NCBI GenBank assembly: GCA_964605545.1
Contig: CAZSCX010000001.1
Coordinates: forward strand, 16,148 to 80,147
Source of the DNA: an uncultured Gammaproteobacteria bacterium
GTDB lineage: Bacteria; Patescibacteriota; Microgenomatia; UBA12405
DNA length: 64,000 nucleotides
Direction of reading: 5' to 3'
Shown: piece by piece, positions 1-64,000 of the stretch
How the letters are laid out: every line of letters begins with the position of its first letter
Numbering within the stretch: the first letter of the stretch is position 1
Notes under the pieces: model-generated
Told to the model about the DNA's origin: nothing
The model's input: the letters and a program-made list of their open reading frames with translations, nothing else
Database searches by the model: none
Position numbers and translations under genes: made by a program

Positions 1-145
1 ACCTGGAAGAATTGGAGATAAAAATAGTTTTGCCCCGAATTTTTTGATAAAAAACGGGGCAAATTTAGTGATGGAAGTAGATGATCTTGTGTTATAATCG
101 GCCAAATGAATCTTAAAGAGATGGGTCGGGAGGTGAAAAAATTTC

Positions 146-391
146 TTGATGAAGGTGGAGATTAACACGATGATATCTCCAAGGAAGGATACGGTTGTTT
201 ATCGAGTATTTAAGAATGAAGATGATAAGATTGGAAAATTTATTGGTTATAGTCAATATCTTGATCCGACAGCAAGTAATATTATTGCCGAAGCTAAGGA
301 AAAATTATTTGATGATAATTATAAAATCCAATTGATTATAGTAGATAGAGAAACAAATAAACAAAAGGGGATTTTTTTAATTAAGGGTTGA
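146..391 (+). CDS. small hypothetical protein (81 aa)
   Basis: Intact ORF upstream of topA; no recognizable motif. Confidence 0.3.
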   Translation: MMKVEINTMISPRKDTVVYRVFKNEDDKIGKFIGYSQYLDPTASNIIAEAKEKLFDDNYKIQLIIVDRETNKQKGIFLIKG

Positions 392-408
392 CAGGCTTGA
401 TACAATAA

Positions 409-2364
409 TTGACAATGACTATAATGCCCAAGCTTTTAATTGTGGAGTCGCCGACCAAGGCGCGAACAATAAGTAAATATTTAGGAAAAGATTTTGAAGT
501 AGTAGCTACTATTGGCCATTTGAGAGATTTACCGACGAATAAGATGGGGGTGGATCTAAAAAGTTTTGATGTCGATTATGTAGTTGATGGTAAAAAGAAA
601 AAGGTAGTGGATGAAATAAAAAGGATGGCCAAAAAAGCGGGTGAGATTTATTTGGCTTCAGACCCTGATCGTGAAGGAGAGGCAATTTCTTGGCATGTGA
701 AGTATTTGATTGATCGGAGTGATGCTAAAAGAGTTAGTTTTCACGAAATTACCAAGGATGCGATTATGGAGGCCTTAGCTAGCCCTCGAGAAATTGATAT
801 GGATTTAGTTAATGCCCAACAGGCCAGAAGAATATTGGATAGGGTGGTGGGTTATAGTTTGTCGCCGGTGTTGTGGAAAAAAGTGAGAAGAGGTTTAAGT
901 GCTGGAAGAGTACAATCAGTGGCGGTGAGATTGATTGTCGAAAGAGAAAAAGAAATCGAAAATTTTAAAAAGGAAAAGTATTATCAAATTAGTGCCTTGG
1001 TAAAAGAAGGGTTCATGGCTGATTTAGCCAAGATTGACGGTAAAAATATTTATATTACTGAAAAATTAAAGTTATTTGATGGAGATTATAAATTTTCAAA
1101 AACAATACTGGATAAAGATAAGAGTGCCGATTTTGTTAAAGGTTTGGGTAAGGAATTTGTAGTAGAAAAAATAAGCGGAAGAGAGTTAATCAAGACACCA
1201 TTGCCGGCTTTTACAACTTCTAAATTGCAACAGATGGCAGCTAGAAGATTTGGTTGGAGTGGTAAACAGACAATGAGTGTGGCGCAAAAACTTTACGAAA
1301 AGGGTTTAATTACTTATCATCGAACCGATTCTGTTTATCTTTCTGATAAGGCAATGGTTGAGATGAGAAAATTTATTGAAGAAAAATACGGGAATGAATA
1401 TTTGTCTTCAAAGGTTAGGGTTTATCGAAATACAGCCAAAAATGCTCAAGAAGCTCATGAAGCGATTAGGCCGACAAATGTTAATTTGGTTTCGATTGAA
1501 AGCGATGCCCGTGAAATAAAATTGTATGATTTGATTTGGAAAAGAGCAGTGGCTACACAGGGGGCAGGGGCAAGAATGGAGAATACTACAGTAGAACTAT
1601 CTAATGGTAATGGTTTATTTGTAGCCAGAGGGGTAAGAATGTTGTTTGATGGTTTTATGAGAATTAATGGTGAAAAGCATGAGGATCAAATTTTGCCAAA
1701 ATTAAATAAGGGTGATAAGTTGGGATTAAAGGAAATAAAAGAGATTGAGTCAGAGACAATGGCACCACCAAGATATACCGATGCCAGTTTGGTATCAAGT
1801 TTAGAAAAACAGGGAATAGGCCGGCCGAGTACTTATGCGCCGATTATTTCAACGATTATTATGAGGCAATATGTGGAGAGAGATGAGGGAAGATTTAAGC
1901 CAACAAGTTTGGGAAAGGCGACTTGTGAATATTTAGTAAAGAATTTTGATGATATTATGTCTTTACCTTTTACGGCTGAGATGGAGGAGGATTTGGATTT
2001 GGTGTCTTTGGGAAAAATGGAATGGAAAACGATGATGAAGAAGTTTTATGGTGATTTTGAAAAAGAGGTGAAAGAAGCGACCGATAATTCGGACAGGGTA
2101 AAAGTGGAGACGGAGTCTTTAGGAAAAAAGTGTCCTGAGTGTAAAGAAGGAGACTTGGTGATTAGATTGGGAAGATTCGGAAAATTTATTTCTTGTTCTA
2201 GATTTCCGGAGTGTAAATTTACCGATCGATATTCGGAAGATGCTGGTTTTAAATGTCCAGAATGTGGGGCACCAGGAGTGGTAAGAAAAACAAAAACCGG
2301 AAGGAAGTTTTATGGTTGTTCGAAATATCCGAAATGTAAGTGGGCAGCTTGGAAAAAACCGTGA
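409..2364 (+). CDS. topA: DNA topoisomerase I
   Basis: N-terminal Toprim segment (LLIVESPTKARTISKYLG...ATIGHLRDLP) and C-terminal repeated C4 zinc ribbons (CPECKEGDLV..., CPECGAPGVV...). The start may instead be the internal MPKLL. Confidence 0.9.
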   Translation: MTMTIMPKLLIVESPTKARTISKYLGKDFEVVATIGHLRDLPTNKMGVDLKSFDVDYVVDGKKKKVVDEIKRMAKKAGEIYLASDPDREGEAISWHVKYLIDRSDAKRVSFHEITKDAIMEALASPREIDMDLVNAQQARRILDRVVGYSLSPVLWKKVRRGLSAGRVQSVAVRLIVEREKEIENFKKEKYYQISALVKEGFMADLAKIDGKNIYITEKLKLFDGDYKFSKTILDKDKSADFVKGLGKEFVVEKISGRELIKTPLPAFTTSKLQQMAARRFGWSGKQTMSVAQKLYEKGLITYHRTDSVYLSDKAMVEMRKFIEEKYGNEYLSSKVRVYRNTAKNAQEAHEAIRPTNVNLVSIESDAREIKLYDLIWKRAVATQGAGARMENTTVELSNGNGLFVARGVRMLFDGFMRINGEKHEDQILPKLNKGDKLGLKEIKEIESETMAPPRYTDASLVSSLEKQGIGRPSTYAPIISTIIMRQYVERDEGRFKPTSLGKATCEYLVKNFDDIMSLPFTAEMEEDLDLVSLGKMEWKTMMKKFYGDFEKEVKEATDNSDRVKVETESLGKKCPECKEGDLVIRLGRFGKFISCSRFPECKFTDRYSEDAGFKCPECGAPGVVRKTKTGRKFYGCSKYPKCKWAAWKKP

Positions 2365-2374
2365 TAATAATGGG

Positions 2375-2704
2375 TTAACAATCCATTATTAATGCATTAA
2401 AAACTAAAGGTAAGATAATTAGTAGTGCTATTATGGCGATAATGATTGTCAGTATTTGTTTTCCTGTAGAAAAACCATGTTTTTTGAGAAATATAGGCAA
2501 TTGAGTAATTGTTACAAAAACTAATATCCCGAAGCTAAGGAAGAAAGTTAAGAAAGCTGGTACAATGGTGTCTATTCCTTTTCCAAAGATCCACATTTTT
2601 GCAAATATTACCAATAGTATTATTGGTAATATTTGCACAGTTATTAATGCTAATGAAAGGATTATATTTTTAGTAGGTTTAACAAAATTAGTTGTGCTTT
2701 CCAT
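2375..2704 (-). CDS. small polytopic membrane protein
   Basis: Hydrophobic 3-4 TM profile. The track ORF 2375..2803 overlaps the upstream gene by 92 nt, so an internal ATG at 2704 is assumed as the start. Confidence 0.35.
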   Translation of the reverse strand: MESTTNFVKPTKNIILSLALITVQILPIILLVIFAKMWIFGKGIDTIVPAFLTFFLSFGILVFVTITQLPIFLKKHGFSTGKQILTIIIAIIALLIILPLVFNALIMDC

Positions 2705-2711
2705 AATTAGT

Positions 2712-4865
2712 TTATAACTTCTTTCCCCAATGTTCTCTAGAGATGCGGATGACTTTGTCACGCTGTTGATTCTTGCAGGAAAGTGGGGGTAGGGTAGTGG
2801 CATAGAAGGGCTGGGTGGTTTCGGAATCGATGGATAGTTTGCAAATTATTTGATATTTTCCAATTTTTATTAAATCTTCAGGCGGAAAATTGGGACCAAA
2901 TTCTTTGGAAAGAACATAGGCGTCCTGGTTGCCGACAACAAAAGACATCATGGAGCCAACGTTACCAAAGATGGCGTCTTGAATAGTACGGTCGAGCTGG
3001 GCCATATATTGATTGGCGACAATTAAATTTAATTTGAATTTTCTGGCCTCTGATAAAATTTTTATGAAAGCTTCAGTGGCAAAATTTTGAAATTCGTCGA
3101 CATAAAGATAAAAATCAGATCGTTCATCCGATGTCTGGAAAACCCGATTCATGGCAGAGAGTTGAATTTGGGTAATCAACATAGCACCTAAAAGAGCTGA
3201 GTTATCTTCGCCCAATTTACCATTGCTTAAATCGGCAATTAGGATCTTTTTTTGGTCCATTATGTCGGTAATATTGACTTTAGATTTGGCGTGGGCGATG
3301 GTATTTCTAATGTTAGTTGAGGAAATAAATTGACCAACTTTATTGAGAATTGGAGAAATTGATTCTTGTTGAAATTTTGGATCCATTTTTTCAAATTCAT
3401 TTTTCCAAAAATTGATTAAAGTCTGGTTTTTTAAATTGGCAATGACTTTCTCGCGAAAGTTTTTGTTGGTCAAAATTTCAACGATGTGAGTCATGTTGGT
3501 ATCGGGAGTATTGACAAGAGTAAGGAGGGTGTTTCTTAAAATGTGTTCTAATCGTGGCCCCCAGGAAACATTGCCATATAGCTTTTTAAAAATAGAAATT
3601 ACACCGGAGGCAACCAATTCTTTTTGAGATTCATTTTGAGCTTCGAGAACGTTGAGAGGATAGACGTATTGGGGATCGGCGGGATTAAAATAACAGACAT
3701 CGTTTATTCTATTTGAAGGAATATAATCCAAAATGGTATTACATAAATCACCGTGAGGATCGATAATGGCGACGCCTCGGCCTTTACGGATATCATCAAT
3801 GGCCATGTTGGCTATTAAAGTAGTTTTACCGGTACCGCTTTTTCCAATGATATAAGTATGGCGACGACGATCTTCACCTTCTTCGATACCAAAAATAGTC
3901 TCTTTGTTGTGAAATTCGGTTTTGGCAAAAAAAGTTATTTTATTTTTTTCTTCACTGGATAAATTATCGGCAATGGGTAGATTTTCGGGAGGATCGGCAT
4001 AAAGTTTCTTACCCCAGGCGATGTTGGGAAGTTTACTTAGGGCTCCAGGGAAATGCCAGAGGGCGGCCAATTCTTCAACATTTAAGATTTGATGTTTCAG
4101 TGATTGAGTGAATTTGCGAGAAAGAGCGCAGGTGGTGATTTTATTTTTGCCAAAGAAACCAGGAGATTGAGTTTTGAGATAATTGCCACGGGGAGAGGTG
4201 TAGGTACCAAAAGAGGAAGAGACGGCTTCAATTAAAGATGGATTGTTAGAAATTAAGTTTATTTGAGCTTCAAGGCCGGGAAATTGAATTTTTTGTTCGA
4301 ATATGGCTTTGTCGGGATGAGCAGTACGGATATTTTTTTCTTTATCAACAACAATACCATTTTGAATGGTGGAAAGAATGGAATGTTGCCAAGAGCGGGA
4401 AGCGGTAGCTAAAAGGATTTGATAGACAAAAAAGTCGTCTGGCTTGATAGATCGGGAAATGGGGGAGAGAACGGAATTTAAGGGATCGGTATCTTTGAAA
4501 TCTTTGGCGGTTTTGATGGGGTAATAATAAGAGCGGGATAATCCCATTTGGGTAACTTTTATATCTGGATTCAAATATTCTTGAGACTGTTTAATGATGG
4601 CACTGTTATATTGGGCGAGAATCTGAGAACGGAAAAATTCAATACTGGAACTGGGGACAGCGACGTAAAAACGGACTTGACCATTTTGAAGAACGATTTC
4701 CAAAGAAGCAAGTGTTCTTTTTCTTTTTAATAATTTATCAAGAAATGATCCTGGGGTAAATTGGGTGAAATTTGATAGAAGAGAGGACATTGATTCGGGA
4801 CTGAATTCATTTTCTTGAGGAAGACGAACTTCTAATAAGGTGAAATTTTCAGATACTGCGGGCAT
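2712..4865 (-). CDS. P-loop ATPase of the FtsK/HerA/VirB4/VirD4 (T4SS coupling-protein-like, AAA_10) superfamily
   Basis: Walker A IIGKSGTGKTTLIANMA followed by IIDPHGDL, Walker B FYLYVDEFQNF, and an EARKFKLNLIVANQ arginine-finger/Q motif typical of this clade. There are no N-terminal TM helices. Confidence 0.55.
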   Translation of the reverse strand: MPAVSENFTLLEVRLPQENEFSPESMSSLLSNFTQFTPGSFLDKLLKRKRTLASLEIVLQNGQVRFYVAVPSSSIEFFRSQILAQYNSAIIKQSQEYLNPDIKVTQMGLSRSYYYPIKTAKDFKDTDPLNSVLSPISRSIKPDDFFVYQILLATASRSWQHSILSTIQNGIVVDKEKNIRTAHPDKAIFEQKIQFPGLEAQINLISNNPSLIEAVSSSFGTYTSPRGNYLKTQSPGFFGKNKITTCALSRKFTQSLKHQILNVEELAALWHFPGALSKLPNIAWGKKLYADPPENLPIADNLSSEEKNKITFFAKTEFHNKETIFGIEEGEDRRRHTYIIGKSGTGKTTLIANMAIDDIRKGRGVAIIDPHGDLCNTILDYIPSNRINDVCYFNPADPQYVYPLNVLEAQNESQKELVASGVISIFKKLYGNVSWGPRLEHILRNTLLTLVNTPDTNMTHIVEILTNKNFREKVIANLKNQTLINFWKNEFEKMDPKFQQESISPILNKVGQFISSTNIRNTIAHAKSKVNITDIMDQKKILIADLSNGKLGEDNSALLGAMLITQIQLSAMNRVFQTSDERSDFYLYVDEFQNFATEAFIKILSEARKFKLNLIVANQYMAQLDRTIQDAIFGNVGSMMSFVVGNQDAYVLSKEFGPNFPPEDLIKIGKYQIICKLSIDSETTQPFYATTLPPLSCKNQQRDKVIRISREHWGKKL

Positions 4866-4910
4866 ACAAGTATTTTATCATTAAATCCCCCGATTCGCTT
4901 TGCTCATCTG

Positions 4911-4990
4911 CCCCCTTTGACGAAAGGGGGCCAAAATAAAAATAATGAATATGTTCCCCTTTTGTCAAAGGGGAAAGCCCCGAAGGGGAA
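4911..4990. other. three consecutive GC-rich hairpins (ccccctttgacgaaaggggg; ccccttttgtcaaagggg; ccccgaagggg)
   Basis: Perfect short palindromes read directly from the sequence in an AT-rich context, immediately upstream of the 2712..4865 start. Confidence 0.4.
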
Positions 4991-5232
4991 GGGGATTTGT
5001 ATGTGTATCAAATATGTATCTTGAAAATTTAAGAAAAAAGTAGTAAAATATGAATAATAAAATTATATAAGACTAAAGCTAAAGCTGTTTTAGGATTTTT
5101 ATATAGTTTTTGGTTCTTTAACAACCCGACAAATATCAAACAAAAAATGTAGTTTTTGCGACCCGATGGGGTTCTATCTGCCCTAGAGCTCGATCGGGTT
5201 GCAAAACTCAAAAATTTTGTAGGAGGTAGTGA

Positions 5233-5322
5233 ATGAAGAGAATGGTTATTGTTGTATTTTTGGTTTTAGTTCATGGTGAATTCAAATTCACTAAAGGAGG
5301 CGTGAGACAGGAGGTGAGCTGA
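5233..5322 (+). CDS. unannotated 29-aa ORF with strong Shine-Dalgarno (AGGAGG-6nt-ATG)
   Basis: aggaggtagtgaATG...; encodes MKRMVIVVFLVLVHGEFKFTKGGVRQEVS and is not in the ORF track. Confidence 0.2.
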   Translation: MKRMVIVVFLVLVHGEFKFTKGGVRQEVS

Positions 5323-5323
5323 T

Positions 5324-5464
5324 ATGAGACAACGAAGAGTTGTACAAACCAGCACGCCCCGGCGGAATCCTGGAGAGACGTTTAAGAATTACATGAAACG
5401 TATTCATCAGGTAGACAATGAGAGAAAGGCAAAAGAAAAAGGGGGACAAAATGGAAGAAAATAA
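5324..5464 (+). CDS. unannotated 46-aa basic ORF with Shine-Dalgarno (AGGAGG-9nt-ATG)
   Basis: caggaggtgagctgatATG; encodes MRQRRVVQTSTPRRNPGETFKNYMKRIHQVDNERKAKEKGGQNGRK. Confidence 0.2.
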   Translation: MRQRRVVQTSTPRRNPGETFKNYMKRIHQVDNERKAKEKGGQNGRK

Positions 5465-5636
5465 TTTTTTTTCTATTGATTGTCCTAGTTGTGGAACACC
5501 GATTTCTGTTCCGTATTGGGGCAGGAATGTTGTGTGTCCATCATGTGGGGGATCTGTACCTCACACAACTGTAGTTGGGGCTGAGATACACCACAAGTGT
5601 TGTCTTTTGGCCAAGAAAGGGGGAAATAATGAATAA
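5452..5636 (+). CDS. small zinc-ribbon protein (CPSCG...CPSCGG)
   Basis: Two CxxC pairs. The start is placed at MEENNFF, which has a GGGGGA RBS 5 nt upstream; the track ORF starts at 5418. Confidence 0.35.
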
Positions 5637-5829
5637 TATTTCAAAACCCTTGAGTGGTGCAGCAAAGATATCTCATGACAAAAAACTACAAAAACAACAG
5701 CCAATTGAAGTTGAATGTTTTTGTTGTTGGACTGTCAACAAAGTTCCACAGCAAGGAAAAGTTATGTGTAAAGACTGTGGAACTGACTTAACATTTCACA
5801 GAGATGTTAAGTTAAAAAAAAGCGTTTAA
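5629..5829 (+). CDS. small zinc-ribbon protein (CFCC...CKDCG)
   Basis: The start is placed at MNNISKPL with an AAGGGGGA RBS. It overlaps the previous stop by 8 nt, which suggests translational coupling. Confidence 0.35.
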   Translation: MNNISKPLSGAAKISHDKKLQKQQPIEVECFCCWTVNKVPQQGKVMCKDCGTDLTFHRDVKLKKSV

Positions 5830-5917
5830 TCTGGCCGGTTAAAATAGGAGAGAGGGAGGGGTGTCTTTGCAAAACTAGATACGAGTCATTATCGTATGAC
5901 AAATCCCTTCTCTCTCT

Positions 5918-5948
5918 CCAAACTTTTGGTTTGGAGCTTTGTTTTTTT
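5918..5948 (+). terminator. rho-independent terminator (ccaaacttttggtttgg + T-run)
   Basis: Perfect 6-bp stem with a tttt loop followed by agctttgttttttt, directly after the zinc-ribbon ORFs. Confidence 0.6.
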
Positions 5949-6065
5949 AGTTTAGTGTTTTTTTAGTTTTTGTTTGGTTTCCTGTCGGGTTGTTTTTGTT
6001 TTTTCCTTTTATGTGTAACAAATGCGTACTTGTTTTTTTATATTAGCTTGATAAAATAGGTTAAT

Positions 6066-6260
6066 ATGGCAAAAGAAAAAAAACAAATAATCCCTGTTCA
6101 AAAGCATTGTTTTACTTGTGATACCGATCGTGTTGTTGCAATAGGATTGGGTGATCATCCTCATAAAATGACAAAATATGGAAGAATTGATATTTGTCCT
6201 GGTTGTGATGGGCCATTATCTGATATTAAACCTCAAGAAAATAGCGTAGGTGTGATATAA
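6066..6260 (+). CDS. small zinc-ribbon protein (CFTCD...CPGCDG)
   Basis: Two CxxC pairs, 64 aa. Confidence 0.4.
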   Translation: MAKEKKQIIPVQKHCFTCDTDRVVAIGLGDHPHKMTKYGRIDICPGCDGPLSDIKPQENSVGVI

Positions 6261-6329
6261 TCCTAAGAGTTTTATTAATGATTCGTCCGCCAACTGGCGG
6301 ATTGGCGATACCCTGGGTGAAAGCCCGCC

Positions 6330-7169
6330 GTGTCTAAAAGGGTAAAAAGTATGGCAAAAAAAATATTAAAAAAAGTTTTAAAAAACAAAAAAGCGACTTC
6401 GATTAAAAAAGAGAAAGAAATAGTTAAAGAAAAAGAAAAGAAACTTGTAAATGTAGTGGTGAATGGGGAAAAAGTTAAAGAAGATAAGAAATATAATCTA
6501 ACTATTGGGATAAAAGATTTATTTGATGCCGGTTGTCACTTGGGACACAAGATTTCCAAGACTCATCCAAAAGCAAGAACAAATATTTATATTGCTAAAG
6601 ATGGAATTGAAATAATCAATTTGGAAAAAACAATTAAGGCTTTAGAAAAAGCATGTAATTATATTTATAATGCCAGAAGAAACGGTAAAAGTGTTTGTTT
6701 ACTTGGTACAAAAAGACAAGCAAAAGAGGTTATTCGTCGAGTAGCTTTGGATGCAGGTGTGCCCTATGTAACAGAAAGATGGTTGGGTGGAACAATTACT
6801 AATTGGGATCAAATTAAGAAGAATATTAAGAGATTGAAAGATTTGAAAGAGGGTTTTGAAAAGGATAAGTTTATTGAAAATACTAAAAAAGAACAAAGTG
6901 AAATGAAAAAAGAGATTTCTAGATTGGAAAGAATTGTTGGTGGGTTAGAAAAAGCCGATAGACTTTTTGATATTTTATTTGTTGTGGATGCTGGTTTTGA
7001 AAAAACGGCTATTAAAGAAGCAATTTTGAGAAAAATCAAAACTGTTGCGATTACTGATACTGATTGTAATCCAAATATTGTTGATTTTGCTATTCCTTCA
7101 AATGAAGATAATGTAAAAGCTGTTAATATAATAGTAGAGGAGATTGGTAGAGCTATTAAATCTGCCTAA
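6330..7169 (+). CDS. rpsB: 30S ribosomal protein S2 with ~55-aa Lys-rich N-terminal extension
   Basis: LFDAGCHLGHKISKTHPKARTNIYIAKDGIEIINLEKT and the rest of the S2 core; it is followed by tsf. Confidence 0.9.
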   Translation: MSKRVKSMAKKILKKVLKNKKATSIKKEKEIVKEKEKKLVNVVVNGEKVKEDKKYNLTIGIKDLFDAGCHLGHKISKTHPKARTNIYIAKDGIEIINLEKTIKALEKACNYIYNARRNGKSVCLLGTKRQAKEVIRRVALDAGVPYVTERWLGGTITNWDQIKKNIKRLKDLKEGFEKDKFIENTKKEQSEMKKEISRLERIVGGLEKADRLFDILFVVDAGFEKTAIKEAILRKIKTVAITDTDCNPNIVDFAIPSNEDNVKAVNIIVEEIGRAIKSA

Positions 7170-7177
7170 TTTAAAAT

Positions 7178-7636
7178 ATGGATAATAAAAAAATAATCGA
7201 ACAAGTTAAGAAACTCAGAGAAGAACTGGGTTTGGGAATTATGGAAATAAAGGCGGCTTTGGAAGCGGCCAAGGGTGATGAAAAAAAAGCTAAAGAAATT
7301 TTGAAAGAACAAGGTTTTAAAAAAGCCGAAAAAAGAACAGAAAAAGAAACTCATCAGGGTAGAGTGGCGACTTATACACATGCTACCGGAAAAGTTGGAG
7401 TAATGGTGGAATTGCTTTGTGAAACTGATTTTGTCGCTAAAAATGAAGAATTTTTGGCTTTAGCTAAAGATTTATGTTTACAGGTGGCAGCTATGGAACC
7501 AAAAGATACCAAGGCTTTATTGACCCAGGAATTTATTAAAGATCCATCTAAAAAAGTGGATGAATTGATAAAAGCTCTGATAGCTAAATTTGGTGAAAAT
7601 ATAAAATTAGGAAGAATTGAAAGATTTGAAATTTGA
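7178..7636 (+). CDS. tsf: elongation factor Ts (short form)
   Basis: N-terminal UBA-like segment IMEIKAALEAAKGDEKKAKEILKEQG and the conserved rpsB-tsf synteny. Confidence 0.85.
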   Translation: MDNKKIIEQVKKLREELGLGIMEIKAALEAAKGDEKKAKEILKEQGFKKAEKRTEKETHQGRVATYTHATGKVGVMVELLCETDFVAKNEEFLALAKDLCLQVAAMEPKDTKALLTQEFIKDPSKKVDELIKALIAKFGENIKLGRIERFEI

Positions 7637-7651
7637 TATACTGAGACTAGT

Positions 7652-8203
7652 ATGTTGAACTTTAATGATATAAAGATCCGGATGGATAAAATTGTTAGTA
7701 TTTTTTTGGAAGATATTGCTTCGATTAGAACGGGACGGGCAACTCCGGGATTGATAGAAAATGTGGTGGTGACGGTTTATGGTGGTCAAAAAATGAAATT
7801 GATTGAATTGGGAAGTATTGGAGTATCCGATGCTAGGACTTTGACTTTTCAACCATGGGATATGTCAATTATTCGAGAAATAAGTAATGGGATAGCGGCG
7901 GCCAATATTGGAATGAATCCTGCTATAGATGGACAGATTATCCGAATGAGTTTGCCGATGATGACGGTAGAACAAAGAGACGATTATATTAAAATGCTGG
8001 GACGTAAATTGGAAGGAGCGAGGGTGATGATCAGAGATGCCAGGGGTGATTTTAGAAAGGGATTGGTTGATGCTAAAAATGAAAAAACAATTTCTGAAGA
8101 TGAATTCAAAAAAGATGAAACGGAATTGCAGAAAATAACCGATGAATACATAAAAAAATTAGAGGAAAAGGCAGGGAAAAAGGAGATAGAAATTCGAGGA
8201 TAG
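7652..8203 (+). CDS. frr: ribosome recycling factor
   Basis: IRTGRATPGLIENVVVTVYGG and the coiled-coil remainder; 183 aa. Confidence 0.9.
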   Translation: MLNFNDIKIRMDKIVSIFLEDIASIRTGRATPGLIENVVVTVYGGQKMKLIELGSIGVSDARTLTFQPWDMSIIREISNGIAAANIGMNPAIDGQIIRMSLPMMTVEQRDDYIKMLGRKLEGARVMIRDARGDFRKGLVDAKNEKTISEDEFKKDETELQKITDEYIKKLEEKAGKKEIEIRG

Positions 8204-8205
8204 AT

Positions 8206-9255
8206 ATGGATTTAATCATTTTTTTATTGGCCTTATCGATATTGGTTTTGGTACATGAATTTGGTCATTATCTTTTTGCTATTAAAACGGGGGTTAAAGT
8301 TGAGGAGTTTGGTTTAGGTTTACCACCGAGGATGATTGGCAAGAAGATCGGAGGGACAATTTTTAGTTTGAATTGGTTACCAATTGGTGGTTTTTGTAAA
8401 TTATATGGCGAGGATGCCGAAGGAAAGGGTAAAAATGCCTTTAACAACAAAAGCCCTTGGCAAAAATTATTGGTGGTATTGGGAGGAGTTTTGATGAATT
8501 TAGTTTTGGCAATTATGATTTTTTCGGTAGTTTATTCGATTGTGGGAGTACCAAAAGAAACAGAAAAGGTTAAAATTTTGGAAATTGCCGATAAATCTCC
8601 GGCAGAAATAGTTGGTTTAAAAATTGATGATTGGATAAAAGAAATTAATGGTGAGCCAGTAAAAAGTTCCGAACAATTGATTGAGGTGGCAGGGAAATAC
8701 AAGGGTAACAAGACAGACGTTTTGGTGAATAGGGGAGGAGAAGATTTGAAATTTGAAATTGAAATAAGAGAAAATCCACCCGAAGGAGAAGGGGCGATGG
8801 GAGTGGCAATTTCTACTATGGAAATGCAAAAAATTCGCTGGTATGAATTTTATAAAGGAATTAGTTATGGTTTTAAAGAGGCTTATTATTGGGGAAAAAT
8901 TATTGGTGGTGGAGTGATAAAAATGATTGGTGATTTGTTTTTAGGAAAAACCCCAAAAGATGTTTCCGGGCCAATTGGAATGTATGAAGCAACAACAGCA
9001 ATAAAGAAAAATCAAGGTATTTTGGCAGTAATTCATTTTTTTGGAGTAGTATCGGTAAATTTAGCGGTGGTGAATATTTTGCCTTTTCCTGCTTTAGATG
9101 GAGGCAGAATATTATTTGTGATTTATGAGATGATTAGTCGTAAGAAAGCAAAGCAGTCTTTGGAAGTGATGATAAACAATATTGGTATGTGGGTATTGTT
9201 GACTTTGATTTTGATGATAACTTTTGGTGATCTTAAAAGGTTGTTTTTTAAATAA
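8206..9255 (+). CDS. rseP: RIP metalloprotease RseP (site-2 protease) with PDZ
   Basis: HEFGHYLFA (HExxH), a PDZ segment, and LNLAVVNILPFPALDGGR (LDG motif). Confidence 0.85.
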   Translation: MDLIIFLLALSILVLVHEFGHYLFAIKTGVKVEEFGLGLPPRMIGKKIGGTIFSLNWLPIGGFCKLYGEDAEGKGKNAFNNKSPWQKLLVVLGGVLMNLVLAIMIFSVVYSIVGVPKETEKVKILEIADKSPAEIVGLKIDDWIKEINGEPVKSSEQLIEVAGKYKGNKTDVLVNRGGEDLKFEIEIRENPPEGEGAMGVAISTMEMQKIRWYEFYKGISYGFKEAYYWGKIIGGGVIKMIGDLFLGKTPKDVSGPIGMYEATTAIKKNQGILAVIHFFGVVSVNLAVVNILPFPALDGGRILFVIYEMISRKKAKQSLEVMINNIGMWVLLTLILMITFGDLKRLFFK

Positions 9256-9341
9256 TTAAAATTCTTCGATATATTTTTTCTTCGCTGATGAATCTGCAAC
9301 GCAGGTTCAAGGCTTGAAAAAACACATCTTCATAATTTTAT

Positions 9342-10607
9342 TTATTGTATGGTTAATTCCAGGAGATGGGCGGAGTTGGGAGACATATAAATAGTGGTTT
9401 GATTGTTGTTTAAAATTTCTGAAGTAGTATTGCCCAAGAATTGCGTTTTATTTAATTTGTATTGACCTGATGGCAAGTCTTTTAGTGTAATAGGAACGGT
9501 TTCTTCGTGTTTATTGTCGGGATCATAGTTTACTAGAAGAATTTGAATAGTTTGGTTGTCTTTGGTGGCTAAAGCGGAAACATGTGAACCATTACCTTCT
9601 TGACCAATGAGTTCTCCTTTAAGTTTATTTAAAAATTCAAAAGCATAATAACGAGGTTTTATGGTTCCGTCCTTTTTTATTAAGCCCCAGTGAGTGTTTG
9701 GTCCATCGATTATTTCAAAAGTAAAAACTTTATGAATATAAGGAGAGAGACGGCTAGCGGATGAGAGAAGGTGAATGGCAGAAAAAATATTATTATAAAA
9801 ATCATCATTTTCCGAAGTTGGTCCAAATTCTGAAATGATCTTTTCTATATCACGATATGAGGGGTAAGAGGCGAGGAGAGAATTGAGATTTTCGATATCA
9901 GAAAGGTATTCCGTGGGATATTTTGAGTATTTATGCCATGATATAAAGTCTAGTTTGATATGGTTATTATTGCAGTATTCGAGTAAGTATTTTATCCAAT
10001 TAGGATAGTAGCCTGAAGTGCTGGGGCCACCAATTTTATAGGGAGTATTTTGAGCTCCGGCAGAGATGGCAACAGCGGTTTTGGCATAAAAGTCCAGGTA
10101 ATTATTTTCTCCTTTATAGTGCATTTTATTATAGAGATCGGGTTCGTTTAGAACTTCATAATAAATATTGTCAATGTTTTTTTCCACAGAGTAGCGATAA
10201 ACCAGAGCAGTGACGGCTTCCTGCCAATTTGAAACATCGTCAGGATTAGTGAGACTAAAGAAAGGTTTAGCACCGGTAGCAAGAATAGTATCGACAGTAT
10301 CGTCTAACTCTTTTTGGGTATAATAATTAAATACATGGTCTATTCTGATATATTGAGGCGAGAGCTTTTGGAGATGGGAAAGAGCTGGTTTGATCATGTT
10401 GGTATGTGATTCTTCTCCACCTTGAGAAAAATTACTCCAAAAATTTTTGGGAATATTGCCGACCGAGTTTTGAGTGTGAATAATGATGTTGGCTAAAGTA
10501 GGAGTGGCATCTTTACGTATATCTTGTTGTTGCTTAATTAATAGTATAAAGACAGGGAGAAGAAGAAAAAAAATGAGAGTGATAATAATTTGTTTCTTTT
10601 TTGACAA
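9342..10607 (-). CDS. glycoside hydrolase, clan GH-A (GH5/GH39-like), membrane-anchored; TTG start
   Basis: YEVLNEPD (acid/base NEP) and ISEFGPT (nucleophile EFG). The N-terminal TM helix followed by QQDIRKDA resembles the leader motif of the adjacent cluster. Confidence 0.6.
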   Translation of the reverse strand: MSKKKQIIITLIFFLLLPVFILLIKQQQDIRKDATPTLANIIIHTQNSVGNIPKNFWSNFSQGGEESHTNMIKPALSHLQKLSPQYIRIDHVFNYYTQKELDDTVDTILATGAKPFFSLTNPDDVSNWQEAVTALVYRYSVEKNIDNIYYEVLNEPDLYNKMHYKGENNYLDFYAKTAVAISAGAQNTPYKIGGPSTSGYYPNWIKYLLEYCNNNHIKLDFISWHKYSKYPTEYLSDIENLNSLLASYPSYRDIEKIISEFGPTSENDDFYNNIFSAIHLLSSASRLSPYIHKVFTFEIIDGPNTHWGLIKKDGTIKPRYYAFEFLNKLKGELIGQEGNGSHVSALATKDNQTIQILLVNYDPDNKHEETVPITLKDLPSGQYKLNKTQFLGNTTSEILNNNQTTIYMSPNSAHLLELTIQ

Positions 10608-10632
10608 GTTATAAATAGTATATAATGATTTT

Positions 10633-13314
10633 ATGAAAAAGTGTGCCGGATTAGCGCAAATTCCTTTGATGTTGGGATTGTTGCTAATGGCAGTGGCGAT
10701 ACCGGTAGTATCTCAATTGACAAAAAATAGTCAAGAAACAAGAAATCGAGCCCAGAGTATGCCGATAACTTATTACCGATTGATAGGTGATCAGTGTGTT
10801 GTGGCTGGAATTTTTTTAACGATTGACGAATGCCAGCAGGTAGTTAACGGGACTTGTTATGAGAATAGTAATTGTGAGAGCGGTGGAGAGGATGAGCCAA
10901 CGGCGACTCCTGATCCGATATCTAGATATTATATATGCGATTCGAAACCAGGAATGAAAAGACTTTGTAGTATTTCTTATTCTAGTGAGTCTGCTTGCCA
11001 GGCAGCTATTATAGATTCAAACACTCAAAAATGTGTTAATGATTGTAATAAAGAATGTTTAAATACATATTCTGTATGTATTGATCCGGCAATATTGGAA
11101 AAATGTCCAAATGGATCTCGAACAATGGGTTGTGAGCAATTGCTATATTCGAATGAAGTGCCAATGGGAGAGATTGCCGGAATAAATTATTTCTATGCCG
11201 ATCCGCCCAATAATTTTTTGGCTCGTTGTTTTTCTTTTGATTATGATTTTGAAGCGTCACAGGGTCGCGGAGGGGTTTTTGGAGAACTTGAGTGTTATGA
11301 GAGGTTCGGGAAACAAAATTGTTTTATCAGTAATGGTGATTGTTCAAATGTTTGTCCAAAACCAAGTACTAATACAATTACGCCAGCGCCGCCATTTGAG
11401 GCGTATAGATGTATGGAAAGTACCTGCCAGAGACAGATTTATGCAAGTATTGACGAGTGTTTGAAGGAAAATGGATTTGCCGGTTGTTTTAATGGTTGTA
11501 GTGATCAATTTTGTAGTGTCGAACAGGAATTAACCGAATATTATTATTGTGATTATAATAGTGAAAATGTAATTGAGGGAAGTTCTTTTGTTACGGGTGA
11601 GTGTGGCCATAATAGTTTTAAAAATATTTATGAATGCTATTCTCAGCATGAGAAATGTACTTTATTGAATTGTGATGATAATCCTTTGGGAATGAATGAT
11701 AATTGTCAGAAAAGTGTGATTGAGGAGGATAAAAAATTAAAATTATATTTTTGTAGTCCAAGCGGATGTCGGTGGGAAATGTTTAAAAACTGGGTAGAGT
11801 GCGGTAAATTACATGGTGTTTGTTATGATGCTTTGAATCAATGTAAATTGTATCAAAGATGTGCGGTGGCACCGCCAACTGATGATATCTATTATTTGGA
11901 TATGTCGTACACAAAATATAGTGAACAGTGTCGAAAAAGTAGTTATAAATATCTTGAAGATTGCGAACTCTATGTAAATGGTTGCGAAGAAGGAACAACA
12001 CTTGATTATTGCAAAAGACAGCTGGGAGAAAATTTTGAAAATGCAAGATGTTTTATGAATGATTCTTTGTGTGGCAGGCCAGCGCAAGAACCTTTAACAA
12101 TAGAAGTGACACCAAAATTTTCCAGTAATCCGGTGAGAGCGAAAGAAGAATTTTCTTTGGAAATTTTTGCCGATGTAATCAATGACGGTCAAACAATGCC
12201 CGATTTTTCTATTAAAGTGTGTATGACTGATAATTTAACTCGGGTATTAGACAAAGACAATACAAGTGATTGTAGTTTTACAGTAGAAGATGTCGAGGAT
12301 GAAACCCAAAAATGTTATCAGATTAGTGGTAGTTGTGTTGCAAAAAGTGAGAAGACAGTGTTGGCTAGATTATGGTTTGTGTCTGAAGCGGCCAATACAA
12401 CTGTGACTTTTTCGGTTGATTGGCCTGGATATTTTGCCGATGAATTGATTTTAAATATTGGGAATGAAGCACGAAGTTGTGATACCGGAGAGAATGGAGA
12501 TGCCAATAAAAATGGGGAGATTACAATGGATGATCATGGTATTTGGGAAAATGAATATTTTATAGGAACTTCGATGACATCTGATTTTAACTGTGATTCT
12601 AAGATTGATCTTTTGGATTTTGAAATTTGGCGATCAGGATATTTCAATCGAAATATTTCGATAACACCTTCGCCAAAACCGGTTGAATGTACAAATGGTG
12701 AATGGAAATGTTTGGATGCGACTAGAGCCCAACAATGTGTTGAGGGTTTTTGGAAAAATACAATTTGTGGTAGTGGATATAAATGTGATACTGGTGTTTG
12801 TAAAGAAGTCCAGTGTATTTTTGAAAATGAAAAATATTCAATTGGAACGAGTATTTGTACCGATACTTATTTGCCATCTGTATGTAGATCAAATGGTTTG
12901 TTTGAGGAAGGAGAATGGTGTAATAGAGGTGATTGGTGCAAGGATGGGATATGTAAAGAAATTACTTGTACCAAGGGAGATCAGGAATATAAAGTAGGTG
13001 AATCTTATTGTGGTGTTCAATCAATATTTAAATGTGGTGGTAGTGGAAGTTTTTATTCTTATGCATGTAATGGAACTTTGGTACCAGGAGAAAGATCTTG
13101 TCAGTGTGTACCTTTTGAAAATAGTCCAACGCCGACACCACCGGTAGGCACGCCGGTAACCAAATGTTATCGGAGAGATAATTATGCAGAGATGAATGTA
13201 GGGGATACTTATTGTCAGGACGATATATTTTATTTGTGTCAGAGTAACGGTATTTTGTATGAACATCAATGTATTAATGGTTGTTTAGGAGATGAATGTG
13301 CTAGTGAAATATAA
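10633..13314 (+). CDS. very Cys-rich secreted/surface protein (893 aa) with pilin-like leader and internal dockerin-like Ca-loops
   Basis: MKKCAG-LAQIPLMLGLLLMAVAIP leader and SQETRNRA motif. Carries an internal dockerin-like pair (NGDANKNGEITMDD ... DFNCDSKIDLLDFEIWR) and C-terminal C..G.W..C repeats. Confidence 0.5.
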   Translation: MKKCAGLAQIPLMLGLLLMAVAIPVVSQLTKNSQETRNRAQSMPITYYRLIGDQCVVAGIFLTIDECQQVVNGTCYENSNCESGGEDEPTATPDPISRYYICDSKPGMKRLCSISYSSESACQAAIIDSNTQKCVNDCNKECLNTYSVCIDPAILEKCPNGSRTMGCEQLLYSNEVPMGEIAGINYFYADPPNNFLARCFSFDYDFEASQGRGGVFGELECYERFGKQNCFISNGDCSNVCPKPSTNTITPAPPFEAYRCMESTCQRQIYASIDECLKENGFAGCFNGCSDQFCSVEQELTEYYYCDYNSENVIEGSSFVTGECGHNSFKNIYECYSQHEKCTLLNCDDNPLGMNDNCQKSVIEEDKKLKLYFCSPSGCRWEMFKNWVECGKLHGVCYDALNQCKLYQRCAVAPPTDDIYYLDMSYTKYSEQCRKSSYKYLEDCELYVNGCEEGTTLDYCKRQLGENFENARCFMNDSLCGRPAQEPLTIEVTPKFSSNPVRAKEEFSLEIFADVINDGQTMPDFSIKVCMTDNLTRVLDKDNTSDCSFTVEDVEDETQKCYQISGSCVAKSEKTVLARLWFVSEAANTTVTFSVDWPGYFADELILNIGNEARSCDTGENGDANKNGEITMDDHGIWENEYFIGTSMTSDFNCDSKIDLLDFEIWRSGYFNRNISITPSPKPVECTNGEWKCLDATRAQQCVEGFWKNTICGSGYKCDTGVCKEVQCIFENEKYSIGTSICTDTYLPSVCRSNGLFEEGEWCNRGDWCKDGICKEITCTKGDQEYKVGESYCGVQSIFKCGGSGSFYSYACNGTLVPGERSCQCVPFENSPTPTPPVGTPVTKCYRRDNYAEMNVGDTYCQDDIFYLCQSNGILYEHQCINGCLGDECASEI

Positions 13315-14437
13315 AAATATATTATTGATGTTGGGGTTGTTGATAGTAATGGTGGTAAGTTTAGTATTGATTAAAAGGCAACAGGATTTGAGAAGAGGAG
13401 CGGCGGGTTTAAAGACTGCTTTGTTGATTTTGAGCCCGGAGTCGGTAGGGGCAACTATTGGCGATAATTTTGATATTAATTTTTCAGTGAGTACCGAATC
13501 GACTATGTCGGCAGCAAAACTGAACATTTGTTATCCGACTAATATTGATTTGGAGAGTCAAAATACTGAATTGGCAGATTTTAATTTGTATGTAAATGCG
13601 GTGGGAGAATCAGGGGGAGAAAAGTGTGTTGAGGTGGTATTGACGGGAATTGCCAGTGACGATAAATTACCAAGTAAATTTATTAAATTATTAAAATTAA
13701 ATTTTGTAGCCAGACAGAGTGGTAGAGGGACGGTCAAAGTTGATGTCACAAAATCGCAGATGGTTGGTGTAGGGGGAGAAATTGCTATTGATTCAGGAGT
13801 AAATGAGGTAGTGGTGAGTGTAAATGATGAAAATGGTCAGGGAGGTGGCGGAGAAACGCCGACTTTAGAACCAACACCTTTTATGAAATATTGGAAGTGT
13901 GATCCGGTAACAATGGTATGTGAAGAAATTAATCCTGATGAGTGTTTGTTGATTGGAGAGGAGTGTTTGGTAAATGAGAATTGTCCGACTGATTACACTT
14001 GTCTTGAGATGACAATTACACCGACATCGCCAATAGTAACAACGACACCGATAGTTGAAATGAAATATTGGATCTGTGATGAAGCCACTAAAATATGTGA
14101 GGAAGTAAGTGAAACGGTGTGTAATTTGGATTCAAATTGCAAGATTAGTATTGATTGTCCAGATGGATACACTTGTTCTGTAATTACGATTACCAAAACT
14201 CCAGTACCAGTTGGATGTCAGGATTGTAAATCTTTAGATCCTGAATATAGTGGCAATGGGAGAAAAGGCGGAGATTATAATTGTGATGCGGTTGTTAATG
14301 GAACTGATTTTGTAATTTGGCGGAGAGAAGCTTTAGATAAAATTATGAGGTATGATTGTTGGCAGGCTGATGGTAATGATGACGATAAGGTATCATTAAT
14401 TGATTATTCTTTGTGGAGGGAATGGTATTTAAAGTAG
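13292..14437 (+). CDS. surface protein: N-anchor, cohesin-like domain, 2x eight-Cys module, C-terminal dockerin-like domain
   Basis: Leader ...LIKRQQDLRRGAAG and a cohesin-like segment (IKLLKLNFVARQSGRGTVKVDV). Two YWxCDxxTxxCEE...CPDGYTC modules. The C-terminus is YNCDAVVNGTDFVIWRREAL...DGNDDDKVSLIDYSLWREWYLK. Confidence 0.5.
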   Translation: MNVLVKYKNILLMLGLLIVMVVSLVLIKRQQDLRRGAAGLKTALLILSPESVGATIGDNFDINFSVSTESTMSAAKLNICYPTNIDLESQNTELADFNLYVNAVGESGGEKCVEVVLTGIASDDKLPSKFIKLLKLNFVARQSGRGTVKVDVTKSQMVGVGGEIAIDSGVNEVVVSVNDENGQGGGGETPTLEPTPFMKYWKCDPVTMVCEEINPDECLLIGEECLVNENCPTDYTCLEMTITPTSPIVTTTPIVEMKYWICDEATKICEEVSETVCNLDSNCKISIDCPDGYTCSVITITKTPVPVGCQDCKSLDPEYSGNGRKGGDYNCDAVVNGTDFVIWRREALDKIMRYDCWQADGNDDDKVSLIDYSLWREWYLK

Positions 14438-14477
14438 TGCTACTTGATATTATGCTAATATTAATTGATAATTATTT

Positions 14478-16304
14478 ATGATGTTTGATAAAAAGAATTT
14501 GGCTAATGTGGTAACAGCAGTGTTTTTGTTTACAGCGTTGATGGTGACTGGTTTGGCAGTAAAGAGAACTTTGGATATGAGAAATAGGGCAGCGACGACA
14601 GGGACAAAATTTTATATTGATCCGGCTAGTGTGGAATTAAAAGTGGGAGAGACAAAAGAATTTGCTGTTTATGTCGATACTTCTGATACCGGAGAAAAAG
14701 TAGCTTTTGTGGAAGGGCAGTTGTGTTATGGTCCAAAAATTAAAATTGCCAGTCAGTCGGCTGATGTTTATAAACCACAGGAAGAATATTTTAATGATGT
14801 TGACCTAATTAAGGGCAAGAGAGCGGAAGATATCGTCGATGGTACAACGGCTGGAGTGAAGTGTTTAAATTTTGCCTTAAGTTCGGCTAGTGTTACATCA
14901 GATAATTTAAAAAGCGGAGTAGTAAAAACTTTAATCGTTAGATTTACTGGGGTGGAAACAGGTAGCGAAAAAGTTAGTTTTACCCAAGATCCATTAAAGA
15001 CTTATTATAATAATAATTTAAGTGATGAGCCTGGAATTATTGCTGCTTATACCGATTCAGAAATTACGGTGGTGACACCAAGCGAGGGAAGTGAATCATT
15101 GATTACTCTTGATGGTTCAAAATTGGCAACTAAAGTTGGTGAAACCGGAGAAGTAATAGTAAAACTTGATACTTCGTCATCATCTAGAGAAGTCGATGGA
15201 TTTCAGGCGACTGTTTGTTATGGAAAGGAATATAAAATTGGAAATACCTTGGCAGATGTAACAGTGGCCAATAGTACCAGCAAGGGTTTATCGAGCATTT
15301 TCAGACCAATTACAGTTATTCCGAAGACTGATGGTAGTGGGACATGTGCAACAATAGCAATGAGAGCTTCGGCTGAAGATGGAGTTGAATTGCCTTCTGG
15401 TTCTTTTGATGTTTTGAGAATAAAACTGGAAGCTGTTATAGCTGGCAAAGGGACGGTTTATTTAGATAAAGAGCAATGTGAAGTGAGTGGACCAAGTGTG
15501 CCCGGCAAGGGAAATGCGATTACTCACGATATTGGATCGGCTGTAGCTTATGAAGTGCTTTCTGATGGAGGAAAATTTTGGCAATGTAATGAAACAACAA
15601 GAATTTGTGAGGAAATAAGTGAAACTACATGTAATTTGATTGATAACTGTATCCGTAGTGGAGATTGTCCTGTAGGTTATACTTGTCCGAGTACAACCGA
15701 TACACCGAAACCAACACCAACAGATACACCGGAGGAAACTGGTTTGATATTTAATTTTAAAATGACTTTTCAAGGTTTAATGTCAAATGCCTCGGAATGT
15801 GGTGAGAAATGGAATAATTTAAAAATTAAATTAGTTGACAGTAAAGGTAAAGAAAGTCCTTTGATGGATGTAGCTATTTCACCGGAAGATGCTTTGTCTA
15901 TGGCTGTAGAACCGATGGTTTTTAAAGGAAAAGTATATTTGGGTGAATATGTGCCGGAAGGAGATGTTTTTGCTTTGATGCGGGGGCCAATTCATATTAC
16001 CGATAAATATGGTATGGATGCACAAAACGGTGAATACAATATTTATTTGGGTAAACTTAATGGAATGACGGAAAATTTGGAAACGACAAAATTATTTGAT
16101 TTTACAAAATATGCTTTGAGAGGCGGTGATGTCGATGCCAATGATATGCTCAATGGGGCAGATTATACAAAGATTAAAGATAGTTTAAGTTGTACGGAAA
16201 GTACTTGTTTAAATTCTGATATTAATGGTGATTGTGTAGTTAATGCAGCCGATACTACATTTTTTATAGATAATATTAAAATACGCAATGGCAAATTATA
16301 CTAA
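14478..16304 (+). CDS. surface protein: N-anchor, two cohesin-like domains, eight-Cys module, C-terminal dockerin
   Basis: Leader ...VKRTLDMRNRAATTG and cohesin-like strands (KTLIVRFTGVETGSEKVSF). C-terminal dockerin pair GDVDANDMLNGADYTKIK / DINGDCVVNAADTTFFI. Confidence 0.5.
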   Translation: MMFDKKNLANVVTAVFLFTALMVTGLAVKRTLDMRNRAATTGTKFYIDPASVELKVGETKEFAVYVDTSDTGEKVAFVEGQLCYGPKIKIASQSADVYKPQEEYFNDVDLIKGKRAEDIVDGTTAGVKCLNFALSSASVTSDNLKSGVVKTLIVRFTGVETGSEKVSFTQDPLKTYYNNNLSDEPGIIAAYTDSEITVVTPSEGSESLITLDGSKLATKVGETGEVIVKLDTSSSSREVDGFQATVCYGKEYKIGNTLADVTVANSTSKGLSSIFRPITVIPKTDGSGTCATIAMRASAEDGVELPSGSFDVLRIKLEAVIAGKGTVYLDKEQCEVSGPSVPGKGNAITHDIGSAVAYEVLSDGGKFWQCNETTRICEEISETTCNLIDNCIRSGDCPVGYTCPSTTDTPKPTPTDTPEETGLIFNFKMTFQGLMSNASECGEKWNNLKIKLVDSKGKESPLMDVAISPEDALSMAVEPMVFKGKVYLGEYVPEGDVFALMRGPIHITDKYGMDAQNGEYNIYLGKLNGMTENLETTKLFDFTKYALRGGDVDANDMLNGADYTKIKDSLSCTESTCLNSDINGDCVVNAADTTFFIDNIKIRNGKLY

Positions 16305-16737
16305 GGCTTTTACTTTGGTGGAGTTGTTGGTAGCGATGACAATTATTATGGTACTGACAATTGTGGCGGTGGTAAATTATGGTAGTGTCCAAAAAAATGC
16401 CAGAGATTCAAAAAGAAAGGCTGATTTAGAAAAAGTGAGGGTGGCGTTGGAAATGTATAAACAGGATCATGATGGATGTTATCCGCCAAATACCAATACT
16501 TTGGATGACGAGGGTTATTTAGATATTGTGCCAAGAACTGATCCGAAAGGACAGCCGTATTGTTATATATTTGCTGGATCTGCTTGTGGGTCACCAGCAG
16601 TAGGAAATACGTCTTATTCTTTGTATACAAGTATGGAAAATGAGAAAAATGAATCTTCATCTTTTGATGCTTTTACTTGTATTGGAGATGGTGGTCTTAC
16701 ATTGGAAAATACAAATTATGGAGTTAGTAATCCTTAA
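16288..16737 (+). CDS. type IV pilin / T2SS pseudopilin (PulG/GspG-like)
   Basis: Class III signal: basic leader then A/G-FTLVELLVAMTIIMVL. Followed by a GspG-like SVQKNARDSKRKADLEKVRVALEMY. Confidence 0.75.
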   Translation: MANYTKAFTLVELLVAMTIIMVLTIVAVVNYGSVQKNARDSKRKADLEKVRVALEMYKQDHDGCYPPNTNTLDDEGYLDIVPRTDPKGQPYCYIFAGSACGSPAVGNTSYSLYTSMENEKNESSSFDAFTCIGDGGLTLENTNYGVSNP

Positions 16738-16740
16738 AAT

Positions 16741-17352
16741 ATGAAAAAAAATAAAGGCTTGGCTCAAATTCCATTGATAATTGGTTTGATGGTAGTGGCG
16801 GTGGCTATTCCAATGATCAAAAATATATCAATGAAAAAAGAAAAGACTAAAAATATTGTTTCTGAGGAAAAGGTCGTCGAAAAAAAGATGAAAAAAGTTG
16901 AGGCAAAAATGTTTTTGGAACCAAAGGATATAAATTTAAAAGTTGGAGAAAAAAAGAAAATTAAGATAATAGTTGATACAAGTGAGGGAAAAAGGAAGGT
17001 TGATATTGCCAGGGCAGTGTTGTGTTGGAGTGGGGGATTGGCAATAGGTGATATTGAGAAAGATATTGTTTTAGATAAATCTTTTTTTGATGGTTTTGTT
17101 TTTAAAAATCCTGTTAAGGTGGAAGGGTTCGATTGTATTGATATAGTTGCTAATTCACAAAAGAGAACTAATGAATTGAATTCCGGTAAAATGACTTTGG
17201 CTGAAGTTGTATTTGTGGCTACAGAAAAAATGGAAGGAGGGGTGTTTACTTTTGATTCTGTTTTAAGTGAAGTTTCTGGTCCTGCTAATGAAAATGGCGA
17301 TTATGGGATTCAATTAGGGGAATTTGAAAAATTTATTTATCAGGTTAAATAG
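16741..17352 (+). CDS. pilin-like-leader protein with single cohesin-like domain
   Basis: MKKNKG-LAQIPLIIGLMVVAVAIP leader and a cohesin-like body (MTLAEVVFVATEKMEGGVFTFD). Confidence 0.45.
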   Translation: MKKNKGLAQIPLIIGLMVVAVAIPMIKNISMKKEKTKNIVSEEKVVEKKMKKVEAKMFLEPKDINLKVGEKKKIKIIVDTSEGKRKVDIARAVLCWSGGLAIGDIEKDIVLDKSFFDGFVFKNPVKVEGFDCIDIVANSQKRTNELNSGKMTLAEVVFVATEKMEGGVFTFDSVLSEVSGPANENGDYGIQLGEFEKFIYQVK

Positions 17353-17355
17353 GCC

Positions 17356-19848
17356 GTGAAGAAGTGTCTATTTCTTTTTTTGTTTTTAGGTTTATTTTTG
17401 GCACCGTCAGTATTGGCGGAAGAGAATTACGATGGTTATTTAATTAAGTATAAGAGTGGAAAAATTGAGAAAAGTGCTACTAAACCGATGAATATAATGA
17501 GCGAGGGAGAGGAAAGTGATATTAAGTTTATTCAACCGAATTATATTTATGAAACGTGTGAAATTAGCGAGAACGATAAATATTGGTATTTAAAAAATAC
17601 CGGCCAAATATTTCAAGAAAAAAGTGGGGTTGGTATAAAAGGGAGGTCAGGGGTGGATTTAGGAAAAGAGGCAGCCGATGAACTAACAAGAAATGAGAGT
17701 AAACAAGACATAATTGTGGCCGTCTTGGATTTGGGGTTGGATTACAATGACACGATATTTACTGGGAAATTATGGAATGGAGAGAATTGTAAAAATGAGT
17801 TGGGGGAAACGATGGGAGGATGTAAAAATGGTTATGATTTTGTAAATAACGATAAAGATCCTTTGCCAAATAGTAGTGAAGATCATGGTACTCATGTGGC
17901 GGGGATAGTGGCATCAATTGCACCGAATGCGAAATTAATGATATTGAGAGTAGGGGCTGGGGGAACGATGCCGGCAGAAGCTATAAGCCGGGCAATTGAT
18001 TTTGCCAAAGTCAATGGGGCGAAGGTTATTAATGCTAGTTTTGCCTCTTCAAAAGGATCTGATGGAAAATATCCAGATATTTTTGATTTATTGATGTACG
18101 ATTCAATTAAAAATTTTGATGGACTTTTCATCAATGCGGCAGGAAATGAAAATACCAATATCGATACAGGAGTGACCGGCGGGAGACCGTTTCCGGCATC
18201 GTTAAAATATGGAATGGGAGGTTTTAACGAGCCATTGAAAAATATTTTTGTAGTTTCGGCAACGAATTATTATGATGATATTACTTATTTTTCCAATTTT
18301 GGTAAAGATACAGTAGATATCGCAGCAATGGGAGCAGGTATTTATGGAGTGAGTAATAACGGTGGTAGGGTTTATTATCAGGGGACTTCGATGGCGACAC
18401 CGATGGTTTCCGGAGTGGCGGCTTATTTGTTAGGCTTGAGACCAAGTATGAGTGTGGCCGAATTAATTTCTTTGATTTCCGGAAGCGGAATTAAGGCTGA
18501 GGGAGTGAAGGGGATGGTGTTAAGTGGAAGGAGATTAAATTTGGAAACGGCAGTGAGAAAAATGAAAAATATGGAATGGGATAGGGAAAGCAAGGGAAGT
18601 GAAGGGGTAAAAAGATTGAGTGACGGAAAAATAGGAGGAGGAATTTTTATGGAAATAAACAGTAAATATTTACCGGAATTTTTGTATCTCTATTTATCAG
18701 ATATGTCCAATTCGTTGCGATTGACAAGATGCAGTGAAATGAAATGCGAGAGTGTTAGTGAGACAAAGGAATTGTTAAAAGGAGGATTAAATCCAATTGC
18801 GTTTTCTTTGACAGCTGATGATCGGCCAATAATTTTGTCAGGGGGAACTTTTAGTTTATTAAAAATTTGTAAAGATAAAGATTGTATTGAATACAAAGAT
18901 GTGGGAAGTGGTAATTATGGAGTTAATGTATCAATTAATGGAGAAATAGATGTCGATAGCAAGGGTAGAATAGTCTGGACTTTTTATACGGCGGATAGAA
19001 ACTGGGTGATTTTGAATAGATGTGATGATGCGCAATGCACTAGTTACCAATCTTGGAAGACGGCTTCAATGATATCAAATGATTCAGAAGCGGCGTTGGA
19101 TTTAAAAATAGATAAAAGTGATCGAATATTTTTGGCATACAACGAACAAATTTCGGTTAAAAAATTAATTAAGTGTGATGATAATTTAAGCGATAGTTGT
19201 GATTTGTTGGGCACAGATAATCAATCAATTTATGGCTATGGAAATGCTTTGGCGATAGATAAAGATGACAATCTTTATTGGCTTTTACCGGCTAGTGGTG
19301 GTCTTAAGTTAAGTAGGTGTTTAAATGGTGATTGCCAGATAATAAATTCATTGATATCGGTGTCGGTTGATAGTGGGTCTTTGTTTATGAGTAAATTAAA
19401 AATGGTAATGAATGTTGGCGGAGTACCAATGATAACGATAGGTGATGATGGTGATAAATATGGAGTAAAAATAATTAAATGTAAAGACAAAAATTGTAGT
19501 CAGAGTGAGACGGTGATAATTGACAATCAATATGGTGTAGGGGAAAGTATGAGAATAAAAAGTGGGGCGGGAGGAATGGGTGGAGTGGCTTATTTGGATA
19601 CATTGTCGGCTGATTTGAAATATCATAGTTTTCTGAATTATTTTCCAGTGAAGTGTAGTGAGAATTATTTTGGTAAAAATCAAGGTGATTATAATTGCGA
19701 TAATTTAATTACTGGGGGAGATTATATTGTTTGGAGGAGAGAATTTTTGGATAAAAAAATTGGAGAAAAATTTGAGTCAGATGGAGATGGAGATGGTAGA
19801 TCTAGTCTGAGTGATTATTCGTTATGGAGAGAAGAGTATTTGAAATAA
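17356..19848 (+). CDS. subtilisin-like serine peptidase (S8) with C-x4-C repeat region and C-terminal dockerin-like domain; GTG start
   Basis: Catalytic triad contexts VAVLDLGLD, HGTHVAGIVAS and GTSMATPMVSG. Six [KR]C..x..C[ST/Q] repeats. C-terminus GDYNCDNLITGGDYIVWRREFLDK...DGDGDGRSSLSDYSLWREEYLK. Confidence 0.8.
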   Translation: MKKCLFLFLFLGLFLAPSVLAEENYDGYLIKYKSGKIEKSATKPMNIMSEGEESDIKFIQPNYIYETCEISENDKYWYLKNTGQIFQEKSGVGIKGRSGVDLGKEAADELTRNESKQDIIVAVLDLGLDYNDTIFTGKLWNGENCKNELGETMGGCKNGYDFVNNDKDPLPNSSEDHGTHVAGIVASIAPNAKLMILRVGAGGTMPAEAISRAIDFAKVNGAKVINASFASSKGSDGKYPDIFDLLMYDSIKNFDGLFINAAGNENTNIDTGVTGGRPFPASLKYGMGGFNEPLKNIFVVSATNYYDDITYFSNFGKDTVDIAAMGAGIYGVSNNGGRVYYQGTSMATPMVSGVAAYLLGLRPSMSVAELISLISGSGIKAEGVKGMVLSGRRLNLETAVRKMKNMEWDRESKGSEGVKRLSDGKIGGGIFMEINSKYLPEFLYLYLSDMSNSLRLTRCSEMKCESVSETKELLKGGLNPIAFSLTADDRPIILSGGTFSLLKICKDKDCIEYKDVGSGNYGVNVSINGEIDVDSKGRIVWTFYTADRNWVILNRCDDAQCTSYQSWKTASMISNDSEAALDLKIDKSDRIFLAYNEQISVKKLIKCDDNLSDSCDLLGTDNQSIYGYGNALAIDKDDNLYWLLPASGGLKLSRCLNGDCQIINSLISVSVDSGSLFMSKLKMVMNVGGVPMITIGDDGDKYGVKIIKCKDKNCSQSETVIIDNQYGVGESMRIKSGAGGMGGVAYLDTLSADLKYHSFLNYFPVKCSENYFGKNQGDYNCDNLITGGDYIVWRREFLDKKIGEKFESDGDGDGRSSLSDYSLWREEYLK

Positions 19849-19868
19849 TGTTAATATTTATTATATAA

Positions 19869-21605
19869 ATGAGGAATAATTTGAAAAGAATTTTGTTTAG
19901 TATGATTTTGATGATCGGATTGGTAGTGACAGGAGTGTTGGTACAAAGTACACAGGAGACGAGGCGTAGAGCGGCAGAAGGAGAAGTTTCATGTGGGGAA
20001 CAAGATGGAGTAGTTAGAATGGCGGGTGAGACTTGGTGTCAAGAGGGATCTCCTCAGATGGTTAAAAAATGTTTGAATGATAGTACTGTTTCTGTAAGTG
20101 AATTTGAATGTGGTCCTGGTGATGAATGTGTTAATGGAAAATGTGAATTTATTAAGGAAGGCTGTACGACTCCTGAATATGGTGGAAAGTTTTTTTCTCC
20201 TGGTCAAATAGTATGTGTAAGTGAAACAAGCTACAGGGAATGTCAGGCTAATAATCAATATAGTGAGATTAAATCCTGTGGAGAGAATCAGATATGTGAT
20301 TTTGGTATGTCTGGTTATCATTGTGTAAATAAAGATACGACTTGTATAGATTATGAAATGTCGAATCAATATAATACGGTTTATTATGCACCGGGTGAGG
20401 TATTGTGTAAAAGTGATAATAGTTATGTAAGATGTTTAGACGATAGTACTTTTTCTGCGGAATTAAAATGTGATGAAGGGTCACTTTGTTATCGAGGTAA
20501 GGGGTGTGTCAGAAATGGTGGATGTATAAGGGAAGGAAGATTGCCAGCTTTTGATGGAGATACATATTGTGATGATAATGATTTGAGTATTATAAAAACT
20601 TGCCTAGATAGTAATTGGTTAATTGATAAATGTTCCGAGGGAGAGGGTTGTGATAATCGAGATAATAATGAAAATCCGACGGCATTTAAGTGTGTAAAAA
20701 AAGTTGATAAATGTACTTGGAATGAGGCGGATTATAGTGTTGGAGAGAGAAGATGTGGAGAGGACAATCCTAAAGAAATATTTACTTGTACTGATTTTGG
20801 TTGGGATTTTGGAATGATTTATGATGGTAGTAATGTAACTTGCGAAACAAAAAAAGAATCATTTACTAATGGCAAGTGTAAATTATGTAAAAAGCCGTAT
20901 GTTTGTGATACAAGTGCTAAGAATGTTGGGGCGAGATTTTTAATAGATTTGGTGAGTGACGAGAATACTAATTTGGATGTGGGGACGACGATAGTTTTTG
21001 AGATTGGAGTGGACAGTACAGGACGGTCGATTACGGGAATTGATGCAGATCTGGATTTTGATGCAAGTATTCTTAAAATATTGAAAGTAGATAATTTAAT
21101 TAATTTATTAACAATGAAGGCGCCTTACGATAGTGGTGTTCTTTCTTTTTATAATGGTAACCCTGAAACTATTTATTCAAGAGTTTTTAAGAATGAAAAG
21201 ATTGCTAGAATTACTTTTGAAGTTTTGAAGAAAGTAAATAATTGGTCGATTAAATTTAAGTGTGTTAATAGTAGTATGACAGATTCGAATCTTTTGAATG
21301 CTGAAAATGGGGTGGTGACTGATTTAATTTCTTGTGGTGATAATGAGTGGTTTTATGTTGATGAAACGGGAAATAAACTGAACCAGAATCCTTTTGGATG
21401 TGATGAAAGTGCATTGAGACAAAATGATCCTAAATTTAGGGGAGATTATAATTGTGATGGGGATTTGACCGGGGGGGACTATATTGTTTGGAGGGGTGAG
21501 TTTATTGATAAAAAGTATGAGTTTGGAGTACAGTCTGATGGAAATTGTGACGGGAAAAGTAGTTTGATCGATTACTCGAGATGGAGAGAAGAGTATTTGA
21601 AATAG
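19869..21605 (+). CDS. Cys-rich surface protein with cohesin-like domain and C-terminal dockerin-like domain
   Basis: Leader ...VQSTQETRRRAAEGE. The cohesin-like segment (KIARITFEVLKK...SMTDSNLLNAENGVVTDLISCGDN) is near-identical in motif to 32782's. C-terminus GDYNCDGDLTGGDYIVWRGEFIDK...DGNCDGKSSLIDYSRWREEYLK. Confidence 0.5.
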   Translation: MRNNLKRILFSMILMIGLVVTGVLVQSTQETRRRAAEGEVSCGEQDGVVRMAGETWCQEGSPQMVKKCLNDSTVSVSEFECGPGDECVNGKCEFIKEGCTTPEYGGKFFSPGQIVCVSETSYRECQANNQYSEIKSCGENQICDFGMSGYHCVNKDTTCIDYEMSNQYNTVYYAPGEVLCKSDNSYVRCLDDSTFSAELKCDEGSLCYRGKGCVRNGGCIREGRLPAFDGDTYCDDNDLSIIKTCLDSNWLIDKCSEGEGCDNRDNNENPTAFKCVKKVDKCTWNEADYSVGERRCGEDNPKEIFTCTDFGWDFGMIYDGSNVTCETKKESFTNGKCKLCKKPYVCDTSAKNVGARFLIDLVSDENTNLDVGTTIVFEIGVDSTGRSITGIDADLDFDASILKILKVDNLINLLTMKAPYDSGVLSFYNGNPETIYSRVFKNEKIARITFEVLKKVNNWSIKFKCVNSSMTDSNLLNAENGVVTDLISCGDNEWFYVDETGNKLNQNPFGCDESALRQNDPKFRGDYNCDGDLTGGDYIVWRGEFIDKKYEFGVQSDGNCDGKSSLIDYSRWREEYLK

Positions 21606-21632
21606 ATGTTGAATATGTAATAATGAATTAGG

Positions 21633-23198
21633 ATGAAGAAAAAATTGTATGTTATTTTTGGATTGTTTGTTTTGACTTTGGCTTTGGGGGTGACGGTAAA
21701 ATTGAGTGAAAAACCACAGGAGATAAGGAGAAAGGCGGCGGAGAATAATCTTGAAACATCAACGGCCGTGGAAGTGCGTTGTGATACTTTTACCCCTTTT
21801 ACATTATCTAGTGTACCTGATGAACAAACATATCCTTTTAGTTTGACAGTAGGGGATATAAATGCAGATGGATTAAAAGATGTTTGTGTTGGTTTTTCTC
21901 ATAACACTTCTCATGAGGTAGTTCCTGGTTATCAGTGTATAAAAAATATTGATAACAAGGAGTATTTAGTTGGATCTTTATTGACGTTTAAGAGAACATC
22001 CTCCTATGCAGCAATATCGGTTGGCTTCGTCGGTGGTACTGATTTTGTATATACACCAGGAACTACATTGGCGTCGTTATATATTATGAATAATACATTG
22101 AAAACGGGGAATCAATTGCTGTCTAATATTGTTAGTTTTTATGAGCCTAACGTAACCAAATTGGGACCGAATATTTTAACTACCGATTTAAACAATGATG
22201 GATATCAAGAGATTGTTTCTTCTGATCAAGATTATGCAATTCAAGTTTTTTTTAATAAAAAAGATGGTACTTTTAATACTTATGTTGATTATAGTGTGCC
22301 ATACGGTTATCATTTTACAGCAGTGGCAGATTTAAAAGGAGATGGGAGTAAAGATGATTTAATTGTTTCATCTTTTCAAAAAAGACAAATAAGTGTGTTG
22401 TTGAATAATGGTGCAGGTTTACTTGGTGCGGCAGTGGGATATACCGTGCCTTCTGATGTTCAGTATGTATCTCCATATGGAATAACGGCGGCTGATTATA
22501 ATGGTGATGGTTTGGATGAAGTGGCTGTTGTTTCTGGTGCATATGGTATAGATACGGTATTGAGTATTTTTGATAATTTGGGTAAGGGGAAATTGAGCCT
22601 TTCAAAAACTATTCGTGGTGACAAATTGGATGATTCTCGATCAACTTGGGTGACTTCTTTGGATCTTAATGGAGATAATTATATTGATATTGCAGCTACT
22701 ATGGGTAAAGACAAAATAACTTTCCTTTATAATGACGGGAAAGGGAATTTTAGTGAGGAAAATATGGATATTTATGATTCCGGTTATGGCTATCCGGCTG
22801 ATTTGAGGGCTGAGGATATTAATGGAGATGGTCAAAAAGATCTTTTATATGTACTTCGTAATTCAGATAAGTTAATGGTTTATTTGACATGTAAAAAAGA
22901 AAGTACTCCAACTCCTACGATTATGCCGGCGGAGGGCTTGTGCAAAAGTGTGGTTCTGGATTCATTGCATCCAGAATGTTTGGTAAGTTGCAAGAAAACA
23001 GATGCAAATTATGTTGGTATGGATAAATGGGGGGCAGATTATAACTGTGATGGGGATGTGACTGGTGGAGATTTTATAGTTTGGAGAAGAGAATTTTTGG
23101 ATAAAATTGTGGGTGATTCTTTGCAATCTGATGGCAATTGTGACAATAAAGTAAGTTTGGCCGATTATTCTAAATGGAGAGAGGAGTATTTAAAATAA
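21633..23198 (+). CDS. FG-GAP repeat beta-propeller protein with C-terminal dockerin-like domain
   Basis: Leader ...KLSEKPQEIRRKAAEN. Six D-x-N-x-D-G repeats (DINADGLKD, DLNNDGYQE, DLKGDGSKD, DYNGDGLDE, DLNGDNYID, DINGDGQKD). C-terminus ADYNCDGDVTGGDFIVWRREFLDK...DGNCDNKVSLADYSKWREEYLK. Confidence 0.65.
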   Translation: MKKKLYVIFGLFVLTLALGVTVKLSEKPQEIRRKAAENNLETSTAVEVRCDTFTPFTLSSVPDEQTYPFSLTVGDINADGLKDVCVGFSHNTSHEVVPGYQCIKNIDNKEYLVGSLLTFKRTSSYAAISVGFVGGTDFVYTPGTTLASLYIMNNTLKTGNQLLSNIVSFYEPNVTKLGPNILTTDLNNDGYQEIVSSDQDYAIQVFFNKKDGTFNTYVDYSVPYGYHFTAVADLKGDGSKDDLIVSSFQKRQISVLLNNGAGLLGAAVGYTVPSDVQYVSPYGITAADYNGDGLDEVAVVSGAYGIDTVLSIFDNLGKGKLSLSKTIRGDKLDDSRSTWVTSLDLNGDNYIDIAATMGKDKITFLYNDGKGNFSEENMDIYDSGYGYPADLRAEDINGDGQKDLLYVLRNSDKLMVYLTCKKESTPTPTIMPAEGLCKSVVLDSLHPECLVSCKKTDANYVGMDKWGADYNCDGDVTGGDFIVWRREFLDKIVGDSLQSDGNCDNKVSLADYSKWREEYLK

Positions 23199-23241
23199 TG
23201 AGAAACTTTACATTAATAAATTTATTATGTAATAATTATTT

Positions 23242-24006
23242 ATGAAAAAAAGGATTAGTGGTGCAGTACAAATACCTATTTTGGTTGGTTTATTAATAGT
23301 AGCGGCGGCTTTACCGATAGTTTCAAAATTGACACAAAAAAGTCAGGATGTGCGTAATTTGGCGGCCGAGGGAGAGGTAACGGCAACTCCGACATGTAAT
23401 CCAAATGCTTGTAGTCAGACTACCGGATGTACGATGAATAGATGTTCTCCTGGTGATGCTATCCAAACAAATTGTACTTTGTGTGCTCCAATTCCAACGG
23501 CTGATCCGAATTATACGGCGGGATGTAATAATAATTGTTCTAACTGTGCGGCAACGGATACACCAATTCCGACAAACACTCCGACTAATACACCGATTCC
23601 AACTAATACTCTAGTACCGACAATGGCTTGTACTATTAGTCAAAAATTAATTGATGATGGAGTGACAATTAAGGCATACAAGGTTAATGCCGATAAATCA
23701 GTTGGAAATGAAGTTACATTTAATGTTTCTACTGGTCAATTGGGTATTGATGATAGTTTTAATAGTAATATGGTTCTTTTTGAAGTGACGATTAGTAAAA
23801 AAAGTGGAGTAAAAAATGTAGGATTGCTTTTTAAAAGTAAAGATGGAACCATTAATGCTTCAGCTTGGACTAGCGGAAGTGTGTCTGGAACTGGTTTAAG
23901 TTTTTATAGTAGTCCGACTACAAGTGGGGATTTGGTAGCCAAGTTTCCGTTACAGTTAAGTTTTACCAAAAGTGTTCAAGTTGATATTTCAGTCCAATAT
24001 TATTAA
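23242..24006 (+). CDS. pilin-like-leader Cys-rich protein with Thr/Pro linker
   Basis: MKKRISG-AVQIPILVGLLIVAAALP leader and SQDVRNLAAEGE. A TDTPIPTNTPTNTPIPTNT linker precedes a C-terminal beta domain. There is no dockerin. Confidence 0.4.
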   Translation: MKKRISGAVQIPILVGLLIVAAALPIVSKLTQKSQDVRNLAAEGEVTATPTCNPNACSQTTGCTMNRCSPGDAIQTNCTLCAPIPTADPNYTAGCNNNCSNCAATDTPIPTNTPTNTPIPTNTLVPTMACTISQKLIDDGVTIKAYKVNADKSVGNEVTFNVSTGQLGIDDSFNSNMVLFEVTISKKSGVKNVGLLFKSKDGTINASAWTSGSVSGTGLSFYSSPTTSGDLVAKFPLQLSFTKSVQVDISVQYY

Positions 24007-24015
24007 TAGTATAAA

Positions 24016-25311
24016 ATGAAAAAAAATAGTGTCTGGGCAATTTTAGCATTGGCGGTGGTGGCGGTGGCTTTGCCAATGGCAGTGGAATTGACGGGGAGGT
24101 CAGCGGAATTAAGAAGGAAAGCAGTTGATTTTATGGAAAATTGTAGTTGTACTAATGCGACTTCGGCAGAATGTACAAGTTTGAAGGCTAATGGGATTGC
24201 TTACAAACCGTGTAATGCTTGTAACGAATTTTGTGGAGATCCTATCGCATGTAATGAGGGGGATCCGGTGGATTGGAGATTGCCGGCTTTTAAATGTAAT
24301 ACTCCGGGACATGAAGTACAAGTTTCTTGGGCTTGGTATTGTGATGATCCTGATTATTGGGACACTGAATGTCCCCTGGATACGGTTGATGTTGATAAAT
24401 GCCAATGTTGTAAGTTAGATGTTTATGTTGCGGGTAAAACTTTTCATTGTACAACGTCAGTGTGGGTTCCGGGGGCTACTTTAACACCAACAGAGGTGCC
24501 TACTCAGGTACCAACGGAAATACCAACATCGATACCGACTAATACAATAGCGCCGACAGCAACTAATACGCCAACAGAAACTTTGACTCCGACAATAACG
24601 CCGATACCGCCGGTGTGTGAATGTACTACTAGTGATTATTGTTATGATGCTATTGCTGATTTTGGTGGAAAACAGTGGAATCCGTGTGTGGCATGTGAAT
24701 CGATGTGTGTGGCCAAAGATAAGGGAGAGAATTTGGCTCCGGAATCATTGGCTAAAAAATATGATTGTCCTAGCTTGGGGATACAGTTGAATTTAGGTGA
24801 ATATTGTCAAAATCCGATAAATTTTGAACATTGTGGTTTAGATATTGATCCGTGTCTGTGTTGCAATTTAACTGGTATTACCGGTTATTTTGGGAATGTA
24901 GGGGAGTGTACTTCGGCAATATGTAAATATATTCCAACACCGACTTTTACACCAACGCCGTTTCCATATTGTACGCCGGTGCCGTGTCCGATAGGAGGTA
25001 AATTTTCTTGTCCTGTTGATAAAGCTCCTTGTCTTGGGGGTTGTGGAATGGAGTGTTTGACCCCGACACCAACCGAAACACCTGCGGAATGTCCGGTGAG
25101 ATGTGAAATGGAAGATGAAAATTATGAGGGAATGGATAAATGGGGTGGAGATTATAATTGCGATGGAAGTTTGACCGGTGGAGATTTTATGATTTGGCGA
25201 ATAGAATTTTTGGATAAAATTGTGGGTGATTTCTTAAAATCAGATGGAAATTGTGATGGTAAGGTAAGTTTAGCTGATTATTCAAAATGGAGAGAAGAGT
25301 ATCTAAAATGA
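24016..25311 (+). CDS. Cys-rich surface protein with TP-rich linkers and C-terminal dockerin-like domain
   Basis: Leader ...VELTGRSAELRRKAVD. C-terminus GDYNCDGSLTGGDFMIWRIEFLDK...DGNCDGKVSLADYSKWREEYLK. Confidence 0.45.
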   Translation: MKKNSVWAILALAVVAVALPMAVELTGRSAELRRKAVDFMENCSCTNATSAECTSLKANGIAYKPCNACNEFCGDPIACNEGDPVDWRLPAFKCNTPGHEVQVSWAWYCDDPDYWDTECPLDTVDVDKCQCCKLDVYVAGKTFHCTTSVWVPGATLTPTEVPTQVPTEIPTSIPTNTIAPTATNTPTETLTPTITPIPPVCECTTSDYCYDAIADFGGKQWNPCVACESMCVAKDKGENLAPESLAKKYDCPSLGIQLNLGEYCQNPINFEHCGLDIDPCLCCNLTGITGYFGNVGECTSAICKYIPTPTFTPTPFPYCTPVPCPIGGKFSCPVDKAPCLGGCGMECLTPTPTETPAECPVRCEMEDENYEGMDKWGGDYNCDGSLTGGDFMIWRIEFLDKIVGDFLKSDGNCDGKVSLADYSKWREEYLK

Positions 25312-26783
25312 AAAAGTTGGTATTACTGGTAGTGTTTGTATTTTTTTTAAGTTTTGGTAAGGTGATTTTAGCGGAAACTTGTAGCCCAACATGGGTGTCT
25401 TTGGATAAGATATACACTGGGGGAATTTTTTTGGATATAGGGAAAGATAATAAACCTATGGTTCTTTATACAGAGTATATAAAAACAGGATCAGTGAATG
25501 GATCGCGTTTTTTAAAATGTACATCGAATGATTGCAAAAGTTTTAATGATATTAATTTTGATGGTCTTTTCCAGTGGTGGAGTGGAGGGGCAGGAAATTT
25601 TTCTGATGGAAGCGTTGCTTTTGTAATGGTTACTAATAATATGGATATGTATTTTGTGAAATGTAGTGATGATAAGTGTTCCAATTATACAAAGATTTTG
25701 TTCAAAAAAGATATTGTTATGGATAGAGATAATACTAATTATGAAATTAAAGCTAATTCTCCTAGTCAAGTAGTAGTTGATGGAAATGATTTACCATTTT
25801 TTTATTTTACACAGAGTTTTGTTTATGGAAGTGGAACCCAAGGAGATCCGTATATCGATTTGTATTTAGTGCGATGTAGTAAGAAGGATTGTAGTGAATA
25901 CAAGGTGAATAAGATTGATAAGATTTTAAATGTACCCAATGATTCTGTTACAGGTACAATAGATAGTGAAAATAAACTGATTATTTTTCATACCATTGGT
26001 GATCAGCAATTGATTTTGAATTATAATGGGACAAAAACATTAATCGATGAGGCTGCGTATCAATGTACCAATAGAAGCGAATTGGGTTTTTTATCGATGT
26101 ATTTGGGAAATGATGGTAATCCGGTTTTAAATTATATTAAGAGGGTTGGAAGTGGTGATGGTTGTACTAATAAATATATTACGGTTTTTTGTAAAAATAA
26201 AACTTGTACAGAAAAAAATGTAATAGATACCGTAAAAGGTATTAATATGAAAAAAGGGAGAGAAGGATATCCGGTTTATGAATATGTAGATAAATACAAC
26301 AGCGGAGTTATTGTTTGTAAAAATGCCGATTGTTCGGAAAAAATTCAAAGATCGGTTTTGACCGATTGTAATCCGGATTTTAATCTTTGTCCGCGTTTTG
26401 TAGATTTTGAATTAGATAATGAATTCAAACCGGTGTTTTTAATTAACCGATGGGTTTCTGGGTTGGGTCATTATGTACTGGATATTTACCGATGCTGTAC
26501 AGTCGATTGTGGGACAACATTTGAACCTCTTAATTGGTATGGGACATGTAAAAACGTTGTGGATGAAGCAAGAGGGTGTACCAAGTGTGAAAGTGATAGT
26601 TATCAGGGAATGAATCGTTGGGGTGGGGATTATAACTGCAGCGGAGATTTGACGACAGGTGATTATATTGTTTGGAGAGATGAATTTTTGAAAAAAGGAA
26701 CAGAGAGAAATGCCGATGGTGATTGTGACGGAAAAACGAGTTTGTCAGATTATTCAAAGTGGAGAGAGGAATATTTGAAGTAA
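25287..26783 (+). CDS. secreted C-x4-C repeat protein with C-terminal dockerin-like domain (paralog A)
   Basis: Sec-type signal ...VILA-ETCSP. Repeats FLKCTSNDCKSF, YFVKCSDDKCSNY, YLVRCSKKDCSEY, VFCKNKTCTEK, VCKNADCSEK. C-terminus GDYNCSGDLTTGDYIVWRDEFLKK...DGDCDGKTSLSDYSKWREEYLK. Confidence 0.5.
   Translation: MERRVSKMKKLVLLVVFVFFLSFGKVILAETCSPTWVSLDKIYTGGIFLDIGKDNKPMVLYTEYIKTGSVNGSRFLKCTSNDCKSFNDINFDGLFQWWSGGAGNFSDGSVAFVMVTNNMDMYFVKCSDDKCSNYTKILFKKDIVMDRDNTNYEIKANSPSQVVVDGNDLPFFYFTQSFVYGSGTQGDPYIDLYLVRCSKKDCSEYKVNKIDKILNVPNDSVTGTIDSENKLIIFHTIGDQQLILNYNGTKTLIDEAAYQCTNRSELGFLSMYLGNDGNPVLNYIKRVGSGDGCTNKYITVFCKNKTCTEKNVIDTVKGINMKKGREGYPVYEYVDKYNSGVIVCKNADCSEKIQRSVLTDCNPDFNLCPRFVDFELDNEFKPVFLINRWVSGLGHYVLDIYRCCTVDCGTTFEPLNWYGTCKNVVDEARGCTKCESDSYQGMNRWGGDYNCSGDLTTGDYIVWRDEFLKKGTERNADGDCDGKTSLSDYSKWREEYLK
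26502..26567. repeat. 66-nt stretch identical to 28017..28082 (also 26179..26230 = 27697..27748), marking a recent tandem duplication or gene conversion
   Basis: Direct comparison of the two paralog genes; the shared stretch is gtcgattgtgggacaacatttgaacctcttaattggtatgggacatgtaaaaacgttgtggatgaa. Confidence 0.8.
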
Positions 26784-26810
26784 GCCATAAGTGTGTCATA
26801 ATTAAATGAA

Positions 26811-28298
26811 ATGAGGAAGTTATTGTTTTTATTATGTTTAGGAATTTTTTTGGGTACAGGTGGTGTGGTGTTGGCAGAAACATGTAGTCCGACAGAGGTG
26901 TCTTTGAATAGGGAAAAAACTGGAGGAATTTTTTTGAATATTGGTAAAGATAATAAACCTGTGGTTCTTTATACGGAATATAAGACGAGTATGGTTACAG
27001 AATCGAGTTTTTTAAAATGTACGACTGACGATTGTAGTGATTTTGGGGAAGTTGATTTTTCTTCGATATTTCCTTTAGAAAATGGGGGAGTAGGTGTGTT
27101 TAGCGATGGAAGCGTGGCTTTTATGATGGTGAGTGAGGGTGAAAACAATAATATGTATTTTGTAAAATGTAGCGATAATAAATGTACTAGTTATACAAAA
27201 ACTTTATTTAAAAGTGATTTTGTTAAAGATAGTAATTTGAATATTTTTCGTAATTCTCCAGCCCAAGTTTTTATTGACAAGAACGATTTGCCTAATTTTT
27301 ATTTTCGGCAAAGTTTTACCGATGGAACTAGAATGGATCAATATTTGGATATATATCTAGTAAGATGTAGTAAAAAGGATTGTAGTGAATACAAAGTAAA
27401 TAAGATAGATAAAGTAATAGCTGAGGCAGCTATTGACGGTTTTTGGGGGCAAACTTTTGTGGTAGATAATGATGACAAAACTGTTTTGGAGTATTTGATG
27501 TTGGAATACGAAACAGGAGATTTGCAATTGGTTTTAAATTATGATGGAACAAAAACGATAATTGATGAAGCCGAGAATAGGTGCTACAACAGAAGTGAAT
27601 TGATGTTGCCGTCGATGTATTTAGGAAACGATGGTAATCCTGTTTTAAATTATATGAAAAGAGTTGGGAGTGCCGATAGTTGCACAACCAAATACATTAC
27701 GGTTTTTTGTAAAAATAAAACTTGTACAGAAAAAAATGTAATAGATACGGTTAAGGGTTTTAAAATGAGAAAAGGAAGGGAGGGTTATCCGGTTTATGAA
27801 TATTTGGATGGAGGAGACAGGGGGGTTATAGTTTGTAAAAATGCCGATTGTTCGGAAAAAACACAAAAGGCAATTTTGACCGGATGTAATCCTAATTTAA
27901 ATGTTACGTGCCCAGGTTTTGTTGATTTTAAATTGGACAATGAATATAAACCGGTTTGGTTGATAAATAGGGTGATTTCTAGTAAGAATATTTTGTCAAT
28001 TTATCGATGTTGTACGGTCGATTGTGGGACAACATTTGAACCTCTTAATTGGTATGGGACATGTAAAAACGTTGTGGATGAAACAAGAGGGTGTACTAAG
28101 TGTGAAAGTGATAATTATCAAGGAATTAATCGTTGGGGAGGGGATTATAATTGTAGTGGGGATTTAACAGCCGGGGATTATATTGTTTGGCGAGATGAAT
28201 TTTTTAAAAAGGGAACGGAGAGGGAGGCGGATGGGGATTGTGATGGTAAAACGAGTCTTTCCGATTATTCAAAATGGAGAGAGGAGTATCTTAAATAA
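26811..28298 (+). CDS. secreted C-x4-C repeat protein with C-terminal dockerin-like domain (paralog B, tandem duplicate)
   Basis: Colinear with 25287..26783 and shares perfect 52-nt and 66-nt nucleotide stretches with it. Confidence 0.5.
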   Translation: MRKLLFLLCLGIFLGTGGVVLAETCSPTEVSLNREKTGGIFLNIGKDNKPVVLYTEYKTSMVTESSFLKCTTDDCSDFGEVDFSSIFPLENGGVGVFSDGSVAFMMVSEGENNNMYFVKCSDNKCTSYTKTLFKSDFVKDSNLNIFRNSPAQVFIDKNDLPNFYFRQSFTDGTRMDQYLDIYLVRCSKKDCSEYKVNKIDKVIAEAAIDGFWGQTFVVDNDDKTVLEYLMLEYETGDLQLVLNYDGTKTIIDEAENRCYNRSELMLPSMYLGNDGNPVLNYMKRVGSADSCTTKYITVFCKNKTCTEKNVIDTVKGFKMRKGREGYPVYEYLDGGDRGVIVCKNADCSEKTQKAILTGCNPNLNVTCPGFVDFKLDNEYKPVWLINRVISSKNILSIYRCCTVDCGTTFEPLNWYGTCKNVVDETRGCTKCESDNYQGINRWGGDYNCSGDLTAGDYIVWRDEFFKKGTEREADGDCDGKTSLSDYSKWREEYLK

Positions 28299-28341
28299 TT
28301 TGATTGATTGACTTAGTATTTTAGGAATGTTTTAATTAAAT

Positions 28342-30822
28342 ATGAGTTTTAATGTACGAAGATGTGGATTGATACAATTACCTATTTTGATTGGAATTTT
28401 AATAATCTCAGTAGCAATTCCTGCCTTGACGGTTTTGGTACAAGAGAATCAAGATGTTAGAAATCGAGCGGCGAATGGGGATAAAATAATTTGTGAAAGA
28501 TGTAGTAAAAATAGTAGTTGTGAATGGGTAGTGTATGAAGTTGATGCTTCTGTGGGGTGTGATGTTTTATATGAATCACAGATGACTATTATTAGTAGGA
28601 CGGCAAAATGCGAATGTGGAAAAGTTGCTAATGCAACTGATTCTAGATGTGGAACAGTGAGTACCGGTGGGTGTACAGGGACAAAATGTAATGCCGCTGG
28701 CGATACATGTTGTATTAATTCTTTTAATGGTGGAACAATACCATATTGTGAAGCTGGTTTTGTCTGTGATATGAATTCAAGTTCAAGTTTATTTGGAAAG
28801 TGTATTAAACCTTGGAGTAGTACTCAACAATGTAATAGGTGTAGTAGTAATAGAAATTGTTATCGAGCCTATTTTGAAGCTCCTTATCCGGGAGATTGTG
28901 CTACCATAGAACCTCTTTCTACTTCTCTTATTAAATATGTTTATGAGGCTGGTTGTTGTGCTGGTGGGGGAGATACTACTCCTCCGACTCAAAAATGGTA
29001 TTACTGTGATGGGACACAGAGTACTTGTAAAGTAGATACCAATACTTATGCTGATTCAGCCAGTTGTTCGGCGGCTCATGGAGGTAGAACTTGTTATTAT
29101 TATGATGAAGAGGCTGGATGTAATAGTTTATGTGCAGCGGCGGATTATAAATATTATTGTGATACAACATGTAAAAAGACAACTGAAAAGTTTGCTGGTG
29201 CGGATTGTTCGGCAGTTTTGGGAAAAGCTTGTTATTCGACCAGTAATTGTAATGGAGTATGTCCAACTTCTGGAACTTCTTGTTCAGGGAGTGAAGGTAC
29301 AGTTCCAAGTGGATCTTGGGGGTGTCAAAGTTTGAGTACGAGAGCCTATTGTTTAAATGGTGTGTGGTCAAGCTCGAATAGTGAATATTGTCAGTACGAT
29401 TGTAAAGATGGTAGATGTAATTCAGCTCCGCCTACAACATGTAATGATTATCAGGGAAATCCAATTTCGGCTGGTTTTTGGGGTTGTAAGACAGCAACTA
29501 CAAGAGCGTGGTGTAATTCAGGTGTTTGGATAAATGATTATAATTGTGCTACGAATGGTGGTACTTGTGTGAATGGTGAGTGTCAAACTGTGGCAGCATG
29601 TAGTAAAGTTGGCGATACTTGTTGTTTAGGTGGTGCTACTGGGAAATTTTGTAATAATAGCTTAGTCTGTGGTAGCGATAGCAAATGTGCAAGTTCTTGT
29701 GGCATAGAAAATTACCCGTGTTGCTATAATCCGAATGGTGCTGGTACTTGTACAAACAGTTTCGGCTCTCCTTATTTAAAGTGTGTGGCTGACAAGTGTG
29801 TTAAAGATCCAGAACGATGTTTTTTGAATTTTGGTACTGCTACTACTGTGATATATGAGGATACTTTTTGCTATCGAGAGAGTGGAAAACCAGAGACGAT
29901 AAGAAAGTGTGAATATGGTGGTAGTACTACTTTTGTGACTAATTGTAGTTTTAGTTGTATGGCTGGTAGAAATATAGGAGAGCCTCTTGTTGCGGAATGT
30001 TGTGGTGGCTTGAATGAGACTTGTTGCTCTGGCACTGAGTGTTCTCCTGGTTTGAGTTGTATTAGTGGGGTTTGTAAGAATCCGACAACAAATGTTTGTG
30101 GAAATAGACCAGATGGGACAGCGAGAGTGCCTGGAGAATCATGGTGTGTAGATAATAAATTATATGAATGTATTAACCCAACAGGTACTTTGATAAATCT
30201 TAAAACTACTACTTGTATCGATGGTTGTATAAAACTTACCAATACTACAGCAAAATGTAATGTGGTGAAGAAATATTGGCAACATGATGCAGTGGCGAAT
30301 GGCTATAATTGTTCGACCGATAGTCGTTGGATGTGTACAGAAACTACTACAGTAACTAAGTTTGCCGATAAAGCTAGTTGTGAAAATGATGTTGGTTGTG
30401 ATGTTACTTTTTATAGATATACATGTAATCCTGTTACCGGTAATTGGAGTTGTGTAAATACACCGCAAACCGGCCAGCCTTCTTATTCGGAAGTAACTTA
30501 TGGATCTGCGGCAGCGGCGGAACAAAAATGTATTACTGATGATCCAAGTGATTTGTGCAAGAAAACATCTACTTGTTCAGTATGTTCAGAGGAAAAGAAT
30601 GGTTATGTTGGACCAGATAAGAGCGGAGGAGACTATAATTGTGATGGAGTTTTGACAACAGGTGATTATATTGTTTGGCGTGGAGAGTATTTGGATTATG
30701 TTTTAAAACGGGTTAACAAAAATAGATATGTGGCCAATGGTAATTGTAAAAATAATCCTGATTTGTATTATTTAACTGGAACTAGAGATTATTCTTTATG
30801 GAGAGAAAATTATTTAAAATAA
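28342..30822 (+). CDS. hyper-cysteine-rich surface protein (826 aa, ~100 Cys) with pilin-like leader and variant C-terminal dockerin
   Basis: MSFNVRRCG-LIQLPILIGILIISVAIP leader and NQDVRNRAANGD. Repeated GSWGCQ..C.NGVW / GFWGCK..C.SGVW modules. C-terminus GDYNCDGVLTTGDYIVWRGEYLD...NGNCKNNPDLYYLTGTRDYSLWRENYLK. Confidence 0.5.
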   Translation: MSFNVRRCGLIQLPILIGILIISVAIPALTVLVQENQDVRNRAANGDKIICERCSKNSSCEWVVYEVDASVGCDVLYESQMTIISRTAKCECGKVANATDSRCGTVSTGGCTGTKCNAAGDTCCINSFNGGTIPYCEAGFVCDMNSSSSLFGKCIKPWSSTQQCNRCSSNRNCYRAYFEAPYPGDCATIEPLSTSLIKYVYEAGCCAGGGDTTPPTQKWYYCDGTQSTCKVDTNTYADSASCSAAHGGRTCYYYDEEAGCNSLCAAADYKYYCDTTCKKTTEKFAGADCSAVLGKACYSTSNCNGVCPTSGTSCSGSEGTVPSGSWGCQSLSTRAYCLNGVWSSSNSEYCQYDCKDGRCNSAPPTTCNDYQGNPISAGFWGCKTATTRAWCNSGVWINDYNCATNGGTCVNGECQTVAACSKVGDTCCLGGATGKFCNNSLVCGSDSKCASSCGIENYPCCYNPNGAGTCTNSFGSPYLKCVADKCVKDPERCFLNFGTATTVIYEDTFCYRESGKPETIRKCEYGGSTTFVTNCSFSCMAGRNIGEPLVAECCGGLNETCCSGTECSPGLSCISGVCKNPTTNVCGNRPDGTARVPGESWCVDNKLYECINPTGTLINLKTTTCIDGCIKLTNTTAKCNVVKKYWQHDAVANGYNCSTDSRWMCTETTTVTKFADKASCENDVGCDVTFYRYTCNPVTGNWSCVNTPQTGQPSYSEVTYGSAAAAEQKCITDDPSDLCKKTSTCSVCSEEKNGYVGPDKSGGDYNCDGVLTTGDYIVWRGEYLDYVLKRVNKNRYVANGNCKNNPDLYYLTGTRDYSLWRENYLK

Positions 30823-30825
30823 AAT

Positions 30826-32160
30826 ATGACAAATAATAAAAATAAACTTTTTGTTTTATTAATAATATTGGCAGTATCTATTTTTGGGTCGGTAATGCTG
30901 ACAAGACAAACACAAGAGCTAAGAAGGAAGGCAGCTGATGGTTATATTCAATCTTTTGAACCAGTTTCAATAACTGGTATGAAAGTGGGAGGGACAGCGT
31001 CGGTAACTGTTTTAGCAGAAACACCTTTAGGTTTTAAATCGGCGACTATTCTGATTTGTTACCCTGATTATTTGAAGGAACTAACAAAGGATGATATTAA
31101 ATTATCGGATTATTTTACAATTGATTTACCGCCGATTCGAAGAGTTGATTTGGGTTATAGTGGAAAAATTTGTTCGGTAATAGAGGCGATGGTGAGTATA
31201 GATGATGCAACTAAAACTGGAGCGCCAGCAGGAATATCTCAGGTGGCGAAGCTTACTTTTACCGGAAATAAGGTTGGAACTGGTGGTAAGATAGAAGCAA
31301 TTATTGGTCCTGTTTCCGGTAGAGAATATGGTAAAACGACCGATAAGAATTTTAGATCATTGGTTTCCGGTGATTTTACAGACGGACAAGATAAAGTCTT
31401 TAGCACTGTTGGGTCTGTTGATATTAGTGTTGAAGGTGATAAGAAATATGTTAGAGGAGATTGTGATTTTAGTACTGGTAAATATGAATGTACAGAGAGT
31501 GCTAATGGGACTATGGATTTGGCTACTTGTGAGACAGATACAAATTGTTATGTTAAAGGTGATGATTATGTTTTGAAGTTTAGAGTTATTTTTCCAGGTG
31601 TTTGGCCGCAAAATAAATTTATTGATGGTTATGAAAAAGTTAGTTTATTGGTTGAATCAGCAGTTGGTACGACTTGGTTGGGAGATGTAACAATGACAAA
31701 GGTGGCAAAAGAAGAGACAACCGATATAAAAGACGGTGATATTCAATATCAGGTGTATCAGGCGTCGGTGCCATTGAAAGGTTTTAATTACAACAAGGAT
31801 TTAGCGGTAACTATAAAAGGAGTAAAGCATTTAGGAATGAGGTTTGGCGAAGATAATCAAAAAGGTTGCTATAGATCGATGATAGGAAAAATTGGTTCGA
31901 CTAATGCTTTAACAAAAGATGAGACTACAACACCTTTGTTTAACTTCATTAAAACTCCATTACCGGGCGGTGATGTTGATAATAATGATATTGTGAATGC
32001 GGCCGATTATTCTCAGGTTAAGTCAAAAATGTTGACTTGTGATAATGCCAAGTGTGGGGAGGATATTAATGGTGATGGAATTATAAATAGTACTGATGCC
32101 AGTTATATTAATTTAACAGTCTCTGACAAATGTGGAGACTGGTGGACTACAGGAGAATAA
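30826..32160 (+). CDS. surface protein with cohesin-like domain and C-terminal dockerin (DVDNND type)
   Basis: Leader ...LTRQTQELRRKAADG and cohesin-like AKLTFTGNKVGTGGKIEAII. C-terminus GGDVDNNDIVNAADYSQVKSK / DINGDGIINSTDASYIN. Confidence 0.5.
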   Translation: MTNNKNKLFVLLIILAVSIFGSVMLTRQTQELRRKAADGYIQSFEPVSITGMKVGGTASVTVLAETPLGFKSATILICYPDYLKELTKDDIKLSDYFTIDLPPIRRVDLGYSGKICSVIEAMVSIDDATKTGAPAGISQVAKLTFTGNKVGTGGKIEAIIGPVSGREYGKTTDKNFRSLVSGDFTDGQDKVFSTVGSVDISVEGDKKYVRGDCDFSTGKYECTESANGTMDLATCETDTNCYVKGDDYVLKFRVIFPGVWPQNKFIDGYEKVSLLVESAVGTTWLGDVTMTKVAKEETTDIKDGDIQYQVYQASVPLKGFNYNKDLAVTIKGVKHLGMRFGEDNQKGCYRSMIGKIGSTNALTKDETTTPLFNFIKTPLPGGDVDNNDIVNAADYSQVKSKMLTCDNAKCGEDINGDGIINSTDASYINLTVSDKCGDWWTTGE

Positions 32161-32776
32161 TATGAAAAATATTAGTAAAAATACTTTTTACTGGATAATA
32201 CCAGTTTTTTGTCTTGTTATAATTTTTCAAGCGGTGGTTTTAGTAAATAGTACTTTAAACCAAAAAACTACGATGACGGCCAGTAAATCGGCAGATGTCA
32301 ACGATAAAGAGAGTCAGGTGAAATTAGTGCCGGAAGTTGATTTGGGTTTGGTGGCCATGGAAACTGAATGGAAAATAGGTAAGAAATATAAGGTAACTTT
32401 TGAGGCAACTTCGAAACAGACCAGATTAATAGATGCAATGGATTTATATGTCAAATATGATAAAGATGCTTTTACGGTAAGTAATTTACTTTCCGGAGAT
32501 GGTTTACCAAAACCAACTTCCAGCAAAATTAGCACCAAAACCGGTTTGTTGGTAGCTAATATTTATATTCCGGTGAACGAGAATTATAAAATGGAAAAGG
32601 CGGTAAAAAAGACACTTTTGACTTTTGAAGTTACACCAAAGAAGTTAGGGGATTTTACTTTTGAAATTGATACTGGAAAAGTAGTAAAAGAATCTGTTAC
32701 TATGATAGTAGAATCAAAAACTGCTAAGGTTTTACCTTTTGCAGCAGAGATGTTAGCGGTTAAAGTAATTAAATAG
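32132..32776 (+). CDS. membrane-anchored cohesin-like domain protein
   Basis: Single TM helix (FYWIIPVFCLVIIFQAVVLV) followed by a beta-sandwich-like body (KKTLLTFEVTPKKLGDFTFEID). Confidence 0.4.
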   Translation: METGGLQENNMKNISKNTFYWIIPVFCLVIIFQAVVLVNSTLNQKTTMTASKSADVNDKESQVKLVPEVDLGLVAMETEWKIGKKYKVTFEATSKQTRLIDAMDLYVKYDKDAFTVSNLLSGDGLPKPTSSKISTKTGLLVANIYIPVNENYKMEKAVKKTLLTFEVTPKKLGDFTFEIDTGKVVKESVTMIVESKTAKVLPFAAEMLAVKVIK

Positions 32777-32781
32777 AATTA

Positions 32782-33474
32782 ATGAAAAATGTAATCAAAA
32801 TATTGCCCATTTTGATTTTGTTGATGGGTTTGTCGGTTAAGCCTGTAAGTGCAGCGGCGAGATTGACGTTGGATCCTGCGACAAAGAATCTGAAGGTTGG
32901 GGAATCAATGGAAATAGCCGTTAATGCTTATTCAGAAACAAAAACAGTAGCTGGTATTGATGCAGTAATAACTTTTGATTCTGCTAAGCTTGAAGCATCA
33001 AGTGTATCACTTGCCTATACTGGGTTGTCGTTTAAACAAACTGTATCAGGTAACAAGATTACAATTGCTTTATATAAAGAAAATTATACTGAATTGGGTG
33101 CGACGGCGATAAATGGCAAGGTAGCAACGATAGTTTTCAAAGCAAAAGAAACCGGTACAGCAACGGCTAGATTTACTTGTACAACTTCGACAATGACGGA
33201 TTCCAATATTTTGAATATGGATGGGGGAACTGTAACTGATATTATTTCTTGTGTGGACAATGGAACCGGTACTTATGAAATAAGTGCGTCTTCGTCAGCG
33301 ACAGCAACAAGTACACCGACAACAGCTGCAAGTAGTAATACAAATACACCAACTCCGATACAGACGACTACAGCGGCACAATTGCCAAAGACGGGTAGTA
33401 CCGAGACAACTGTATTCTTGACTATATTTGGGTTATTAGGTGTAGCTGGAGCGTTTATTTTGAGAGCTTTATGA
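32782..33474 (+). CDS. cohesin-like domain protein with LPXTG sortase cell-wall anchor (putative anchoring scaffoldin)
   Basis: Signal peptide and a cohesin-like body (GKVATIVFKAKETGTATARF...TMTDSNILNMDGGTVTDIISC). A Thr/Ser/Pro linker leads to LPKTG, a hydrophobic stretch and RAL at the C-terminus. Confidence 0.65.
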   Translation: MKNVIKILPILILLMGLSVKPVSAAARLTLDPATKNLKVGESMEIAVNAYSETKTVAGIDAVITFDSAKLEASSVSLAYTGLSFKQTVSGNKITIALYKENYTELGATAINGKVATIVFKAKETGTATARFTCTTSTMTDSNILNMDGGTVTDIISCVDNGTGTYEISASSSATATSTPTTAASSNTNTPTPIQTTTAAQLPKTGSTETTVFLTIFGLLGVAGAFILRAL

Positions 33475-34142
33475 GAGGTGCAGCGAAAGTAAAAACAATT
33501 TTGGTAATTATTATATTGTTATTGGTTGGGGTTTTAGGAGTAGTTGGGGTGGGAGCGGTTAGGACTTATATGTCTGGCGCAGCTGCAGATGCTGGACCAA
33601 AAACAGTCAGTGCAATTATAAGTAACGATGGTAGTTCGGCGACAATTAGTTTTTCGACTGACAAAAAGGTTATTCCTACAATTTTGTACGGGACTTCACC
33701 GACGACGATGTATTTGAGCAAGGTAGCGGCTGAGGAATCAACAGAATTCAATATAAATTTGTCTCCATTGAAAGCTAACACTCAGTATTATTATGCGATC
33801 AAAATTGCCGATACTACTTATGATAATGCGGGTATCCCTTATTCTTTTTCGACAACTGCCAAGAGTAGTAGCAAAACAACAGAAGCAGCGGTGACATCAA
33901 CACCTATACCGACGGTAGCGACTTCTAGTGCCAGTACCAAGACAGAATGTAATAAGGAGACTGATTATAATAATGATGGTGTGATTAACACTATTGACTA
34001 TGTACTTTGTAGCAGTGGCAAAGTAACCGGAGCACCGGCAGCGAGTGCCAGTTCGGCTCCAAGTTGTAGTGGAACTGATTACAATAATGACGGAACAATA
34101 AATGCCGTTGATGAACTGTTGTGTAGACAAAAAGCGAATTAA
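33471..34142 (+). CDS. membrane-anchored FN3-like domain protein with two C-terminal dockerin-like repeats
   Basis: N-terminal TM helix and an FN3-like segment (TISFSTDKK...TQYYYAIKI). Repeats ETDYNNDGVINTIDYVLC and TDYNNDGTINAVDELLC. Its ATGA overlaps the previous stop. Confidence 0.5.
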   Translation: MRGAAKVKTILVIIILLLVGVLGVVGVGAVRTYMSGAAADAGPKTVSAIISNDGSSATISFSTDKKVIPTILYGTSPTTMYLSKVAAEESTEFNINLSPLKANTQYYYAIKIADTTYDNAGIPYSFSTTAKSSSKTTEAAVTSTPIPTVATSSASTKTECNKETDYNNDGVINTIDYVLCSSGKVTGAPAASASSAPSCSGTDYNNDGTINAVDELLCRQKAN

Positions 34143-34159
34143 TAGGTAAAATATCCGAT

Positions 34160-34372
34160 ATGGCACTAATAGTCAAAAAGAAAAAAGGCGAATCTAAGGA
34201 TGATATTATCGGTAAATTCCGAAGATTGGTCTTGGAAGAAGATATTACTGAAGAAGTAAAAACCAGAACCGCGTATCAAAAACCGTCAGAATTAAGGTAT
34301 GCCCTTAAGAAAATTATTTTATGGCGGGAAAAATGTAGACGGCGAGCCAAAAAATCTCGAAAACATGCTTAA
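34160..34372 (+). CDS. rpsU: 30S ribosomal protein S21
   Basis: KKGESKDDIIGKFRRLV...YQKPSELRYALKK with a basic C-terminal tail; 70 aa. Confidence 0.65.
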   Translation: MALIVKKKKGESKDDIIGKFRRLVLEEDITEEVKTRTAYQKPSELRYALKKIILWREKCRRRAKKSRKHA

Positions 34373-34799
34373 AGATAAAATAAAAGAAGATTCAGTCGTA
34401 GCTTTGAAATCTCATGATAATAGAAAGGTTGAGGTATTAAGGTATTTAATTTCTTTGATCGATAAAAAAGAAATGCAGTTGCCGGTAGGAGAAATGAAAG
34501 AAGAAGATGAATTATCGGTAATAAGAAAGGAATTAAAAAACAAGGAAGAATCCAAAGAAATGTTTTTAAAAGGAAATCGGAATGATTTGGTAGATCAGTT
34601 GGATTATGAAATTGCTTTGGTTAAAGAATATTTACCTAAGGGTTTGGATGAAGTTGAAATAGTAAAATTTGTTGATGAGGCAATAGCGAAGGTAGGTAGT
34701 AATTTTGGGATGGTGATGAAAGAAGTTGTGCAAAAAGTGGCCGGTAGAGCCGGTGGTGATGTTATTTCAAAAATTGTTAAAGAAAAGATCAGTGGCTAA
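34365..34799 (+). CDS. GatB/YqeY domain protein
   Basis: LVKEYLPKGLDEVEIVKFVDEAIAKVGSNFGMVMKEVVQKVAGRAGGDVISKIVKE. The start is placed at the internal ATG overlapping the rpsU stop; the track ORF starts at 34299. Confidence 0.7.
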   Translation: MLKDKIKEDSVVALKSHDNRKVEVLRYLISLIDKKEMQLPVGEMKEEDELSVIRKELKNKEESKEMFLKGNRNDLVDQLDYEIALVKEYLPKGLDEVEIVKFVDEAIAKVGSNFGMVMKEVVQKVAGRAGGDVISKIVKEKISG

Positions 34800-35148
34800 T
34801 AGAATTTTAATTAAACATAATAGTAATTGGGGTTTGGATGAGGAATTGGTCAAAAAATATACTCTTAAGGCTTTAAAAGAGCGAAATTTAGATGAAATAG
34901 AATTGAGTATTCGATTTGTTGGGAGGAAAGTAGCCAAAGAATTAAATCAAAAATTTCGGAAAATGAATTATATTCCTCAGGTTTTGGGTTTCCCGATGTC
35001 AAAGAAAAAAGAAGTTGATGGGTGGATACATTTAGGAGATATTGTTATTTGCAATGAAAAACTGAAATATGAGGCAAAGTTCCAAAAAAAGAATATAAGC
35101 GAAATATTGGAATTTTGGCTCTTACACGGAGTAGATAACTTGTTATAA
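34792..35148 (+). CDS. ybeY: YbeY-like endoribonuclease homolog lacking the H-x-H-x5-H zinc triad (GTG start assumed; alternative ATG at 34759)
   Basis: ELSIRFVGRKVAKELNQKFRKMNYIPQVLGFPM and HLGDIVIC match YbeY. The C-terminus ends ...FWLLHGVDNLL, leaving only one of the three His residues. Confidence 0.5.
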   Translation: MANRILIKHNSNWGLDEELVKKYTLKALKERNLDEIELSIRFVGRKVAKELNQKFRKMNYIPQVLGFPMSKKKEVDGWIHLGDIVICNEKLKYEAKFQKKNISEILEFWLLHGVDNLL

Positions 35149-35154
35149 TGAGTT

Positions 35155-36582
35155 GTGAGTGTTTATCATCTTAAATATAGACCGCAATTATTTTCTGAAT
35201 TGGACTTGGATTATTTGGCAACGAAGTTAAAAAAAATTTTGGCAGCAAAAGAAACACCTCAGTCGTTTTTGTTATCGGGACCGAAAGGAGCGGGAAAGAC
35301 ATCGGTGGCGAGGATTATCGCAAGAGCGATAAATTGTTTAGATTTGAAAGATGGCGAACCTTGTGGTAAATGTGGTAATTGTACAATGGTATTGAAAAAT
35401 GCCGATTTGGATGTGATAGAAATTGATGCTGCTTCCAATAGAGGAATTGATGATATTAGAAATCTTAAAGAGAGTACTTATTTGATGCCTTCTAAATTGA
35501 AGAAAAAAGTTTTTATCGTTGACGAAGTTCATATGCTGACTAAAGAAGCTTTTAATGCTTTATTAAAAGTGATTGAAGAGCCGCCAGAACATGTTGTTTT
35601 TATCCTTTGCACTACTGATGAGAAAAAAATTCCGGATACTATTTTGTCTCGTTTGGTAAAAATTGAGTTTCGAAAAGGGACGAAGAAAGAATTAATAATG
35701 TCGATGGAGAGGATTATAAAGGGGGAAAAATTGGAAATTGAAAAAGAAGCTTTAGAGGTTTTGGCTTCAAAAAGTGATGGAAGTTTCCGTAATTTGCAAA
35801 AAACTTTAAACGAAGTAGTGATGGAATATGGAAAGAAGGTAAGCAGAGAAAATGTAATTGAATATTTGATTGGTAAATTTGGTGATTACAGTGGTGAAGA
35901 AGTAGAAAGTGATTTAAATAATCGTAATTTAAATGAGATATTAAATAAACTTGAGGTTTTGTCGACTAAAGGAGTTGATTTTGTGAATTTAAGAGAGACT
36001 TGGTTGAACTATTTTCATAAAAAATTGCTGGAAAAACCTGAAGTTGATTTAGTGAAATGGGTTAATTTGTTGATAGGGGCGAGTAAAATCGAAAAGGAAA
36101 TATCAATTGAACAATTACCATTGGAGTTGGCCGTAATCGATTTTTTGAAAGATAAAGAAATAAAGACACCGATAGTGGTAGAAACAAAAGAAACAACGGT
36201 GATAGTTGAAAAAGATGAAATTATTGTTGGTGATGTGTCTATGGAGGCAATTGAAGAGAAATGGGCACTTATTTTGGCAGAAATAAAACCCCTTAATCAT
36301 AGTGTTGAGGCATTTTTAAGAGCGACTAAACCAAAAAAAATGAAAGGAAAAGCTTTGGTATTGGAAGTGTTTTATCCTTTTCATAAAGATAAATTGGAAG
36401 AGTCAAAGAACAGGGAAGTCATGGAAAATTGTTTGTCAAAAATAATGGGTAAACAATTATGTGTCGAATATGTATTGGCTAAAGATAGGCATAAACCATT
36501 GGAAATAAAAAATGATACACCGGTGGAGACGGTGGTAGAAAAAGCAGATATTTATGATATTGCCAAAGATATTTTTGGATGA
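35155..36582 (+). CDS. dnaX: DNA polymerase III subunit gamma/tau
   Basis: Walker A LSGPKGAGKTSVARI, a zinc module CGKCGNCTMV, and IDAASNRGIDDIR, FIVDEVHML and SRL sensor motifs. Confidence 0.85.
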   Translation: MSVYHLKYRPQLFSELDLDYLATKLKKILAAKETPQSFLLSGPKGAGKTSVARIIARAINCLDLKDGEPCGKCGNCTMVLKNADLDVIEIDAASNRGIDDIRNLKESTYLMPSKLKKKVFIVDEVHMLTKEAFNALLKVIEEPPEHVVFILCTTDEKKIPDTILSRLVKIEFRKGTKKELIMSMERIIKGEKLEIEKEALEVLASKSDGSFRNLQKTLNEVVMEYGKKVSRENVIEYLIGKFGDYSGEEVESDLNNRNLNEILNKLEVLSTKGVDFVNLRETWLNYFHKKLLEKPEVDLVKWVNLLIGASKIEKEISIEQLPLELAVIDFLKDKEIKTPIVVETKETTVIVEKDEIIVGDVSMEAIEEKWALILAEIKPLNHSVEAFLRATKPKKMKGKALVLEVFYPFHKDKLEESKNREVMENCLSKIMGKQLCVEYVLAKDRHKPLEIKNDTPVETVVEKADIYDIAKDIFG

Positions 36583-36602
36583 AAATGTTAAAATAGGAGT
36601 AT

Positions 36603-36851
36603 ATGTTTGACAAAGCAAAATTATTAGCAAAGGCATTTAAAATTAAAAGAATGATTGAGTCGGAAACGACTGAGTTGGAGGAGGGTGGAATAAAAATTGT
36701 GGTGAGTGGTGATCAGAGAGTAAAACAGCTATCGATAAATGGGGTGGAAAATAGGATGTTGATGGAAGTAATCAATAAGGCAATGAAAAAATCACAAGAA
36801 AATGCGGCCAGAAAAATGAAAGAATCGGGTGGACTTGAAGGTCTATTTTAA
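36603..36851 (+). CDS. ybaB: nucleoid-associated protein YbaB/EbfC
   Basis: 82 aa, sitting in the conserved dnaX-ybaB-recR arrangement. Confidence 0.8.
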   Translation: MFDKAKLLAKAFKIKRMIESETTELEEGGIKIVVSGDQRVKQLSINGVENRMLMEVINKAMKKSQENAARKMKESGGLEGLF

Positions 36852-36854
36852 TTT

Positions 36855-37457
36855 ATGGGATCATATCCAAAACAGATAAAAAATTTAATTGAGGATTTTG
36901 AGAGATTACCTGGGATTGGTCCAAAAAGTGCGACAAGATTGGTATTTTATTTATTAAATGTACCAAAAGAGGCGATAGCAAAGTTTGCAAAAAATTTGAT
37001 TGACATTAAAGATGTCAAAATTTGCAATGAATGTTTTGGAGTATCCGAAAAAGAGATTTGTGATATTTGTAATGATAAAAATCGAAATAAAAAAATAATT
37101 TGTGTGGTGGAGAGATCGATTGATTTGTTAGCGATAGAAAATATTGGTGAATTTAAGGGTGTTTATCATGTTTTGGGGGGAGTGATCAATCCTTTAAATC
37201 ACGTTGGACCGGAAGATTTGAAAATTCAGGAATTAATTGATCGGTTAAGAGTTGGAATAGAAGAGGTGATTATTGCAACTAACCCAACAATGGAAGGAGA
37301 AGCGACGGCCTTATTTATTAAAAAGAAAATTGATAATTTTAATAAAGAAATAAAAATTAGCCGGATTGGTTCTGGTTTGCCAATTGGAGCAGATTTGGAG
37401 TATGCTGATTTAGCGACATTGTCTCGGGCAATGTCAGGGAGAAAACAATATGAATGA
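36855..37457 (+). CDS. recR: recombination protein RecR
   Basis: HhH segment LPGIGPKSATRL, a C4 zinc finger CNECFGVSEKEICDIC, and a Toprim segment. Confidence 0.9.
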   Translation: MGSYPKQIKNLIEDFERLPGIGPKSATRLVFYLLNVPKEAIAKFAKNLIDIKDVKICNECFGVSEKEICDICNDKNRNKKIICVVERSIDLLAIENIGEFKGVYHVLGGVINPLNHVGPEDLKIQELIDRLRVGIEEVIIATNPTMEGEATALFIKKKIDNFNKEIKISRIGSGLPIGADLEYADLATLSRAMSGRKQYE

Positions 37458-37920
37458 TGATAATATAATGAAAAATGCTATAAAACAGGTAAAAGATTTA
37501 GGAATAGAGACAGGGAGGGAAATGGTAAAAGCAACAGTTGGGATTACAAAGGGAATTAGTGTGGGTGAATTGTTAGGAGATATTCAGCCGATGAGCGACG
37601 AAGAGTTACAAAGGAAGAAAATGGAAGATGAAAAGAAGAAAAGAGAAGAGGAACAGAAATTAAAATCAAGAATTAAGGGAAATGATTTGGAAAGTGAGAT
37701 GAAGAGATTAAGAGATCAAACAGAGAGAGAAGAGCAGGAGAAAGAAAGAATGGAAATGGAGGAGAAAAAAAGATTAGAAGAGAGAAAAAGGCAAGAAGAC
37801 GAGGAAATAGCGGCGATGGAAACAAGTAATCCACGAAAAGCGAAAAAGAAAAGAGGGAGTGCTTTTTTGCCGAATGATAAAAAATCACAAACTGCAGAGT
37901 ACAGTAAAAAGCCTGATTAG
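37450..37920 (+). CDS. hypothetical highly charged (E/K/R-rich) coiled-coil protein
   Basis: Low-complexity EEKKRLEERKRQEDEE-type composition. Confidence 0.35.
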   Translation: MNDDNIMKNAIKQVKDLGIETGREMVKATVGITKGISVGELLGDIQPMSDEELQRKKMEDEKKKREEEQKLKSRIKGNDLESEMKRLRDQTEREEQEKERMEMEEKKRLEERKRQEDEEIAAMETSNPRKAKKKRGSAFLPNDKKSQTAEYSKKPD

Positions 37921-37937
37921 TGGTGATAAAATATACT

Positions 37938-39296
37938 ATGTTAATTTATAATACTGCAACAAGAAAAAAAGAGGAATTGAAAACAATAAAACCGGGTGAA
38001 GTGGGGATATATGCTTGTGGTCCGACAGTCTATTCACATCAACATATTGGAAACATGTACGCTTATATTTCTTGGGATATTTTGGTAAGGTCTCTGAAAT
38101 ATTTGGGTTTTAAGGTGAAATATGTGATGAATGTGACTGATGTCGGTCATTTGACCAGTGATAGTGATGAAGGTGAAGATAAAATGGAAAAAGGATCCAA
38201 GCGGGAAGGTTTGTCTGTTTGGGATATTGCCAAAAAATATGAAAAACAGTTTTTTGATGATGAAAAATCGTTAAATATTGAAAGACCAGATGTTGTTTGT
38301 AGGGCAACAGAATATATTAAAGAACAAATTGAATTAATCAAAAAGATTGAACAAAATGGTTTTACTTATAAAATAAGTGATGGAATTTATTTTGACACAA
38401 GTAAATTTGAGGCTTACGCAGATTTTGCCAAATTAAATTTGGAACAACAAAAAGAAGGAGCCAGAGTAGAGGTTAATCTAGAAAAGAAGAATATAACTGA
38501 TTTTGCTTTGTGGAAATTTTCTCCTTCGGCAGACACAGGGCAAGTTCGGCAGATGGAGTGGGAGAGTCCCTGGGGAGTTGGTTTCCCTGGTTGGCATATC
38601 GAATGTACTGCCATGTCGACTGAACATTTAGGAATACCTTTTGATATTCATACTGGGGGAATTGACCATATTTCTATTCATCATACAAATGAGATTGCTC
38701 AATCTTTTGGTGCTTTTGGGAAGAGTTCGGTAAATTATTGGATGCACAATGGTTTCTTAACTTTTAAAGGAGAAAAAATAAGTAAATCAACTGGAGGTTT
38801 GTTGACTATAGGAGATTTGGTAGCAATGGGTTTTGAACCGCTTGCATATCGATATATGGTAATTTCTTCTCAATATCGAAGTGGTTTAGATTTTTCTTTG
38901 GATAATTTAAAAACAGCTCAAATTTCTTTAAGGAAATTGAAAGAATCAGTTAAAGAAGTAAAAGGGGAAGTAAATAAAGAATATATTGATCAGTTTAAAA
39001 AATTATTGGAAAATGATCTTTCGATGCCGGAAGTAATGGCTTTGGTTTGGAAAATTGTCAGAGATGAACCGGCGACAGTTTTGGAGATGGACAAGATTTT
39101 GGGTTTGAATTTAGGTCACAAGGAGGAAGAAATTATTCCTAATGAAGTAGAAAAGCTGGTTTTAGAGAGAAAAAAGGCACGGGGAGAGAAAAATTGGATG
39201 GAATCTGATAGATTAAGAGAGGAGATTAGAAAATTGGGTTATGAAATAGAAGACCTACAAAATGATTGTAAAATAAGGAAGCTTATGGTAATCTAG
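37938..39296 (+). CDS. cysS: cysteine--tRNA ligase
   Basis: IYACGPTVYSHQHIGN (HIGH motif) and KISKSTGG (KMSKS). The start is placed at MLIYNTATRKKEE; the track ORF starts at 37920. Confidence 0.9.
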   Translation: MLIYNTATRKKEELKTIKPGEVGIYACGPTVYSHQHIGNMYAYISWDILVRSLKYLGFKVKYVMNVTDVGHLTSDSDEGEDKMEKGSKREGLSVWDIAKKYEKQFFDDEKSLNIERPDVVCRATEYIKEQIELIKKIEQNGFTYKISDGIYFDTSKFEAYADFAKLNLEQQKEGARVEVNLEKKNITDFALWKFSPSADTGQVRQMEWESPWGVGFPGWHIECTAMSTEHLGIPFDIHTGGIDHISIHHTNEIAQSFGAFGKSSVNYWMHNGFLTFKGEKISKSTGGLLTIGDLVAMGFEPLAYRYMVISSQYRSGLDFSLDNLKTAQISLRKLKESVKEVKGEVNKEYIDQFKKLLENDLSMPEVMALVWKIVRDEPATVLEMDKILGLNLGHKEEEIIPNEVEKLVLERKKARGEKNWMESDRLREEIRKLGYEIEDLQNDCKIRKLMVI

Positions 39297-39302
39297 AAAG
39301 CT

Positions 39303-39581
39303 ATGGAAACAAAAAAATTTAAATATCAATTAATCCTGGTGCTTGATCCAGCTTTGGCGGAGAAAGATAGGGAAGCGTTGTTCAAAAAAATTGGAGAAAA
39401 ATTTGAAAAAAATGAACATCTTGGAATTAAAGAGATGCAATACAAGATTAAAAATAACGAAAAAGGTGATTATTGGATTTTTGAAACAGAAGCCGATAAA
39501 CCGATTCAAATGAAAGAATTTAATATTTATTTAAATAGAGAAATTAAAATTATACGTTATTTACTGTTAAAAAGGAGATAA
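39303..39581 (+). CDS. rpsF: 30S ribosomal protein S6
   Basis: YQLILVLDPALAEKDREALFKKI and rpsF-ssb-rpsR synteny. Confidence 0.8.
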   Translation: METKKFKYQLILVLDPALAEKDREALFKKIGEKFEKNEHLGIKEMQYKIKNNEKGDYWIFETEADKPIQMKEFNIYLNREIKIIRYLLLKRR

Positions 39582-39585
39582 GAAA

Positions 39586-40119
39586 ATGCCTAGTCGCTGT
39601 CTTAATCGGGTAACTTTAATAGGTAATCTAACTCGTGACCCGGAGTTACGCTATACACCAGCCGGTATGGCGGTCGTTAGTTTTGGTTTAGCCACCAATA
39701 GAGTGTGGGTAACCAAACAAGGTGAAAAGAAAGAGGATGCTCAATTTCACCGAATTGTTGCTTGGAACAAGTTGGCTGAACTTTGTTCTCAGTTATTAAG
39801 TAAGGGGCGCCGAGTTTATGTTGATGGCCGAATTCAATATCGTGATTACACCGATGCCGAAAACAATAAAAAACAAATTGCCGAAATTGTCATTGACGAT
39901 ATGATTATTTTGGACAATAAAGGTATGAATAATGGTAATAGTGGTAGTCATGTTGAAGAAGACTTGTCGGTTAGCCAAGATTTAAGTGCTGGTGCAGAAG
40001 CCCCAGTTGAAGATATTGTTATTCCCGATGATTTGGGAGCAATTGAGCCAACTGAAACTGCGGCAGAAACTCCGGTTTCAGCTCCGGAAGAAAGCAAGGC
40101 TGACGAGATGCCTTTTTAA
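39586..40119 (+). CDS. ssb: single-stranded DNA-binding protein
   Basis: OB fold NRVTLIGNLTRDPELRYTPAGMAVVSFGLATNR and an acidic C-terminal tail ...DEMPF. Confidence 0.9.
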   Translation: MPSRCLNRVTLIGNLTRDPELRYTPAGMAVVSFGLATNRVWVTKQGEKKEDAQFHRIVAWNKLAELCSQLLSKGRRVYVDGRIQYRDYTDAENNKKQIAEIVIDDMIILDNKGMNNGNSGSHVEEDLSVSQDLSAGAEAPVEDIVIPDDLGAIEPTETAAETPVSAPEESKADEMPF

Positions 40120-40127
40120 AATAAAAT

Positions 40128-40358
40128 ATGATTAAAAAAACTTTTAAAAAGAAAGTAAAAGAGAGAGCTTGTGGATATTGCAAGACGAAAACCAATCCTG
40201 ATTGGAAGGACTATGAAACATTAGCTTCTTTTCTTACAAATAGAGGAAAGATATCGCCTGGTAGTATGACTGGACTTTGTGCTAGACACCAGAGAAAATT
40301 GGCGTCAGCAATTAAACAAGCAAGACATTTGGCTCTTTTGCCGTTTATTACTCAGTAA
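40128..40358 (+). CDS. rpsR: 30S ribosomal protein S18
   Basis: CGYCKTK...ISPGSMTGLCARHQRKLASAIKQARHLALLPF. Confidence 0.9.
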   Translation: MIKKTFKKKVKERACGYCKTKTNPDWKDYETLASFLTNRGKISPGSMTGLCARHQRKLASAIKQARHLALLPFITQ

Positions 40359-40377
40359 TAGTTTTTGCAAAATAAAG

Positions 40378-40403
40378 ACCCTCCTGTAATGGGAGGGTTT
40401 TTC
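40378..40403 (+). terminator. rho-independent terminator (gaccctcc tgtaat gggaggg ttttt)
   Basis: 7-bp GC stem plus a T-run immediately after rpsR. Confidence 0.7.
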
Positions 40404-40420
40404 GGATATAATTTATATAT

Positions 40421-41161
40421 ATGAAGTCTTCAATTAGGACCAAATGGATTGTTAAATTGGGACCAAAAGCAAAATTAAAATGCAAAGTTGGTGATGTAGT
40501 AGAACAAGGACAGATTATTTTGGTTGAAGGAACAGATGTTGTCAGAAGTTATGATGCTTCGATTGTTTTATCAAAATTAAAGAAGGAAAAGATAGAGACA
40601 ATAAATATGAGTTGGAAAAATAAAGAGATTAAAACAGGAGATATAATTTGTGAAACCGGAGGATTGGCAAATAAAAAAGTTTTTGCTCCAATAGACGGAG
40701 TTTTTTGCGGTATAGATGAATTTTTTAATATGACAATTAAAATTGAAGAGAAAGATAAAAAAATAATTTATGCTCCGATAAAAGCAGTGGTTGTAGAAGC
40801 AGATAAAGAAAGGTTGGTTTTGGAATTTAAGGCAAGCGAAATACTAGGTAAGGGTTTAATTTTGGGTCGAGTTTGGGGGAATGCTGATTTTAAGGAATAT
40901 AAAGAAATTTCGGACTTGGATTATCGTTGTGATGGTAAGGTAATTATGACAACCAATACTGAAATGACTTTTATTACCAAAGCAGAGGTGGTGGGAGTAG
41001 TTGGGATTATAGTTAAAGAGGAAAAAGAAATAGAGGCAGATATTCCAGTATTGATGATAAATGCCGATGATTGGGGTAAATTATTAAAAATGGGGGAAAA
41101 TAAAGATCTTTACAGAGTATTATTAAATGCTAAACTAGACAGATTGTTAATTGCAAAATAA
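40421..41161 (+). CDS. hypothetical protein (246 aa)
   Basis: Intact ORF upstream of ctpA with no diagnostic motif. Confidence 0.35.
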   Translation: MKSSIRTKWIVKLGPKAKLKCKVGDVVEQGQIILVEGTDVVRSYDASIVLSKLKKEKIETINMSWKNKEIKTGDIICETGGLANKKVFAPIDGVFCGIDEFFNMTIKIEEKDKKIIYAPIKAVVVEADKERLVLEFKASEILGKGLILGRVWGNADFKEYKEISDLDYRCDGKVIMTTNTEMTFITKAEVVGVVGIIVKEEKEIEADIPVLMINADDWGKLLKMGENKDLYRVLLNAKLDRLLIAK

Positions 41162-41163
41162 TC

Positions 41164-42354
41164 ATGAATATTAGAAAAACAAGAAATATTGTAGTTGGGA
41201 TTTTGGTATTAATTTTAGTGGCGAAAGTTAGTTTTGATTTGGGTAAAAGACAAAATGGAAATGATTTTGATTTGTCGATGATGTGGCAGGTAAAAGAAAG
41301 ATTGCAAGAAAAGTATTTGGATAAATCAAAGATAAAAGATGAAAGTATGAAGTATGGAGCAATTGAAGGTTTAGTTTCTTCTCTCGACGATCCTTATACA
41401 GTATTTTTGCCACCGAAGGAAAACAAAAGTGCAAATGATGATTTGGCAGGAAAGTTTGGTGGAGTAGGAATTTCTTTGGGATATAAGGATAAAACATTGG
41501 CGGTAATGAGTGCTTTACCAAAAACACCGGCGGAAAAGGCAGGATTGGTAGCGGGTGATTTGATTTTAAAAATTATTGATAAAACAAAGGGAGTAGATAG
41601 AGATACAACCGGAATTACTTTACAGGAAGCAGTGGAATTAATTAGAGGTGATATTGGAACCGAGATAACTTTAAAAATGTTTAGAGAAGGTAAAGACGGT
41701 ACTTTTGATGTAGTCTTAAAAAGAGATAATATTGAAGTGCCAAGTATTGAATTGGAATGGATTGAAAGAAAAGGAAAAAAGATAGCTTGGGTTAAATTAT
41801 ATAAATTTACCGATACTTTATTTAAAGATTGGACTGAAACGGTTGATAAAATAATCAAGGATAAAGATATAAATTATGGTGGAATTGTTTTAGATTTGAG
41901 AAGTAACCCCGGAGGATATTTGGCGGCTTCGGTTTACGTAGCATCTGATTTTATTAAAAGTGGAGTGATTGTTAAACAAGAATCAAGTAAAGATGGAGTA
42001 CAGGAATATAAAGTTGATTCAAGCCGTAATAAATTATTAAAAGATGAATTAGTAATTTTGGTTAATGGTGGTTCAGCATCAGCGGCAGAAATTTTGGCCG
42101 GGGCATTGCGAGAATATGAAAGAGGATTATTAGTTGGAGAGAAAACTTTTGGTAAGGGAACGGTTCAAGAACCTGAAGATTTTAAGGATGGTTCAGGAAT
42201 CCATATTACTATTGCTAAGTGGTTGTTGCCCAGTGGGAAAAATATTCACGGAATGGGAGTGGATCCGGATGTGGAAGTTAAATATGTGCCCAATGAAAAA
42301 GATCCAAAGGCTGACAATCAACTTGAAAAAGCAGTCGAAGTATTATTAAAATAA
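41164..42354 (+). CDS. ctpA: carboxyl-terminal processing protease (S41) with PDZ
   Basis: N-terminal TM helix; PDZ segment (PAEKAGLVAGDLILKI); S41 motifs GIVLDLRSNPGGYL and VNGGSASAAEILAGAL. Confidence 0.85.
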   Translation: MNIRKTRNIVVGILVLILVAKVSFDLGKRQNGNDFDLSMMWQVKERLQEKYLDKSKIKDESMKYGAIEGLVSSLDDPYTVFLPPKENKSANDDLAGKFGGVGISLGYKDKTLAVMSALPKTPAEKAGLVAGDLILKIIDKTKGVDRDTTGITLQEAVELIRGDIGTEITLKMFREGKDGTFDVVLKRDNIEVPSIELEWIERKGKKIAWVKLYKFTDTLFKDWTETVDKIIKDKDINYGGIVLDLRSNPGGYLAASVYVASDFIKSGVIVKQESSKDGVQEYKVDSSRNKLLKDELVILVNGGSASAAEILAGALREYERGLLVGEKTFGKGTVQEPEDFKDGSGIHITIAKWLLPSGKNIHGMGVDPDVEVKYVPNEKDPKADNQLEKAVEVLLK

Positions 42355-42359
42355 GAATT

Positions 42360-43433
42360 ATGAAAAAAATAGGAGTTGTGTTCCTTTTTGGTTTATTGGC
42401 AGGTTTATTGATCATGTCAAAGTTAGGTGATAATTTTAAAAAAAGTGAATTACCGACAAAGAGGGAAGTGGTAGATGAAGAGTCGGTGGTAACTCGAGTA
42501 GTAGAAGAAGCTGCACCAAGTGTAGTGACGGTTTCTATTTTGAAAACCCAAATAATAAATGATTTTTTCAATTTTGTTTCCGAAACACAAAACATCGAAA
42601 AAGATATTGGTACTGGATTTATCATTTCTAATGATGGTTTGATTGTTACAAATAAACATGTAGTTGCTGATACTGAGGCAAAATACAAAGTAGTTGTAGG
42701 TAAAGATGAAGTATTGGAAGTGAAACAAATTTATCGTGACCCTTTAACTGATTTGGCAATTTTGAAGGTGGATAAAAATGATTTAAAGCCAGTTAAAATG
42801 GGAGATTCGGATAAAATTAAAGTTGGTCAAACTGTAATTGCAATTGGAACGGCTTTGGGAGAATTCAGGTCAACTGTTACTCGGGGAGTAATTTCTGGAT
42901 TGGGAAGAGGAATTACGGCAGGATCGCCAATTGAAGGTCTGGAAAAGCTGGATAATGTAATTCAAACCGATGCGGCAATCAATCCGGGAAACTCGGGTGG
43001 ACCACTTTTGAACTCGTCTGGTGAAGTGATAGGGGTAAATGTAGCAGTGTCGCAGGCTGGTCAAAACATTGGATTTGCTCTGCCGATTAATTTGGTGAAA
43101 GAGTCGATTGATAACTTTAGGGCGACGGGGGAATTTGACCGGCCGTATTTGGGGGTGGCTTATCAGATGATTACGAAACAGGCGGCGTTGCTAAACGAAG
43201 TGCCACAGGGTGCTTATGTTCAAAATTTGGTTAAAGATGGACCGGCAGAAAAGGCAGGATTAAAGATTGGCGATATTATGACCGAAATTGATGGACAGAA
43301 ATTAAATGATGAAAAAAACGCAACGGTTGTAAATATAATTAACAAAAAGAAAATAGGGGATGAAGTGAAAATAAGTGTTTATCGGGAATCACAGGAGATT
43401 ACTCTTGTGGTGAAGTTGGAAAAGAAAAACTAA
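42360..43433 (+). CDS. htrA: HtrA/DegP-family trypsin-like serine protease with C-terminal PDZ
   Basis: TNKHVV (His), DLAILKV (Asp), GNSGGPLLN (Ser); PDZ segment [13 protein letters not shown]. Confidence 0.85.
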
Positions 43434-44121
43434 GTTCGAGTAAGAGGTCTTCGAGGTTACCGTCGAGGATTTCGGAGAGATTATTAAAGGATTTGTTGAT
43501 ACGGTGGTCTTTGACTTGATTGCGGTCGTAGTTGTAAGTACGGATTTTGTCCGATCTTTTGGCTTGTCCAATGACGGCACGGGCGCCGCTAATTTGGGAC
43601 ATTTTTTTGTCTTCTTCTATTTGCCAAAGTTTACTTTGTAATATTTCTAGAGCGGCTTGTTTATTGGCGGCTTGAAACCGTTCCTTGCGACAAGAAACGA
43701 CAATACCAGTGGGTTTGTGGGTTATACGGACAGCTGTGGATACTTTATTGACATTTTGGCCGCCATTACCGCCGGCCCGACAAGCTTGGAATTCAATATC
43801 GTCTGGGTTTATTTTTATTTCATGACTGGTAATTTTAGGTAAGACTACAACAGCAGCGGTTGATGTATGAATACGCCCTTTTTTTTCGGTAACGGGAATT
43901 CTTTGAACACGATGAGTACCGGTTTCATATTGAAGTTGATTAAAGGCATCATAACCGCTAACTTGCATGACGCCATCGTCCAGTTGGGCTACTTTCCAGC
44001 CGACTTTGTTGGCATAACGGTTATACATTCGTTGCAAATCATCAGCCCAAAGTTGAGCCTCATCCCCACCGGGACCTGGGCGAAATTCCATAATAGCGAT
44101 ATTGGGATCAATAGTAGGCAT
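43399..44121 (-). CDS. prfA: peptide chain release factor 1 lacking N-terminal domain 1
   Basis: P-x-T tripeptide context [18 protein letters not shown] (RF1-type, not RF2's SPF), GGQ motif [28 protein letters not shown], and C-terminal [17 protein letters not shown]. Only 240 aa; alignment with full-length RF1 begins at about its residue 105. Confidence 0.7.
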
Positions 44122-44370
44122 CTATTTTGTTTTGGAAGTTTTTCTAGTTTTTGGACCTTTGTAGTTTTTGCCTTTTTCCACTTTTTCTTTGAATTTATCG
44201 ATTCTTCCTCTAATGTCAACAAATTTTTGCTGACCAGTATAGAAAGGATGGCATTTATTGCAGACTTCAACGTCGATTTTTTCTAAAGTTGAACCGGTAG
44301 TAAATTTATTGCCACAGACACAGTTGATTGCGGCTTTATCGAAATATTGTGGATGAATTCCTTGTTTCAT
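44122..44370 (-). CDS. rpmE: 50S ribosomal protein L31
   Basis: MKQGIHPQY...CVCGNKF...[24 protein letters not shown]. Confidence 0.85.
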
Positions 44371-46067
44371 AGGGGATAGTATAACATTTCAATGTATGCT
44401 TTGTTAATAGTTGAATTTGGGTTGATTTTGAGCTTATCTAGAAGCTCTTTAGCTGGTTGCGAAATAAACTCTATGTATGTTTTTTGATTATTGCCAATCA
44501 AATCATAATGAAAAATAACATTATCAAGTTGATATATGGTTCTCATCTTTGAGATTGTTTTGATACATTTTCCATACATATTTGTAAATTTATCCTTAAT
44601 ATCTGGGGTAATTTGGAATTCAAATTTTGGACGATTAATTTCGTTAGTACCGGTATTTGGTCCTTTATAGGCGAGAATTAAATCACCACTTTCTTCTCTA
44701 ATTCGAAGAGATTCACCGGTTTTTGCTAAATCTCTATCAAAGGGATTGTAGTAATAATCAACTTGTGGTGTTTTTAAAATACGATCAGCACCAATGTCTT
44801 CAAGATCTTTTTCGGTTAAATTGGTTTCAAATTTTTGTTGATATTCTTTTTTTCGTGAACGACTGGCTTCAATATTTGGCATATATTCATTATTGATTAC
44901 AAAATCGGCATTATTTATGGTTGTTTGAATGTATTTTTCGTGCATGGGTTCGACTATGGAAGAAAAATAAGACAGAATGTCTTGAGGTGAGAAGCTGGTG
45001 CGAGTAACGTCTCTCATAAGTCGACGAATAATGCGTCCATGGGTGCCGATATCGGTAAAGACTTTTATATCGGATTGATCTTTAATTTCGTTATTTAAAG
45101 CAAATAAACCTTCCAAAAATATTATTTTGGCTGGTTTAAGTCTATTTGGTTCCAATAATTCGCCTGTAAGCATTGAATAGTTTGGTTTTAAAATTGTTTC
45201 TCCATTTTTTAATGCAATCAAATGTTCCTTTATTAGAGAAATATTGACTACCTCTGGTTGATCATAATTTAAAGTAATACCAGTTTCTTTTTTGTACTCT
45301 TCCATGAATTTATTACCAAGGTAATAATCGTCCATGGTTAAAATAATGGAATCCTTTTTAAAATAATCATAAAGAAAATTGGCGATAGTAGTTTTACCTG
45401 AAGCGGAACCTCCAGCAAGGGCGACAATAATCGGTTCTTTACTTGTTTTGTTTGCCTTATCGATGAGTTCTATTAAATGACTAACGCCTTCTTCTTTTTG
45501 ATAGATTGGTACCGTAATTTCTATAAGGGGTTTGTTTTTTTCGATGGGGTTTTGATGAATTAAATATTTGTTTTTAAATTTTTCATCATAAGTGACTTCT
45601 TTATTTAGCCAAGAAGGAACAATAAAATTATTATTTTGTATCTCTGTTTCAAATTCAATTTCAGCAGTACAGAGACCTTCTAAATGATCATTATGGTAAA
45701 GATCTATTTCTATTGTTAAATCATTGTAGGGGAGAAGGTGGCGTGTTTTTTTGATAAGTGTTTTTTCTGGAGAAAGTGATTTTAATAGTTCATCATAAAT
45801 TGGTTTTGTCAAAATGGCTTCTTCTTCGATGCGTTTGTTGCCAGTACCTTTTTTGGTATATATATAATATTTATCGTTTTCATTTTGCCGAGATTCTTTT
45901 CGGAGACGGATTTCAGTATTAAAACTGGAATAAAGATATGTTTGTTCAATATCAATTTTTTGTAATTCGTCCAATTTAAAAGGTAAATTATTTGGATTTT
46001 CAATTAAGAATTTTCTTTCAATTTCGTAATGAATTAATTCTTTGGAAACATTTTGTTCTTTTGTCAT
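44367..46067 (-). CDS. CYTH domain - uridine kinase/PRK-family P-loop kinase - CYTH-like fusion protein
   Basis: N-terminal YEIERKFLI (ExExK CYTH signature) with later RLRK and EIEFETE strands. Central segment is [23 protein letters not shown]...NYDQPE. C-terminal beta-rich [16 protein letters not shown]...FEFQI. Confidence 0.65.
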
Positions 46068-47302
46068 AATTTACTTAATAGTGATTCAAAAGTTGTGGTT
46101 TCTTGCTCTTTAGTTTTTAGATTTTTGAGGGTAACCGTACCATTTTTAGCTTCGTTTTCGCCTATAATTGCGATAAAATTTATACCAATACTGTCAGCAT
46201 AAGTAATTTGCTTACCAAGCTTATCGTTGGAAAAATAATAAGTTGAGGCGATGGAATTATTTCTTAATAGATTGAGTAATTCGATTTCTTTAGCTACTTG
46301 ACCAAAATTGGCAACCAAAATTTTGGTATTGGTTTTGGGAATATTTTCAATTAAATTTTGGTCTAAAATACAATCAACAAGTCGGTCAAGACAGAGGGAG
46401 GAGCCGACAGCTGGGATGTCTGGACCACCTAAAGATTTGACTAGATTGTCATAACGGCCACCACCAGTAATGGAACCAATTTTTGGTTCTTCTACATAAG
46501 TTTCAAAAATGGGACCAGTGTAATAATCAAGACCGCGAACGAGGGTAGGGTCGAAGGTAAAAGCAAAAGAAGGGACGCCAAAGTCAATAATTTTTTGAAA
46601 AACTTGATTTAGATAATCATCTGGCTGAGCTGTTTTGATATATTCGAAAATACTGTCAATTTGAGGTTGGGGTATACCTTTGTTAATGAGCTCTTTTTGT
46701 ACTCCATCTTGGCCTATTTTTTGGATTTTATCGAGAGTTTGAAGTACGGAATTCTTGTCTTTTTCGATGCCAGCAGAGGTTAAGAGATTGTTTAAAACAC
46801 TACGACTGTTTATTTTGATAGAGAACTTTTTGAAATTTAATTTAGTAAAAATGTTGTAGATAATAGCAATTATCTCGGCGTCACTGGTGGGGGAGTTGGA
46901 ACCAAAAATATCTATATCACACTGGGTAAATTCACGATAGCGACCTTTTTGGGTATTATCGGCTCGCCAAACTGGTTGAATTTGATAACGTTTAAAAGGT
47001 AGGGGTAAATTGTATGTAGATAGAACTCGGCTAGTAGGGACGGTGAGATCATAGCGCATACCAACATCACGACCACCTTTGTCTTTAAAAGAATAGACTA
47101 ATTTGTCTCCCTCAGCGCCATATTTTCCCATCAAAACAGATGAATATTCTAGAGTTGGTGTTTCAAGGGGTTCGAACCCAAAAAGTTCAAAAGCTTCAAT
47201 ACAAATATTTTTGACCATGTTTCGGACTGCCATTTGTGATGGCAGAAAATCACGAAAACCTTTGAGTGTTGTACTTTTATCAGACATAGCTAATTTTATC
47301 AT
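46064..47302 (-). CDS. hisS: histidine--tRNA ligase
   Basis: Class II motifs LKGFRDFLP, RYQIQPVWRAD and GGGRYDNLV. Its 4-nt overlap with the upstream gene suggests coupling. Confidence 0.9.
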   Translation of the reverse strand: MIKLAMSDKSTTLKGFRDFLPSQMAVRNMVKNICIEAFELFGFEPLETPTLEYSSVLMGKYGAEGDKLVYSFKDKGGRDVGMRYDLTVPTSRVLSTYNLPLPFKRYQIQPVWRADNTQKGRYREFTQCDIDIFGSNSPTSDAEIIAIIYNIFTKLNFKKFSIKINSRSVLNNLLTSAGIEKDKNSVLQTLDKIQKIGQDGVQKELINKGIPQPQIDSIFEYIKTAQPDDYLNQVFQKIIDFGVPSFAFTFDPTLVRGLDYYTGPIFETYVEEPKIGSITGGGRYDNLVKSLGGPDIPAVGSSLCLDRLVDCILDQNLIENIPKTNTKILVANFGQVAKEIELLNLLRNNSIASTYYFSNDKLGKQITYADSIGINFIAIIGENEAKNGTVTLKNLKTKEQETTTFESLLSKL

Positions 47303-47323
47303 TTATGGGTTAAAATAGAGCAA

Positions 47324-48070
47324 ATGAGAGTGAGGGTAATAAAGACAGAAAAGGTGACGGAAAAAAATAAAGGATTATTAAATTTTGTGGATAAATATAT
47401 AAAGAGATTGGAAGAAAAATCGGTGGTAGTGATTACTTCAAAGGTAATATCAATTTTAGAAGGAAGAATAATGCGAAAAGAAGGAATTCCAAAAGCGGAT
47501 TTGATTGCCAATGAAAGTGATCAGTATTTGATTTATACCAATAATTATTGTCATCATGAATTTACTTTGTCGATTAAAGAAGATTTGTTGATTCCAAACG
47601 CTGGAATAGATGAGTCAAATGCTTTTGGTCATTATATTTTATGGCCGAAAGATCCATATAATACGGCAAAAATATTGTGGAAATATTGGCGGAATAAATT
47701 TAAAATAAAAAAATTAGGGGTGATAATTACCGATAGCAAGACGACACCTTTGCGATGGGGAACGACAGGGGTCAGTATTGGCTATTGTGGTTTTGATGGC
47801 TTAAACAATTATATTGGCAAAAAAGATATTTTTAAAAAGAAAATGACAATCACAAAGGCAAATATTGCCGACGGATTGGCGGCGGCGGCGGTGGTGGCGA
47901 TGGGAGAGGGCAAAGAGCAGACGCCGATAGCGATAATTACTGATTTTGAGAAAGTTAAATTTAAAAAGACAGCGACTAACAAAAGAGAGAGGAAAAATTT
48001 TAGTATTCCGATGGAAGAGGATATCTATTCACCACTACTTTTGGGGGTGAAATGGATGAAGAAGAAATAA
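47324..48070 (+). CDS. CofE-like (F420-0:gamma-glutamyl ligase family) protein
   Basis: VIITDSKTTPLRWGTTGVSIGYCGF and ADGLAAAAVVAMGEG resemble the CofE/nitroreductase-like fold. Confidence 0.5.
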   Translation: MRVRVIKTEKVTEKNKGLLNFVDKYIKRLEEKSVVVITSKVISILEGRIMRKEGIPKADLIANESDQYLIYTNNYCHHEFTLSIKEDLLIPNAGIDESNAFGHYILWPKDPYNTAKILWKYWRNKFKIKKLGVIITDSKTTPLRWGTTGVSIGYCGFDGLNNYIGKKDIFKKKMTITKANIADGLAAAAVVAMGEGKEQTPIAIITDFEKVKFKKTATNKRERKNFSIPMEEDIYSPLLLGVKWMKKK

Positions 48071-48076
48071 TTTTGG

Positions 48077-48152
48077 GGGTGAGTAACCGGACTTGAACCG
48101 GCAACCTTCTGCTCCACAGGCAGACGCTCTAACCAATTGAGCTATACCCACC
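48077..48152 (-). tRNA. tRNA-His (anticodon GTG) with genomically encoded G(-1)
   Basis: Reverse complement reads G-GTGGGTA-TA-GCTC-AATTGGTTA-GAGC-G-TCTGC-CTGTGGA-GCAGA-AGGTT-GCCGG-TTCAAGT-CCGGT-TACTCAC-C. The cloverleaf is intact, the anticodon loop is CU-GUG-GA, and an extra 5' G pairs with the discriminator C. CCA is not encoded. Confidence 0.85.
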
Positions 48153-48259
48153 AAGTAAAATTTCAATTTTCAATTTTCAAATATCAAAAAGGAATTAAGT
48201 CATTTTAGCCAAAAAGAGGGGAATTATCAAGGTTTTAGAATTTTGCTATACTACAAGAA

Positions 48260-48910
48260 GTGGTAATAAAAAAGATAGCGATTAAATTAAATTTGGATGG
48301 AGGGAGAATTGATAAGTTGGAAATTGGGGGAAATAAAATATTGGATAGATTTGAGAGAATTGATGGCAAAATTGGAAGTACTCATATTTGTATACCAAAT
48401 TTCGGTGGTGAGCTAAGTGAATATGGATTACCGTTTCATGGATATGCCAGAAATGAAAAATGGGAAATTTTGGAAGAAAGAGACAATTTTATAAAGATAA
48501 GGTATTTGATGAAGAACAAGGATTTGTATCCGACAAATTTGGAAATAATTCAGACATTTGATTTTGAGAAGAAATTTATTCATAAAGTGATGGTAAAGAA
48601 TATTGGAGAAAGAAAAGCGCCAATTAATATTGCGATTCATTATTATTTTAATATGCCATATGGTTGGCAAGATTTGAAAATTAATGGAGAAGAGGTAAGA
48701 AGGATTGTTGAAAAAGATAGCGAAATTATGGCAAGAAAAAATAATGTAATTACTGATGAAAAAAGAACTATTATTATGGAAACTAAAAATGTACGAGATT
48801 TACATTTATGGAGTGGGGGAAATCAGAATTTTTGTTGTATTGAGCCGGTAATGGGTATGAGAGATGTTGGAATAAATGAGGAAATTGAAATGATTATTGG
48901 ACTCGAGTAA
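48260..48910 (+). CDS. aldose 1-epimerase (galactose mutarotase)-like family protein
   Basis: HICIPNFGGE...YGLPFHGYARNEKWEI is a mutarotase-like motif. Confidence 0.45.
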   Translation: MVIKKIAIKLNLDGGRIDKLEIGGNKILDRFERIDGKIGSTHICIPNFGGELSEYGLPFHGYARNEKWEILEERDNFIKIRYLMKNKDLYPTNLEIIQTFDFEKKFIHKVMVKNIGERKAPINIAIHYYFNMPYGWQDLKINGEEVRRIVEKDSEIMARKNNVITDEKRTIIMETKNVRDLHLWSGGNQNFCCIEPVMGMRDVGINEEIEMIIGLE

Positions 48911-49901
48911 AAATCTTGACGGCAACAAATGATTTAGGATTTTTAGGATCTGGAAGGAGAGAAGCAATAACTTTATCACCAATTTTTAATTCTTTATTTT
49001 CGGTAGAAACTTGATATTGGATATCTTTGTTTTTGTTTGGAATAATTGTTATTACAGAAGCTTCTTGGGAAATATCGGCAATAGTTCCGGAAACAACTTG
49101 ATAATTTTTTATAATGTCTTTGGAATTTACAATTAAAATTCTGGAAGTTTGGAGAGTGTCGTTGGTAGGATCATAGGTTCCCATAGCCAAAATAGTTTGG
49201 TTGGTTTTTAGAGTATTGGCTTTAATTTTGGTTTTCTTTTCGTTAATAACAGTAACATCTTTACTAAGTTCCAATTTGTAAGTCAGATCATTTTTTTCGA
49301 TGGTAATTTTTTGATCATCAATTTGAATAATATTACCCCAAAAAGCTTTTTTATTGTCTGCGGCCAGATTGACTTTGGCTTGTTCCTTAAATTTTTCTCT
49401 TAAATTTTGAATTTCATCTGATTCTTGGGCAAAAACAGGTTTAAAAATTTTTTGAATTAAGAAAACTTGAGCTGAAGAGTAGGTGATGGTTAAATCAACA
49501 TCAGTCTGATTGTCTTGTAAATCAAAAGAACTGATTTGGATTTCGTTGACACCGGCTTCAAGTTTGACTGCTTGAGAAAAGCTACCGTTTTCGTCGGCTT
49601 GAGTATTATAAGAAGTAACCGGAGTGTTGATAATAATTTGAGCTTTTGGAGAGCTGCTACCGGTAATAGTGATGGAAGAATTACTTACCAGCGTATTATC
49701 TAAAGGTTGAAAAATGGTTAGATCGGTTTTTTGAGGAGTATCGGTTGGAGCAGTTGATGGAGTAATTTCTGGAGTTTCTGTTGGGGTGGGTTGATTGACA
49801 CTAATTTTATGTTTTCCCTTATTTATGGTGTAATATCCTCCAGTTAAAACTATACCAAAGAGAGAACCGAGGATAATGGCTAGGAGAACATTTTTGAACA
49901 T
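48894..49901 (-). CDS. hypothetical membrane-anchored Thr/Pro-rich secreted protein
   Basis: N-terminal TM helix, a PTPTETPEITPSTAPTDTP linker and a beta-rich remainder. Confidence 0.35.
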   Translation of the reverse strand: MFKNVLLAIILGSLFGIVLTGGYYTINKGKHKISVNQPTPTETPEITPSTAPTDTPQKTDLTIFQPLDNTLVSNSSITITGSSSPKAQIIINTPVTSYNTQADENGSFSQAVKLEAGVNEIQISSFDLQDNQTDVDLTITYSSAQVFLIQKIFKPVFAQESDEIQNLREKFKEQAKVNLAADNKKAFWGNIIQIDDQKITIEKNDLTYKLELSKDVTVINEKKTKIKANTLKTNQTILAMGTYDPTNDTLQTSRILIVNSKDIIKNYQVVSGTIADISQEASVITIIPNKNKDIQYQVSTENKELKIGDKVIASLLPDPKNPKSFVAVKIFTRVQ

Positions 49902-49932
49902 GTATTGATTTTATCATAAAGCAATAGAATCA

Positions 49933-50514
49933 ATGATAAAATTAGCTACTATGGAAATTAAATATCAAGGCCAACAAACAATCATATTAAAAAGTAAAAA
50001 AGAAAATGTTGTGATTGATCCCCAAAAAGGCGGAGCTCAAATTGATTCGCGAATTATCGTTTTTACCGATAAAGAATTAAATTATTTTGGATTAAATGAA
50101 GAAAAAGTGATTATTGCCGGTCCAGGTGAATATGAAATCGGGGGAGTGGAAATAAAAGGATTTAAAGCAGGAGACAATAAATTGATGTATGTGATTGAAA
50201 ATGAAGGGTTAATTGTTGGAGTATTAGGTGAAATTGAAGAAATGTTGGAAGAAAAGCAAATTGAAAGAATTAATGGTATTGATGTTTTGATAGTAAATAT
50301 CGATGAGTGCAAAATTAAAGGAAAAATGTTTCTTGATTTAGCAAAAAAATGGGGAGCTAATTATTTGATACCTGTGGGATATAAAAAAGATGGTGATTCT
50401 TTAAAGAAATTTTTGGATGAAGTTGATGAGGAAGGATTGGAAGCAATAGAAAGTTTAAAAATAGATCGAGATAACCTGCCTGATGGTTTAGAGGTTATAA
50501 TACTGCAATGTTGA
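49933..50514 (+). CDS. hypothetical protein (193 aa)
   Basis: Intact ORF; there is no HxHxDH motif, so an MBL-fold call is not supported. Confidence 0.3.
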   Translation: MIKLATMEIKYQGQQTIILKSKKENVVIDPQKGGAQIDSRIIVFTDKELNYFGLNEEKVIIAGPGEYEIGGVEIKGFKAGDNKLMYVIENEGLIVGVLGEIEEMLEEKQIERINGIDVLIVNIDECKIKGKMFLDLAKKWGANYLIPVGYKKDGDSLKKFLDEVDEEGLEAIESLKIDRDNLPDGLEVIILQC

Positions 50515-51803
50515 GATTACCACCAAATTCATCTGAGGCAGAGGTATGTGTTTTAGGTTCTATATTGATAGATAATGATGCAGTTTTGGCAGTAACTGAT
50601 TTTTTGAGACCGGAACATTTTTATGAGGAAGCAAATGGTAAGGTCTATGAGGCGATGATGTATTTGTTTGAAAATAGAAGTCCAATTGATATTGTGACCG
50701 TGGCCGAGAAACTAAAAGAAATGAAAGCATTAAAAAAGGTTGGTGGTAAGGCATTTTTAGTGAAATTAGCCAACGAGGTACCGACAGCGGCCAATGTGGC
50801 CAGTTATGGAAAAATAATTAAATCTTTATCGGCAAAAAGGGAATTAATAAGTGCGGCGGCAAGAATTACCGATAAAGCTTTTGATGAAAGTTTACCTTCG
50901 GATCAATTATTGGATATGGCAGAACAGGAAGTATTTTCTTTATCACAAAGGCATGTAAAAAATTCACCCTCTTCTCTTAAAGAAGTATTGACGGCAAGTT
51001 TTGATAGATTGGATGAGTTACAAAAATTGGGGTCGGGGTTAAGAGGTGTACCGACGGGTTTTGCATCTTTAGATAGGATGTTGGCCGGTATGCAAAATAG
51101 CAATTTATTGATCTTGGCGGCAAGACCAGGGGTAGGAAAGACGGCTTTTGCTTTGAATATTGCTCGTCATACAGCAGTAGAAGAAAAATTACCAACAGCA
51201 ATTTTTTCTTTGGAAATGAGCAAGGAAGAATTGGTTGATCGTCTTTTGGTGAGACAGGGTTTAATAGATGCTTGGAAATTAAAAACGGGTCAATTATCCG
51301 ATGATGATTTTGCCTCTTTATCTGAAGCCATGGGTATTTTAGCTGAAGCTCCACTCTATATTGACGATACACCGGGATTGACAGTAACAGAGTTGAGGAC
51401 TAAAGCAAGAAGATTACAGTTGGATAAGGGTATCAAATTTATTATTGTTGATTATTTACAATTAATGCATGGGAATACTCGAGATAATAGGGTACAGGAG
51501 GTTTCAGAAATTTCTCAGGGTTTAAAAAATTTGGCAAGAGAATTAAAAATTCCAATTTTGGCGGCAGCGCAATTATCAAGAGCAATGGAAGCAAGAGGAG
51601 GTCGACCGAGGTTGTCTGATCTTCGGGAATCGGGTAGTATCGAACAGGATGCCGATGTAGTGATGTTTTTACATCGTGAAGATGAGGAAGTGCGCGAGAT
51701 GGTGGCTTTGTCAATTGAAAAACACAGAAATGGCCCTACTGGTCAAATGAATCTTTACTTTAATGGAAAACAGGTAAGTTTCTTTGATGTGGAGAAGAAA
51801 TAG
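50508..51803 (+). CDS. dnaB: replicative DNA helicase DnaB
   Basis: N-terminal LPPNSSEAEVCVLGSILIDNDAV, Walker A LILAARPGVGKTAFALNIA, and RecA-like motifs (IIVDYLQLM, ELKIPILAAAQLSR). Confidence 0.9.
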   Translation: MLRLPPNSSEAEVCVLGSILIDNDAVLAVTDFLRPEHFYEEANGKVYEAMMYLFENRSPIDIVTVAEKLKEMKALKKVGGKAFLVKLANEVPTAANVASYGKIIKSLSAKRELISAAARITDKAFDESLPSDQLLDMAEQEVFSLSQRHVKNSPSSLKEVLTASFDRLDELQKLGSGLRGVPTGFASLDRMLAGMQNSNLLILAARPGVGKTAFALNIARHTAVEEKLPTAIFSLEMSKEELVDRLLVRQGLIDAWKLKTGQLSDDDFASLSEAMGILAEAPLYIDDTPGLTVTELRTKARRLQLDKGIKFIIVDYLQLMHGNTRDNRVQEVSEISQGLKNLARELKIPILAAAQLSRAMEARGGRPRLSDLRESGSIEQDADVVMFLHREDEEVREMVALSIEKHRNGPTGQMNLYFNGKQVSFFDVEKK

Positions 51804-51804
51804 G

Positions 51805-51888
51805 TGCCGAAAGAGGGAATCGAACCCCCATGGTGTTGCCACCACACGATTTTGAGTCGTGCGCGTCTGCCAGTTCCGCCATTTCGGC
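51805..51888 (-). tRNA. tRNA-Leu (anticodon CAA), long variable arm
   Basis: Reverse complement GCCGAAA-TG-GCGG-AACTGGCAGA-CGC...CTCAAAA...GGTTCGATTCCC...TTTCGGC-A. It is 84 nt with a type II variable arm and a GGTTCGATTCC T-loop. Confidence 0.85.
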
Positions 51889-51916
51889 TAATATCAGTGT
51901 TATTATACAATAAGAT

Positions 51917-52534
51917 ATGTACTTATTATTCTTGTTAATAGCGGTTTTGTTTTTTTTATACGGTTCTTGGAAGGCGTTAAAAGAAGATTTTGCCAGCCAG
52001 GAAGTGCTTGGTTTTACTTGGCAATTAATATTGGGAATGATATTGATTAGTCGAATTGCCGGTGGAGATTGGAGAGATGGTCCTTGGTGGCAGATTTTAG
52101 CAATTTGGAATCCGATGAAAGTAAATTATTTTGTCGGTTTATTGGGGGGGATTTTAATTAGTGCTTTTTTTGCCAAACAAAAAAAATGGAAATTATGGGT
52201 TTTGCTAGAAGATATTAGTGCTAGTTTTTTAATTTTTTTGCTAGTTATGTATTTGGGTCAAATTTTTCAATTGTATTCTATTTTTTTGTTAATTAGAATT
52301 TTAATTCTTGTTGTAGGTTTGTTTTTAGCTTCATATTGGATGAAGAAATATCGTTCTTTTATTTGGTACCGAAGCGGAAAAAAAGGTTTTGTATTTTTTG
52401 CCTTATGTACGGTTCTTTTCTTTTTGATGGCTTTAAGTTCTTTTTTCCTAAATAATGGGCAAATAATGTCTTATTTGTACTTAATTGTTAGTTTGCTTTC
52501 CGGAGTGGGATTGTATATCCTGGGTAAGGTATGA
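51917..52534 (+). CDS. hypothetical polytopic membrane protein
   Basis: Multiple hydrophobic helices. Confidence 0.35.
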   Translation: MYLLFLLIAVLFFLYGSWKALKEDFASQEVLGFTWQLILGMILISRIAGGDWRDGPWWQILAIWNPMKVNYFVGLLGGILISAFFAKQKKWKLWVLLEDISASFLIFLLVMYLGQIFQLYSIFLLIRILILVVGLFLASYWMKKYRSFIWYRSGKKGFVFFALCTVLFFLMALSSFFLNNGQIMSYLYLIVSLLSGVGLYILGKV

Positions 52535-52899
52535 AGAAAGATATATTAAGGTTTCCAAGAAATATAGTGGATCCTATTAGAATTTTTTTGGAAAGAGAAA
52601 TAGTTCGTTTGAAAAGGACAAAAAAAAGAATAAGTAAAAGTGATCCTTTTGCGGACAATACCAGAATAGAAGAAAATTCACTAGAAGAAGACGTTGACGA
52701 ACAAATAGGTCATTTTGATAGTCAAGTAAAAGCAAAGTTTATGGATAAGCAAATTGTCCAATTGAGAAAAACTTTAACGATGATTAAATTAGGTAGATAT
52801 GGTATTTGCGAGAAATGCGGTAAAATGATTGATACAGATAGGTTGGCGGCTAAACCGGATGCAACAATTTGTATTAAGTGTGAGAGAGAAAGAGAATAA
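52531..52899 (+). CDS. DksA/TraR-family C4 zinc-finger protein
   Basis: C-terminal CEKCGKMIDTDRLAAKPDATICIKCERE. Confidence 0.6.
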   Translation: MKKDILRFPRNIVDPIRIFLEREIVRLKRTKKRISKSDPFADNTRIEENSLEEDVDEQIGHFDSQVKAKFMDKQIVQLRKTLTMIKLGRYGICEKCGKMIDTDRLAAKPDATICIKCERERE

Positions 52900-52902
52900 A
52901 AA

Positions 52903-53097
52903 ATGGAAATAATTGCCCTGATATTTATTTTGATAGGTGGAGGATTAAATACTTATGAGAGAATTAGGTGGGGTTTTGTGCATGATTATTGGAATTTTTT
53001 GGGGTTAGGCATATATAATAATATTAACGATTGGTTGATCGGAATCGGATTAATTTTATATTTTATAGCAGTATGGAAAAAGAAAAAATTAAGATAA
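52903..53097 (+). CDS. small hydrophobic protein (64 aa)
   Basis: Two predicted TM segments; could be spurious. Confidence 0.2.
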   Translation: MEIIALIFILIGGGLNTYERIRWGFVHDYWNFLGLGIYNNINDWLIGIGLILYFIAVWKKKKLR

Positions 53098-53702
53098 TTT
53101 TTGAAAATGAGGATTTTTTGGTTTTGGATAAACCGGCCGGTTGGGTGACGACCAAGGAAAATAATAAAGCGGAAAAAAATATGGAAAAATGGTTGGAAAT
53201 TAATAGAAAAAATGATTTACCAAGAAATGGTATTGTTCATCGATTAGATAAGGGGACGAGTGGGGTTTTGATAGTAGCCAAAAATTTGAAAACTCTAGAT
53301 TATTTGAAAGATAAATTTAAAAAAAGAAAAATAATAAAAAAATATACTGCTTTGGTAGAAGGTGATTTGCCATTAGTAGGGGAGATGAATTTGCCAATTG
53401 ATAGGTCAAAATATAGTTTTGGAAAATTTAAGGTAAGCGAAGAAGGGAAAAAAGCTTTAACTAAATTTAGAGTATTGAAGAAAATCCAAAAGGAGGGAAA
53501 AACTGTAAGTTTGGTCGATATTGATCTTTTAACGGGGCGAACCCATCAAATTAGGGTTCATTTTTCTTATTTAGGATGGCCGATAGTAGGTGATGTTTTA
53601 TATGGAAGTAAGGATAAGAGTTTAGGGAGACCGATTTTACATTGTCGGGAAATTAGTTTCGACGATTATCATTTTATTAGTCCCTATGAAGAGGAGTCGT
53701 GA
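53073..53702 (+). CDS. RluA-family pseudouridine synthase
   Basis: HRLDKGTSGVLIVAKN catalytic-Asp motif and GRTHQIRVH. The start is placed at MEKEKIKIIFENEDFLVLDKPAG. Confidence 0.8.
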   Translation: MEKEKIKIIFENEDFLVLDKPAGWVTTKENNKAEKNMEKWLEINRKNDLPRNGIVHRLDKGTSGVLIVAKNLKTLDYLKDKFKKRKIIKKYTALVEGDLPLVGEMNLPIDRSKYSFGKFKVSEEGKKALTKFRVLKKIQKEGKTVSLVDIDLLTGRTHQIRVHFSYLGWPIVGDVLYGSKDKSLGRPILHCREISFDDYHFISPYEEES

Positions 53703-54480
53703 TAAGGTAACCAAATTTGCTTGGTATTTTTTAGGGGGATTTATGATTTTATTGTTGCTGGCTTTTTTTTGGCGTGATTATAGATGGGATGGGAAAAAAG
53801 ATATTAGAATTGGAATGATTGACGATGAGGGTTTAATAGTGATGGTGATTTCACCAACCAGAAGAATGATAAATAAATTAATAACGGTTAAAAATACACC
53901 TATTTGGGTAAGTGGTGGTTATGGATATTACGAGGCGGAAAAAGTAAAAAAATTATTATTGCAGGAAAAAAAAGAAAATTTAATTAAGGAGATATTTTTT
54001 TATAATTTTGGTGTGATGGTAGATAAAATTGAGTGGAATAAAAAAGAAATAAGCCCAGATTTATTGGGAATTATTGGTTATATACGTTTTCGTTTAAGCG
54101 AAGAAAATTATTTGAATAATATTGAATATTTAACGACCAGCAAAGAGGACAATGAAAGAATTTTGGATGAGGTGGCGGTGAGAGATTTGGCAGATAGTAG
54201 TTTGTTGGAAGAAAATATGAAGGTAAATGTTTATAATAGCAGTGATGTTTCCGGTTTGGCTGGTTTTTTGGGTAAAAGATTAGATTGGATGGGCTTAACG
54301 GTTATTGGAATTAATAATTCGATAATTAAAGAAGATTTTTTTTGTCGGATAGTGAGTGGCGGGGAATTGAAAATTAAATTTATTTGGAACTGCGAAAAAA
54401 TTGTTGATAAGAATTTAAATATTGATGAATTGGAAATTTATTTTGGCGAAAATTTCGCCAAGATGTTACAATACTTCTGA
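53686..54480 (+). CDS. membrane-anchored protein with LytR_C-like C-terminal domain
   Basis: N-terminal TM helix; the C-terminal VNVYNSSDVSGLAGFLGKRLDWMGLTVIGINN resembles LytR_C. Confidence 0.45.
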   Translation: MKRSRDKVTKFAWYFLGGFMILLLLAFFWRDYRWDGKKDIRIGMIDDEGLIVMVISPTRRMINKLITVKNTPIWVSGGYGYYEAEKVKKLLLQEKKENLIKEIFFYNFGVMVDKIEWNKKEISPDLLGIIGYIRFRLSEENYLNNIEYLTTSKEDNERILDEVAVRDLADSSLLEENMKVNVYNSSDVSGLAGFLGKRLDWMGLTVIGINNSIIKEDFFCRIVSGGELKIKFIWNCEKIVDKNLNIDELEIYFGENFAKMLQYF

Positions 54481-54481
54481 T

Positions 54482-55147
54482 ATGTCCGGTCATTCAAAAT
54501 GGAATAATATAAAGAATAGAAAGGGAGCTCAAGATAAAAAAAGAAGCGAATTATTTACAAAAGCTTCTCGTAATATCTTGACAGCGCTGAGAACCGGTAG
54601 TGGTTTAGAAACGGCGATTCAAAAAGCTAAAGAAGTTAATATGCCAAAGGAAAATATTGATAGGTTGATTAATCGTTTTAATGAGAGAAAGGATAATTTA
54701 GTCAATTTTTATCTTGAGGGTTATGCGCCTTTTTCGATACCTTTGATGATTGAAGTAGAAACGGACAATAGAAATAGGGTTCTAGGAGAAATTAAATTGA
54801 TATTTAAAGAAAATGACGGAATATTTGGTGAAAATGGCAGTACTTCTTTTTTATTTGATAGGGTGGGGGAGATTGAGTGTGAGGTTTTGACGGAGGAGCG
54901 GGAATTGGAATTAATCGATAAGGGAGCAATTGATTTTGAAGATAATTATGTATTTTGTCAGGTTGAAGATCTTAATAAATTGGAAGAGGCGATGGGAATA
55001 AAAGGGGAGATTGTGATGAAATCAAAGTCCCCAATTGTTTTGGATGAAGAGAAGACCGAAAAAGTATTGGACTTTATTTCTAAATTGGAGGAAAATGATG
55101 ATGTGATTAATGTTTTTGCAGGATTAGATTATGCCAAGGAGATTTAG
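54482..55147 (+). CDS. yebC: YebC/PmpR-family DNA-binding transcriptional regulator
   Basis: MSGHSKWNNIKNRKGAQDKKRSELFTKASRNILTA. Confidence 0.85.
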   Translation: MSGHSKWNNIKNRKGAQDKKRSELFTKASRNILTALRTGSGLETAIQKAKEVNMPKENIDRLINRFNERKDNLVNFYLEGYAPFSIPLMIEVETDNRNRVLGEIKLIFKENDGIFGENGSTSFLFDRVGEIECEVLTEERELELIDKGAIDFEDNYVFCQVEDLNKLEEAMGIKGEIVMKSKSPIVLDEEKTEKVLDFISKLEENDDVINVFAGLDYAKEI

Positions 55148-55916
55148 ATTTCTTTTGGTATCAATTTTGTCGGCAATTTTGTTTTTGATATTTATTGCAA
55201 TTCCCTACGAGTGGCGTTATTGGGCGTTAGCAATGGATGTTTTTCTATTGGTAGTTTTGGTTTGGTGGGGTTTAATGATGAAAAAAGGCATGCCTCTTCT
55301 TTTGCGATTGATGACTGTATTTTTACCAATAGGATTTTTTATTGGCTATGGATTGTTTGTAGCGATTATTCCATATAATTTTATTGCTGGATTGATAGAA
55401 AGTATTTTTTTTGGAACAGTAGTTTATATAATTTTTTTGGTACAAAACGTTTTTTTGTTTGCCGTGGGATACAAAACAGTACCTTTGTATCGAGCAGCTT
55501 ATACCATGGGGTCGATTTTAATGTTGCTAACAACCTTCTTTTTGTTTGATAGTTTGTTTTCTTTTAATTTGAACTATTGGTTAAATATGATTTTTGTGTT
55601 TGTAATTTGTATGTTGATTTTTGCCTATCATTTTTTCAGTGTGTCAATAGAGTTGCCCGATGATGGTAAGAATTTGGATATTAGATCGTATATTATGGTA
55701 CCGGCGTTCATTATGTCTCAATTGGCGTTGGTCTTTTCTTTTTGGCCGGTGGGAATATTTAAAGGTTCAATCTATTTGACAGCGATTATTTATATAATTG
55801 CTGGATTGATTCAATCAGACATAAGAGGAAGATTATTTAGAAGAACGATATTATCTTTTTTGTGGATTGGAGTAGCGGTAGTCTTGGGAATTATTTTGAT
55901 GACTGGATGGCGGTGA
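55131..55916 (+). CDS. hypothetical polytopic membrane protein
   Basis: About 8 hydrophobic helices. Confidence 0.35.
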   Translation: MPRRFRFLLVSILSAILFLIFIAIPYEWRYWALAMDVFLLVVLVWWGLMMKKGMPLLLRLMTVFLPIGFFIGYGLFVAIIPYNFIAGLIESIFFGTVVYIIFLVQNVFLFAVGYKTVPLYRAAYTMGSILMLLTTFFLFDSLFSFNLNYWLNMIFVFVICMLIFAYHFFSVSIELPDDGKNLDIRSYIMVPAFIMSQLALVFSFWPVGIFKGSIYLTAIIYIIAGLIQSDIRGRLFRRTILSFLWIGVAVVLGIILMTGWR

Positions 55917-56811
55917 GGGCGGCGTTAATAGCAATTTCTTCGGCAGTACAACCTCGGGAAAGATCATTGACCGGTTTTTCTAGACCCTGTAAAAGTGGTC
56001 CTACGGCAATATTGTGTCCAAATCTTGAAGCTAGTTTATAGCCAATATTACCTGAATTTAAGTCAGGAAATATTAAGATATTGGCTTCGCCTTTTAAAGG
56101 ACTATCAGGACATTTAATTTTGCTGACTTCGGGTGAGATAGCGGCATCCAATTGTATTTCACCGTCGGCAATAATGTCCGGATGAGATTGTTTGAATAGG
56201 GAAGTAGCTAATTGTATTTTTTCGACTGTCGGACCGTGGCCGGAATTTCTAGTAGAATATGAAAGAAAGGCTATTTTTGGTTCCTGCCCCACTATTTGTT
56301 TGTAAGATAATGCCGAATCATAGGCAATATCAGCCAATAAAGAAGCATCAGGATCAATATTTAAGCCACAATCGGCAAAAATAAATGTTTTATCTTCTCT
56401 TAAAATGATAAAGAAACTGGAAACCAAATGGTTGGTAGTGTGTTTGAGAATTTGAAGAGCGGGTCTTAAAAGTTTAACCGATGGGGAAGAAGCGGCTCCA
56501 ACTAGACCGTCGGCAAAACCCTGTTTCACTAACATGACACCAAAATAGAAAGGATCTTCAATGAGTTTCAAGGCCTCTTCTTCGGTTAACCCTTTTTCTT
56601 TTCTAATTAAATATAAATCGTGGGCGAGGGAAGTTTTGAAGCTAGAATCATTATATTTATCGTATTTTTCCAACAATATTACATTACATATTTTATGATG
56701 GGTGAGGAGAGCGGTAGCGTCTTGGACCCGAGGATCATTTCCTTCTAAAATGATTATTGATTTTCCAAGCGGCTTAGCTTTGGTAAAAATAGCATTTTCT
56801 AATTTCAACAT
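55891..56811 (-). CDS. pta: phosphate acetyl/butyryltransferase
   Basis: ILEGNDPRVQDA, GLVGAASSPS, KIAFLSYSTRNSGHGP and NDLSRGCTAEEIAINAALTAI. Confidence 0.8.
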   Translation of the reverse strand: MLKLENAIFTKAKPLGKSIIILEGNDPRVQDATALLTHHKICNVILLEKYDKYNDSSFKTSLAHDLYLIRKEKGLTEEEALKLIEDPFYFGVMLVKQGFADGLVGAASSPSVKLLRPALQILKHTTNHLVSSFFIILREDKTFIFADCGLNIDPDASLLADIAYDSALSYKQIVGQEPKIAFLSYSTRNSGHGPTVEKIQLATSLFKQSHPDIIADGEIQLDAAISPEVSKIKCPDSPLKGEANILIFPDLNSGNIGYKLASRFGHNIAVGPLLQGLEKPVNDLSRGCTAEEIAINAALTAIQSSK

Positions 56812-57419
56812 ATATAAATTTTACCAGGGATACTAGCAATGGGGAAGGGGAAACGCCAATATTTTCACGAATTATAGGATAATTTTCACATAAAGTTATA
56901 GGATAGGTGATATAGAATGATATAGTCTGTGTGGAAAACTATCAAACCGACGAATACATCACCGGAGTACCCTAGAGGAGGGGTGGATAGTACAGTAATT
57001 AGTAAACAAAAAATAGTAATTAGTAGATATAAAATAGTATAAATATGCTTATAAATAGGCAATATTCCCTTTTGGGTAGGCAAGCTAATTTACCATGTCG
57101 CACAATGTATCTTTTGCGACCTTTCGGTTCAGAGAGCCCTCCCCCCTGCCAAAAAATATGTTTTTCTAAAACAAAATTTTATTTCTTTTTTTTAATTTTT
57201 ATTTTTTAATTAAAGTATTTATATATGACCAATTACTCTATTTGTCACCCGGATCAGGCCTGGATTGGTTTTGGGTTCAAAGACCCCTCTTGACCCCCCA
57301 CTGACTCCCCTAATGTCTTGGATAACTTAGTATAAAGTCAAAAAATGCCGTAAAATAGGCAAGACTTCATGTAAGCCTCTAAAACGAATGAAAGCTGTTT
57401 TTGCTTGATATAATGAAGC

Positions 57420-58349
57420 ATGGATATGAATTTAACTGTCCTTATTGATAAATTCCTGGTATTTTTAGAGCTAGAACACAACTGTTCAAAATTAACGATT
57501 AGAAATTATCGTCATTATCTTGACGTCTTAATTGATTTTTTGTCAGACAATGGTAAGCGAGAAATTTCTATAAATGATATTACGTCGGATTCGATAGCGG
57601 AGTTTAGATTAAGTTTAAAAACTAAAGGAATGAAAATTGTAACTCAAGGATATTATATAATTGCTTTGCGTTCGTTTTTGAAGTGGTTGAGAAGAAAAGA
57701 TATTAAAGCAATGGATCCGGAAAAACTAGATGTACCAAAAGTAAAAGACCATAGTTTAAAATTTTTGGATTTGGAGCAAATGCATAGATTGTTAAATCAG
57801 CCGATTTTGTCTTCAAAAACAGGTTTGCGAGATAAAGCGATTTTGGAATTATTGTTTTCAACCGGATTGCGGGTATCGGAATTGATTGGTTTAAATCGAG
57901 ATCAGATTAATTTAAAAACGAGAGAGTTTGGGGTTATTGGTAAAGGGGGCAGGTCAAGGGTTGTTTTTATTTCTACCGAGGCGGCCAAATACCTTGATCA
58001 ATATCTTGTAACCCGATCGGATCATTTCAAGCCTTTGTTTATAAATATGAAAAGTGAAAAAAGTATTACGGCAGATGATAAGAAAGTAAGATTGACAGCT
58101 AGATCAGTTCAAAGATTGGTAAAAAGTTATGTCGCAAAAGCTAAGTTACCGGTAAAAGCAACACCTCATACCCTACGTCATTCAATGGCAACTGATTTGT
58201 TACGTGAAGGTGCTGATATTAGATCGGTTCAAGAAATTTTGGGACATAAAAATATCGCCACAACGCAGATTTATACTCATGTGACCGATGCAAGATTAAG
58301 AGAAATACACGAAAAATTTCATGCTGGTAATAAAAAAGATGGTGTGTAA
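57420..58349 (+). CDS. xerC: tyrosine site-specific recombinase (XerC/XerD-like)
   Basis: N-terminal SAM-like core-binding domain. Catalytic R..HxxR..Y contexts: LRVSE, HTLRHSMATDLLREGADIRSVQEILGHKNIATTQIYTHV. Confidence 0.8.
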   Translation: MDMNLTVLIDKFLVFLELEHNCSKLTIRNYRHYLDVLIDFLSDNGKREISINDITSDSIAEFRLSLKTKGMKIVTQGYYIIALRSFLKWLRRKDIKAMDPEKLDVPKVKDHSLKFLDLEQMHRLLNQPILSSKTGLRDKAILELLFSTGLRVSELIGLNRDQINLKTREFGVIGKGGRSRVVFISTEAAKYLDQYLVTRSDHFKPLFINMKSEKSITADDKKVRLTARSVQRLVKSYVAKAKLPVKATPHTLRHSMATDLLREGADIRSVQEILGHKNIATTQIYTHVTDARLREIHEKFHAGNKKDGV

Positions 58350-58558
58350 TAAATATGGCCTATATCCAGCTCAATAATGATTAGTTTGTTCAAAGAATGT
58401 TTCCAGAGCTCAACTACCCTATTTTTGATGTTATTTATCCCCTATTTTAGGCCAATACTTAAATTTTAAGCCTTGTTAGCACTCATATAATTTGACTGCT
58501 AAACAACCCCAAGAGGATTATATAATCTTATAATATATAATATAAGCTTTTGACTCCC

Positions 58559-61162
58559 CTACCCTATATTTTTTACTTCGGTTTCAAGCATTTTTTCTAA
58601 GACAGTTAAAGCAGAGACTTTGTCATCACCGGTTTTAAATCGCATTAAAATTACACCTTTGGTGTTGCGAGATAAGAGAGGAACGTTTTTTATAGGTAAT
58701 TTTATAGTAATTGCTTTTTTGCTGACGAGAATAATTTGATCATGGTTTTCGGTGACCACTTGAGCTCCGGCAATTTTGCCTGTTTTATCTGTCAAAGCGG
58801 CGACTTTGACACCAATACCACCTCTTTTTTGGAGAGGATAGAGATAGACATTGCTACGTTTGCCGACGCCGTTTTCGGTTACGATCAGAAGATGCTGTTG
58901 GGACTTGGTAATTTCAGGAACGATACCCATACTGACCAGATAATCGTTGTCTTTTAGTAGGATGCCCCTAACTCCGCGAGTATGGCGGCCCATGGGGCGA
59001 CAATCAGCTTCATTGAAACGAATACATTTACCGTTGTGGGTGACGAGAAAGACCTGATCTGAACCTGAAGTAGATTTGGCAAAAATAAGGTGATCACCTT
59101 CATCAAGTTTAATAGCGGTTAAGCCAGTTTGACGGATGTTTTTGAATTTATCGATATTGGTTTTTTTGAGGGTACCGTTTTTGGTAGCCAAAATTATGAA
59201 TTTGGCTGGATTATCTTTGGATAGAGGTAAAGTGGCTTGAATGCTTTCACCTTGAATAATGTTGATTAAATTAACGACAGCTTGACCTTTGGCTTGACGA
59301 CTGCCTTCAGGAACATCCCATACCTTGGTTTTGAAGACACGGCCTTTATTGGTAAAGAAGAGCAAATCATCATGAGTATTAACGGAAAGAATAGATTCAA
59401 TTTCGTCCTCGATTTTTGTAGCCATGCCAACAACACCTTGACCACCGCGTTTTTGGGTATGATATGTGTCTTTAGGAACACGCTTGATATAACCGGTTTT
59501 GGTGATAGTAACCAAAGCGGCTTCGTTGGGTATTAAATCTTCATCAGAAAAGTCTTCTAAACCTTTGACATAAATTCTAGTTTTACGTTCATCGCCGTAT
59601 TTTTCGACAATTTCTTTATTTTCTTTTTTGATTACAGCAACCATTGAATTAGGATCGGTAATAATTTTAGTCAAAGCATCAATTTGTTTTTTGAGTTCAT
59701 TATATTCATCTTCAATTTTTTGACGTTCGAGAGCAGCGAGTTTTCGAAGTTGCATTTCCAAGATGGCGTTGGCTTGAAGATCGGTAAAATCAAATTTTTT
59801 GATTAAATTATCACGAGCATCGTCGGTACTTTTGGAAGCTTTAATTGTCTTGATAATTTCGTCAATTTTGTCTAGAGCTTTTTTGAGGCCTTCTAAAATA
59901 TGGGCGCGAAGTGAAGCTGATTTGAGATCAAAAATAGTTCTCTTGCGAATAATATCTTCACGATGCCGCAAAAAGAGTAATAACATTTGGCGTAAATTTA
60001 GGGTTTGAGGAATACCATTGACCAGGGCCAGCATGTTGGCAGAATAAGATGATTGTAGGGCAGTGTATTTATAAAGTTTATTAAGGATTGCTTTCGGTTT
60101 GCCTATTTTCTTGATTTCGACCACGATACGAATACCATGGCGATCTGATTCATCACGAAGATCGGAAATACCAATGATTTTTTTGTCTCGGACAAGATCG
60201 GCAATTTTGCTGACCAGTTCGGATTTATTGACTTGATAAGGCAATTCGGTGATGATAATTCTGACTTTACCGGATTTTGTTTCTTCAATATCGGCTTTAC
60301 CGCGGACATCAAATTTACCGCGGCCGGTTGTGTACATTTCGATAATACCTTTGCGTCCGTAAATTTCGCCTGAGGTTGGAAAATCAGGTCCTTTAACAAT
60401 TTTACAAAGATCTTCCACGGTAACAGTTGTTTCCAAAAGGAAATGAAGGTTTTCTAATTCACGAATAGGCAATAAGACTTTTTCGATAGTGCTGATATTT
60501 TTACTAAGAGGTTTAAGTTCAATTTCCGATTCGGCTTTTTCGAGATGTGTATTTTCCAGGGCTAAATCAATAGCTTCACTAATTTCCTTTAAATTGTGAG
60601 GTGGAATGCGGGTGGCCATACCAACAGCGATACCATCGGCGCCATTTAGGAGAAGATTGGGTATTTTGGCCGGGAGAATACTTGGTTCAACTTCACTGGC
60701 GTCAAAGTTTGGCATCATTATAACCGTTTCTTTATTAATATCAGAAACCATTTCAGCCGAAATTTTGTCCAGTTTGACTTCGGTGTAACGCATGGCAGCG
60801 GGTGGATCACCATCAATTGAACCAAAATTTCCCTGTCCTTTAACAAGTGGATAACGAAGAGAGAATTCTTGGGCCATACGAACCATAGCCATATAAACTG
60901 ACATATCACCATGAGGATGATATTTACCCAAAACTTCACCGACAACTTTGGCTGATTTAGTAGTTTTTCCAGTAGTTAAGCCCATATTGTTCATAGCGTA
61001 AATGATACGGCGATGAACTGGTTTTAAACCATCACGAACATCAGGAAGAGCGCGTTGAACTATAACGCTCATGGCATAATCCAAATAGGATTTTTCCATT
61101 TCTGGAACAATATCTACATTTAAAATTTTGCCGATAGTTTGAAAAGGTTTTTTGTCTACCAT
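58559..61162 (-). CDS. gyrA: DNA gyrase subunit A
   Basis: [50 protein letters not shown] (active-site Tyr region) and C-terminal beta-pinwheel repeats. Confidence 0.95.
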
Positions 61163-61164
61163 AA

Positions 61165-63105
61165 TTAGATATCTAGTGTGGCTAGATGGGCGTGGGTTTG
61201 AATAAACTTTTTACGAGGAGGAACTTCTTCGCCCATTAAAACTCTAAAAACTTCATCAGCCTTGGCTGCGTCCTCGATGTTTATTTTTTTAAGGATTCTC
61301 GTATCAGGATTCATGGTGGTTTCCCAGAGTTGTTGAGGATTCATTTCACCTAAACCTTTATATCTTTGGATATCAAAACCTTTTGATAAGTCACATTGTT
61401 TGAGATAAGTATCTTTTTCTTCTTCGGTGTAAACATATTTGACTTCTTTACCGGTTTTTATTTTATAAAGCGGAGGCATTGCGAGATAAACATAACCTTT
61501 TTCAAGAGTAAATGGCATATGACGAAAGAGAAAAGTCAAAAGAAGAGTGGCAATATGGGCACCGTCAACATCGGCATCCGACATAATAATAATTCGATGA
61601 TATCGACACCTATCGATATTTAATGTATCACCTATTCCACTACCCAAGGCAATTATTAAGTCTTTGAGTTTATCGGATGAAACAATTTTATCGAGACGCA
61701 TACCTTCGGTGTTTAAGGCTTTACCCCAAAGAGGGAGGATGGCTTGGAAACGACGATCTCTCCCCTGTTTAGCGCTACCACCGGCGGAATCACCTTCGAC
61801 AATATAAATTTCTGATTCTTCGGGATTTTTACTTTGACAATCAGCCAATTTTCCGGGTAATCCGAGAGAATCAAAAAGGCCTTTACGCATGATAGCGTCT
61901 TTGGCGGCACGAGCGGCTTTACGAATTTGAATAGCCAGAAGAGATTTACCGACTATAACTTTGGCTACATCGGGATGTTCTTCAAAATACATTTCAAGTT
62001 GTTCTCGAACAATTTTTTGAACTATGGGTTGGACTTCGGAATTTCCTAATTTTCCCTTAGTTTGACCTTCGAATTGAAGATTTTTAGAAGACATTTTGAG
62101 TGAGACTACGGCGGTTAGACCCTCTCGGACGTCGTCTCCTGTGATGGTATCGTCTTTACCTTTGAGTAATTCTTTTCTAATGGCATAATCTTTGATTACT
62201 TTAGTCAGAGAAATTTTGAAGCCGGTTAAATGAGTGCCACCTTCGGTGGTATTGATGATATTGACGTAAGATGGAGTATTTTCTTGGAAACTGTCGTTAT
62301 ATTGAATAGCGATTTCAACATCAACGCCCTCTTCGGCTCCATGAAGATAAATTGGTTCATGGACAACAACTTTATTTTTATTGATCTCCCGTAAAAGGGA
62401 AACTATTCCACCTTCAAAGTAGTAATGATGTTCAGTGTTAATGTTTTCATTGTAGTAATGAAAATAAATTTTGGACGTAAGATAGGCTCTATCTTTTAAA
62501 GATTTAACAATTATTTTAGGGTCAAATTCAACTGTTTCTTTAAAAATTTCTGGATCGGGAGAAAAGGTGGCAGTGGTACCAGTGAGATTTTTGGGAATAA
62601 TATTTTTGAGTAATTCAATTTTTGTTTCAGAAATTTCGGTTAATTTTGTTTTAACTTTTCCACGGCTAAAATCCATATAGTAGATTTTATTGTTGCGACG
62701 AACTTCGACTTGATAAAGTTTGGAAAGAGCGTTGACACAGGCGGCACCAACACCATGCAGACCACCGGAGACTTTATAGGCAGAGCCTTCAAATTTACCG
62801 CCGGAATGAAGAGTAGTCATAATGACTTCAATAGCGGGTTTTTTGTATTTAGGCATGATATCGATAGGAAAACCGCGACCATCATCGGCAACCGTAACAG
62901 AACCATCTTTTTGGACGATTACCCAAATGTTTTTGGCAAATCCGGCTAAAGCTTCGTCAATCGAATTATCGACAATTTCAGTGAGACAATGATGAAGTCC
63001 CCTAATATCAGTGGAGCCGATATACATGGCAGGACGTTTTCTGACGGGTTCTAAGCCCTCTAAAACGACGATTTGTTCACTAGTATAGGAATCACTTGGA
63101 GACAC
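61165..63105 (-). CDS. gyrB: DNA gyrase subunit B
   Basis: GHKL ATPase motifs ([26 protein letters not shown]) and Toprim motifs ([18 protein letters not shown]). Confidence 0.95.
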
Positions 63106-63146
63106 AATTTATGATAACAGATTAAATTAGCTTTACAATAAGCAAA

Positions 63147-63680
63147 TTATGCGGTATTTTCCGCCAAAATATGGTAAGAAATTACCGAGGCGGCGACCAG
63201 GACATTAAGTGATTTATTTATCCCAAACATCGGGATTTCTACTATCTTATCAATGAGTTTTAGGGTGTCTTTTGAAATACCATTGACTTCAGAGCCCAAA
63301 ACCAAAGCCAGGGGGAATTTATATTTTGCTTTATTGTATGGAACACTTTTTTTGTCTTGTTCACAAGCAACTAAAAAATAACCATTTTGGTGTAATTTTT
63401 TAAGGCATTCTTGGGTATTTTCGAAATGTTCCCAGGGAACGAATTTCCAAGTGCCGATTGAAGCTCGATGAATTTTTATATTTGGTGGCGTGATAACTGG
63501 TCCGCAAAGGTATATTTTTTGGGCGCCGATGGCGTCGGCGAGACGGAAAAAACTACCGATATTGTAAGTATCCAAAACATTATCCAGTACAAGGACTATT
63601 TCTTGTTTTTTAACATTCTCCCCTATTTTTTTGGCTATGCCAAGTTTAGTTTTACGTAATTGATGCGAATTTAAGGGCAT
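63147..63680 (-). CDS. SpoU/TrmH-family RNA 2'-O-methyltransferase
   Basis: VLDNVLDTYNIGSFFRLADAIGAQKIYL and LVLGSEVNGIS SPOUT motifs. Confidence 0.75.
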   Translation of the reverse strand: MPLNSHQLRKTKLGIAKKIGENVKKQEIVLVLDNVLDTYNIGSFFRLADAIGAQKIYLCGPVITPPNIKIHRASIGTWKFVPWEHFENTQECLKKLHQNGYFLVACEQDKKSVPYNKAKYKFPLALVLGSEVNGISKDTLKLIDKIVEIPMFGINKSLNVLVAASVISYHILAENTA

Positions 63681-63682
63681 AC

Positions 63683-64000
63683 TTAGCAGCCGCCTTGAGA
63701 AGCGGTGCCGGTGTTGGTGGTTTCAATTTTGGTAGAACACTCTTTTGGTGCTTTTTTGAAACCAGCACAAAGGGCTTCTTTTTGAGCGTTAGGAGTACGG
63801 AATTCCGTTTGAGGAATAACAACTTTACCCAAAGTAACCGAACCTTTACCGTCTTGGGTATAGGCATCTTCCGGAGGAAAGTTAACATTGTTGACTAAAA
63901 CTGTCGGAGATCCCTGTACTTTATATTTATCGGTTAAGGCAATTTCTTCTTCGATTAGCTTAATACCGTCTTTATTAAAACATTCGGTAATTTTGGCGGT
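63683..64000 (-). CDS. thioredoxin-fold (DsbA-like) thiol-disulfide oxidoreductase, C-terminal part (N-terminus beyond window)
   Basis: Translating the minus strand gives ...ITECFNKDGIKLIEEEIALTDKYKVQGSPTVLVNN... This is a different frame from track ORF 63652..63888. Confidence 0.45.
   Translation of the reverse strand, partial: TAKITECFNKDGIKLIEEEIALTDKYKVQGSPTVLVNNVNFPPEDAYTQDGKGSVTLGKVVIPQTEFRTPNAQKEALCAGFKKAPKECSTKIETTNTGTASQGGC

Follow-up and report, generated by a model that had tools for sequence, protein, structure and literature searches.

A 17-gene cohesin-dockerin cluster of a Microgenomates CPR bacterium as a probable non-cellulosomal surface-display system

A cluster of 17 genes in a Microgenomates (Shapirobacteria-like) CPR bacterium probably encodes a non-cellulosomal cohesin-dockerin surface-display system, judging by its sequence. 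Adhesin-like proteins and a protease displayed on the bacterium's own cell wall, rather than cellulose degradation, are the most likely function. The initial annotation of the locus had already put forward the molecular part of this reading, a modular cohesin/dockerin system that includes a pilin, an S8 protease and one sortase-anchored protein; sequence profiles, synteny and a structure model support it. The functional part, head-to-tail polymerisation into an adhesive or host-interaction lattice, is plausible. New here are a conserved core between rseP and yqeY, its expansion to 17 genes and the mosaicism of the cargo at the strain level.

The window, i.e., the whole stretch of 64 kb that was analysed, contains the 17 adjacent ORFs (g1 to g17) at positions 10633-34142, all on the plus strand, as initially described. 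The tight packing noted earlier (gaps of 0-40 nt or overlaps) was measured as a spacing of -29 to +43 nt. All 17 products possess a single hydrophobic N-terminal segment, of the kind that directs export or anchors a protein, with a second one after the LPKTG motif in g16. Dockerin and cohesin HMMs matched no other ORF of the 64 kb window, and the clustering of these modules is therefore not a product of chance.

Dockerins are present in 12 of the 17 proteins. Eleven form C-terminal two-loop tails (g2, g3, g6, g7, g8, g10, g11, g12, g13, g14 and g17), the number originally counted, and the twelfth is internal, occupying residues 621-672 of g1 (10633-13314; 893 aa, 8.2% Cys) between two sets of Cys-rich repeats. 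When a profile built from the 11 tails was compared with the PDB, the top 23 matches were all dockerin-bearing chains, the best of them type-I dockerins at E=4.4e-8. The Ca-ligand residues D/N at positions 1, 3, 5 and 12 are kept in both loops, one or two loops conforming to the expression D-x-[DN]-x-[DNS]-x2-[LIVMT]-[DNST]-x2-D occur in 12 of 12 tails, and in the dockerin alignment (A1) D3, D14 and D45 never vary, and D34 and D38 hardly do. Pfam Dockerin_1 (PF00404), the model suggested in the initial annotation for checking these tails, gave a divided result: within the window g14 (27.3 bits) and g17 (27.0 bits) exceed its threshold, whereas g2 (18.8 bits), g3 and g8 remain below it and the other tails have no match. 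Of 10 dockerin proteins encoded at the equivalent position of related loci, 8 pass it with 30-76 bits; a local dockerin HMM matches g6, g8, g10 and g11.

By sequence the dockerins fall into three classes, namely A (g1, g2, g6-g8, g10-g13), B (g3, g14) and C (g17). Both repeats of the class-A tail contain the helix motif D[YF]xxW[RK], and the class-C dockerin has DYNNDGxIN twice. The majority of class-A tails fall short of the Dockerin_1 threshold. At the nucleotide level, the dockerin-coding DNA recurs 8 times at 67-78% identity.

Cohesins account for eight modules on seven proteins (g2, g3 twice, g5, g7, g14, g15 and g16). The initial annotation had proposed at least eight cohesin-bearing proteins, which proved slightly overstated, as the putative modules of g1 (residues 485-615) and g9 gave no significant cohesin match; in g9 (23242-24006; 254 aa), where a long-form N-terminal signal and a stretch rich in Cys are followed by a Pro/Thr linker and, at the C-terminus, a beta-rich domain, the searches confirmed neither a cohesin nor a dockerin. 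The Pfam Cohesin model (PF00963; threshold 24.1 bits) recognises g16 (39.9 bits) and g7 (25.2 bits), and the g7 cohesin matches that of g16 by phmmer at E=1.9e-17. The match of g15 to the same model is weak and sub-threshold (16.6 bits), and the g16-family HMM matches it at 1.3e-7. Compared with the PDB, the g16-family profile retrieves solved cohesins of the 2vo5 type (2vn5_A, 1g1k_A, 4ums_A) at about E=4e-4. The class-2 cohesins (g2, g3 twice, g5 and g14) are divergent and have two invariant Cys. Their profile has no sequence-level match in the PDB, and they are linked to cohesins indirectly, through the hhalign comparison of their alignment (A2, which includes g2) with the g16 family at 90% probability and E=1.7e-6. 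The model of g14, the sole class-2 representative modelled, has a moderate mean pLDDT of 63.7, with values of 70-89 within the cohesin module; the leading Foldseek matches are cohesins with probability 1.0, in keeping with the nine-stranded jelly-roll beta-sandwich that cohesins adopt.

Cohesin and dockerin share one polypeptide in four proteins, an arrangement already noticed in the initial annotation. These are g2 (13292-14437; 381 aa), where two small Cys modules separate a class-2 cohesin (41-175) from the class-A dockerin at the C-terminus; g7 (19869-21605; 578 aa), with Cys-rich repeats, a g16-type cohesin at 364-493 and a class-A dockerin; and the paralogs g3 (14478-16304; 608 aa) and g14 (30826-32160; 444 aa), in which class-2 cohesins (42-198 and 206-364 in g3, 39-204 in g14) are followed by a beta domain and a class-B dockerin. 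With two cohesins, the most on any protein of the cluster, g3 is a predicted adaptor-scaffoldin by architecture. Two further cohesin proteins have an N-terminal membrane anchor only: g5 (16741-17352; 203 aa) combines a GLAQIP-type anchor with one class-2 cohesin (54-203), and g15 (32132-32776; 204-214 aa) a transmembrane anchor with a cohesin-like domain. In the remaining one, g16 (32782-33474; 230 aa), a signal peptide and a single cohesin are joined through a Ser/Thr linker to LPKTG, a transmembrane segment and a basic tail. Its C-terminus, LPKTGSTETTVFLTIFGLLGVAGAFILRAL, matches Gram_pos_anchor with 29.6 bits, and the LPKTG, the transmembrane segment and the K/R tail are kept in 7 homologs. 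The single LPKTG protein of the earlier description is, on this evidence, a predicted sortase-anchored cohesin; no sortase gene is present within the 64 kb window.

The other dockerin proteins carry diverse cargo. The subtilase reported initially is g6 (17356-19848; 830 aa; Peptidase_S8 E=7e-35), in which an ordinary signal peptide and an S8 domain whose D125/H177/S345 triad is intact (motifs VAVLD125, H177GTH and GTS345MATP) precede six propeller-like C-x3-5-C repeats and a class-A dockerin. An FG-GAP/VCBS-type beta-propeller (FG-GAP_3 E=2.8e-27; FG-GAP E=1.7e-11) followed by a class-A dockerin makes up g8 (21633-23198; 521 aa). The tandem paralogs g11 (25287-26783; 498 aa) and g12 (26811-28298; 495 aa) are 71% identical in amino acid sequence, and both end in a class-A dockerin; g11 has a signal peptide and a beta-propeller-like domain with a repeated KC-x3-DC, the fold of which resembles 6/7-bladed lectin and sialidase propellers in a low-confidence model (pLDDT 52). 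An internal ATG at 25308 is the likely start of g11. Class-A dockerins also follow the cargo of g10 (24016-25311; 431 aa, 8.8% Cys) and the knottin-like Cys-rich modules of g13 (28342-30822; 826 aa, 10.5% Cys), which begins with a long-form N-terminal signal. Finally, g17 (33471-34142; 223 aa) starts with a transmembrane anchor, continues with an FN3-like domain (sub-threshold at 23 bits with Pur_ac_phosph_N) and a Ser/Thr linker, and ends in the class-C dockerin. Pfam gave no CAZyme or CBM match for the 12 dockerin proteins of the window. The cargo of ten dockerin proteins from related loci, scanned with Pfam, is Big_2 (Ig-like), TSP1 (thrombospondin-type), Cys-rich or without a Pfam match, and no glycosidase or CBM is among them. 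The absence of dockerin-borne glycoside hydrolases stated in the initial annotation is supported, for the window as well as for these ten proteins.

The cluster is not absent from related genomes. A core of four to five genes occupies the rseP-yqeY interval of about 30 related loci. It encodes a dockerin protein rich in Cys, in some loci an adaptor, one cohesin held in the membrane, one cohesin with LPXTG and a dockerin protein with FN3, and corresponds to g13-g17 here, where g13 is the Cys-rich cargo gene and g14 the conserved adaptor. A profile search with g15 yielded 37 related loci, every one of which has a g15 counterpart. In 34 of 38 cases the g15-like gene has a g16-like gene after it and then one for a dockerin protein, the g17 counterpart adjoining that of g16; the Cys-rich dockerin protein is encoded upstream of the g15-like gene, and the location is always between rseP and yqeY. 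Minimal loci have two cohesin genes and two dockerin genes, most related loci contain one Cys-rich cargo protein only, and their other sequence is mostly down to 30-40% identity. What sets this lineage apart is the expansion to 17 genes, not the core.

On a shorter evolutionary scale, two near-identical strains, with rseP 96% identical, were compared. Between them g10 and g13 keep 94-100% identity in the dockerin tail and the N-terminus, whereas cargo blocks of these two proteins drop to 14-52%; overall, the g10 cargo blocks range from 22 to 80% identity to the sister strain, and g13 is a mosaic of blocks from 14% to 100%. The cargo is thus mosaic and hypervariable between strains, with the dockerin tails retained. 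In the place of the g11/g12 pair, the sister strain has one copy.

These comparisons bear on the possibility that modules homologous to cohesins and dockerins do not pair here. In that case the tails would stabilise their proteins through Ca binding or attach them to the wall, the beta-sandwiches would be generic Ig-like spacers of secreted proteins that act independently, and the clustering would result from tandem duplication only. Many tails indeed score under the Pfam threshold, the dockerin DNA module has clearly spread through duplication, and databases contain many non-cellulosomal dockerin-like modules for which no partner is known. However, cohesin and dockerin genes stay together at a single chromosomal site in about 30 diverged loci and both kinds are kept, in two genes each, even in the minimal ones, while the tails remain nearly unchanged where adjoining cargo is replaced. 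The D[YF]xxW[RK] motif shared by the class-A repeats adds a symmetry that we infer to be typical of cohesin-binding dockerins, and an explanation without pairing appears rather unlikely.

A different arrangement is suggested by the N-termini. A conserved hydrophobic signal is found in nine to ten cluster proteins, and a signal of this lineage type is also borne by the neighbouring GH39-like protein; it may keep its carriers membrane-bound independently of the dockerin. In its long form (a basic region, G, xxQIP and a hydrophobic helix with Pro) it occurs in g1 (GLAQIP...QETRNRA), g5, g9 and g13, where the motif G|[LAI][AVI]Q[IL]P is strongly conserved, as it is in hundreds of representative proteins. 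If this form is class-III prepilin-like, proteins such as these four would be processed by prepilin peptidase and mounted with the pilin g4 in a type IV pilus or pseudopilus-based system, with cohesin-dockerin contacts decorating the fibre. The pilin itself, identified already in the initial annotation, is bona fide and lies inside the cluster, overlapping g3 by 17 nt (g4, 16288-16737; 149 aa; prepilin N-terminus KA|FTLVELL within the motif KA|FTLVELLVAM; Pfam N_methyl 28.8 bits against a threshold of 21.2, T2SSG 19 bits), and Gram-positive bacteria have modular pilins with bulky C-terminal modules. Nevertheless, N_methyl does not match the N-termini of g1, g5, g9 and g13, Pro takes the place of the conserved Glu5 of type IV pilins, and the short-form signals (g2, g3, g7, g8, g10, g14 and the GH39-like protein) are devoid of the G-xxQIP part. 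With no pilin gene in the minimal core of relatives and no pilus machinery genes in the 64 kb window, there is only a slim chance that the system is built on a pilus.

The initial remark that no such arrangement was known to be characterised in CPR-like genomes went too far. In Ca. Shapirobacterales (BG1-G2), Bell et al. 2022 (PMC9123182) found proteins with cohesin and dockerin domains to be expressed and read them as a cellulosome; they also cite a Roizmanbacterium "cellulosome". BG1-G2 and the named relatives of the locus described here share one CPR order, the conserved core is probably the same, and that study is the only expression evidence. It listed domains only; the structure of the locus, its anchors and cargo types, its expansion and its variability between strains are analysed here instead. 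A gene for a GH39-like glycosidase adjoins the cluster (9342-10607, minus strand; 421 aa; Glyco_hydro_39 E=2.9e-25); it is present in the sister strain and absent from the rseP-yqeY interval of minimal-core loci, and its product is probably not part of the complex. A true cellulosome-like complex, with cohesin scaffolds organising glycoside hydrolases on plant or microbial glycans, could invoke this gene, the published reading of the Shapirobacterales and, reportedly, Roizmanbacterium proteins and the lectin/sialidase-like, low-confidence propeller models of g11 and g12, but it is very unlikely, as the GH39-like gene is on the opposite strand and its product has no dockerin by HMM search, a GH39 is the only glycoside hydrolase among 88 carriers of the N-terminal signal, dockerins sit on carbohydrate-active enzymes in 0 of 12 proteins of the window and 0 of 10 of relatives, where a single Cys-rich cargo protein is the usual content, and no CBM-bearing multi-cohesin scaffoldin was found (no CBM Pfam match, at most two cohesins per protein).

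Under the favoured reading of a surface-display system, g16 would be covalently linked to the wall by sortase and act as an anchoring socket, with membrane-held g15 as a second one. The adaptors g14 and g3 (cohesin plus class-B dockerin) would plug into an anchor and present further sockets, and g2 and g7 (cohesin plus class-A dockerin) could lengthen or branch the assembly. Dockerin-tagged cargo, i.e., the S8 protease, the FG-GAP propeller, two lectin-like propellers, the Cys-rich knot-like proteins and the FN3 protein, would dock into the sockets in a Ca2+-dependent manner, yielding a modular, exchangeable and strain-variable coat for attachment to a host cell or surface and perhaps also for proteolytic attack on it. 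Which dockerin class pairs with which particular cohesin is purely conjectural. The four- to five-gene core (g13 to g17) would represent the ancestral unit, expanded here via duplication and shuffling of the dockerin-coding 3' module.

The proposed system resembles clostridial and ruminococcal cellulosomes (C. thermocellum CipA/OlpB/SdbA; R. flavefaciens ScaA/ScaB and the sortase-anchored ScaE) in its two-loop dockerins, cohesin beta-sandwich, hierarchy of anchoring, adaptor and cargo proteins, and proteins with both modules. It differs from them in the absence of dockerin-borne glycoside hydrolases and of CBMs on the scaffolds, in no more than two cohesins per scaffold, in divergent dockerin classes that have a W-R/K helix motif and Ca loops containing Cys, and in its host, a CPR bacterium of about 1 Mb. 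In Clostridium perfringens, cohesin-dockerin pairing likewise serves outside cellulose degradation, in non-cellulosomal complexes of secreted glycosidases and toxins (NanJ, NagH, NagJ) with a role in virulence or host interaction; there the modules belong to large glycoside hydrolases, with no single operon containing wall and membrane anchors, whereas the present cluster has non-CAZyme cargo and itself encodes the anchors. Archaeoglobus fulgidus likewise has both modules in a non-cellulolytic organism, and its cohesin and dockerin can share one polypeptide, but these are few isolated archaeal genes, with no conserved multi-gene locus, LPXTG anchor or cargo expansion. The Ruminococcus bromii amylosome (PMC4611034) is comparable in its non-cellulose use, small scaffoldins and cell-surface anchoring; its cargo, however, consists of GH13 amylases, whereas the sole dockerin-tagged enzyme here is the S8 protease.

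The cluster comprises 17 consecutive ORFs on the plus strand (g1–g17, numbered in order; 10633–34142), whose products range from 149 to 893 aa. The gene count agrees with the initial annotation, whereas the spacing, described there as gaps of 0–40 nt or overlaps, in fact runs from -29 to +43 nt between adjacent genes. All 17 products bear a single N-terminal hydrophobic segment, to which g16 adds a second, C-terminal one. Terminator-like sites were not found in the intergenic gaps of g1–g17, and operon boundaries are not given, since scans for promoter and terminator consensus sequences returned site counts at or below those of shuffled sequence. Upstream lie topA, a TrwB/VirD4-like ATPase gene, rpsB, tsf, frr and rseP, and downstream yqeY, ybeY, dnaX, recR, cysS, ssb, ctpA-like and htrA-like genes and dnaB; housekeeping genes on both flanks place the region on the chromosome rather than on a mobile element. 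An origin of the cluster as a mobile island or phage is rejected, its core lying within conserved housekeeping synteny in all relatives.

Eleven products, the number first annotated, end in a tail of ~55 residues with two D-x-N-x-D-G-x4-6-D loops, and g1 carries the same module internally. The modules fall into class A (GGDYNCDGxLTGGDYIVWRxEFL...DGNCDGKxSLxDYSxWREEYLK; g1, g2, g6, g7, g8 and g10–g13), class B (GGDVDxND..NxADY...DINGDxxxNxxD; g3 and g14) and class C (DYNNDGxINxxD, twice; g17). The Pfam search proposed in the initial annotation bears this out in part: among g1–g17, Dockerin_1 is above threshold only in g14 (27.3 bits) and g17 (27.0 bits), is sub-threshold in g2, g3 and g8, and does not match the remaining tails. 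Against all PDB sequences, the profile built from alignment A1 of the 11 tails has dockerin-bearing chains as all of its top 23 matches, led by 3ul4_B at E=4.4e-8. The positional counterparts of these dockerin proteins in related loci score 30–76 bits with Dockerin_1, and the tail-coding DNA forms a dispersed repeat (8 copies, 67–78% nt identity). Taken together, these three lines settle the homology to dockerins.

Pfam Cohesin is likewise above threshold only in g16 (39.9 bits) and g7 (25.2 bits), whose cohesins are related (phmmer E=1.9e-17); a profile of the g16 family (18 sequences) finds scaffoldin cohesins of solved structure, with E of about 4e-4. The g15 product scores weakly with Pfam Cohesin (16.6 bits) and matches the g16-family HMM at 1.3e-7. 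Another, divergent class (class 2, alignment A2), marked by two invariant Cys, is present in g2, g3 (twice), g5 and g14. Its profile finds no cohesin among PDB sequences, and its link to cohesins is therefore taken from the structure model and from hhalign profile-profile comparison with the g16 family (90% probability, E=1.7e-6); g16 itself matches the class-2 HMM at 5.5e-9. Residues 485–615 of g1 and the C-terminal domain of g9, also considered as cohesins, reached an hhalign probability of at most 1.5% and were left uncounted. The cohesins of the initial annotation thus stand, while their count, at least eight proteins, becomes 8 verified modules in 7 proteins. In g2, g3, g7 and g14, four of the seven, cohesin and dockerin share one polypeptide, as had been noticed, and no window ORF outside g1–g17 matches dockerin or cohesin HMMs. 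Searches found only 3 homologs of g14 and 5 of g11, so that shallow alignments lie behind the structure predictions.

The LPKTG member, pilin and subtilase named initially are confirmed as g16, g4 and g6. In g16, LPKTG precedes a hydrophobic segment and a basic C-terminal tail; this signal scores 29.6 bits with Gram_pos_anchor and is conserved in homologs. Pfam N_methyl identifies g4 as a type IV pilin (28.8 bits). The S8 subtilase domain of g6 (E=7e-35) has an intact triad, and six C-x3-5-C repeats lie between it and the dockerin. Besides this protease, the cargo described earlier is found in g8, an FG-GAP propeller, and in the Cys-rich g1, g7, g10 and g13 (6–10.5% Cys), in which no Pfam cargo domain was detected. 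An FN3-like (Pur_ac_phosph_N) domain is present in g17, and NCBIfam matched no family on ten cluster proteins. The genes g11 and g12 (25287–28298) are a tandem duplication with 71% aa identity; the structure predicted for g11, of low confidence (pLDDT 52), is similar to lectin and sialidase propellers with 6/7 blades and supports a tentative beta-propeller fold, no more than that. These two proteins have in common with residues ~450–760 of g6 (18700–19640), the C-terminal half of the S8 protease, about six repeats of a '[KR]C-x3-5-C' hairpin motif, and homologs of such propeller-like proteins occur only in very close relatives (5 matches in 5.8 billion sequences).

At the opposite end, an N-terminal signal of ~40 residues is conserved in nine cluster proteins (g1, g2, g3, g7, g8, g9, g10, g13 and g14; e.g., 10633–10760 and 28342–28480) and in the product of a GH39-like glycosidase gene adjoining g1 (9342–10607, minus strand; signal from 10607 down to ~10490). 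Further examples occur in related loci (L004:6288-6500 and L010:5522-5750). The consensus, KKGLAQIPLMIGLLLMAVAIPVATKLVQQNQDTRNRAA, consists of a basic stretch, an optional G[LAI][AVI]Q[IL]P, a Pro-containing hydrophobic helix, and L[VT]QxxQ[DE]xR[NR][RKQ]A; the part common to the nine proteins and the glycosidase is the helix followed by Q[DE]xR[NR][RKQ]A. A long form starting with G-[LA]-x-Q-[IL]-P is seen in g1, g9 and g13, and g5 has this start and the helix without the Q[DE]xR part. When a 38-position profile made from window sequences alone was searched against 1.84 billion representative proteins (E<=1e-3), 324 matched, nearly all at residues 1–50, with a strikingly conserved consensus. 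Of the 116 carriers with 250 aa or more, 66 (57%) have a dockerin, in 62 cases at the extreme C-terminus; most are Cys-rich (median 6.6% Cys). On the proteins scanned, neither Pfam nor NCBIfam matched over the signal, and a literature search for its strings found no paper. Judged by sequence, it appears to be a hitherto undescribed sorting signal linked to the dockerins, and may be a lineage-specific one with a prepilin-like or dibasic processing site. Several relatives also encode small Cys-rich proteins (~110–230 aa, up to 8% Cys) with the signal and without a dockerin, between tsf and frr or beside rseP, just upstream of the core (L008:3342-4028, L037:5593-6267, L034:29-715 and L044:5173-6457).

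Homologs of g16 include the NCBI 'cohesin domain-containing protein [Candidatus Shapirobacteria bacterium]', and related loci are found in that Shapirobacteria MAG, in a 'Patescibacteria group bacterium' and on 37 metagenome contigs, some of 0.84–1.1 Mb, such as Ga0209097_10000001 and Ga0395526_000001 (2 loci from the narrowed g16 alignment on genome contigs, 37 from the g15-family metagenome scan). The synteny check suggested initially finds the core, which matches g13–g17, present at the same locus. Wherever the flank suffices, the gene order is identical. After rpsB-tsf-frr-rseP come genes for one or two Cys-rich proteins that end in a dockerin and, in some loci, for an adaptor resembling g14, with both cohesin and dockerin; g15-like, g16-like and g17-like genes follow, and then (rpsU)-yqeY-ybeY-dnaX. 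In 34 of 38 cases the next gene after a g15-like one is g16-like. The rseP–yqeY interval holds 4–5 genes over 3.7–9.6 kb in the eight metagenome loci that contain both genes, and 18 genes over 25 kb in the window. Constant order and interval content mark the core as a vertically conserved envelope feature of the lineage, of which the 17-gene cluster is a lineage-specific expansion, the largest among the loci compared. The GH39-like gene lies between rseP and g1 in the window strain and its sister strain and is missing there in minimal-core relatives; it may have arrived together with the expansion.

The expanded cluster is also present in this near-identical sister strain (GCA_964559645.1 and SRR27710297), with one 507-aa gene in place of the g11/g12 pair. 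Protein identity between the two strains is 100% for g4, g5 and g7, 99% for g1, 98% for g6 and 96% for rseP, and falls to 77% for g2 (13292–14437), 69–72% for g11 and g12, 67% for g13 (28342–30822) and 53% for g10 (24016–25311). Within g10 and g13, cargo blocks of 14–52% identity alternate with blocks of 98–100%; the dockerin tails are 94–100% identical, and the first 50 residues of g13, with the N-terminal signal, 84%. This pattern suggests cassette-like replacement of the cargo, which could proceed via recombination or diversifying selection. Constant tails with variable cargo are expected if the tails must fit a constant partner while exposed cargo is replaced.

In the arrangement we propose, g16 would be a wall-anchored socket, g15 a membrane-anchored one and g5 an additional membrane socket, with g14 and g3 as adaptors, g2 and g7 as extenders and the remaining dockerin proteins as cargo. 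Minimal loci contain two cohesin genes (g15, g16) and two dockerin genes (Cys-rich cargo, g17), a composition suggestive of one-to-one pairing; the window shows a joint expansion of class-A dockerins (9) and class-2 cohesins (5). The cluster is cellulosome-scaffold-like in its predicted working, yet it is not a cellulosome: it has no CBM and no dockerin-borne CAZymes, and the GH39-like protein is without a dockerin, in line with the initial observation that no dockerin is attached to a glycoside hydrolase. Non-cellulosomal cohesin-dockerin pairing is established in C. perfringens, among toxins and glycosidases, and in A. fulgidus. Another such case is the R. bromii amylosome (PMC4611034).

Adhesion or recognition types prevail in the cargo (FG-GAP and propellers in the window, Big_2 and TSP1 in relatives), VWA and fn3 occur among proteins with the shared N-terminal signal, and one protease is present. 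This repertoire speaks for a role in attaching to or interacting with a host or surface rather than in breaking down polysaccharides. The domains and architecture of the initial reading are supported, and its function as such an attachment system is plausible from sequence. A wider scheme, which we consider rather doubtful, would make the cluster the visible part of a Microgenomates-specific secretion-and-display pathway for hypervariable Cys-rich adhesins with two handles. The N-terminal signal would direct export and processing, perhaps by prepilin-like or dibasic cleavage, and the C-terminal dockerin would attach the protein to a cohesin that is anchored in the wall and whose gene has a fixed, housekeeping-like position; with both handles constant, fast exchange of the cargo cassettes between them would then set host range in these presumed episymbionts.

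Little is known of how uncultivated members of the CPR adhere to hosts or surfaces, except for Saccharibacteria, where type IV pili are implicated in attachment. The locus offers a concrete, testable alternative to pili for Microgenomates: a wall-anchored cohesin-LPXTG socket kept beside essential translation and replication genes, and a plug-tagged set whose plugs are constant and whose cargo varies sharply between near-identical strains. The initial suggestion that the arrangement was uncharacterised in CPR-like genomes was overstated, as Bell et al. (2022) had already reported the expression of proteins with cohesin and dockerin domains in Ca. Shapirobacterales; they regarded these as parts of a cellulosome and also cited an example from a Roizmanbacterium (PMC9123182). 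Wang et al. (2023) listed an essential dockerin-domain protein in a Saccharibacterium (PMC10633639). Our literature search found no paper on the locus, its anchors, cargo or variability, and the locus corrects the published reading of such CPR proteins as evidence of cellulose degradation. Its small, divergent putative cohesin-dockerin pairs are also possible orthogonal connectors for protein engineering.

Several features of the surrounding chromosome may be added. The TrwB/VirD4-like type IV secretion coupling ATPase gene (2712–4865, minus strand), upstream of rpsB, is kept in the same synteny block of relatives (L008:1-586, L021:2530-4689 and L029:1994-4159). The 1.4 kb stretch between it and rpsB is without a large ORF and contains three small ones (5418–6260; 64–84 aa) with paired, zinc-ribbon-like CxxC motifs. 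Window GC is ~35%; GC skew is positive and unusually strong (+0.2 to +0.49) over 1–56000, and nearly all genes are on the plus strand to ~56 kb. Over 56000–64000 the skew drops to about +0.04 to +0.13 and genes turn to the minus strand (pta, gyrA, gyrB). This switch near 56 kb may be a replication landmark, and a XerC/D-type recombinase gene lies beside it at 57420–58349.

Follow-up and report, generated by a model that had tools for sequence, protein, structure and literature searches.

In an uncultured ultra-small bacterium (Microgenomates, candidate phyla radiation), ten surface-protein genes that lie close together were found to share an N-terminal module of 35-45 residues, a hydrophobic helix that ends in the polar sequence Q-[D/E]-x-R-x-x-A-A. 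We put at about even the chances that this module is a lineage-specific class of export signal, which would be removed at or near the invariant Ala. The ten genes lie at positions 9342-32160 of the analyzed stretch of 64,000 nucleotides (the window), and in each of them [D/E]-x-R-x-x-A comes straight after the N-terminal hydrophobic run. The modules are listed below with the eight-residue motif and its Arg:

10503..10607, minus strand: GH39 glycoside hydrolase (gene 9342-10607), module aa 1-35; QDIRKDAT, nt 10503-10526, R31
10633..10755, plus strand: 893-aa Cys-rich protein, class i (KKCAG/LAQIPL...); QETRNRAQ, nt 10732-10755, R37
13292..13405, plus strand: 381-aa dockerin-bearing protein (weak Dockerin_1 match); QDLRRGAA, nt 13382-13405, R34
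14478..14594, plus strand: 608-aa protein, variant motif; LDMRNRAA, nt 14571-14594, R35
19869..19976, plus strand: 578-aa Cys-rich cohesin and dockerin protein (Cohesin match); QETRRRAA, nt 19953-19976, R32
21633..21740, plus strand: 521-aa FG-GAP and dockerin protein; QEIRRKAA, nt 21717-21740, R32
23242..23367, plus strand: 254-aa protein, class i (RISG/AVQIPIL...); QDVRNLAA, nt 23344-23367, R38
24016..24126, plus strand: 431-aa Cys-rich dockerin-type protein, variant motif; AELRRKAV, nt 24103-24126, R33
28342..28473, plus strand: 826-aa Cys-rich dockerin-type protein, class i (RRCG/LIQLPIL...); QDVRNRAA, nt 28450-28473, R40
30826..30936, plus strand: 444-aa dockerin protein (Dockerin_1 match); QELRRKAA, nt 30913-30936, R33

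The product of the 19869 gene also occurs as an identical protein on other assemblies, including GCA_964559645.1. The first-pass annotation had spoken of at least 11 such proteins; all ten genes that it listed bear the motif, and no eleventh true instance was found. One rejected candidate is the multipass DUF5656 protein at 55131, in which "EWRYWA" comes after helix one, probably by chance. The other shares the hydrophobic part without the polar motif:

16741..17352, plus strand: 203-aa protein with the class-i hydrophobic element (KNKG/LAQIPLIIGLMVVAVAIP), no polar motif; profile score 21.9 bits, versus 49-67 bits for members

The conserved unit proved larger than the eight-residue motif first described, which is itself real: it is a fixed-register module that extends about 15 residues back into the h-region. 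With the invariant Arg as position 0, the register comprises Pro -13 (often), Leu -8, Gln -3, Asp/Glu -2, Ala +3 (98%), and Ala/Thr +4. Information content is 3.3-4.3 bits at -3, -2, 0, and +3, 2.7 at +4, 1.1 at +5, and about 0.4 from +6 on, and Pro is never found at +4 and is tolerated from +5. The module boundary is thus sharp, with an abrupt loss of conservation past +4, which counts for the export-signal reading. The module is built from a basic n-region, a hydrophobic run of 18-22 residues (visibly shorter in the GH39 family), and a tail that is polar and prone to form a helix, (L-V)-Q-x-x-Q-[D/E]-x-R-x-[R/K]-A-[A/T/S]. The placement of the motif after the h-region is borne out in all ten genes. 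Among 150 database matches, the uncharged runs span 16-25 residues. Two variants can be told apart. Class-i members have [KR]-x-G/A directly before [LFV]-[AV]-Q-[IL]-P, which in the window subset (10633, 23242, 28342) appears as the extra element [KR]-x-G/[LA]-x-Q-[IL]-P; class ii members start with Met-Lys-Lys and the helix, have no Gly cleavage site, and still carry the motif. Since the 16741 product has the class-i element without the motif, the hydrophobic element and the polar motif are separable.

The frequency of the motif had been proposed as a check against amino acid composition, and it lies far beyond chance (ten instances versus 0.09 expected). Of the 16 loose cores ([DE]xRxxA) in the 62 genes (20,352 aa), 11 lie no more than 14 residues after an N-terminal hydrophobic run; in 2000 per-protein shuffles, such post-hydrophobic cores numbered 0.09 on average and 2 at most.

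A profile was built from the ten N-termini, as the first-pass annotation had suggested, and a search of 1.84 billion proteins (E<=1e-3) returned 574 cluster representatives. Almost all matches fall at residues 1 to ~50 of proteins 69-1245 aa long, and those with a named source come from Shapirobacteria, Levybacteria, and Patescibacteria. The module precedes a variety of unrelated extracellular domains (dockerin, cohesin, fn3, FG-GAP, VWA, TIG, PT-HINT, GH39), cargo of the types that normally carry cleaved signal peptides. This cargo counts for the export-signal reading, as do the enrichment and the N-terminal placement. The earlier view of the motif as a tag is upheld: it is genuine, under strong selection, and tied to a fixed position in extracellular proteins. 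It also still deserves to be called undescribed: no paper describing it was found in a literature search, and no curated signal-peptide model of Pfam or NCBIfam matches the whole proteins or the isolated N-termini (E<=10).

Identity between homologues is higher in the module than in the remainder of the protein in eight of nine pairs: 68% versus 20% for 10633 and P0040, 72% versus 34% for 14478 and P0099, 100% versus 35% and 94% versus 38% for 21633 with P0019 and P0025, respectively, and 93% versus 66% for 28342 and P0020. The sole exception is 24016 (module 57%, rest 82%). Syntenic orthologues of 30826 at loci L005, L007, L008, and L012 keep the motif as QELRRRAA, QDTRRGAA, QETRRGAV, and QETRRSAY, and at L011 five adjacent genes carry near-identical modules. 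Among 121 GH39 orthologues of 43-50% identity, A34 (+3) is invariant and P18, D29, and R31 are at least 90% conserved; Gln -3 is dispensable in this family. The constraint seen across homologues (the GH39 Ala, the eight pairs, the L011 row) counts for the export-signal reading as well.

The same data bear on the idea that the module has no specific function and is a leftover of neighbour-gene duplication or a product of composition, with purine-rich, Shine-Dalgarno-like codons acting at the RNA level. The genes do adjoin, several paralogues share dockerin modules, and AGGA/GGAG-like tetramers are present in 6 of the 10 motif-coding stretches; the remaining 4 instances lack such a tetramer, and the shuffles speak against composition. 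The conserved residues are written in synonymous codons (AGA, AGG, or CGT for Arg; GCC, GCG, or GCA for Ala), and the N-terminal segments give just two weak two-copy DNA matches, which does not amount to a DNA repeat, unlike the C-terminal dockerin modules, which are repeated at the DNA level. Conservation therefore acts on the protein. With the motif kept throughout the GH39 orthologues and on unrelated passengers across hundreds of clusters, we regard this explanation as highly improbable, and the conservation across genomes effectively refutes it.

We next compared the module with known classes of signal. The ten N-termini and the 150 matches begin, like classical Sec signals, with a Lys/Arg-rich start followed by an h-region, and no canonical A-x-A site is found between h-region and motif. 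If Ala +3 were taken as -1, the -3 residue would be a non-canonical Asn, Arg, Lys, Ser, or Gln, and 54% of the matches have a canonical small-x-small site with its -1 at +5 to +8, versus a 41% background. The lack of fit to Tat, lipobox, YSIRK, and SipW-cognate signals that had been noted at first pass was confirmed. The n-regions (MKKK, MRNNLKR, MTNNKNK, and the like) hold no twin-arginine S/T-R-R-x-F-L-K and match no Tat model; a Cys of a lipobox L-[AS]-[GA]-C follows the h-region in 0 of the 10, the Cys of 10633 and 28342 preceding the helix (KKCAG, RRCG); the YSIRK-G/S sequence is absent, with no model match at E<=10 on isolated N-termini; and no SipW-cognate model of NCBIfam matches whole proteins at E<=1 or N-termini at E<=10. 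For class III signals, the motif proteins show no match to N_methyl (PF07963), Flp, or TadE and no Glu at +5, and the class-i element of 10633, 23242, and 28342 resembles a prepilin-type cleavage site; the dismissal of class III at first pass may therefore not hold for these three.

Several of these systems are nevertheless instructive by analogy. The staphylococcal and streptococcal YSIRK-G/S signal is, like the module, lineage-restricted, conserved across unrelated passengers, and used beside ordinary signal peptides, and it is thought to select the site or route of secretion and not to enable export as such; it sits, however, ahead of the core, at the n/h boundary, with a normal A-x-A site downstream, whereas the motif described here comes after the core, has another sequence, and lacks a general A-x-A. 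SipW-cognate signals (TasA/TapA-type) combine a special N-terminal signal with a dedicated second signal peptidase and offer a model for two classes served by two peptidases, although they bear no sequence resemblance to the module. Tat c-regions ("Sec-avoidance") likewise place basic residues between the hydrophobic core and an Ala-rich end, but the h-regions of the module are long and very hydrophobic. PEXEL/HT of Plasmodium (RxLxE/Q/D) and S1P-type sites (R-x-x-L|) are short Arg-anchored motifs after a signal or anchor, read by a dedicated protease on a diverse exported set; these are eukaryotic and differ in sequence, spacing, and enzymes, and the likeness is conceptual only.

A direct comparison between signal types is offered by other genes in and near the island:

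17356..19848, plus strand: S8 subtilase (Peptidase_S8 match) that begins with a classical signal peptide (SVLA|EE); its C-terminal dockerin-like repeat is visible at the DNA level
32782..33474, plus strand: cohesin protein that begins with a classical signal peptide (KPVSA|AARL) and bears an LPKTG sortase signal at its C-terminus (Cohesin and Gram_pos_anchor matches)

Ordinary short A-x-A signal peptides of 21-24 aa are present on four proteins of the same cluster (17356, 25287, 26811, 32782), and the motif-type signals are ~12-15 residues longer, so that two classes coexist. A C-terminal sortase-type signal is carried by 4 of the 150 relatives, for example P0088 (LPVTG) and P0148 (LPKAG). P0088 combines a motif-type N-terminus with a cohesin domain and aligns with the cohesin-LPKTG protein 32782, the end of its motif falling within 1-2 residues of the classical VSA|A cleavage site. 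The coexistence of two classes, the sortase signals, and this alignment all favor the export-signal reading.

On that reading, the module would serve one class of surface or secreted proteins (dockerin-bearing proteins, adhesin-like Cys-rich proteins, and the GH39 hydrolase). Its hydrophobic part would direct Sec-type membrane insertion, and a conserved factor would then read the polar tail in its fixed register (Gln -3, Asp/Glu -2, Arg 0, Ala +3), the most economical candidate being a type I signal-peptidase-like enzyme of altered or dedicated specificity. Cleavage at the invariant Ala (A|A), or a few residues from it, would free the passenger, which could then be displayed by way of the dockerin at its C-terminus or, among some relatives, a sortase signal. 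The first-pass annotation had envisaged a dedicated peptidase, and in the window and the loci examined no peptidase consistently adjoins the motif genes and no SipW-like gene was seen. The missing neighbour counts against the export-signal reading, as do the non-canonical -3 residue, the modest difference between 54% and 41% for downstream sites, and the P0089 family, in which an N-terminal extension of 50-130 residues precedes the helix; in that family, the helix with its long cytoplasmic extension looks like a true type II anchor.

These points lead to the main rival, to which we assign a lower, tentative probability: an uncleaved signal-anchor continued by a juxtamembrane helix, whose conserved face would dock on a partner helix (in a membrane protein or in its own copies) and so retain, cluster, or assemble the proteins at the surface. 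The conserved positions (-15, -14, -11, -8, -7, -4, -3, 0, +3, +4) line up as a stripe along a helix, with i, i+3/4, i+7 spacing and not the extended i, i+2 pattern. AlphaFold2 predicts for the window GH39 a single helix over residues 3-32, continuous through the motif to +1, with A34 in a coil at 33-40. Classical SPase I substrates do not bind as a continuous helix. At 18-22 residues, the hydrophobic runs have the length that a stable membrane anchor needs, and the h-region is conserved in sequence, above all in class i, in a way that is unusual among signal peptides and characteristic of pilin-like assembly helices. All of this argues against cleavage, and the lack of a general canonical site also suits an anchor. 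In type IV pilins, too, the hydrophobic N-terminal helix is better conserved than the variable C-terminal part, and the class-i module adds a Gly/Ala after basic residues right before the helix, like class III signals, and a conserved Pro ~18 residues in. A class-i variant of the rival could be a pilin-like protein, cut after Gly by prepilin peptidase, with the helix used in assembly; a type IV pilin-like gene (16288-16737) lies within the island, with a weak N_methyl match on record and none recorded for the motif proteins.

Against this rival and its pilin-like variant, the class-i module has neither Phe +1 nor Glu +5 and instead has Gln +3 and Pro +5, conservation of the module stops abruptly and does not continue into a globular pilin domain, and class ii shares the motif yet has no Gly site. 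The class-i helix can do without the motif, as 16741 shows. Proteins that carry a sortase signal or a dockerin at the C-terminus are normally freed from the membrane, and the homologous cohesin-LPXTG protein has a cleaved classical signal whose cleavage site lines up with the motif end. The first folded element begins 5-7 residues past the motif (the GH39 strand at 41 after A34; cohesin-like domains in 13292, 14478, and 30826), and with no linker between them the protein, if not cleaved, would be kept close against the membrane. Finally, the N-terminally anchored housekeeping enzymes of the window (S41 CtpA, 41164; HtrA, 42360) are without the motif.

A further alternative, which we consider improbable, is two-step shedding as in eukaryotic S1P/S2P substrates: after type II insertion, a secreted S8 protease would cut at R-x-x-A| (P4 Arg, P1 Ala), and the M50 protease RseP would clear the Pro-containing stub. 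Subtilase specificity typically depends on P1 and P4, with P4 Arg used by the S1P type; the invariant Arg exactly three residues ahead of the invariant Ala fits such habits, and the helix Pro would favor site-2 cleavage. The candidate sheddase would be the S8 subtilase 17356-19848, with its dockerin-like C-terminus, the sole peptidase of the island, and RseP (8206-9255) lies immediately upstream of the island, as it does in L007 and L008. The subtilase is, however, a generic subtilisin-like enzyme, absent from the equivalent motif clusters of L007, L008, and L012, and the RseP adjacency is probably incidental, because frr-rseP linkage is a common housekeeping arrangement. In a related Microgenomates genome, the secreted peptidases listed were only C39, DegQ, S41, and M50 (PMC7143001).

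Within the export-signal reading, the GH39 family may be a case for the ordinary signal peptidase, judging from the canonical small-x-small site (A-A/S-G|T) that follows the motif in 100% of orthologues. In the Microgenomates genome paper, SignalP 5 was reported to recognise no signal peptide on GH39 or the other glycoside hydrolases of that genome, which were concluded to be intracellular (PMC7143001); by that result, standard predictors miss this type of signal, which counts for the export-signal reading.

All the motif instances listed in the first-pass annotation were found again by ORF listing and a regular-expression scan, although ten carriers were counted, not the "at least 11" proteins it had announced. 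In the form [Q/A/L]-[D/E]-x-R-[R/N/K]-x-A-[A/V/Q/T], the motif is present in the following genes (named by start coordinate), where its Arg is residue 31-40 and lies immediately past the N-terminal hydrophobic run:

10633, 13292, 14478, 19869, 21633, 23242, 24016, 28342 and 30826, plus strand, nine genes of the cluster
9342-10607, minus strand, divergently transcribed GH39 hydrolase

Gene 16741 has only the hydrophobic part in common with these proteins, and the string EWRYWA in 55131, a multipass DUF5656 protein, is probably a chance match. The 62 genes of the window (20,352 amino acids) contain 16 copies of the loose core [DE]xRxxA, and 11 of these copies lie at most 14 residues past an N-terminal hydrophobic run. 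Over 2000 shuffles the corresponding mean was 0.09 and the maximum 2, which bears out the claim that the motif exceeds compositional chance.

Synonymous codons differ among the conserved motif residues, and DNA repeats are found in the dockerin-coding 3' ends but not in the segments that code for the N-termini; the motif is therefore selected at the protein level. Leftovers of duplication or an effect at the RNA level are effectively excluded as its origin. A DNA repeat or recombination cassette is ruled out by the restriction of DNA-level repeats to the dockerin ends, and an RNA-level pause via Shine-Dalgarno-like codons by varying codon use and by the four of ten instances that have no such codons.

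The whole module, a segment of 35-45 residues comprising the hydrophobic helix and the polar tail, was then described by a position profile of 151 sequences anchored on the invariant Arg (position 0).

Conserved positions of the module, numbered from the invariant Arg
-15: Ala, 82%
-13: Pro, 86%
-8: Leu, 88%
-7: Val, 72%
-6: Gln, 60%
-3: Gln, 94%
-2: Asp/Glu, 97%
0: Arg, 100%
+1: Asn/Arg/Ser, variable
+2: Arg/Lys, 63%
+3: Ala, 98%
+4: Ala/Thr, 83%

Information content drops to about 0.4 bits at +6 and beyond, and in the aligned modules Pro is absent at +4 and present from +5 on. The polar tail is common to two N-terminal classes. Class ii has a plain Met-Lys-Lys followed by the helix. Class i opens with the highly conserved [KR]-x-G/[LFV]-[AV]-Q-[IL]-P-[LIV]-x-I-G-L-L and comprises 10633, 23242 and 28342 in the window, 16741 having a class i start without the tail. 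The upstream element, [KR]-x-G/[LA]-x-Q-[IL]-P-[LI]-x-x-G-[LI]-L, was located at four places:

10633-10700, upstream element
16741-16810, upstream element
23242-23310, upstream element
28342-28420, upstream element

This class i element prevails among the database relatives, as 'KGLAQIPLMIGLLIMAVAIPVATKLVQQNQDTRNRAA'. In form class i resembles class III signals, and the element resembles a prepilin-type cleavage site, yet with Gln at +3 and Pro at +5 in place of Glu at +5.

When 1.84 billion cluster representatives were searched with a profile built from the ten N-termini, no word index being used, 574 proteins matched at E<=1e-3, nearly all of them at residues 1 to ~50; these proteins are 69-1245 amino acids long. 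Word-indexed protein searches, a tool ill-suited to short, diverse profiles, returned only two near-identical fragments for the ten N-termini and no match at E<=1 for the class ii alignment; a scan of the genome collection with an over-specific 10-residue pattern from three sequences returned one locus. For the GH39 protein, the homologues with an organism name belong to Candidatus Shapirobacteria, Levybacteria and the 'Patescibacteria group'. Two of 20 cluster look-ups gave organism names, namely a Shapirobacteria motif protein and a Magasanikbacteria-labelled fragment that perhaps has no N-terminus. The 19869 protein is present, identical, on other assemblies, among them MAG GCA_964559645.1.

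The module is conserved above its passenger, the opposite of ordinary signal peptides: of nine homologue pairs, eight showed higher identity in the module than in the remaining protein (for example 100% vs 35%, 72% vs 34% and 68% vs 20%). Within the GH39 family, whose members are 43-50% identical to the window protein, Ala +3 never varies and conservation reaches at least 90% at Pro -13, Asp -2 and Arg 0, matching catalytic-core columns, with Ile/Leu/Val in place of Gln -3. Degenerate forms of the motif retain the Ala end (QKQAA, TQHAG, QGRAS), and five adjacent genes of one comparison locus (L011) have a homogeneous variant of their own, '...IPLTVF[IV]AQQQQETRQRAA'. In a small Cys-rich family of database relatives (P0089, P0109, P0112 and P0130) the module is preceded by an acidic, Pro-rich extension of 50-130 residues (MDDLPK...EKPIEIGS.D), which implies a cytoplasmic domain before the helix.

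In keeping with the first-pass annotation, which saw no match to Tat, YSIRK, lipobox, SipW-cognate or class III signals, no curated signal model in Pfam or NCBIfam fitted: with whole proteins and with isolated N-termini at E<=10 alike, the N_methyl, Flp/TadE, YSIRK, SipW-cognate, Tat and lipoprotein models gave no match. Full-text literature searches with motif strings and descriptions of CPR signal peptides found nothing relevant. Functionally, the closest analogues include YSIRK-G/S, likewise a conserved motif within the signal peptides of some surface proteins, and the SipW-cognate signals, where a second peptidase serves a special signal class; the module belongs to neither. The motif is a genuine N-terminal tag of surface proteins in Microgenomates, widespread, under strong constraint and apparently undescribed, and we class it with the specialised signal peptides.

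The reading we favour, which we regard as an even bet, is that of a specialised export signal removed at or near the invariant Ala. It is favoured because conservation stops abruptly at small residues, because of the types of cargo, because the first folded domain follows the motif without a linker, and because four relatives pair the module with a C-terminal sortase-type signal. A further argument comes from the relative P0088 (module, cohesin and LPVTG), which aligns with the window protein 32782 (classical signal, cohesin and LPKTG): the end of its motif coincides, to at most 1-2 residues, with the predicted classical VSA/A site of 32782. AlphaFold2 was run on the GH39 of the window, with 121 orthologues (mean pLDDT 93). 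In the predicted model one helix at residues 3-32 takes in both h-region and motif, Ala34, which is invariant, falls in a coil (residues 33-40), and the enzyme's first strand begins at residue 41. By analogy with the YSIRK and SipW types, the reader of the conserved tail would be a targeting factor or else a factor resembling signal peptidase, either dedicated or altered.

The main rival reading, which we hold less likely, takes the module for an anchor or assembly helix that stays uncleaved; in class i it could be pilin-like, with a prepilin-type cut after Gly. The conserved positions follow a helical pattern, with -15, -14, -11, -8, -7, -4, -3, 0, +3 and +4 on a single face, the hydrophobic runs are 18-22 residues long, and one family has a long N-terminal extension. 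A cut at the invariant Ala would also leave a polar or charged residue at -3. The idea that the AA pair supplies the -3 of a canonical site 2-3 residues downstream holds for GH39 (100%) and was rejected as a general rule, with 54% elsewhere vs a background of 41%.

More doubtful is the proposal that the module is the address tag of an undescribed sorting system of Microgenomates and related CPR. At the outer surface of the membrane, a dedicated peptidase or sorting enzyme other than LepB, the general signal peptidase, would read the Q-[D/E]-x-R-x-x-A helical face and cleave at the invariant Ala. It would then pass adhesin-like and dockerin proteins, a large set that diversifies rapidly, to a surface cohesin scaffold; in its boldest form, the tag would be PEXEL-like and direct delivery towards a host cell. 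Were it true, the system would stand beside sortase, exosortase and rhombosortase as their counterpart at the N-terminus. The suggestion that motif genes lie beside a specific peptidase failed, as none recurs across the loci fetched. Shedding, in which the S8 subtilase (17356-19848) cuts R-x-x-A/ and RseP, the M50 site-2 protease upstream of the island, acts next, has some appeal in theory yet is very improbable: equivalent clusters in other genomes have no S8, which among the loci fetched is found only in window-type genomes, and the enzyme of the window is a generic subtilisin. The adjacency of RseP to motif genes tracks frr-rseP synteny.

In the cohesin-dockerin system encoded by the island, at least eight proteins have a dockerin-like C-terminus (GDYNCDG...WREEYLK) and several domains are cohesins or cohesin-like:

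14270-30822, dockerin-like modules at the 3' ends of 13292, 17356, 19869, 21633, 24016, 25287, 26811 and 28342
30826-32160 and 33471-34142, genes of further dockerin proteins
32782-33474, cohesin protein with LPKTG sortase signal

The 8-10 C-terminal modules (GDYNCDG...DYS.WREEYLK) are alike even in DNA (61-88%), and cohesin or dockerin genes accompany motif genes in most loci fetched. Among 103 members scanned with Pfam, known domains were exclusively of extracellular or adhesin types (dockerin 12, cohesin 5, fn3 4, FG-GAP 3, VWA 2-3, and GH39, TIG, SdrD_B and PT-HINT once each), the majority having no known domain; the median cysteine content of members was 7.6%. The motif is absent from CtpA/S41 and HtrA, the N-terminally anchored housekeeping enzymes of the window. 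Four island proteins (the S8 subtilase, 25287, 26811 and 32782) have short classical A-x-A signal peptides, so the organism has two distinct kinds of N-terminal signal.

Genes 25287-26783 and 26811-28298 form a tandem paralogue pair, alike in blocks at the DNA level (74-88% identity). Both have classical signal peptides and no Pfam domain, and their C-[ST]-x-x-x-C-[ST]-E-[YK] repeats recur in the S8 subtilase, in its C-terminal half. A second case of an unusually conserved signal region is found in the Pur_ac_phosph_N and dockerin orthologues (window 33471-34142, L005 2707-3420, L007 7981-8652, L012 6806-7540), whose different N-terminus, LLVGVLGV.GV.TARTYLSGA[SA], ends in a canonical S-G-A/ site.

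The ultra-small bacteria of the CPR/Patescibacteria are for the most part uncultured. To our knowledge every cultivated member lives attached to other microbes, which makes the surface proteins a likely key to this lifestyle. Here, a large, fast-evolving surface set (cohesin-dockerin components, adhesin-like Cys-rich proteins and a glycoside hydrolase) shares a conserved tag that the curated models tried do not recognise. A profile of the module would be a simple marker for the Microgenomates 'surfaceome' and would mend localisation and metabolic inferences; combined with phylogenetic profiling, it could reveal the tag-reading enzyme, possibly a new signal-peptidase specificity or sorting enzyme. 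Even if the module proved to be an ordinary signal peptide whose c-region is unusually conserved, it would be a lineage-specific rule for predictors to learn. In a published Microgenomates genome analysis, GH39 and other hydrolases were called intracellular, as no signal peptide was detected (PMC7143001); these enzymes may instead be exported, and the intracellular call may be an artefact of the unrecognised module signal.

The window has 35% G+C and an extreme strand bias, with 23.4% G vs 12.1% C. Its GC skew is +0.3 to +0.46 over most of the length and about +0.1 past 56 kb, where genes turn to the minus strand; the same unusual G/C disparity was reported for Microgenomates of the order UBA1400 (PMC7143001). 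The motif-gene island lies between frr-rseP-GH39 and yqeY-ybeY-dnaX-recR-cysS, and L005, L007, L008 and L012 have a much smaller cluster at this chromosomal position (~5 kb vs ~23 kb in the window, 10633-34142). Conserved N-terminal and dockerin ends bracket highly variable middles, which suggests diversification of the island by recombination. In the close relatives L001 and L002, the gene content differs. L005 (CAYSLZ010000002.1), labelled 'uncultured Gammaproteobacteria bacterium', shares synteny with both the Microgenomates island and the housekeeping genes that flank it, which makes this MAG label probably wrong. Within the island of the window, a type IV pilin-like gene (16288-16737, MANYTKA/FTLVELLV...) overlaps the 3' end of 14478-16304 by 17 nt. 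Elsewhere in the window, a VirD4/TrwB-type coupling protein (TrwB_AAD_bind, TraG-D_C) is encoded at 2712-4865 on the minus strand. In L006, a row of T4SS_pilin genes lies close to a motif protein.

Follow-up and report, generated by a model that had tools for sequence, protein, structure and literature searches.

A conserved N-terminal module on predicted cohesin-dockerin surface proteins of Candidatus Shapirobacteria

The window analyzed here, a stretch of 64,000 nucleotides of DNA, carries a pilin-like gene in a cluster of genes for Cys-rich and cohesin-like proteins, four of which begin with a short basic leader, a glycine and a hydrophobic segment. The preliminary description of the locus had proposed, as a speculation, that these four N-termini act as class III (prepilin) signals and that the proteins behind them are displayed as minor pilins on a type IV filament. 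We asked whether this is so, and what the shared N-terminus represents if it is not.

The pilin gene and the four leaders

The gene at 16288..16737 (+ strand, 149 aa) had been described as encoding a (pseudo)pilin. Its translation, MANYTKA↓FTLVELLVAMTIIMVLT...ARDSKRKADLEKVRVALEMY, agreed with that given before and matched Pfam PF07963 (N_methyl) at 28.8 bits, above the cut-off of 21.2, along with sub-threshold Pfam/NCBIfam matches to T2SSG, GspG, ComGC and ComGE. The N-terminus, MANYTKA↓FTLVELLVAMTIIMVLTIVAVV, has the class III layout of a short basic leader, a hydrophobic residue at +1 (mature start FTLVELL), Glu at +5 (E5) and about 20 hydrophobic residues. The alpha-1 helix, residues 5-74, aligned with solved geopilin, GspG, PilE1 and PilA chains in a phmmer search against the PDB (E 1e-6 to 2e-3). 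The N_methyl match and this alignment bore out the assignment, and the gene is by its sequence a genuine type IV pilin gene. Position -1 is Ala, not Gly, a feature unremarked in the preliminary description; among the orthologues, it is A in loci L048 and L051 and G in L052. Its first 17 nt are shared with the upstream gene, and a gap of 3 nt separates the gene end from the start codon of 16741. None of pilB, pilC, pilD, pilM, pilN and pilO was found within the window.

The six-frame translation of the window contained exactly four matches to G[LA][AVI]Q[IL]P[IL], at nt 10648, 16756, 23260 and 28366, against a chance expectation of 0.006, and each lay in a long ORF, 5-8 residues behind its start codon. 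The basic-G-hydrophobic leaders that had been noticed on genes 10633, 16741, 23242 and 28342 were thus confirmed: each protein has a short basic leader with G at -1, followed by xxQ[IL]P within a hydrophobic stretch. The short motif of the longer pattern given earlier stood, but the spacing from G[LI][LM] to A[IL]P is four residues rather than five. At the DNA level, the four copies show synonymous differences, indicating that conservation acts on the protein and does not reflect a recent DNA repeat. Recent duplication or gene conversion was ruled out as the source of the similarity by the same differences.

The module family and its genomic setting

The motif makes up the first half of a longer module of 36 residues that aligns without gaps, G-LAQIPLMIGLLLMAVAIPVATKLVQxNQDTRNRAA, in which four parts can be distinguished: a basic leader of 3-8 residues; G0-x-x-Q3-x-P5; an 18-residue helix with conserved G9, M13, A16 and P18; and the stretch L23-x-Q25-x-x-Q28-[DE]29-x-R31-x-x-A34-A35. 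A profile of the four N-termini, run against 1.84 billion proteins, detected at least 224 cluster representatives at E≤1e-3, 57 of them at E≤1e-10. In 150/150 of the matches listed, the aligned region began no more than about 55 residues from the annotated start, and the carriers among these matches ranged from 67 to 5018 aa with otherwise unrelated bodies. Conservation reached 96% at G0 (G 142, A 5, S 1; n=148), 93% at Q3, 91% at P5, 97% at A16, 99% at P18, 93% at R31 and 98% at A34, percentages somewhat inflated by the picking of members with a profile built from the motif itself. The earlier remark that Q at +3 and P at +5 take the place of E5 held across the family, with Q in 137/148 and E in 3/148 at +3, and P in 135/148 and E in 0/148 at +5; the residue at +2 is A, V or I. 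At position 19 the family has V, A, I or L, and T, S or A occupies position 21 in 126/148; V19-A20-T21↓K22 fits a small -1/-3 pattern in about 85% of the full modules. The information content was 1.8-3.7 bits within the module and below 0.9 bits past position 35, where a hypervariable Cys-rich body begins, often with a dockerin-like C-terminal tail.

The 150 proteins listed contained 8.4% Cys on average. One hydrophobic segment was found in 146/150 and two in 4/150, and a C-terminal transmembrane segment or LPXTG in 0/150. Pfam recognized almost nothing in 92 family members apart from a few dockerin, FG-GAP and VWA matches, and ten members carried the database name 'hypothetical protein' or none. 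A word-indexed protein search with the N-terminal alignment returned a single match, a fragment of the same gene; NCBIfam had no model matching the module, and the literal motif strings were absent from the literature.

Within the window, full modules with both halves were located at 10633..10755, 23242..23367 and 28342..28473 (all + strand; module HMM 70.7, 59.6 and 61.0 bits, respectively). The gene 10633-13314, whose 893-aa product has a Cys content of 8.2% and a dockerin-like segment within its sequence, is the syntenic first gene of a conserved operon (synteny in about 21-25 loci). The product of 28342-30822 (826 aa, 10.5% Cys) ends in a dockerin-like tail, ...DYSLWRENYLK. In that of 23242-24006 (254 aa), a linker rich in Cys, Pro and Thr and a predicted C-terminal beta-sandwich come after the module, and an orthologue alignment showed the module to be far more conserved than the body. 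The AF2 model of this protein, of low confidence (pLDDT 45.6), has a helix at residues 13-42, about 95 disordered residues and beta strands at 141-253; its helix would run to A35, ahead of the disordered stretch.

The fourth carrier, 16741..17352 (+ strand, 203 aa; module HMM 42.4 bits), has the first half of the module only, MKKNKG followed by LAQIPLIIGLMVVAVAIP (nt 16741-16812), and then a Lys/Glu-rich linker, without Q[DE]xRxxA. It had been thought to bear a cohesin-like module. The AF2 model reached pLDDT >90 at residues 55-203 and about 30 at residues 1-49, where the N-terminus is unpacked, and the top 40 Foldseek matches in the PDB were all cohesins (E 3.7e-7, TM up to 0.77); Pfam Cohesin alone did not detect the body. 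Residues 55-203 are accordingly predicted to form a cohesin domain, as had been supposed. Seven homologues were found, with 54-98% identity. Loci L048, L051 and L052 retain the succession of pilin, 16741-like gene and S8 protease, down to 55% identity and with genes that overlap or abut, an adjacency whose scope is the window's own sub-clade and close relatives. A metagenome scan for 16741-type genes yielded, beyond a contig already known, one more distant syntenic locus, L054.

The second half of the module has a wider distribution. The motif Q[DE].R..A occurred 50 times in 630 proteins (176,653 aa), in 50/50 cases within the first 100 residues and directly behind a hydrophobic stretch, and many of these stretches are non-conserved transmembrane helices. 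It also stands behind ordinary transmembrane helices in six more cluster proteins. A GH39 glycoside hydrolase (9342..10607, - strand; Pfam GH39 89.5 bits) has QDIRKDA behind its N-terminal helix. The two genes 13292-14437 and 14478-16304 (13292..16304, + strand) have QDLRRGA and LDMRNRA, respectively, and dockerin-like C-termini (Dockerin_1 was sub-threshold for 13292); their bodies gave no cohesin match and read by eye as cohesin-like. Within 19869..25311 (+ strand), genes 19869 (Cys-rich with a cohesin), 21633 (FG-GAP) and 24016 (8.8% Cys) have QETRRRA, QEIRRKA and AELRRKA behind their helices and share the C-terminal tail ...DYSxWREEYLK; gene 23242 sits among them. Most proteins with the outer half only show no small-x-small site between helix and motif, as in GGIVLVNKNQD.

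The operon core that follows the module gene in other species corresponds to 30826..34142 (+ strand; orthologues in about 16-21 loci). Its genes encode proteins with a transmembrane helix, QELRRKA and a dockerin (30826; Dockerin_1 27.3 bits), a transmembrane helix and a weak cohesin match (32132), a signal peptide, a cohesin (39.9 bits) and LPXTG (32782; Gram_pos_anchor 29.6 bits), and a transmembrane helix, an FN3-like domain and two dockerin-like repeats (33471). The conserved order runs rpsB-tsf-frr-rseP-GH39(-), module gene, and then the genes of a dockerin protein, of two cohesin proteins, one of them with LPXTG, and of an FN3/dockerin protein; in most syntenic loci, rseP (M50 + PDZ) is found 1-2 genes ahead of the module gene. 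In the window, this operon contains an additional ~17.5 kb (13292-30822). The third gene of the pilin, cohesin, S8 order is the S8 subtilase gene at 17356..19848 (+ strand; Pfam Peptidase_S8 121 bits), which has a canonical AxA signal peptide, SVLA↓EE. Ordinary AxA signal peptides were found on 17356, 25287, 26811 and 32782 of the same cluster, which marks the module as a distinct class of N-terminus. S41 and HtrA protease genes are located at 41-43 kb of the window. Rfam and tRNA scans of the cluster gave no matches.

In a genome survey queried with 10 near-consensus modules, and therefore biased toward consensus-like copies, the module gene headed the conserved cohesin-dockerin operon across 36 other loci, which were assigned to Shapirobacteria or Microgenomates or were mislabelled bins of identical gene order. 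The recovered genomes were almost all Candidatus Shapirobacteria (Microgenomates, CPR), for which a literature search on cohesins and dockerins found nothing relevant. A pilin gene lay within 10 kb of the module gene in 2/36 of these loci, in both cases an orphan among housekeeping genes next to queA, and pilus machinery genes lay near the module in 0/36. The pilin gene 16288 may have been co-opted into a clade-specific expansion of the operon, tied to the module by gene order only. Taken together, the sequence data point to a conserved, uncatalogued N-terminal module on hundreds of Cys-rich, predicted cohesin/dockerin surface proteins of Shapirobacteria.

Interpretation of the module

The reading that we prefer, and to which we give an even chance of being correct, is that the four leaders are copies of a two-part N-terminal module, specific to the Candidatus Shapirobacteria lineage, that serves a cohesin-dockerin surface system as a signal-anchor or sorting element. 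The protein would insert via SRP/Sec with its N-terminus inside and its body outside, and the segment would stay as a membrane anchor, placing G0-x-x-Q3-x-P5 at the cytoplasmic face and the L23-A35 stretch juxtamembrane outside the cell. The conserved helix surface and the outer stretch may bind a conserved partner, for which another module protein, a 32132-like or 33471-like membrane protein or a sorting factor would be candidates. Cohesin- and dockerin-bearing proteins could thereby be brought into one surface assembly with the sortase-anchored cohesin 32782. AF2 models of the module N-termini were of low confidence (pLDDT 30-40). The near-invariant small residue at the boundary of leader and helix counts against an anchor, as it is superfluous for a plain Sec anchor and a hallmark of a cytoplasmic-face cleavage site. 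Two further observations also point away from it. Many module proteins end in a dockerin, a domain whose classical carriers are released from the membrane rather than held there by an anchor; basic residues (K22, R31 and R/K33) lie just outside the helix, which is unusual for an N-in/C-out orientation.

A second reading, which we considered unlikely, is that the module is a cleavable sorting signal; the dockerin-like C-terminal tails of many members would suit a released protein. Once the protein is in the membrane, an extracellular protease would cut in or after R31-x-x-A34-A35, freeing the Cys-rich dockerin ectodomain to dock on wall-anchored cohesins, and the site-2 protease RseP would clear the helix stub. 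Conservation stops at A34/A35 and the indels of orthologues start right after AAE; R31 and A34 hardly vary and have basic neighbors, and the stub contains the helix-breaking P5, G9 and P18. Secreted proteases are encoded nearby (the S8 enzyme at 17356, and S41 and HtrA), as is rseP; however, the frr-rseP linkage is an old housekeeping synteny and the adjacency may be meaningless, the operon has no conserved dedicated protease, and S8 is confined to the expanded clade. Moreover, the cohesin of 16741, which lacks the outer half, would be expected to remain anchored, and the proposed site is 13-14 residues beyond the helix with R/K/S at -3, breaking the -3/-1 rule of signal peptidase I.

The prepilin reading is improbable. 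G0 would be the cut site of PilD, or another prepilin-peptidase-type aspartic protease, in G↓x-x-Q-x-P acting as a new kind of class III signal without E5. The cohesin, dockerin and Cys-rich products would be built into a type IV filament made of pilins such as 16288, or onto its tip, or loaded on a pilin-like membrane scaffold, or would be held as processed pilin-like membrane anchors as in the archaeal bindosome, and the pilin beside 16741 would be a trace of the link. PilD mainly requires G or A at -1, and the tip minor pilins GspK and ComGG lack E5; G0 of the family is rarely other than G, and then A or S, and position -1 of the lineage's orthologous pilins is likewise either G or A. The resemblance to class III signals stood in the basic leader, as short as local prepilin leaders, in the small residue and in the ~21 hydrophobic residues with one polar residue near their start. 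As with pilins, the helix is best conserved and the head hypervariable. The pilin, 16741-like gene, S8 order is conserved in relatives. PilD and the machinery of pili are reported to be common across CPR bacteria (PMC6744442), so the refuting case named earlier, a genome without a prepilin peptidase, will probably not arise. The resemblance failed, however, at E5, at the HMMs and at the head. The combination of E5 and T/S at +2 was found neither in the four window proteins nor in the family, where P5 prevails and E is never found at +5. Searches with the N_methyl and class III models of Pfam/NCBIfam gave no match in 10633, 16741, 23242 and 28342 at E≤0.01, and none at E≤0.001 in the 92 family members. 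A comparison with pilin N-termini in hhalign returned a probability of 7.4%, and the module was rejected as a homologue of pilin alpha-1. No pilin-type head (alpha-1C on a beta-sheet) follows the module, as 16741 has a cohesin behind a linker and 23242 a helix, disorder and a beta-sandwich (low confidence), and bodies of thousands of residues would be improbable filament subunits. The outer half is also found on ordinary helices without G-x-x-Q-x-P, and, in the 36 loci surveyed, pilin genes are rarely and pilus machinery genes never near the module. The proposal that the four leaders are prepilin signals, and their proteins minor pilins, is therefore not supported; a link of the module to type IV pili was favored by no test here save the conserved gene order in close relatives.

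Slightly less probable again is that the module serves as an ordinary Sec signal peptide, with signal peptidase I cutting behind V19-A20-T21 and leaving KLVQxNQDTRNRAA as an N-terminal tag. The residues at 19 and 21 would suit such a site, and P18 falls at -4, where helix breakers are typical, but Thr is poor at -1, where 9% of the members have L or V, most outer-half-only proteins lack such a site, the true AxA signal peptides of the cluster look quite different, and a discarded signal peptide would not be expected to conserve its hydrophobic core. The Pam pili of CPR bacteria, with SignalP-predicted Sec signal peptides, Ig-fold pilins, chaperones and an operon beside ATP synthase genes, were set aside as a context of the module, as no feature of them matches here (bioRxiv 10.64898/2026.03.03.709456).

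If the signal-anchor or sorting module is recognized by a dedicated enzyme or partner, it would represent a new N-terminal sorting route in single-membrane bacteria, with a role comparable to that of LPXTG/sortase or prepilin/PilD. Attachment to other cells is the way of life of CPR bacteria, and most of their surface proteins lack annotation. The 36-residue signature offers a sequence handle on several hundred Cys-rich, fast-evolving and otherwise unrecognizable surface proteins of one candidate phylum, ties them to a conserved cohesin-dockerin operon, and corrects in annotation the attractive, unsupported reading of module proteins as minor pilins.

Comparison with known systems

Class III signals (PF07963, TIGR02532) share with the module a short basic leader, G/A before ~21 hydrophobic residues, a polar residue near the helix start, a basic amphipathic continuation, and a conserved N-terminal helix ahead of a variable remainder. 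The module differs in having Q3 and P5 for E5 and A/V/I for T/S at +2, and it lacks an HMM match, a pilin head and, outside the window's own sub-clade, a conserved linkage to pilus genes; its obligatory outer Q[DE]xRxxA is absent from pilins. The sugar-binding 'bindosome' proteins of Sulfolobus bear archaeal class III signals on non-pilins and are cut by PibD. They resemble the module proteins in a KG↓L... boundary without need for E5 and in large non-pilin cargo kept at the membrane surface, but the system and its peptidase are archaeal, the module proteins tested had no Pfam class III match, and the archaeal signals are not known to have a comparable outer motif.

The YSIRK-G/S, KxYKxGKxW and SipW-cognate signals are conserved N-termini of Gram-positive surface proteins, cut by signal peptidases near the helix. 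Like the module, these signals are common to otherwise unrelated surface proteins of one lineage and are thought to steer secretion or localization, whereas the module has another sequence and two conserved halves across the entire helix plus 14 outer residues. In PilB and PilC of Streptococcus sanguinis, a module is grafted on a complete pilin domain, and no such domain is present on the Shapirobacteria module proteins. These modular type IV pilins likewise place a functional module (adhesin/lectin) behind an N-terminal pilin-type helix in a single-membrane bacterium, but retain a canonical class III signal, which the Shapirobacteria proteins do not (PMC8179133, PMC9934059).

The cluster is also comparable to cellulosome-type systems with anchoring scaffoldins, as it has cohesins in 16741, 32782 and 19869, dockerin-like ends and one LPXTG cohesin. 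In contrast to cellulosomes, the cargo consists mostly of Cys-rich proteins of unknown function and not of glycoside hydrolases, with one GH39, one S8 and one FG-GAP protein as exceptions; the system resides in a CPR bacterium, whose genome is reduced, and anchoring would proceed through a new N-terminal module.

The N-terminal module and its family

Six-frame translation of the window matched the motif G[LA][AVI]Q[IL]P[IL] exactly four times, when only about 0.006 matches were expected by chance. The four copies lay 5-8 residues past the starts of 10633, 16741, 23242 and 28342 (genes are named by start coordinate). The four leaders noticed in the preliminary description were thus borne out, while its longer pattern contained one dot too many and was off by one in spacing. 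Synonymous positions differed freely among the four DNA copies, which shows selection on the leader peptide and rules out a recent repeat. Alignment of the N-termini of all cluster proteins detected a second motif, Q[DE]xR[RN][RK]A[A], directly past the hydrophobic segment. Ten proteins carry it, among them three of the four with the leader. The leader motif is one half of a larger N-terminal module of 36 residues (positions 0-35).

When 1.84 billion representatives were searched with a profile built from the four N-termini, 224 proteins matched with E<=1e-3, 57 of them with E<=1e-10. Ten family members looked up in their source databases had no name there or were called hypothetical. All of the 150 listed matches started within approximately 55 residues of the annotated start, and their gap-free consensus was [basic leader] G-LAQIPLMIGLLLMAVAIPVATKLVQxNQDTRNRAA. 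The aligned matches were conserved at G0 (96%, otherwise A or S), Q3 (93%), P5 (91%), A16 (97%), P18 (99%), R31 (93%) and A34 (98%), percentages somewhat inflated as the matches were picked by the profile itself. A profile of four sequences does not by itself impose spacing free of gaps, nor the abrupt loss of conservation immediately past position 35. The best-conserved juxtamembrane positions, Q25, Q28, R31 and A34 (10702-10755 and equivalents), are exactly three residues apart and therefore do not form a single alpha-helix face. No Pfam or NCBIfam model matched the module in the window proteins or in 92 family members, and the literal motif strings were found in no paper of the searchable literature. 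The module, a putative N-terminal sorting or anchor signal, is uncurated and apparently undescribed.

Across 630 proteins encoded in the window and at related loci, Q[DE].R..A occurred 50 times, always within the first 100 residues and directly past a hydrophobic stretch, and never elsewhere. Many copies sit behind non-conserved helices lacking G-x-x-Q-x-P; in most species the operon's second gene is an example, and in the window 9342(-), 13292, 19869, 21633 and 30826 are others. The 16741 family conversely carries the first half only, with a Lys/Glu-rich linker in place of the second. The two halves are thus separable. Ordinary AxA signal peptides were also present in the same cluster (17356, 25287, 26811 and 32782), so the organism has no fewer than three types of N-terminus.

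The 150 listed module proteins ranged from 67 to 5018 aa with a mean Cys content of 8.4%; 146 had one hydrophobic segment and four had two, and none had a C-terminal anchor. Pfam gave almost no matches to the protein bodies, only occasional dockerin, FG-GAP and VWA. The alignment consensus closes with a dockerin-like GDxxCDGxVxxxDxxxW segment. Five window proteins, the products of 13292-14437, 19869-21605, 21633-23198, 24016-25311 and 28342-30822, ended in ...DYSxWRE[EWN]YLK. Their near-identical tail is ...SDGNCDGKVSL[AI]DYS[KLR]WRE[EW]YLK-stop, with a looser version in 28342, and is also found on S8 protease orthologues in the related locus L048. This tail looks like a half-dockerin serving as a C-terminal tag, which makes these proteins conserved at both ends and variable between.

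Gene context, taxonomic range and the pilin gene

The window showed approximately 35% G+C, a GC skew that is strongly positive and a gene content typical of CPR bacteria, with a run of tightly packed exported-protein genes, nearly all on the + strand, at 9342-34142. The skew, +0.3 to +0.49 up to 56 kb, is near +0.05 past that point (56000-64000). The genes there, gyrA and gyrB among them, are on the - strand, and 57420-58349 encodes a XerC/D-type recombinase. At 2712-4865 (-) is a gene for a TrwB/VirD4-type coupling-protein ATPase (717 aa; TrwB_AAD_bind, TraG-D_C), kept at the same position in loci L018 and L025 with 72-74% identity, and other type IV secretion genes were not visible within the 64-kb window. 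The otherwise ORF-poor gap between this gene and rpsB holds three small tandem ORFs of 72, 84 and 64 aa (5418-5636, 5575-5829 and 6066-6260) with paired, zinc-ribbon-like CxxC motifs.

A search of species-representative genomes with near-consensus modules identified 36 loci, titled Candidatus Shapirobacteria, Microgenomates or Patescibacteria, the rest being evidently mislabelled bins with the same gene order. Many operon-bearing MAG records (L012, L013, L015, L017, L022, L023, L025 and others) were titled 'uncultured Gammaproteobacteria bacterium' and one 'Candidatus Methanoperedens sp.'. As the gene order and the sequence identity (60-80% for rpsB, tsf, frr and rseP) place them in the same CPR lineage, these titles are mislabels or placeholders.

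A module gene occupied the position of 10633 in about 21-25 loci, downstream of the conserved order rpsB-tsf-frr-rseP-GH39(-). It was followed by genes for a 30826-like dockerin protein, a 32132-like membrane cohesin-like protein, a 32782-like protein (signal peptide, cohesin and LPXTG) and a 33471-like FN3/dockerin protein, and then by gatB/yqeY, dnaX and recR. The same order was found at a more distant, higher-GC metagenomic locus. Orthologous module genes could usually be aligned over the first 40-50 residues or so only. In the window the operon contained an extra segment of approximately 17.5 kb (13292-30822), where surface-protein genes have expanded in a clade-specific manner while keeping to one chromosomal position. 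In comparison with L013, L018, L020, L025 and others, the insert holds the pilin gene, an S8 protease gene, an FG-GAP protein gene and two more genes with the full module; the operon of most other Shapirobacteria consists of five genes only. Two adjacent paralogues of 498 and 495 aa (25287-26783 and 26811-28298; about 4.7% Cys) have canonical signal peptides (...VILA/ETCSPT...) and no Pfam match.

The gene at 16288-16737 encodes MANYTKA/FTLVELLVAMTIIMVLT...ARDSKRKADLEKVRVALEMY (the slash follows position -1). Its Pfam prepilin N-terminal motif scored 28.8 bits against a curated threshold of 21.2, GspG, ComGC and ComGE matched below threshold, and solved geopilin, GspG, PilE1 and PilA chains aligned with its alpha-1 helix. 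On these grounds its earlier designation as a pilin was upheld, and it is a genuine type IV pilin, ordinary when taken alone. Position -1 is Ala (residue 7, codon 16306-16308). Since its orthologues carry A or G there and a second Shapirobacteria pilin (L021, 2272-2727) also has Ala, this residue is read as a lineage habit and not a defect. Ala for Gly at this position is frequent in Shapirobacteria pilins (TKA/FTLVELL, QRA/FTLIELL), close orthologues having Gly. The pilin gene shares 17 nt with the gene upstream of it, and its stop lies 3 nt ahead of the 16741 start codon, which suggests that they are transcribed together.

Candidate roles of the module

We give about an even chance to the module being a lineage-specific signal-anchor or sorting module that engages a partner. 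It would enter the membrane through SRP/Sec, N-terminus inside, and would be kept there. The conserved helix surface and the outer stretch may then engage a conserved partner, and this binding could organise a cohesin-dockerin surface assembly with the sortase-anchored cohesin. The motif, its family, taxonomic range and synteny and the folds are direct results, while the topology, membrane retention and partner binding are inferred.

An unlikely alternative is shedding on the outer side, by a cut at R31-A35 after which the neighbouring RseP would clear the stub. It fits both the dockerin tails and the abrupt stop of conservation; its weak point is that frr and rseP are linked by ancestral housekeeping synteny.

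Cleavage at G0 by PilD, as in a prepilin-type signal, is more doubtful still. The class III layout of the leaders stood, with a basic leader, a small residue and a hydrophobic stretch of about 21 residues in which one position is polar. Only A or S replaces G at G0, the same choice as at -1 of the local pilins, and the helix is better conserved than the body. The order of pilin, 16741-like cohesin gene and S8 protease gene, which overlap or abut, persists in relatives with as little as 55% identity. PilD requires little beyond G or A at -1, and E5 is missing from tip minor pilins, so that PilD cleavage is compatible with the sequence. However, E5 was absent from every family member, no N_methyl or class III HMM matched the four window proteins or 92 family members, and hhalign gave 7% probability for the module against pilin N-termini. 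The display of the modules as minor pilins, a striking proposal, was unsupported: the body of 16741 was confidently modelled as a cohesin behind a linker, with the first 49 residues unpacked, and the low-confidence model of 23242 had one helix to A35, about 95 disordered residues and then a beta-sandwich. A canonical pilin lay within 10 kb in only 2 of the 36 loci, where it was an orphan flanked by a LytR_C-domain gene and queA, and pilus machinery genes were absent from its surroundings. The 64-kb window contained none of pilB, pilC, pilD, pilM, pilN, pilO and pilT. PilD is reported to be widespread in CPR bacteria (PMC6744442), and the absence of pilD is thus unlikely to settle the pilin question.

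Least probable is a signal peptidase I cut after V-A-T21, a site that fits approximately 85% of full modules but misfits most proteins with the outer half only.

The module is real, widespread within a candidate phylum and experimentally testable. It is alike in layout to class III signals, but fails their defining tests. The specialised Gram-positive signal peptides (YSIRK, SipW-cognate) likewise provide a conserved N-terminus common to unrelated surface proteins, but neither their sequence nor their extent is that of the module.

Follow-up and report, generated by a model that had tools for sequence, protein, structure and literature searches.

A subtilisin-family protease with a seven-bladed Cys-pair propeller and a dockerin-like tail in a cohesin gene cluster of a Microgenomatia bacterium

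The ORF at 17356..19848 of the window (the whole stretch of 64,000 nucleotides that was analysed) encodes, in this order, a signal peptide, a peptidase S8 domain, a seven-bladed beta-propeller, and a C-terminal tail. The best explanation of the whole, to which we assign a probability of roughly 60%, is a cohesin-docked surface protease with a probably ligand-binding propeller and a tail that is a divergent dockerin. Mostly familiar parts are joined here in a new way; this is not a new kind of protein, since its propeller belongs to a widespread unnamed repeat family. The features of the protein and of the neighbouring genes are collected in Table 1.

Table 1. Positions of the features of the protease ORF and of the related genes in the window.
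Feature	Position	Strand	Evidence
Upstream gene, 203 aa: N-terminal hydrophobic segment and one cohesin-like module	16741..17352	+	jackhmmer
Signal peptide, aa 1-21, MKKCLFLFLFLGLFLAPSVLA followed by EE	17356..17418	+	translation read by eye
Putative short pro-segment, aa 22-116, DGYLIKYKSG...IKFIQPNYIYE	17419..17703	+	inferred
Peptidase S8 catalytic domain, aa 117-374	17704..18477	+	Pfam PF00082, motif positions
Seven-bladed beta-propeller, aa 425-770	18628..19665	+	AF2, Foldseek, outside-module HMM
Divergent dockerin-like tail, aa 777-830	19684..19845	+	Pfam (below cutoff), hhalign, loop pattern
Downstream gene: Cys-rich region, cohesin (aa 362-492), and the same dockerin-like tail	19869..21605	+	Pfam
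Paralog, 498 aa: signal peptide, same-family propeller, and the same tail	25287..26783	+	outside-module HMM
Paralog, 495 aa: same-family propeller and the same tail, 68% identical to 25287	26811..28298	+	BLASTP, HMM
Cell-wall-anchored cohesin: signal peptide, cohesin, S/T linker, LPKTG, and TM segment	32782..33474	+	Pfam

The ORF lies on the + strand, starts with GTG, and codes for 830 aa; independent gene calling on a Logan contig gave the same 830-aa gene. The signal peptide, recognised by eye from the translation, has an n-region rich in K, then a hydrophobic core, and V-L-A as a cleavage-type motif. The following segment is a putative short pro-segment, judged by its position and its likeness to subtilase propeptides. 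The Pfam search of the ORF gave no I9 or PF22148 match in this segment, and PF22148 is present in most S8 relatives of the protein.

The catalytic domain matched Pfam PF00082 (Peptidase_S8) with E = 7e-35 and 121.2 bits, the cutoff being 21.8. The motifs VAVLD125, H177GTHVAG, AAGN264 (with the oxyanion Asn), and GTS345MATP follow the canonical Asp-His-Ser order, which confirmed the S8 subtilase of the original prediction with its D125/H177/S345 triad intact. By its signal peptide and these motifs, the product is predicted to be secreted and to act as a serine protease of the subtilisin family; its D-H-S triad is complete. Like the subtilases of the thermitase/subtilisin type that bear C-terminal accessory domains, it has the catalytic domain and the triad together with the oxyanion Asn, would be secreted, and is extended by modules at its C-terminus. 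Its protease part taken alone is ordinary. Among the 120 best S8 relatives, the closest ones are of the same type with an identity of at most 39%; for each of the 120, the alignment spans at most 63% of the ORF, and most of them cover the S8 domain only. A scan of genome contigs with the S8 protein as a query revealed no relative. The combination of the S8 domain with a Cys-pair propeller and this tail was found only in this species-level lineage.

The C-terminal half had been described as six repeats of a novel [KR]-C-x(4)-C motif, spaced 50-60 aa apart and forming a beta-propeller or a beta-solenoid. All six quoted motifs were located within the ORF, with the Cys residues at positions 459/464, 505/510, 556/561, 607/615, 655/660, and 709/714, and this half is indeed made of Cys-pair repeats. 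A K or R directly precedes the first Cys in five of the six, the second one being K-I-C, and one blade has C-x7-C in place of the usual C-x4-C. The spacing measured was 46-54 aa. The count of six is right for the Cys motifs, but a seventh repeat without a Cys pair is present at ~aa 727-768 (blade 7). In blades 1-6, the C-x4(7)-C pair is placed after the third strand.

The AlphaFold (AF2) model of the repeat region (pLDDT 80.6, pTM 0.85) contains 26 strands arranged in seven four-strand groups. For this model, Foldseek returned 307 PDB matches at E<=1e-3, and propellers dominate the top 50 of these. The best matches were the Photorhabdus PLL/PHL lectins, with TM 0.70-0.75 (~0.73), 13% identity, and E values down to 2e-11. 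The regular spacing of the repeats is the only point in favour of a beta-solenoid or a new fold, and against such a strand arrangement and so many propeller matches we regard either as next to impossible; the solenoid half of the proposal was discarded and the propeller half upheld. As modelled, the fold of the repeat region is a seven-bladed beta-propeller of an ordinary type. The PDB searched by sequence and by profile yielded noise only (designed TIM barrels, Csc2), Pfam and NCBIfam gave no PKD or P-domain match, and the word-indexed search, with just 2 matches, was uninformative.

An exhaustive phmmer search showed how widespread this repeat is. It returned 1,079 cluster representatives at E<=1e-3 (50%-identity clusters), all with the ~50-aa unit. 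The family repeats have the consensus 'G.Y.S.A.G.DG.PVISYYD...DLKVAHC.N..C', most often come in runs of seven with C-x4-C at ~50-aa spacing, and occur in Gracilibacteria, Nitrospiria, Anaerolineales, and many metagenomes. Two members, P0009 and P0013, carry canonical dockerins. An HMM built from 87 modules from outside the window matched ORF 17356 with E = 5e-34 and 109.9 bits (envelope aa 422-770), a likeness which by this score is far above chance. Only two further ORFs of the window were matched, 26811 (5e-22) and 25287 (1e-17), in agreement with the original prediction that these three proteins share the repeat. The propeller of ORF 17356 has the same period and the same Cys pair as typical family members, but it is much less regular (24-31% identity), has one C-x7-C blade and one blade without a Cys pair, and is joined to a protease. 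An S8 domain was absent from every one of the 150 best relatives of the propeller.

Neither Pfam nor NCBIfam gave a family above the cutoff for the repeat region or for 20 family members, consistent with the earlier remark that the repeat could not be assigned to a known family. DUF1936, BNR_4, and Vgb_lyase were rejected as its identity, the matches being partial and below threshold. The named family members are all 'hypothetical' or labelled after another domain, and the literature search on the repeat motif, including DUF1936, found nothing relevant. By these searches, the propeller repeat is a large family without a curated Pfam or NCBIfam model. Meanwhile, to call it novel was an overstatement, because the repeat is widespread and its fold is an ordinary seven-bladed propeller.

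In the family, the Cys pair of each blade spans the end of the third strand and the loop that comes next. Both Cys were found in 1,472 of the 1,544 family repeats and neither in 63, with a single Cys in only 9; in these sequences, the two Cys of each repeat are gained and lost together. Such paired presence and absence fits one disulfide per blade, which would staple the hairpin and harden the extracellular domain. We consider it very unlikely that the C-x4-C pairs bind a metal in a zinc-knuckle-like manner instead. Several family members do show summed partial matches to Pfam DUF1936, which we take to be a model of a small Cys-containing archaeal domain, but these matches are confined to positions ~17-30 of its 34 and no single stretch passes. 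Moreover, each blade has just two Cys, these are secreted proteins, and the strict co-occurrence of the Cys is what a disulfide predicts.

From its modelled fold, the propeller is probably a ligand-binding domain. It may act as a targeting or ligand-binding module, possibly a glycan-binding one, because the nearest solved folds are PLL-family lectins, in which the sugar sites lie between blades (PMC6943638), and because the two paralogs have the propeller with no enzyme attached. The top 22 consecutive Foldseek matches were all PLL-family lectins of equal size and blade number. These lectins (Photorhabdus PLL, PLL2-5, and PHL; NF052348, BP39L/CV39L relatives) likewise consist of ~350 aa and seven four-stranded blades. 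The propeller of ORF 17356 has only 13% identity to them and gave no NF052348 match. A Gram-negative insect pathogen makes these lectins as stand-alone proteins, and the disulfides discussed for PLL/PHL link monomers (PMC6943638), whereas the Cys pair of ORF 17356 lies within each blade.

The NCBIfam model NF052348 ('beta propeller lectin') matched 3 of 12 family members with a best E value of 2e-6, the best relative, P0035, reaching 27 bits against a cutoff of 200 bits, and it was the only recurrent family among these weak matches. The propeller of ORF 17356 itself gave no NF052348 match at E<=1 or E<=0.01 when compared with the lectin models. There is a substantial minority chance that the propeller is not a lectin but a protein-binding, substrate-gating, or structural/spacer domain; this would agree with the missing lectin-model match, with the glycosidases, sialidases, and WD40-like propellers that Foldseek also returned, and with the occurrence of family members in giant multi-domain surface proteins (e.g., P0003 of 5,999 aa). 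The unbroken run of PLL-family lectins among the fold matches and the recurrent weak matches of the lectin model in the family speak for the lectin-like reading. Seven-bladed propellers perform many functions.

The tail 'GDYNCDN..GGDYIVWRREFLDK..DGDGDGRSSLSDYSLWREEYLK' of ORF 17356 is common to nine ORFs between 13292 and 30822. It contains two 12-residue loops of the form D-x-[ND]-x-D...D with a helix after each (DYNCDNLITGGD and DGDGDGRSSLSD), and both loops match the 12-residue dockerin Ca-loop pattern (D1, N/D3, D5, D12). The hhalign comparison of the tail with five dockerins, three of which (30826, 33471, and P0009) are above the Pfam cutoff, gave a probability of 85.8% and E = 5.4e-6 over 49 columns that include both loops. 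The Pfam model Dockerin_1 (PF00404) scored the isolated tail at E = 0.007 and 17.0 bits, the cutoff of 22.9 not being reached, and did not match the full protein at E<=1. The profile search of the PDB with the tail returned about ten solved dockerins at E values of 0.4-3, none of them significant. The AF2 model has the order loop, helix 11-26, loop, helix 42-52, at a pLDDT of only 48, and was thus unusable for a fold search. The word-indexed search gave just 3 matches, almost none outside this lineage, and was therefore uninformative.

The tail is best called a divergent dockerin, a name that rests on the hhalign result and on the cohesin genes of the cluster; the earlier term 'dockerin-tagged' was an overstatement in view of the Pfam score. 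It differs from canonical dockerins by its W-R pairs and loop Cys. W17-R18 and W48-R49, invariant in the alignment of the tails, correspond to none of the invariant columns in the canonical dockerins that were aligned, and the extreme C-terminus, WREEYLK, is strictly conserved in the nine proteins. These peculiarities, together with the low Pfam score and the nearly empty search outside the lineage, would also suit a Ca-binding (EF-hand-like) tag of this lineage that stabilises or sorts the proteins and is recognised by other machinery, or a mere folding unit, neither of which would bind a cohesin. We judge this unlikely in view of the alignment across both loops, their match to the dockerin pattern, and the five to seven cohesin modules in the same cluster. 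In cellulosome-producing bacteria, too, the dockerins within one genome are near-identical to each other. As a divergent dockerin, the tail is predicted to bind one cohesin of this 23-kb cluster, namely that of 16741, 14478, 19869, or 32782.

The original prediction also regarded the recruitment of a protease through a dockerin as unusual, which was an overstatement. Peptidases with dockerins have been described from Ruminococcus flavefaciens (PMC2930009), and a cohesin-bearing scaffoldin of Acetivibrio cellulolyticus contains an S8 peptidase module (PMC3413522). Three S8 relatives of the present protein (P0183, P0242, and P0256) have Dockerin_1 as well.

The cohesin cluster spans ~10633-34142 (23 kb) on the + strand, and the locus is retained in related strains, which have a single gene at the 25287/26811 position. 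The anchored cohesin 32782 exceeded the Pfam cutoffs for both Cohesin (39.9 bits) and Gram_pos_anchor (29.6 bits). The cohesin of 19869 scored 25.2 bits in Pfam against a cutoff of 24.1 and E = 1e-65 in jackhmmer, which also detected cohesin-like modules in 14478, counted as a and b. Further candidate cohesin modules lie in 32132 and at the N-termini of 13292 and 30826. The gene 16741 ends 3 nt before the start of the S8 gene. It had no Pfam match, and the local jackhmmer search seeded with the 32782 cohesin reached it at E = 4e-14; by sequence, it is a candidate partner of the tail of ORF 17356. No Pfam match was obtained for 23242, 24016, and 28342. A GH39-like gene lies just upstream of the cluster on the opposite strand; apart from it, the Pfam screen of the cluster genes detected no carbohydrate-active enzyme. 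The literature search on dockerins in Microgenomates/Patescibacteria found nothing relevant.

The locus resembles the known cohesin-dockerin assemblies, cellulosomal and non-cellulosomal, in having a conserved duplicated Ca-loop/helix tail on many secreted proteins and cohesin proteins in the same locus, one of them with a sortase LPXTG anchor. The proteins carrying both a cohesin and the dockerin-like tail are similar to adaptor scaffoldins. The locus differs from them in its putative cargo, which comprises a protease, propellers of the FG-GAP and Cys-pair kinds, and Cys-rich proteins, in the divergence of the tail with its W-R pairs and loop Cys, and in its host, an ultrasmall CPR bacterium of the Microgenomates. 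On the cell surface, the cohesins would retain the protease together with the two propeller-only paralogs and the remaining tail proteins, in an assembly that would be cellulosome-like but non-cellulolytic.

A wider reading, which we put forward tentatively and with considerable doubt, is that the 23-kb cluster encodes a cellulosome-like surface assembly that serves, instead of the digestion of plant cell walls, the attachment to and processing of the host envelope, and that the Cys-pair propeller represents a widespread new glycan- or surface-binding family. The LPXTG-anchored cohesin and the cohesin/dockerin adaptors would then display the protease, the lectin-like Cys-stapled propellers, the FG-GAP propeller, and the Cys-rich proteins, and these cargoes would attach to the cell envelope of the host and process it, the organism probably being a host-attached CPR bacterium.

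Defining the Cys-pair repeat would provide a domain annotation for proteins that are now mostly hypothetical, in a family of more than 1,000 50%-identity clusters with giant CPR proteins among them. Little is known of the ways in which CPR/Patescibacteria attach to other cells and feed on them. Should the model be true, this locus would provide testable surface parts for such contacts: one anchored cohesin, some twelve cargoes with dockerin-like tails, a protease, and lectin-like propellers.

The S8 protease gene (17356-19848) was recovered by an independent gene call on a Logan contig, which gave the same protein, and an 829-aa orthologue, 97.8% identical and with the gene order kept, was found in two related assemblies (L002; L003/GCA_964559645.1). 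The N-terminus, MKKCLFLFLFLGLFLAPSVLA|EE, resembles a Sec signal peptide. Residues 117-374 matched Pfam Peptidase_S8 (E=7e-35), and the triad and oxyanion residues (D125, H177, N264 and S345) lie in canonical motifs. The closest S8 relatives are of the thermitase/subtilisin type with at most 39% identity, and nearly all of the best ones aligned to the catalytic domain only. Of the 18 differences from the L002 orthologue (7491-9980), 11 (one indel among them) fell inside a single 26-residue stretch of the catalytic domain, a pattern that local hypervariability or a recombination tract could explain; the propeller was identical at 340 of 341 positions.

Table. Features of the locus, with ORFs named by their start coordinate in the window.
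Feature	Position	Strand	Details
S8 protease ORF	17356-19848	+	GTG start, 830 aa
Clustered strain differences	18055-18132		S8 protease aa 234-259
Two tandem propeller-plus-tail paralogs	25287-28298		
Cohesin	19869 and 32782		Pfam above cutoff
Cohesin modules	14478 (twice), 16741		local jackhmmer
Weak cohesin match	32132		
ORF 32782			signal peptide, cohesin, S/T linker, LPKTG, TM segment
Cys-rich secreted proteins	10633-13314, 23242-25311, 28342-30822		
Proteins with cohesin-like modules and first further dockerin flavour	14478-16304, 30826-32160		GGDVDxND...DINGD
Protein with second further dockerin flavour	33471-34142		DYNNDGxIN (twice)
Type IV pilin-like gene	16288-16737		N_methyl motif, T2SSG-like
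GH39-like glycoside hydrolase	9342-10607	-	just upstream of the cluster
Carriers of Q-[ED]-x-R-[RN]-[RK]-A-[AQ]	10633, 13292, 14478, 19869, 21633, 23242, 24016, 28342, 30826; partly 16741		within 10633-32160

All six Cys motifs quoted in the original prediction were present (Cys 459/464, 505/510, 556/561, 607/615, 655/660 and 709/714), at intervals of 46-54 aa. The fold had been left as either a propeller or a solenoid. Residues 420-768 were modelled with AlphaFold2 from a 12-sequence alignment, and the model (pLDDT 80.6, pTM 0.85) showed 26 strands that form seven four-stranded sets. The Foldseek search against the PDB was headed by 22 Photorhabdus PLL/PHL lectin entries (E 2e-11 to 9e-9, TM 0.70-0.75, about 13% identity), followed by propeller glycosidases and sialidases. 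Together, the strand groups and the Foldseek matches rule out the solenoid and indicate that the region is, as modelled, a seven-bladed beta-propeller. In the model, the first Cys of each repeat closes the third strand and the second lies in the loop preceding the fourth; blade 7 (about aa 727-768) has lost both. Among 1,544 repeat instances, 1,472 contained both Cys, 63 neither and 9 a single one, as expected from a disulfide staple.

No Pfam or NCBIfam model exceeded its cutoff on the repeat region or on 20 members of the repeat family. The recurrent Pfam DUF1936 matches were rejected, being summed from partial matches to a 14-residue stretch, none of which passes alone. The sole recurrent NCBIfam match, in 3 of 12 members, was to "beta propeller lectin" NF052348 and its BP39L/CV39L relatives; the best reached E=2e-6 with a score of 27 bits, where the cutoff is 200, and the S8 protease itself had none. 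These matches agree with the Foldseek result, yet they are far from family membership. PDB sequence and profile searches with the repeat returned noise only, and a full-text literature search for the motif found nothing. According to PMC6943638, lectins of the PLL family bind sugar between neighbouring blades, and the disulfides considered there join monomers; a Cys-stapled hairpin would therefore set the Cys-pair family apart from these lectins.

A word-indexed search with the repeat region returned no more than two matches, a fragment with 90% identity and a distant protein (P0002), which carries seven copies of the repeat in the textbook form "G.YtSlalD..g.PVISYYD...gdLKLaHC.D..C". Searching 1.84 billion representatives exhaustively with HMMER gave 1,079 proteins at E<=1e-3, 112 of them at E<=1e-10, in which C-x4-C recurs at intervals of about 50 aa. 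Runs of seven were the commonest (87 runs), followed by six (59 runs) and by thirteen or fourteen, the last being tandem modules. Source names were available for 9 of 20 relatives looked up: eight were "hypothetical protein" and one, from Gracilibacteria and 5,999 aa long, was named for a LamG-like domain. Nitrospiria and Anaerolineales MAGs were among the organisms named. Many relatives (P0010-P0151) end the module or protein in a conserved C-[LIV]-[PN]-x-[FWY]-x-R-R, as in ...HCSNVLCSPYFRRR and ...KCANQFCLNNWMRR; the window proteins lack this terminus, which might serve as a sorting signal or to close the propeller as a final strand.

An HMM made from 87 outside modules alone matched exactly three window ORFs, namely the S8 protease (5e-34), 26811 (5e-22) and 25287 (1e-17), and thus bore out the repeat proposed to be common to them. 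The two paralogs are 68% identical. At this place L002 (15353-16876) and L003 (15508-17031) each have one gene of 507 aa that shares about 70% identity with either paralog. The difference reflects either duplication in the window strain or gene loss in L002 and L003, together with rapid divergence.

The last 54 aa of the protease (GDYNCDNLITGGDYIVWRREFLDKKIGEKFESDGDGDGRSSLSDYSLWREEYLK) hold two 12-residue loops of the pattern D-x-[ND]-x-D...D, with a predicted helix after each, and nine ORFs between 13292 and 30822 end in the same tail. Eight aligned tails matched five dockerins, three of them above the Pfam cutoff, over both loops in hhalign (85.8% probability, E=5.4e-6), and the eight-tail profile retrieved about ten solved dockerins from the PDB (E 0.4-3, none significant alone). 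Against this, Pfam Dockerin_1 scored 17.0 bits (E=0.007), below its 22.9 cutoff, and the AlphaFold2 model of the isolated tail was too poor for use (pLDDT 48). The tail is therefore called a probable, not a proven, divergent dockerin, a reading supported by the shared tail, the other dockerins and the cohesins of the locus.

Two dockerin flavours distinct from the DYNCDG...WREEYLK tail occur there, one in 14478 and 30826 and another in 33471. The three flavours suggest a hierarchy of anchor, adaptor and cargo. From its sequence layout, 32782 reads as a sortase-anchored cohesin, and the small cohesin-like gene 16741 lies 3 nt upstream of the protease. The pilin-like gene, within the cluster, shares its first 17 nt with the end of 14478. 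Cys-rich secreted proteins contain 73 Cys in 893 aa (10633), 38 in 431 (24016) and 87 in 826 (28342), the last two also ending in the dockerin-like tail; Pfam gave no match for those of the three tabulated regions. The screen of genes around the locus showed no carbohydrate-active enzyme besides the GH39-like one. At the N-terminus of nine to ten cluster proteins, a hydrophobic segment of about 20 aa is followed after 3-7 residues by Q-[ED]-x-R-[RN]-[RK]-A-[AQ], and four of these start with G-[LA]-x-Q-[IL]-P. This pattern may represent a leader, anchor or processing motif that has so far gone unrecognised; the protease and both paralogs differ from it in having classical signal peptides ending VLA|E.

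The window is chromosomal and carries topA, rpsB, tsf, frr, rseP, dnaX, cysS and gyrBA. Its GyrA is 74-81% identical to those of Candidatus Woesebacteria and Shapirobacteria MAGs, which assigns the source, on sequence grounds, to a Microgenomates-group CPR bacterium. Over positions 1-56000 the GC content is 32-39%, nearly all genes are on the + strand, and the sequence shows a very strong GC skew that stays positive throughout (+0.2 to +0.49 per 2-kb window). The title of a report on a complete Microgenomates genome (PMC7143001) speaks of an unusual disparity in strand composition.

A protease recruited through a dockerin had been considered unusual, which proved overstated: R. flavefaciens is documented to have peptidases with dockerins (PMC2930009), an A. 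cellulolyticus scaffoldin holds an S8 peptidase module (PMC3413522), and three S8 relatives carry Pfam Dockerin_1. In P0009 and P0013, the Cys-pair propeller is joined to canonical dockerins. None of the 150 best propeller matches had an S8 domain, and none of the 120 best S8 matches covered more than 63% of the query, most aligning to the S8 domain alone; among these, the combination of S8 domain, Cys-pair propeller and dockerin-like tail appears nowhere else. No paper tying dockerins to Microgenomates or Patescibacteria was found in the literature search.

The original observation was thus confirmed and its interpretation upheld in part: the protein is a new combination of a known enzyme, a known fold and a divergent known docking module. 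We propose that disulfides would stiffen the extracellular propeller, which would direct the protease to a ligand, possibly a glycan in view of the PLL lectin analogy and the stand-alone propeller-plus-tail proteins 25287 and 26811. The tail would dock the protease onto a cohesin of the locus, displaying it at the cell surface alongside other tail-bearing proteins. The main value lies in an unnamed propeller repeat family, uncurated yet very common, and in a cohesin-dockerin surface locus in a CPR bacterium.
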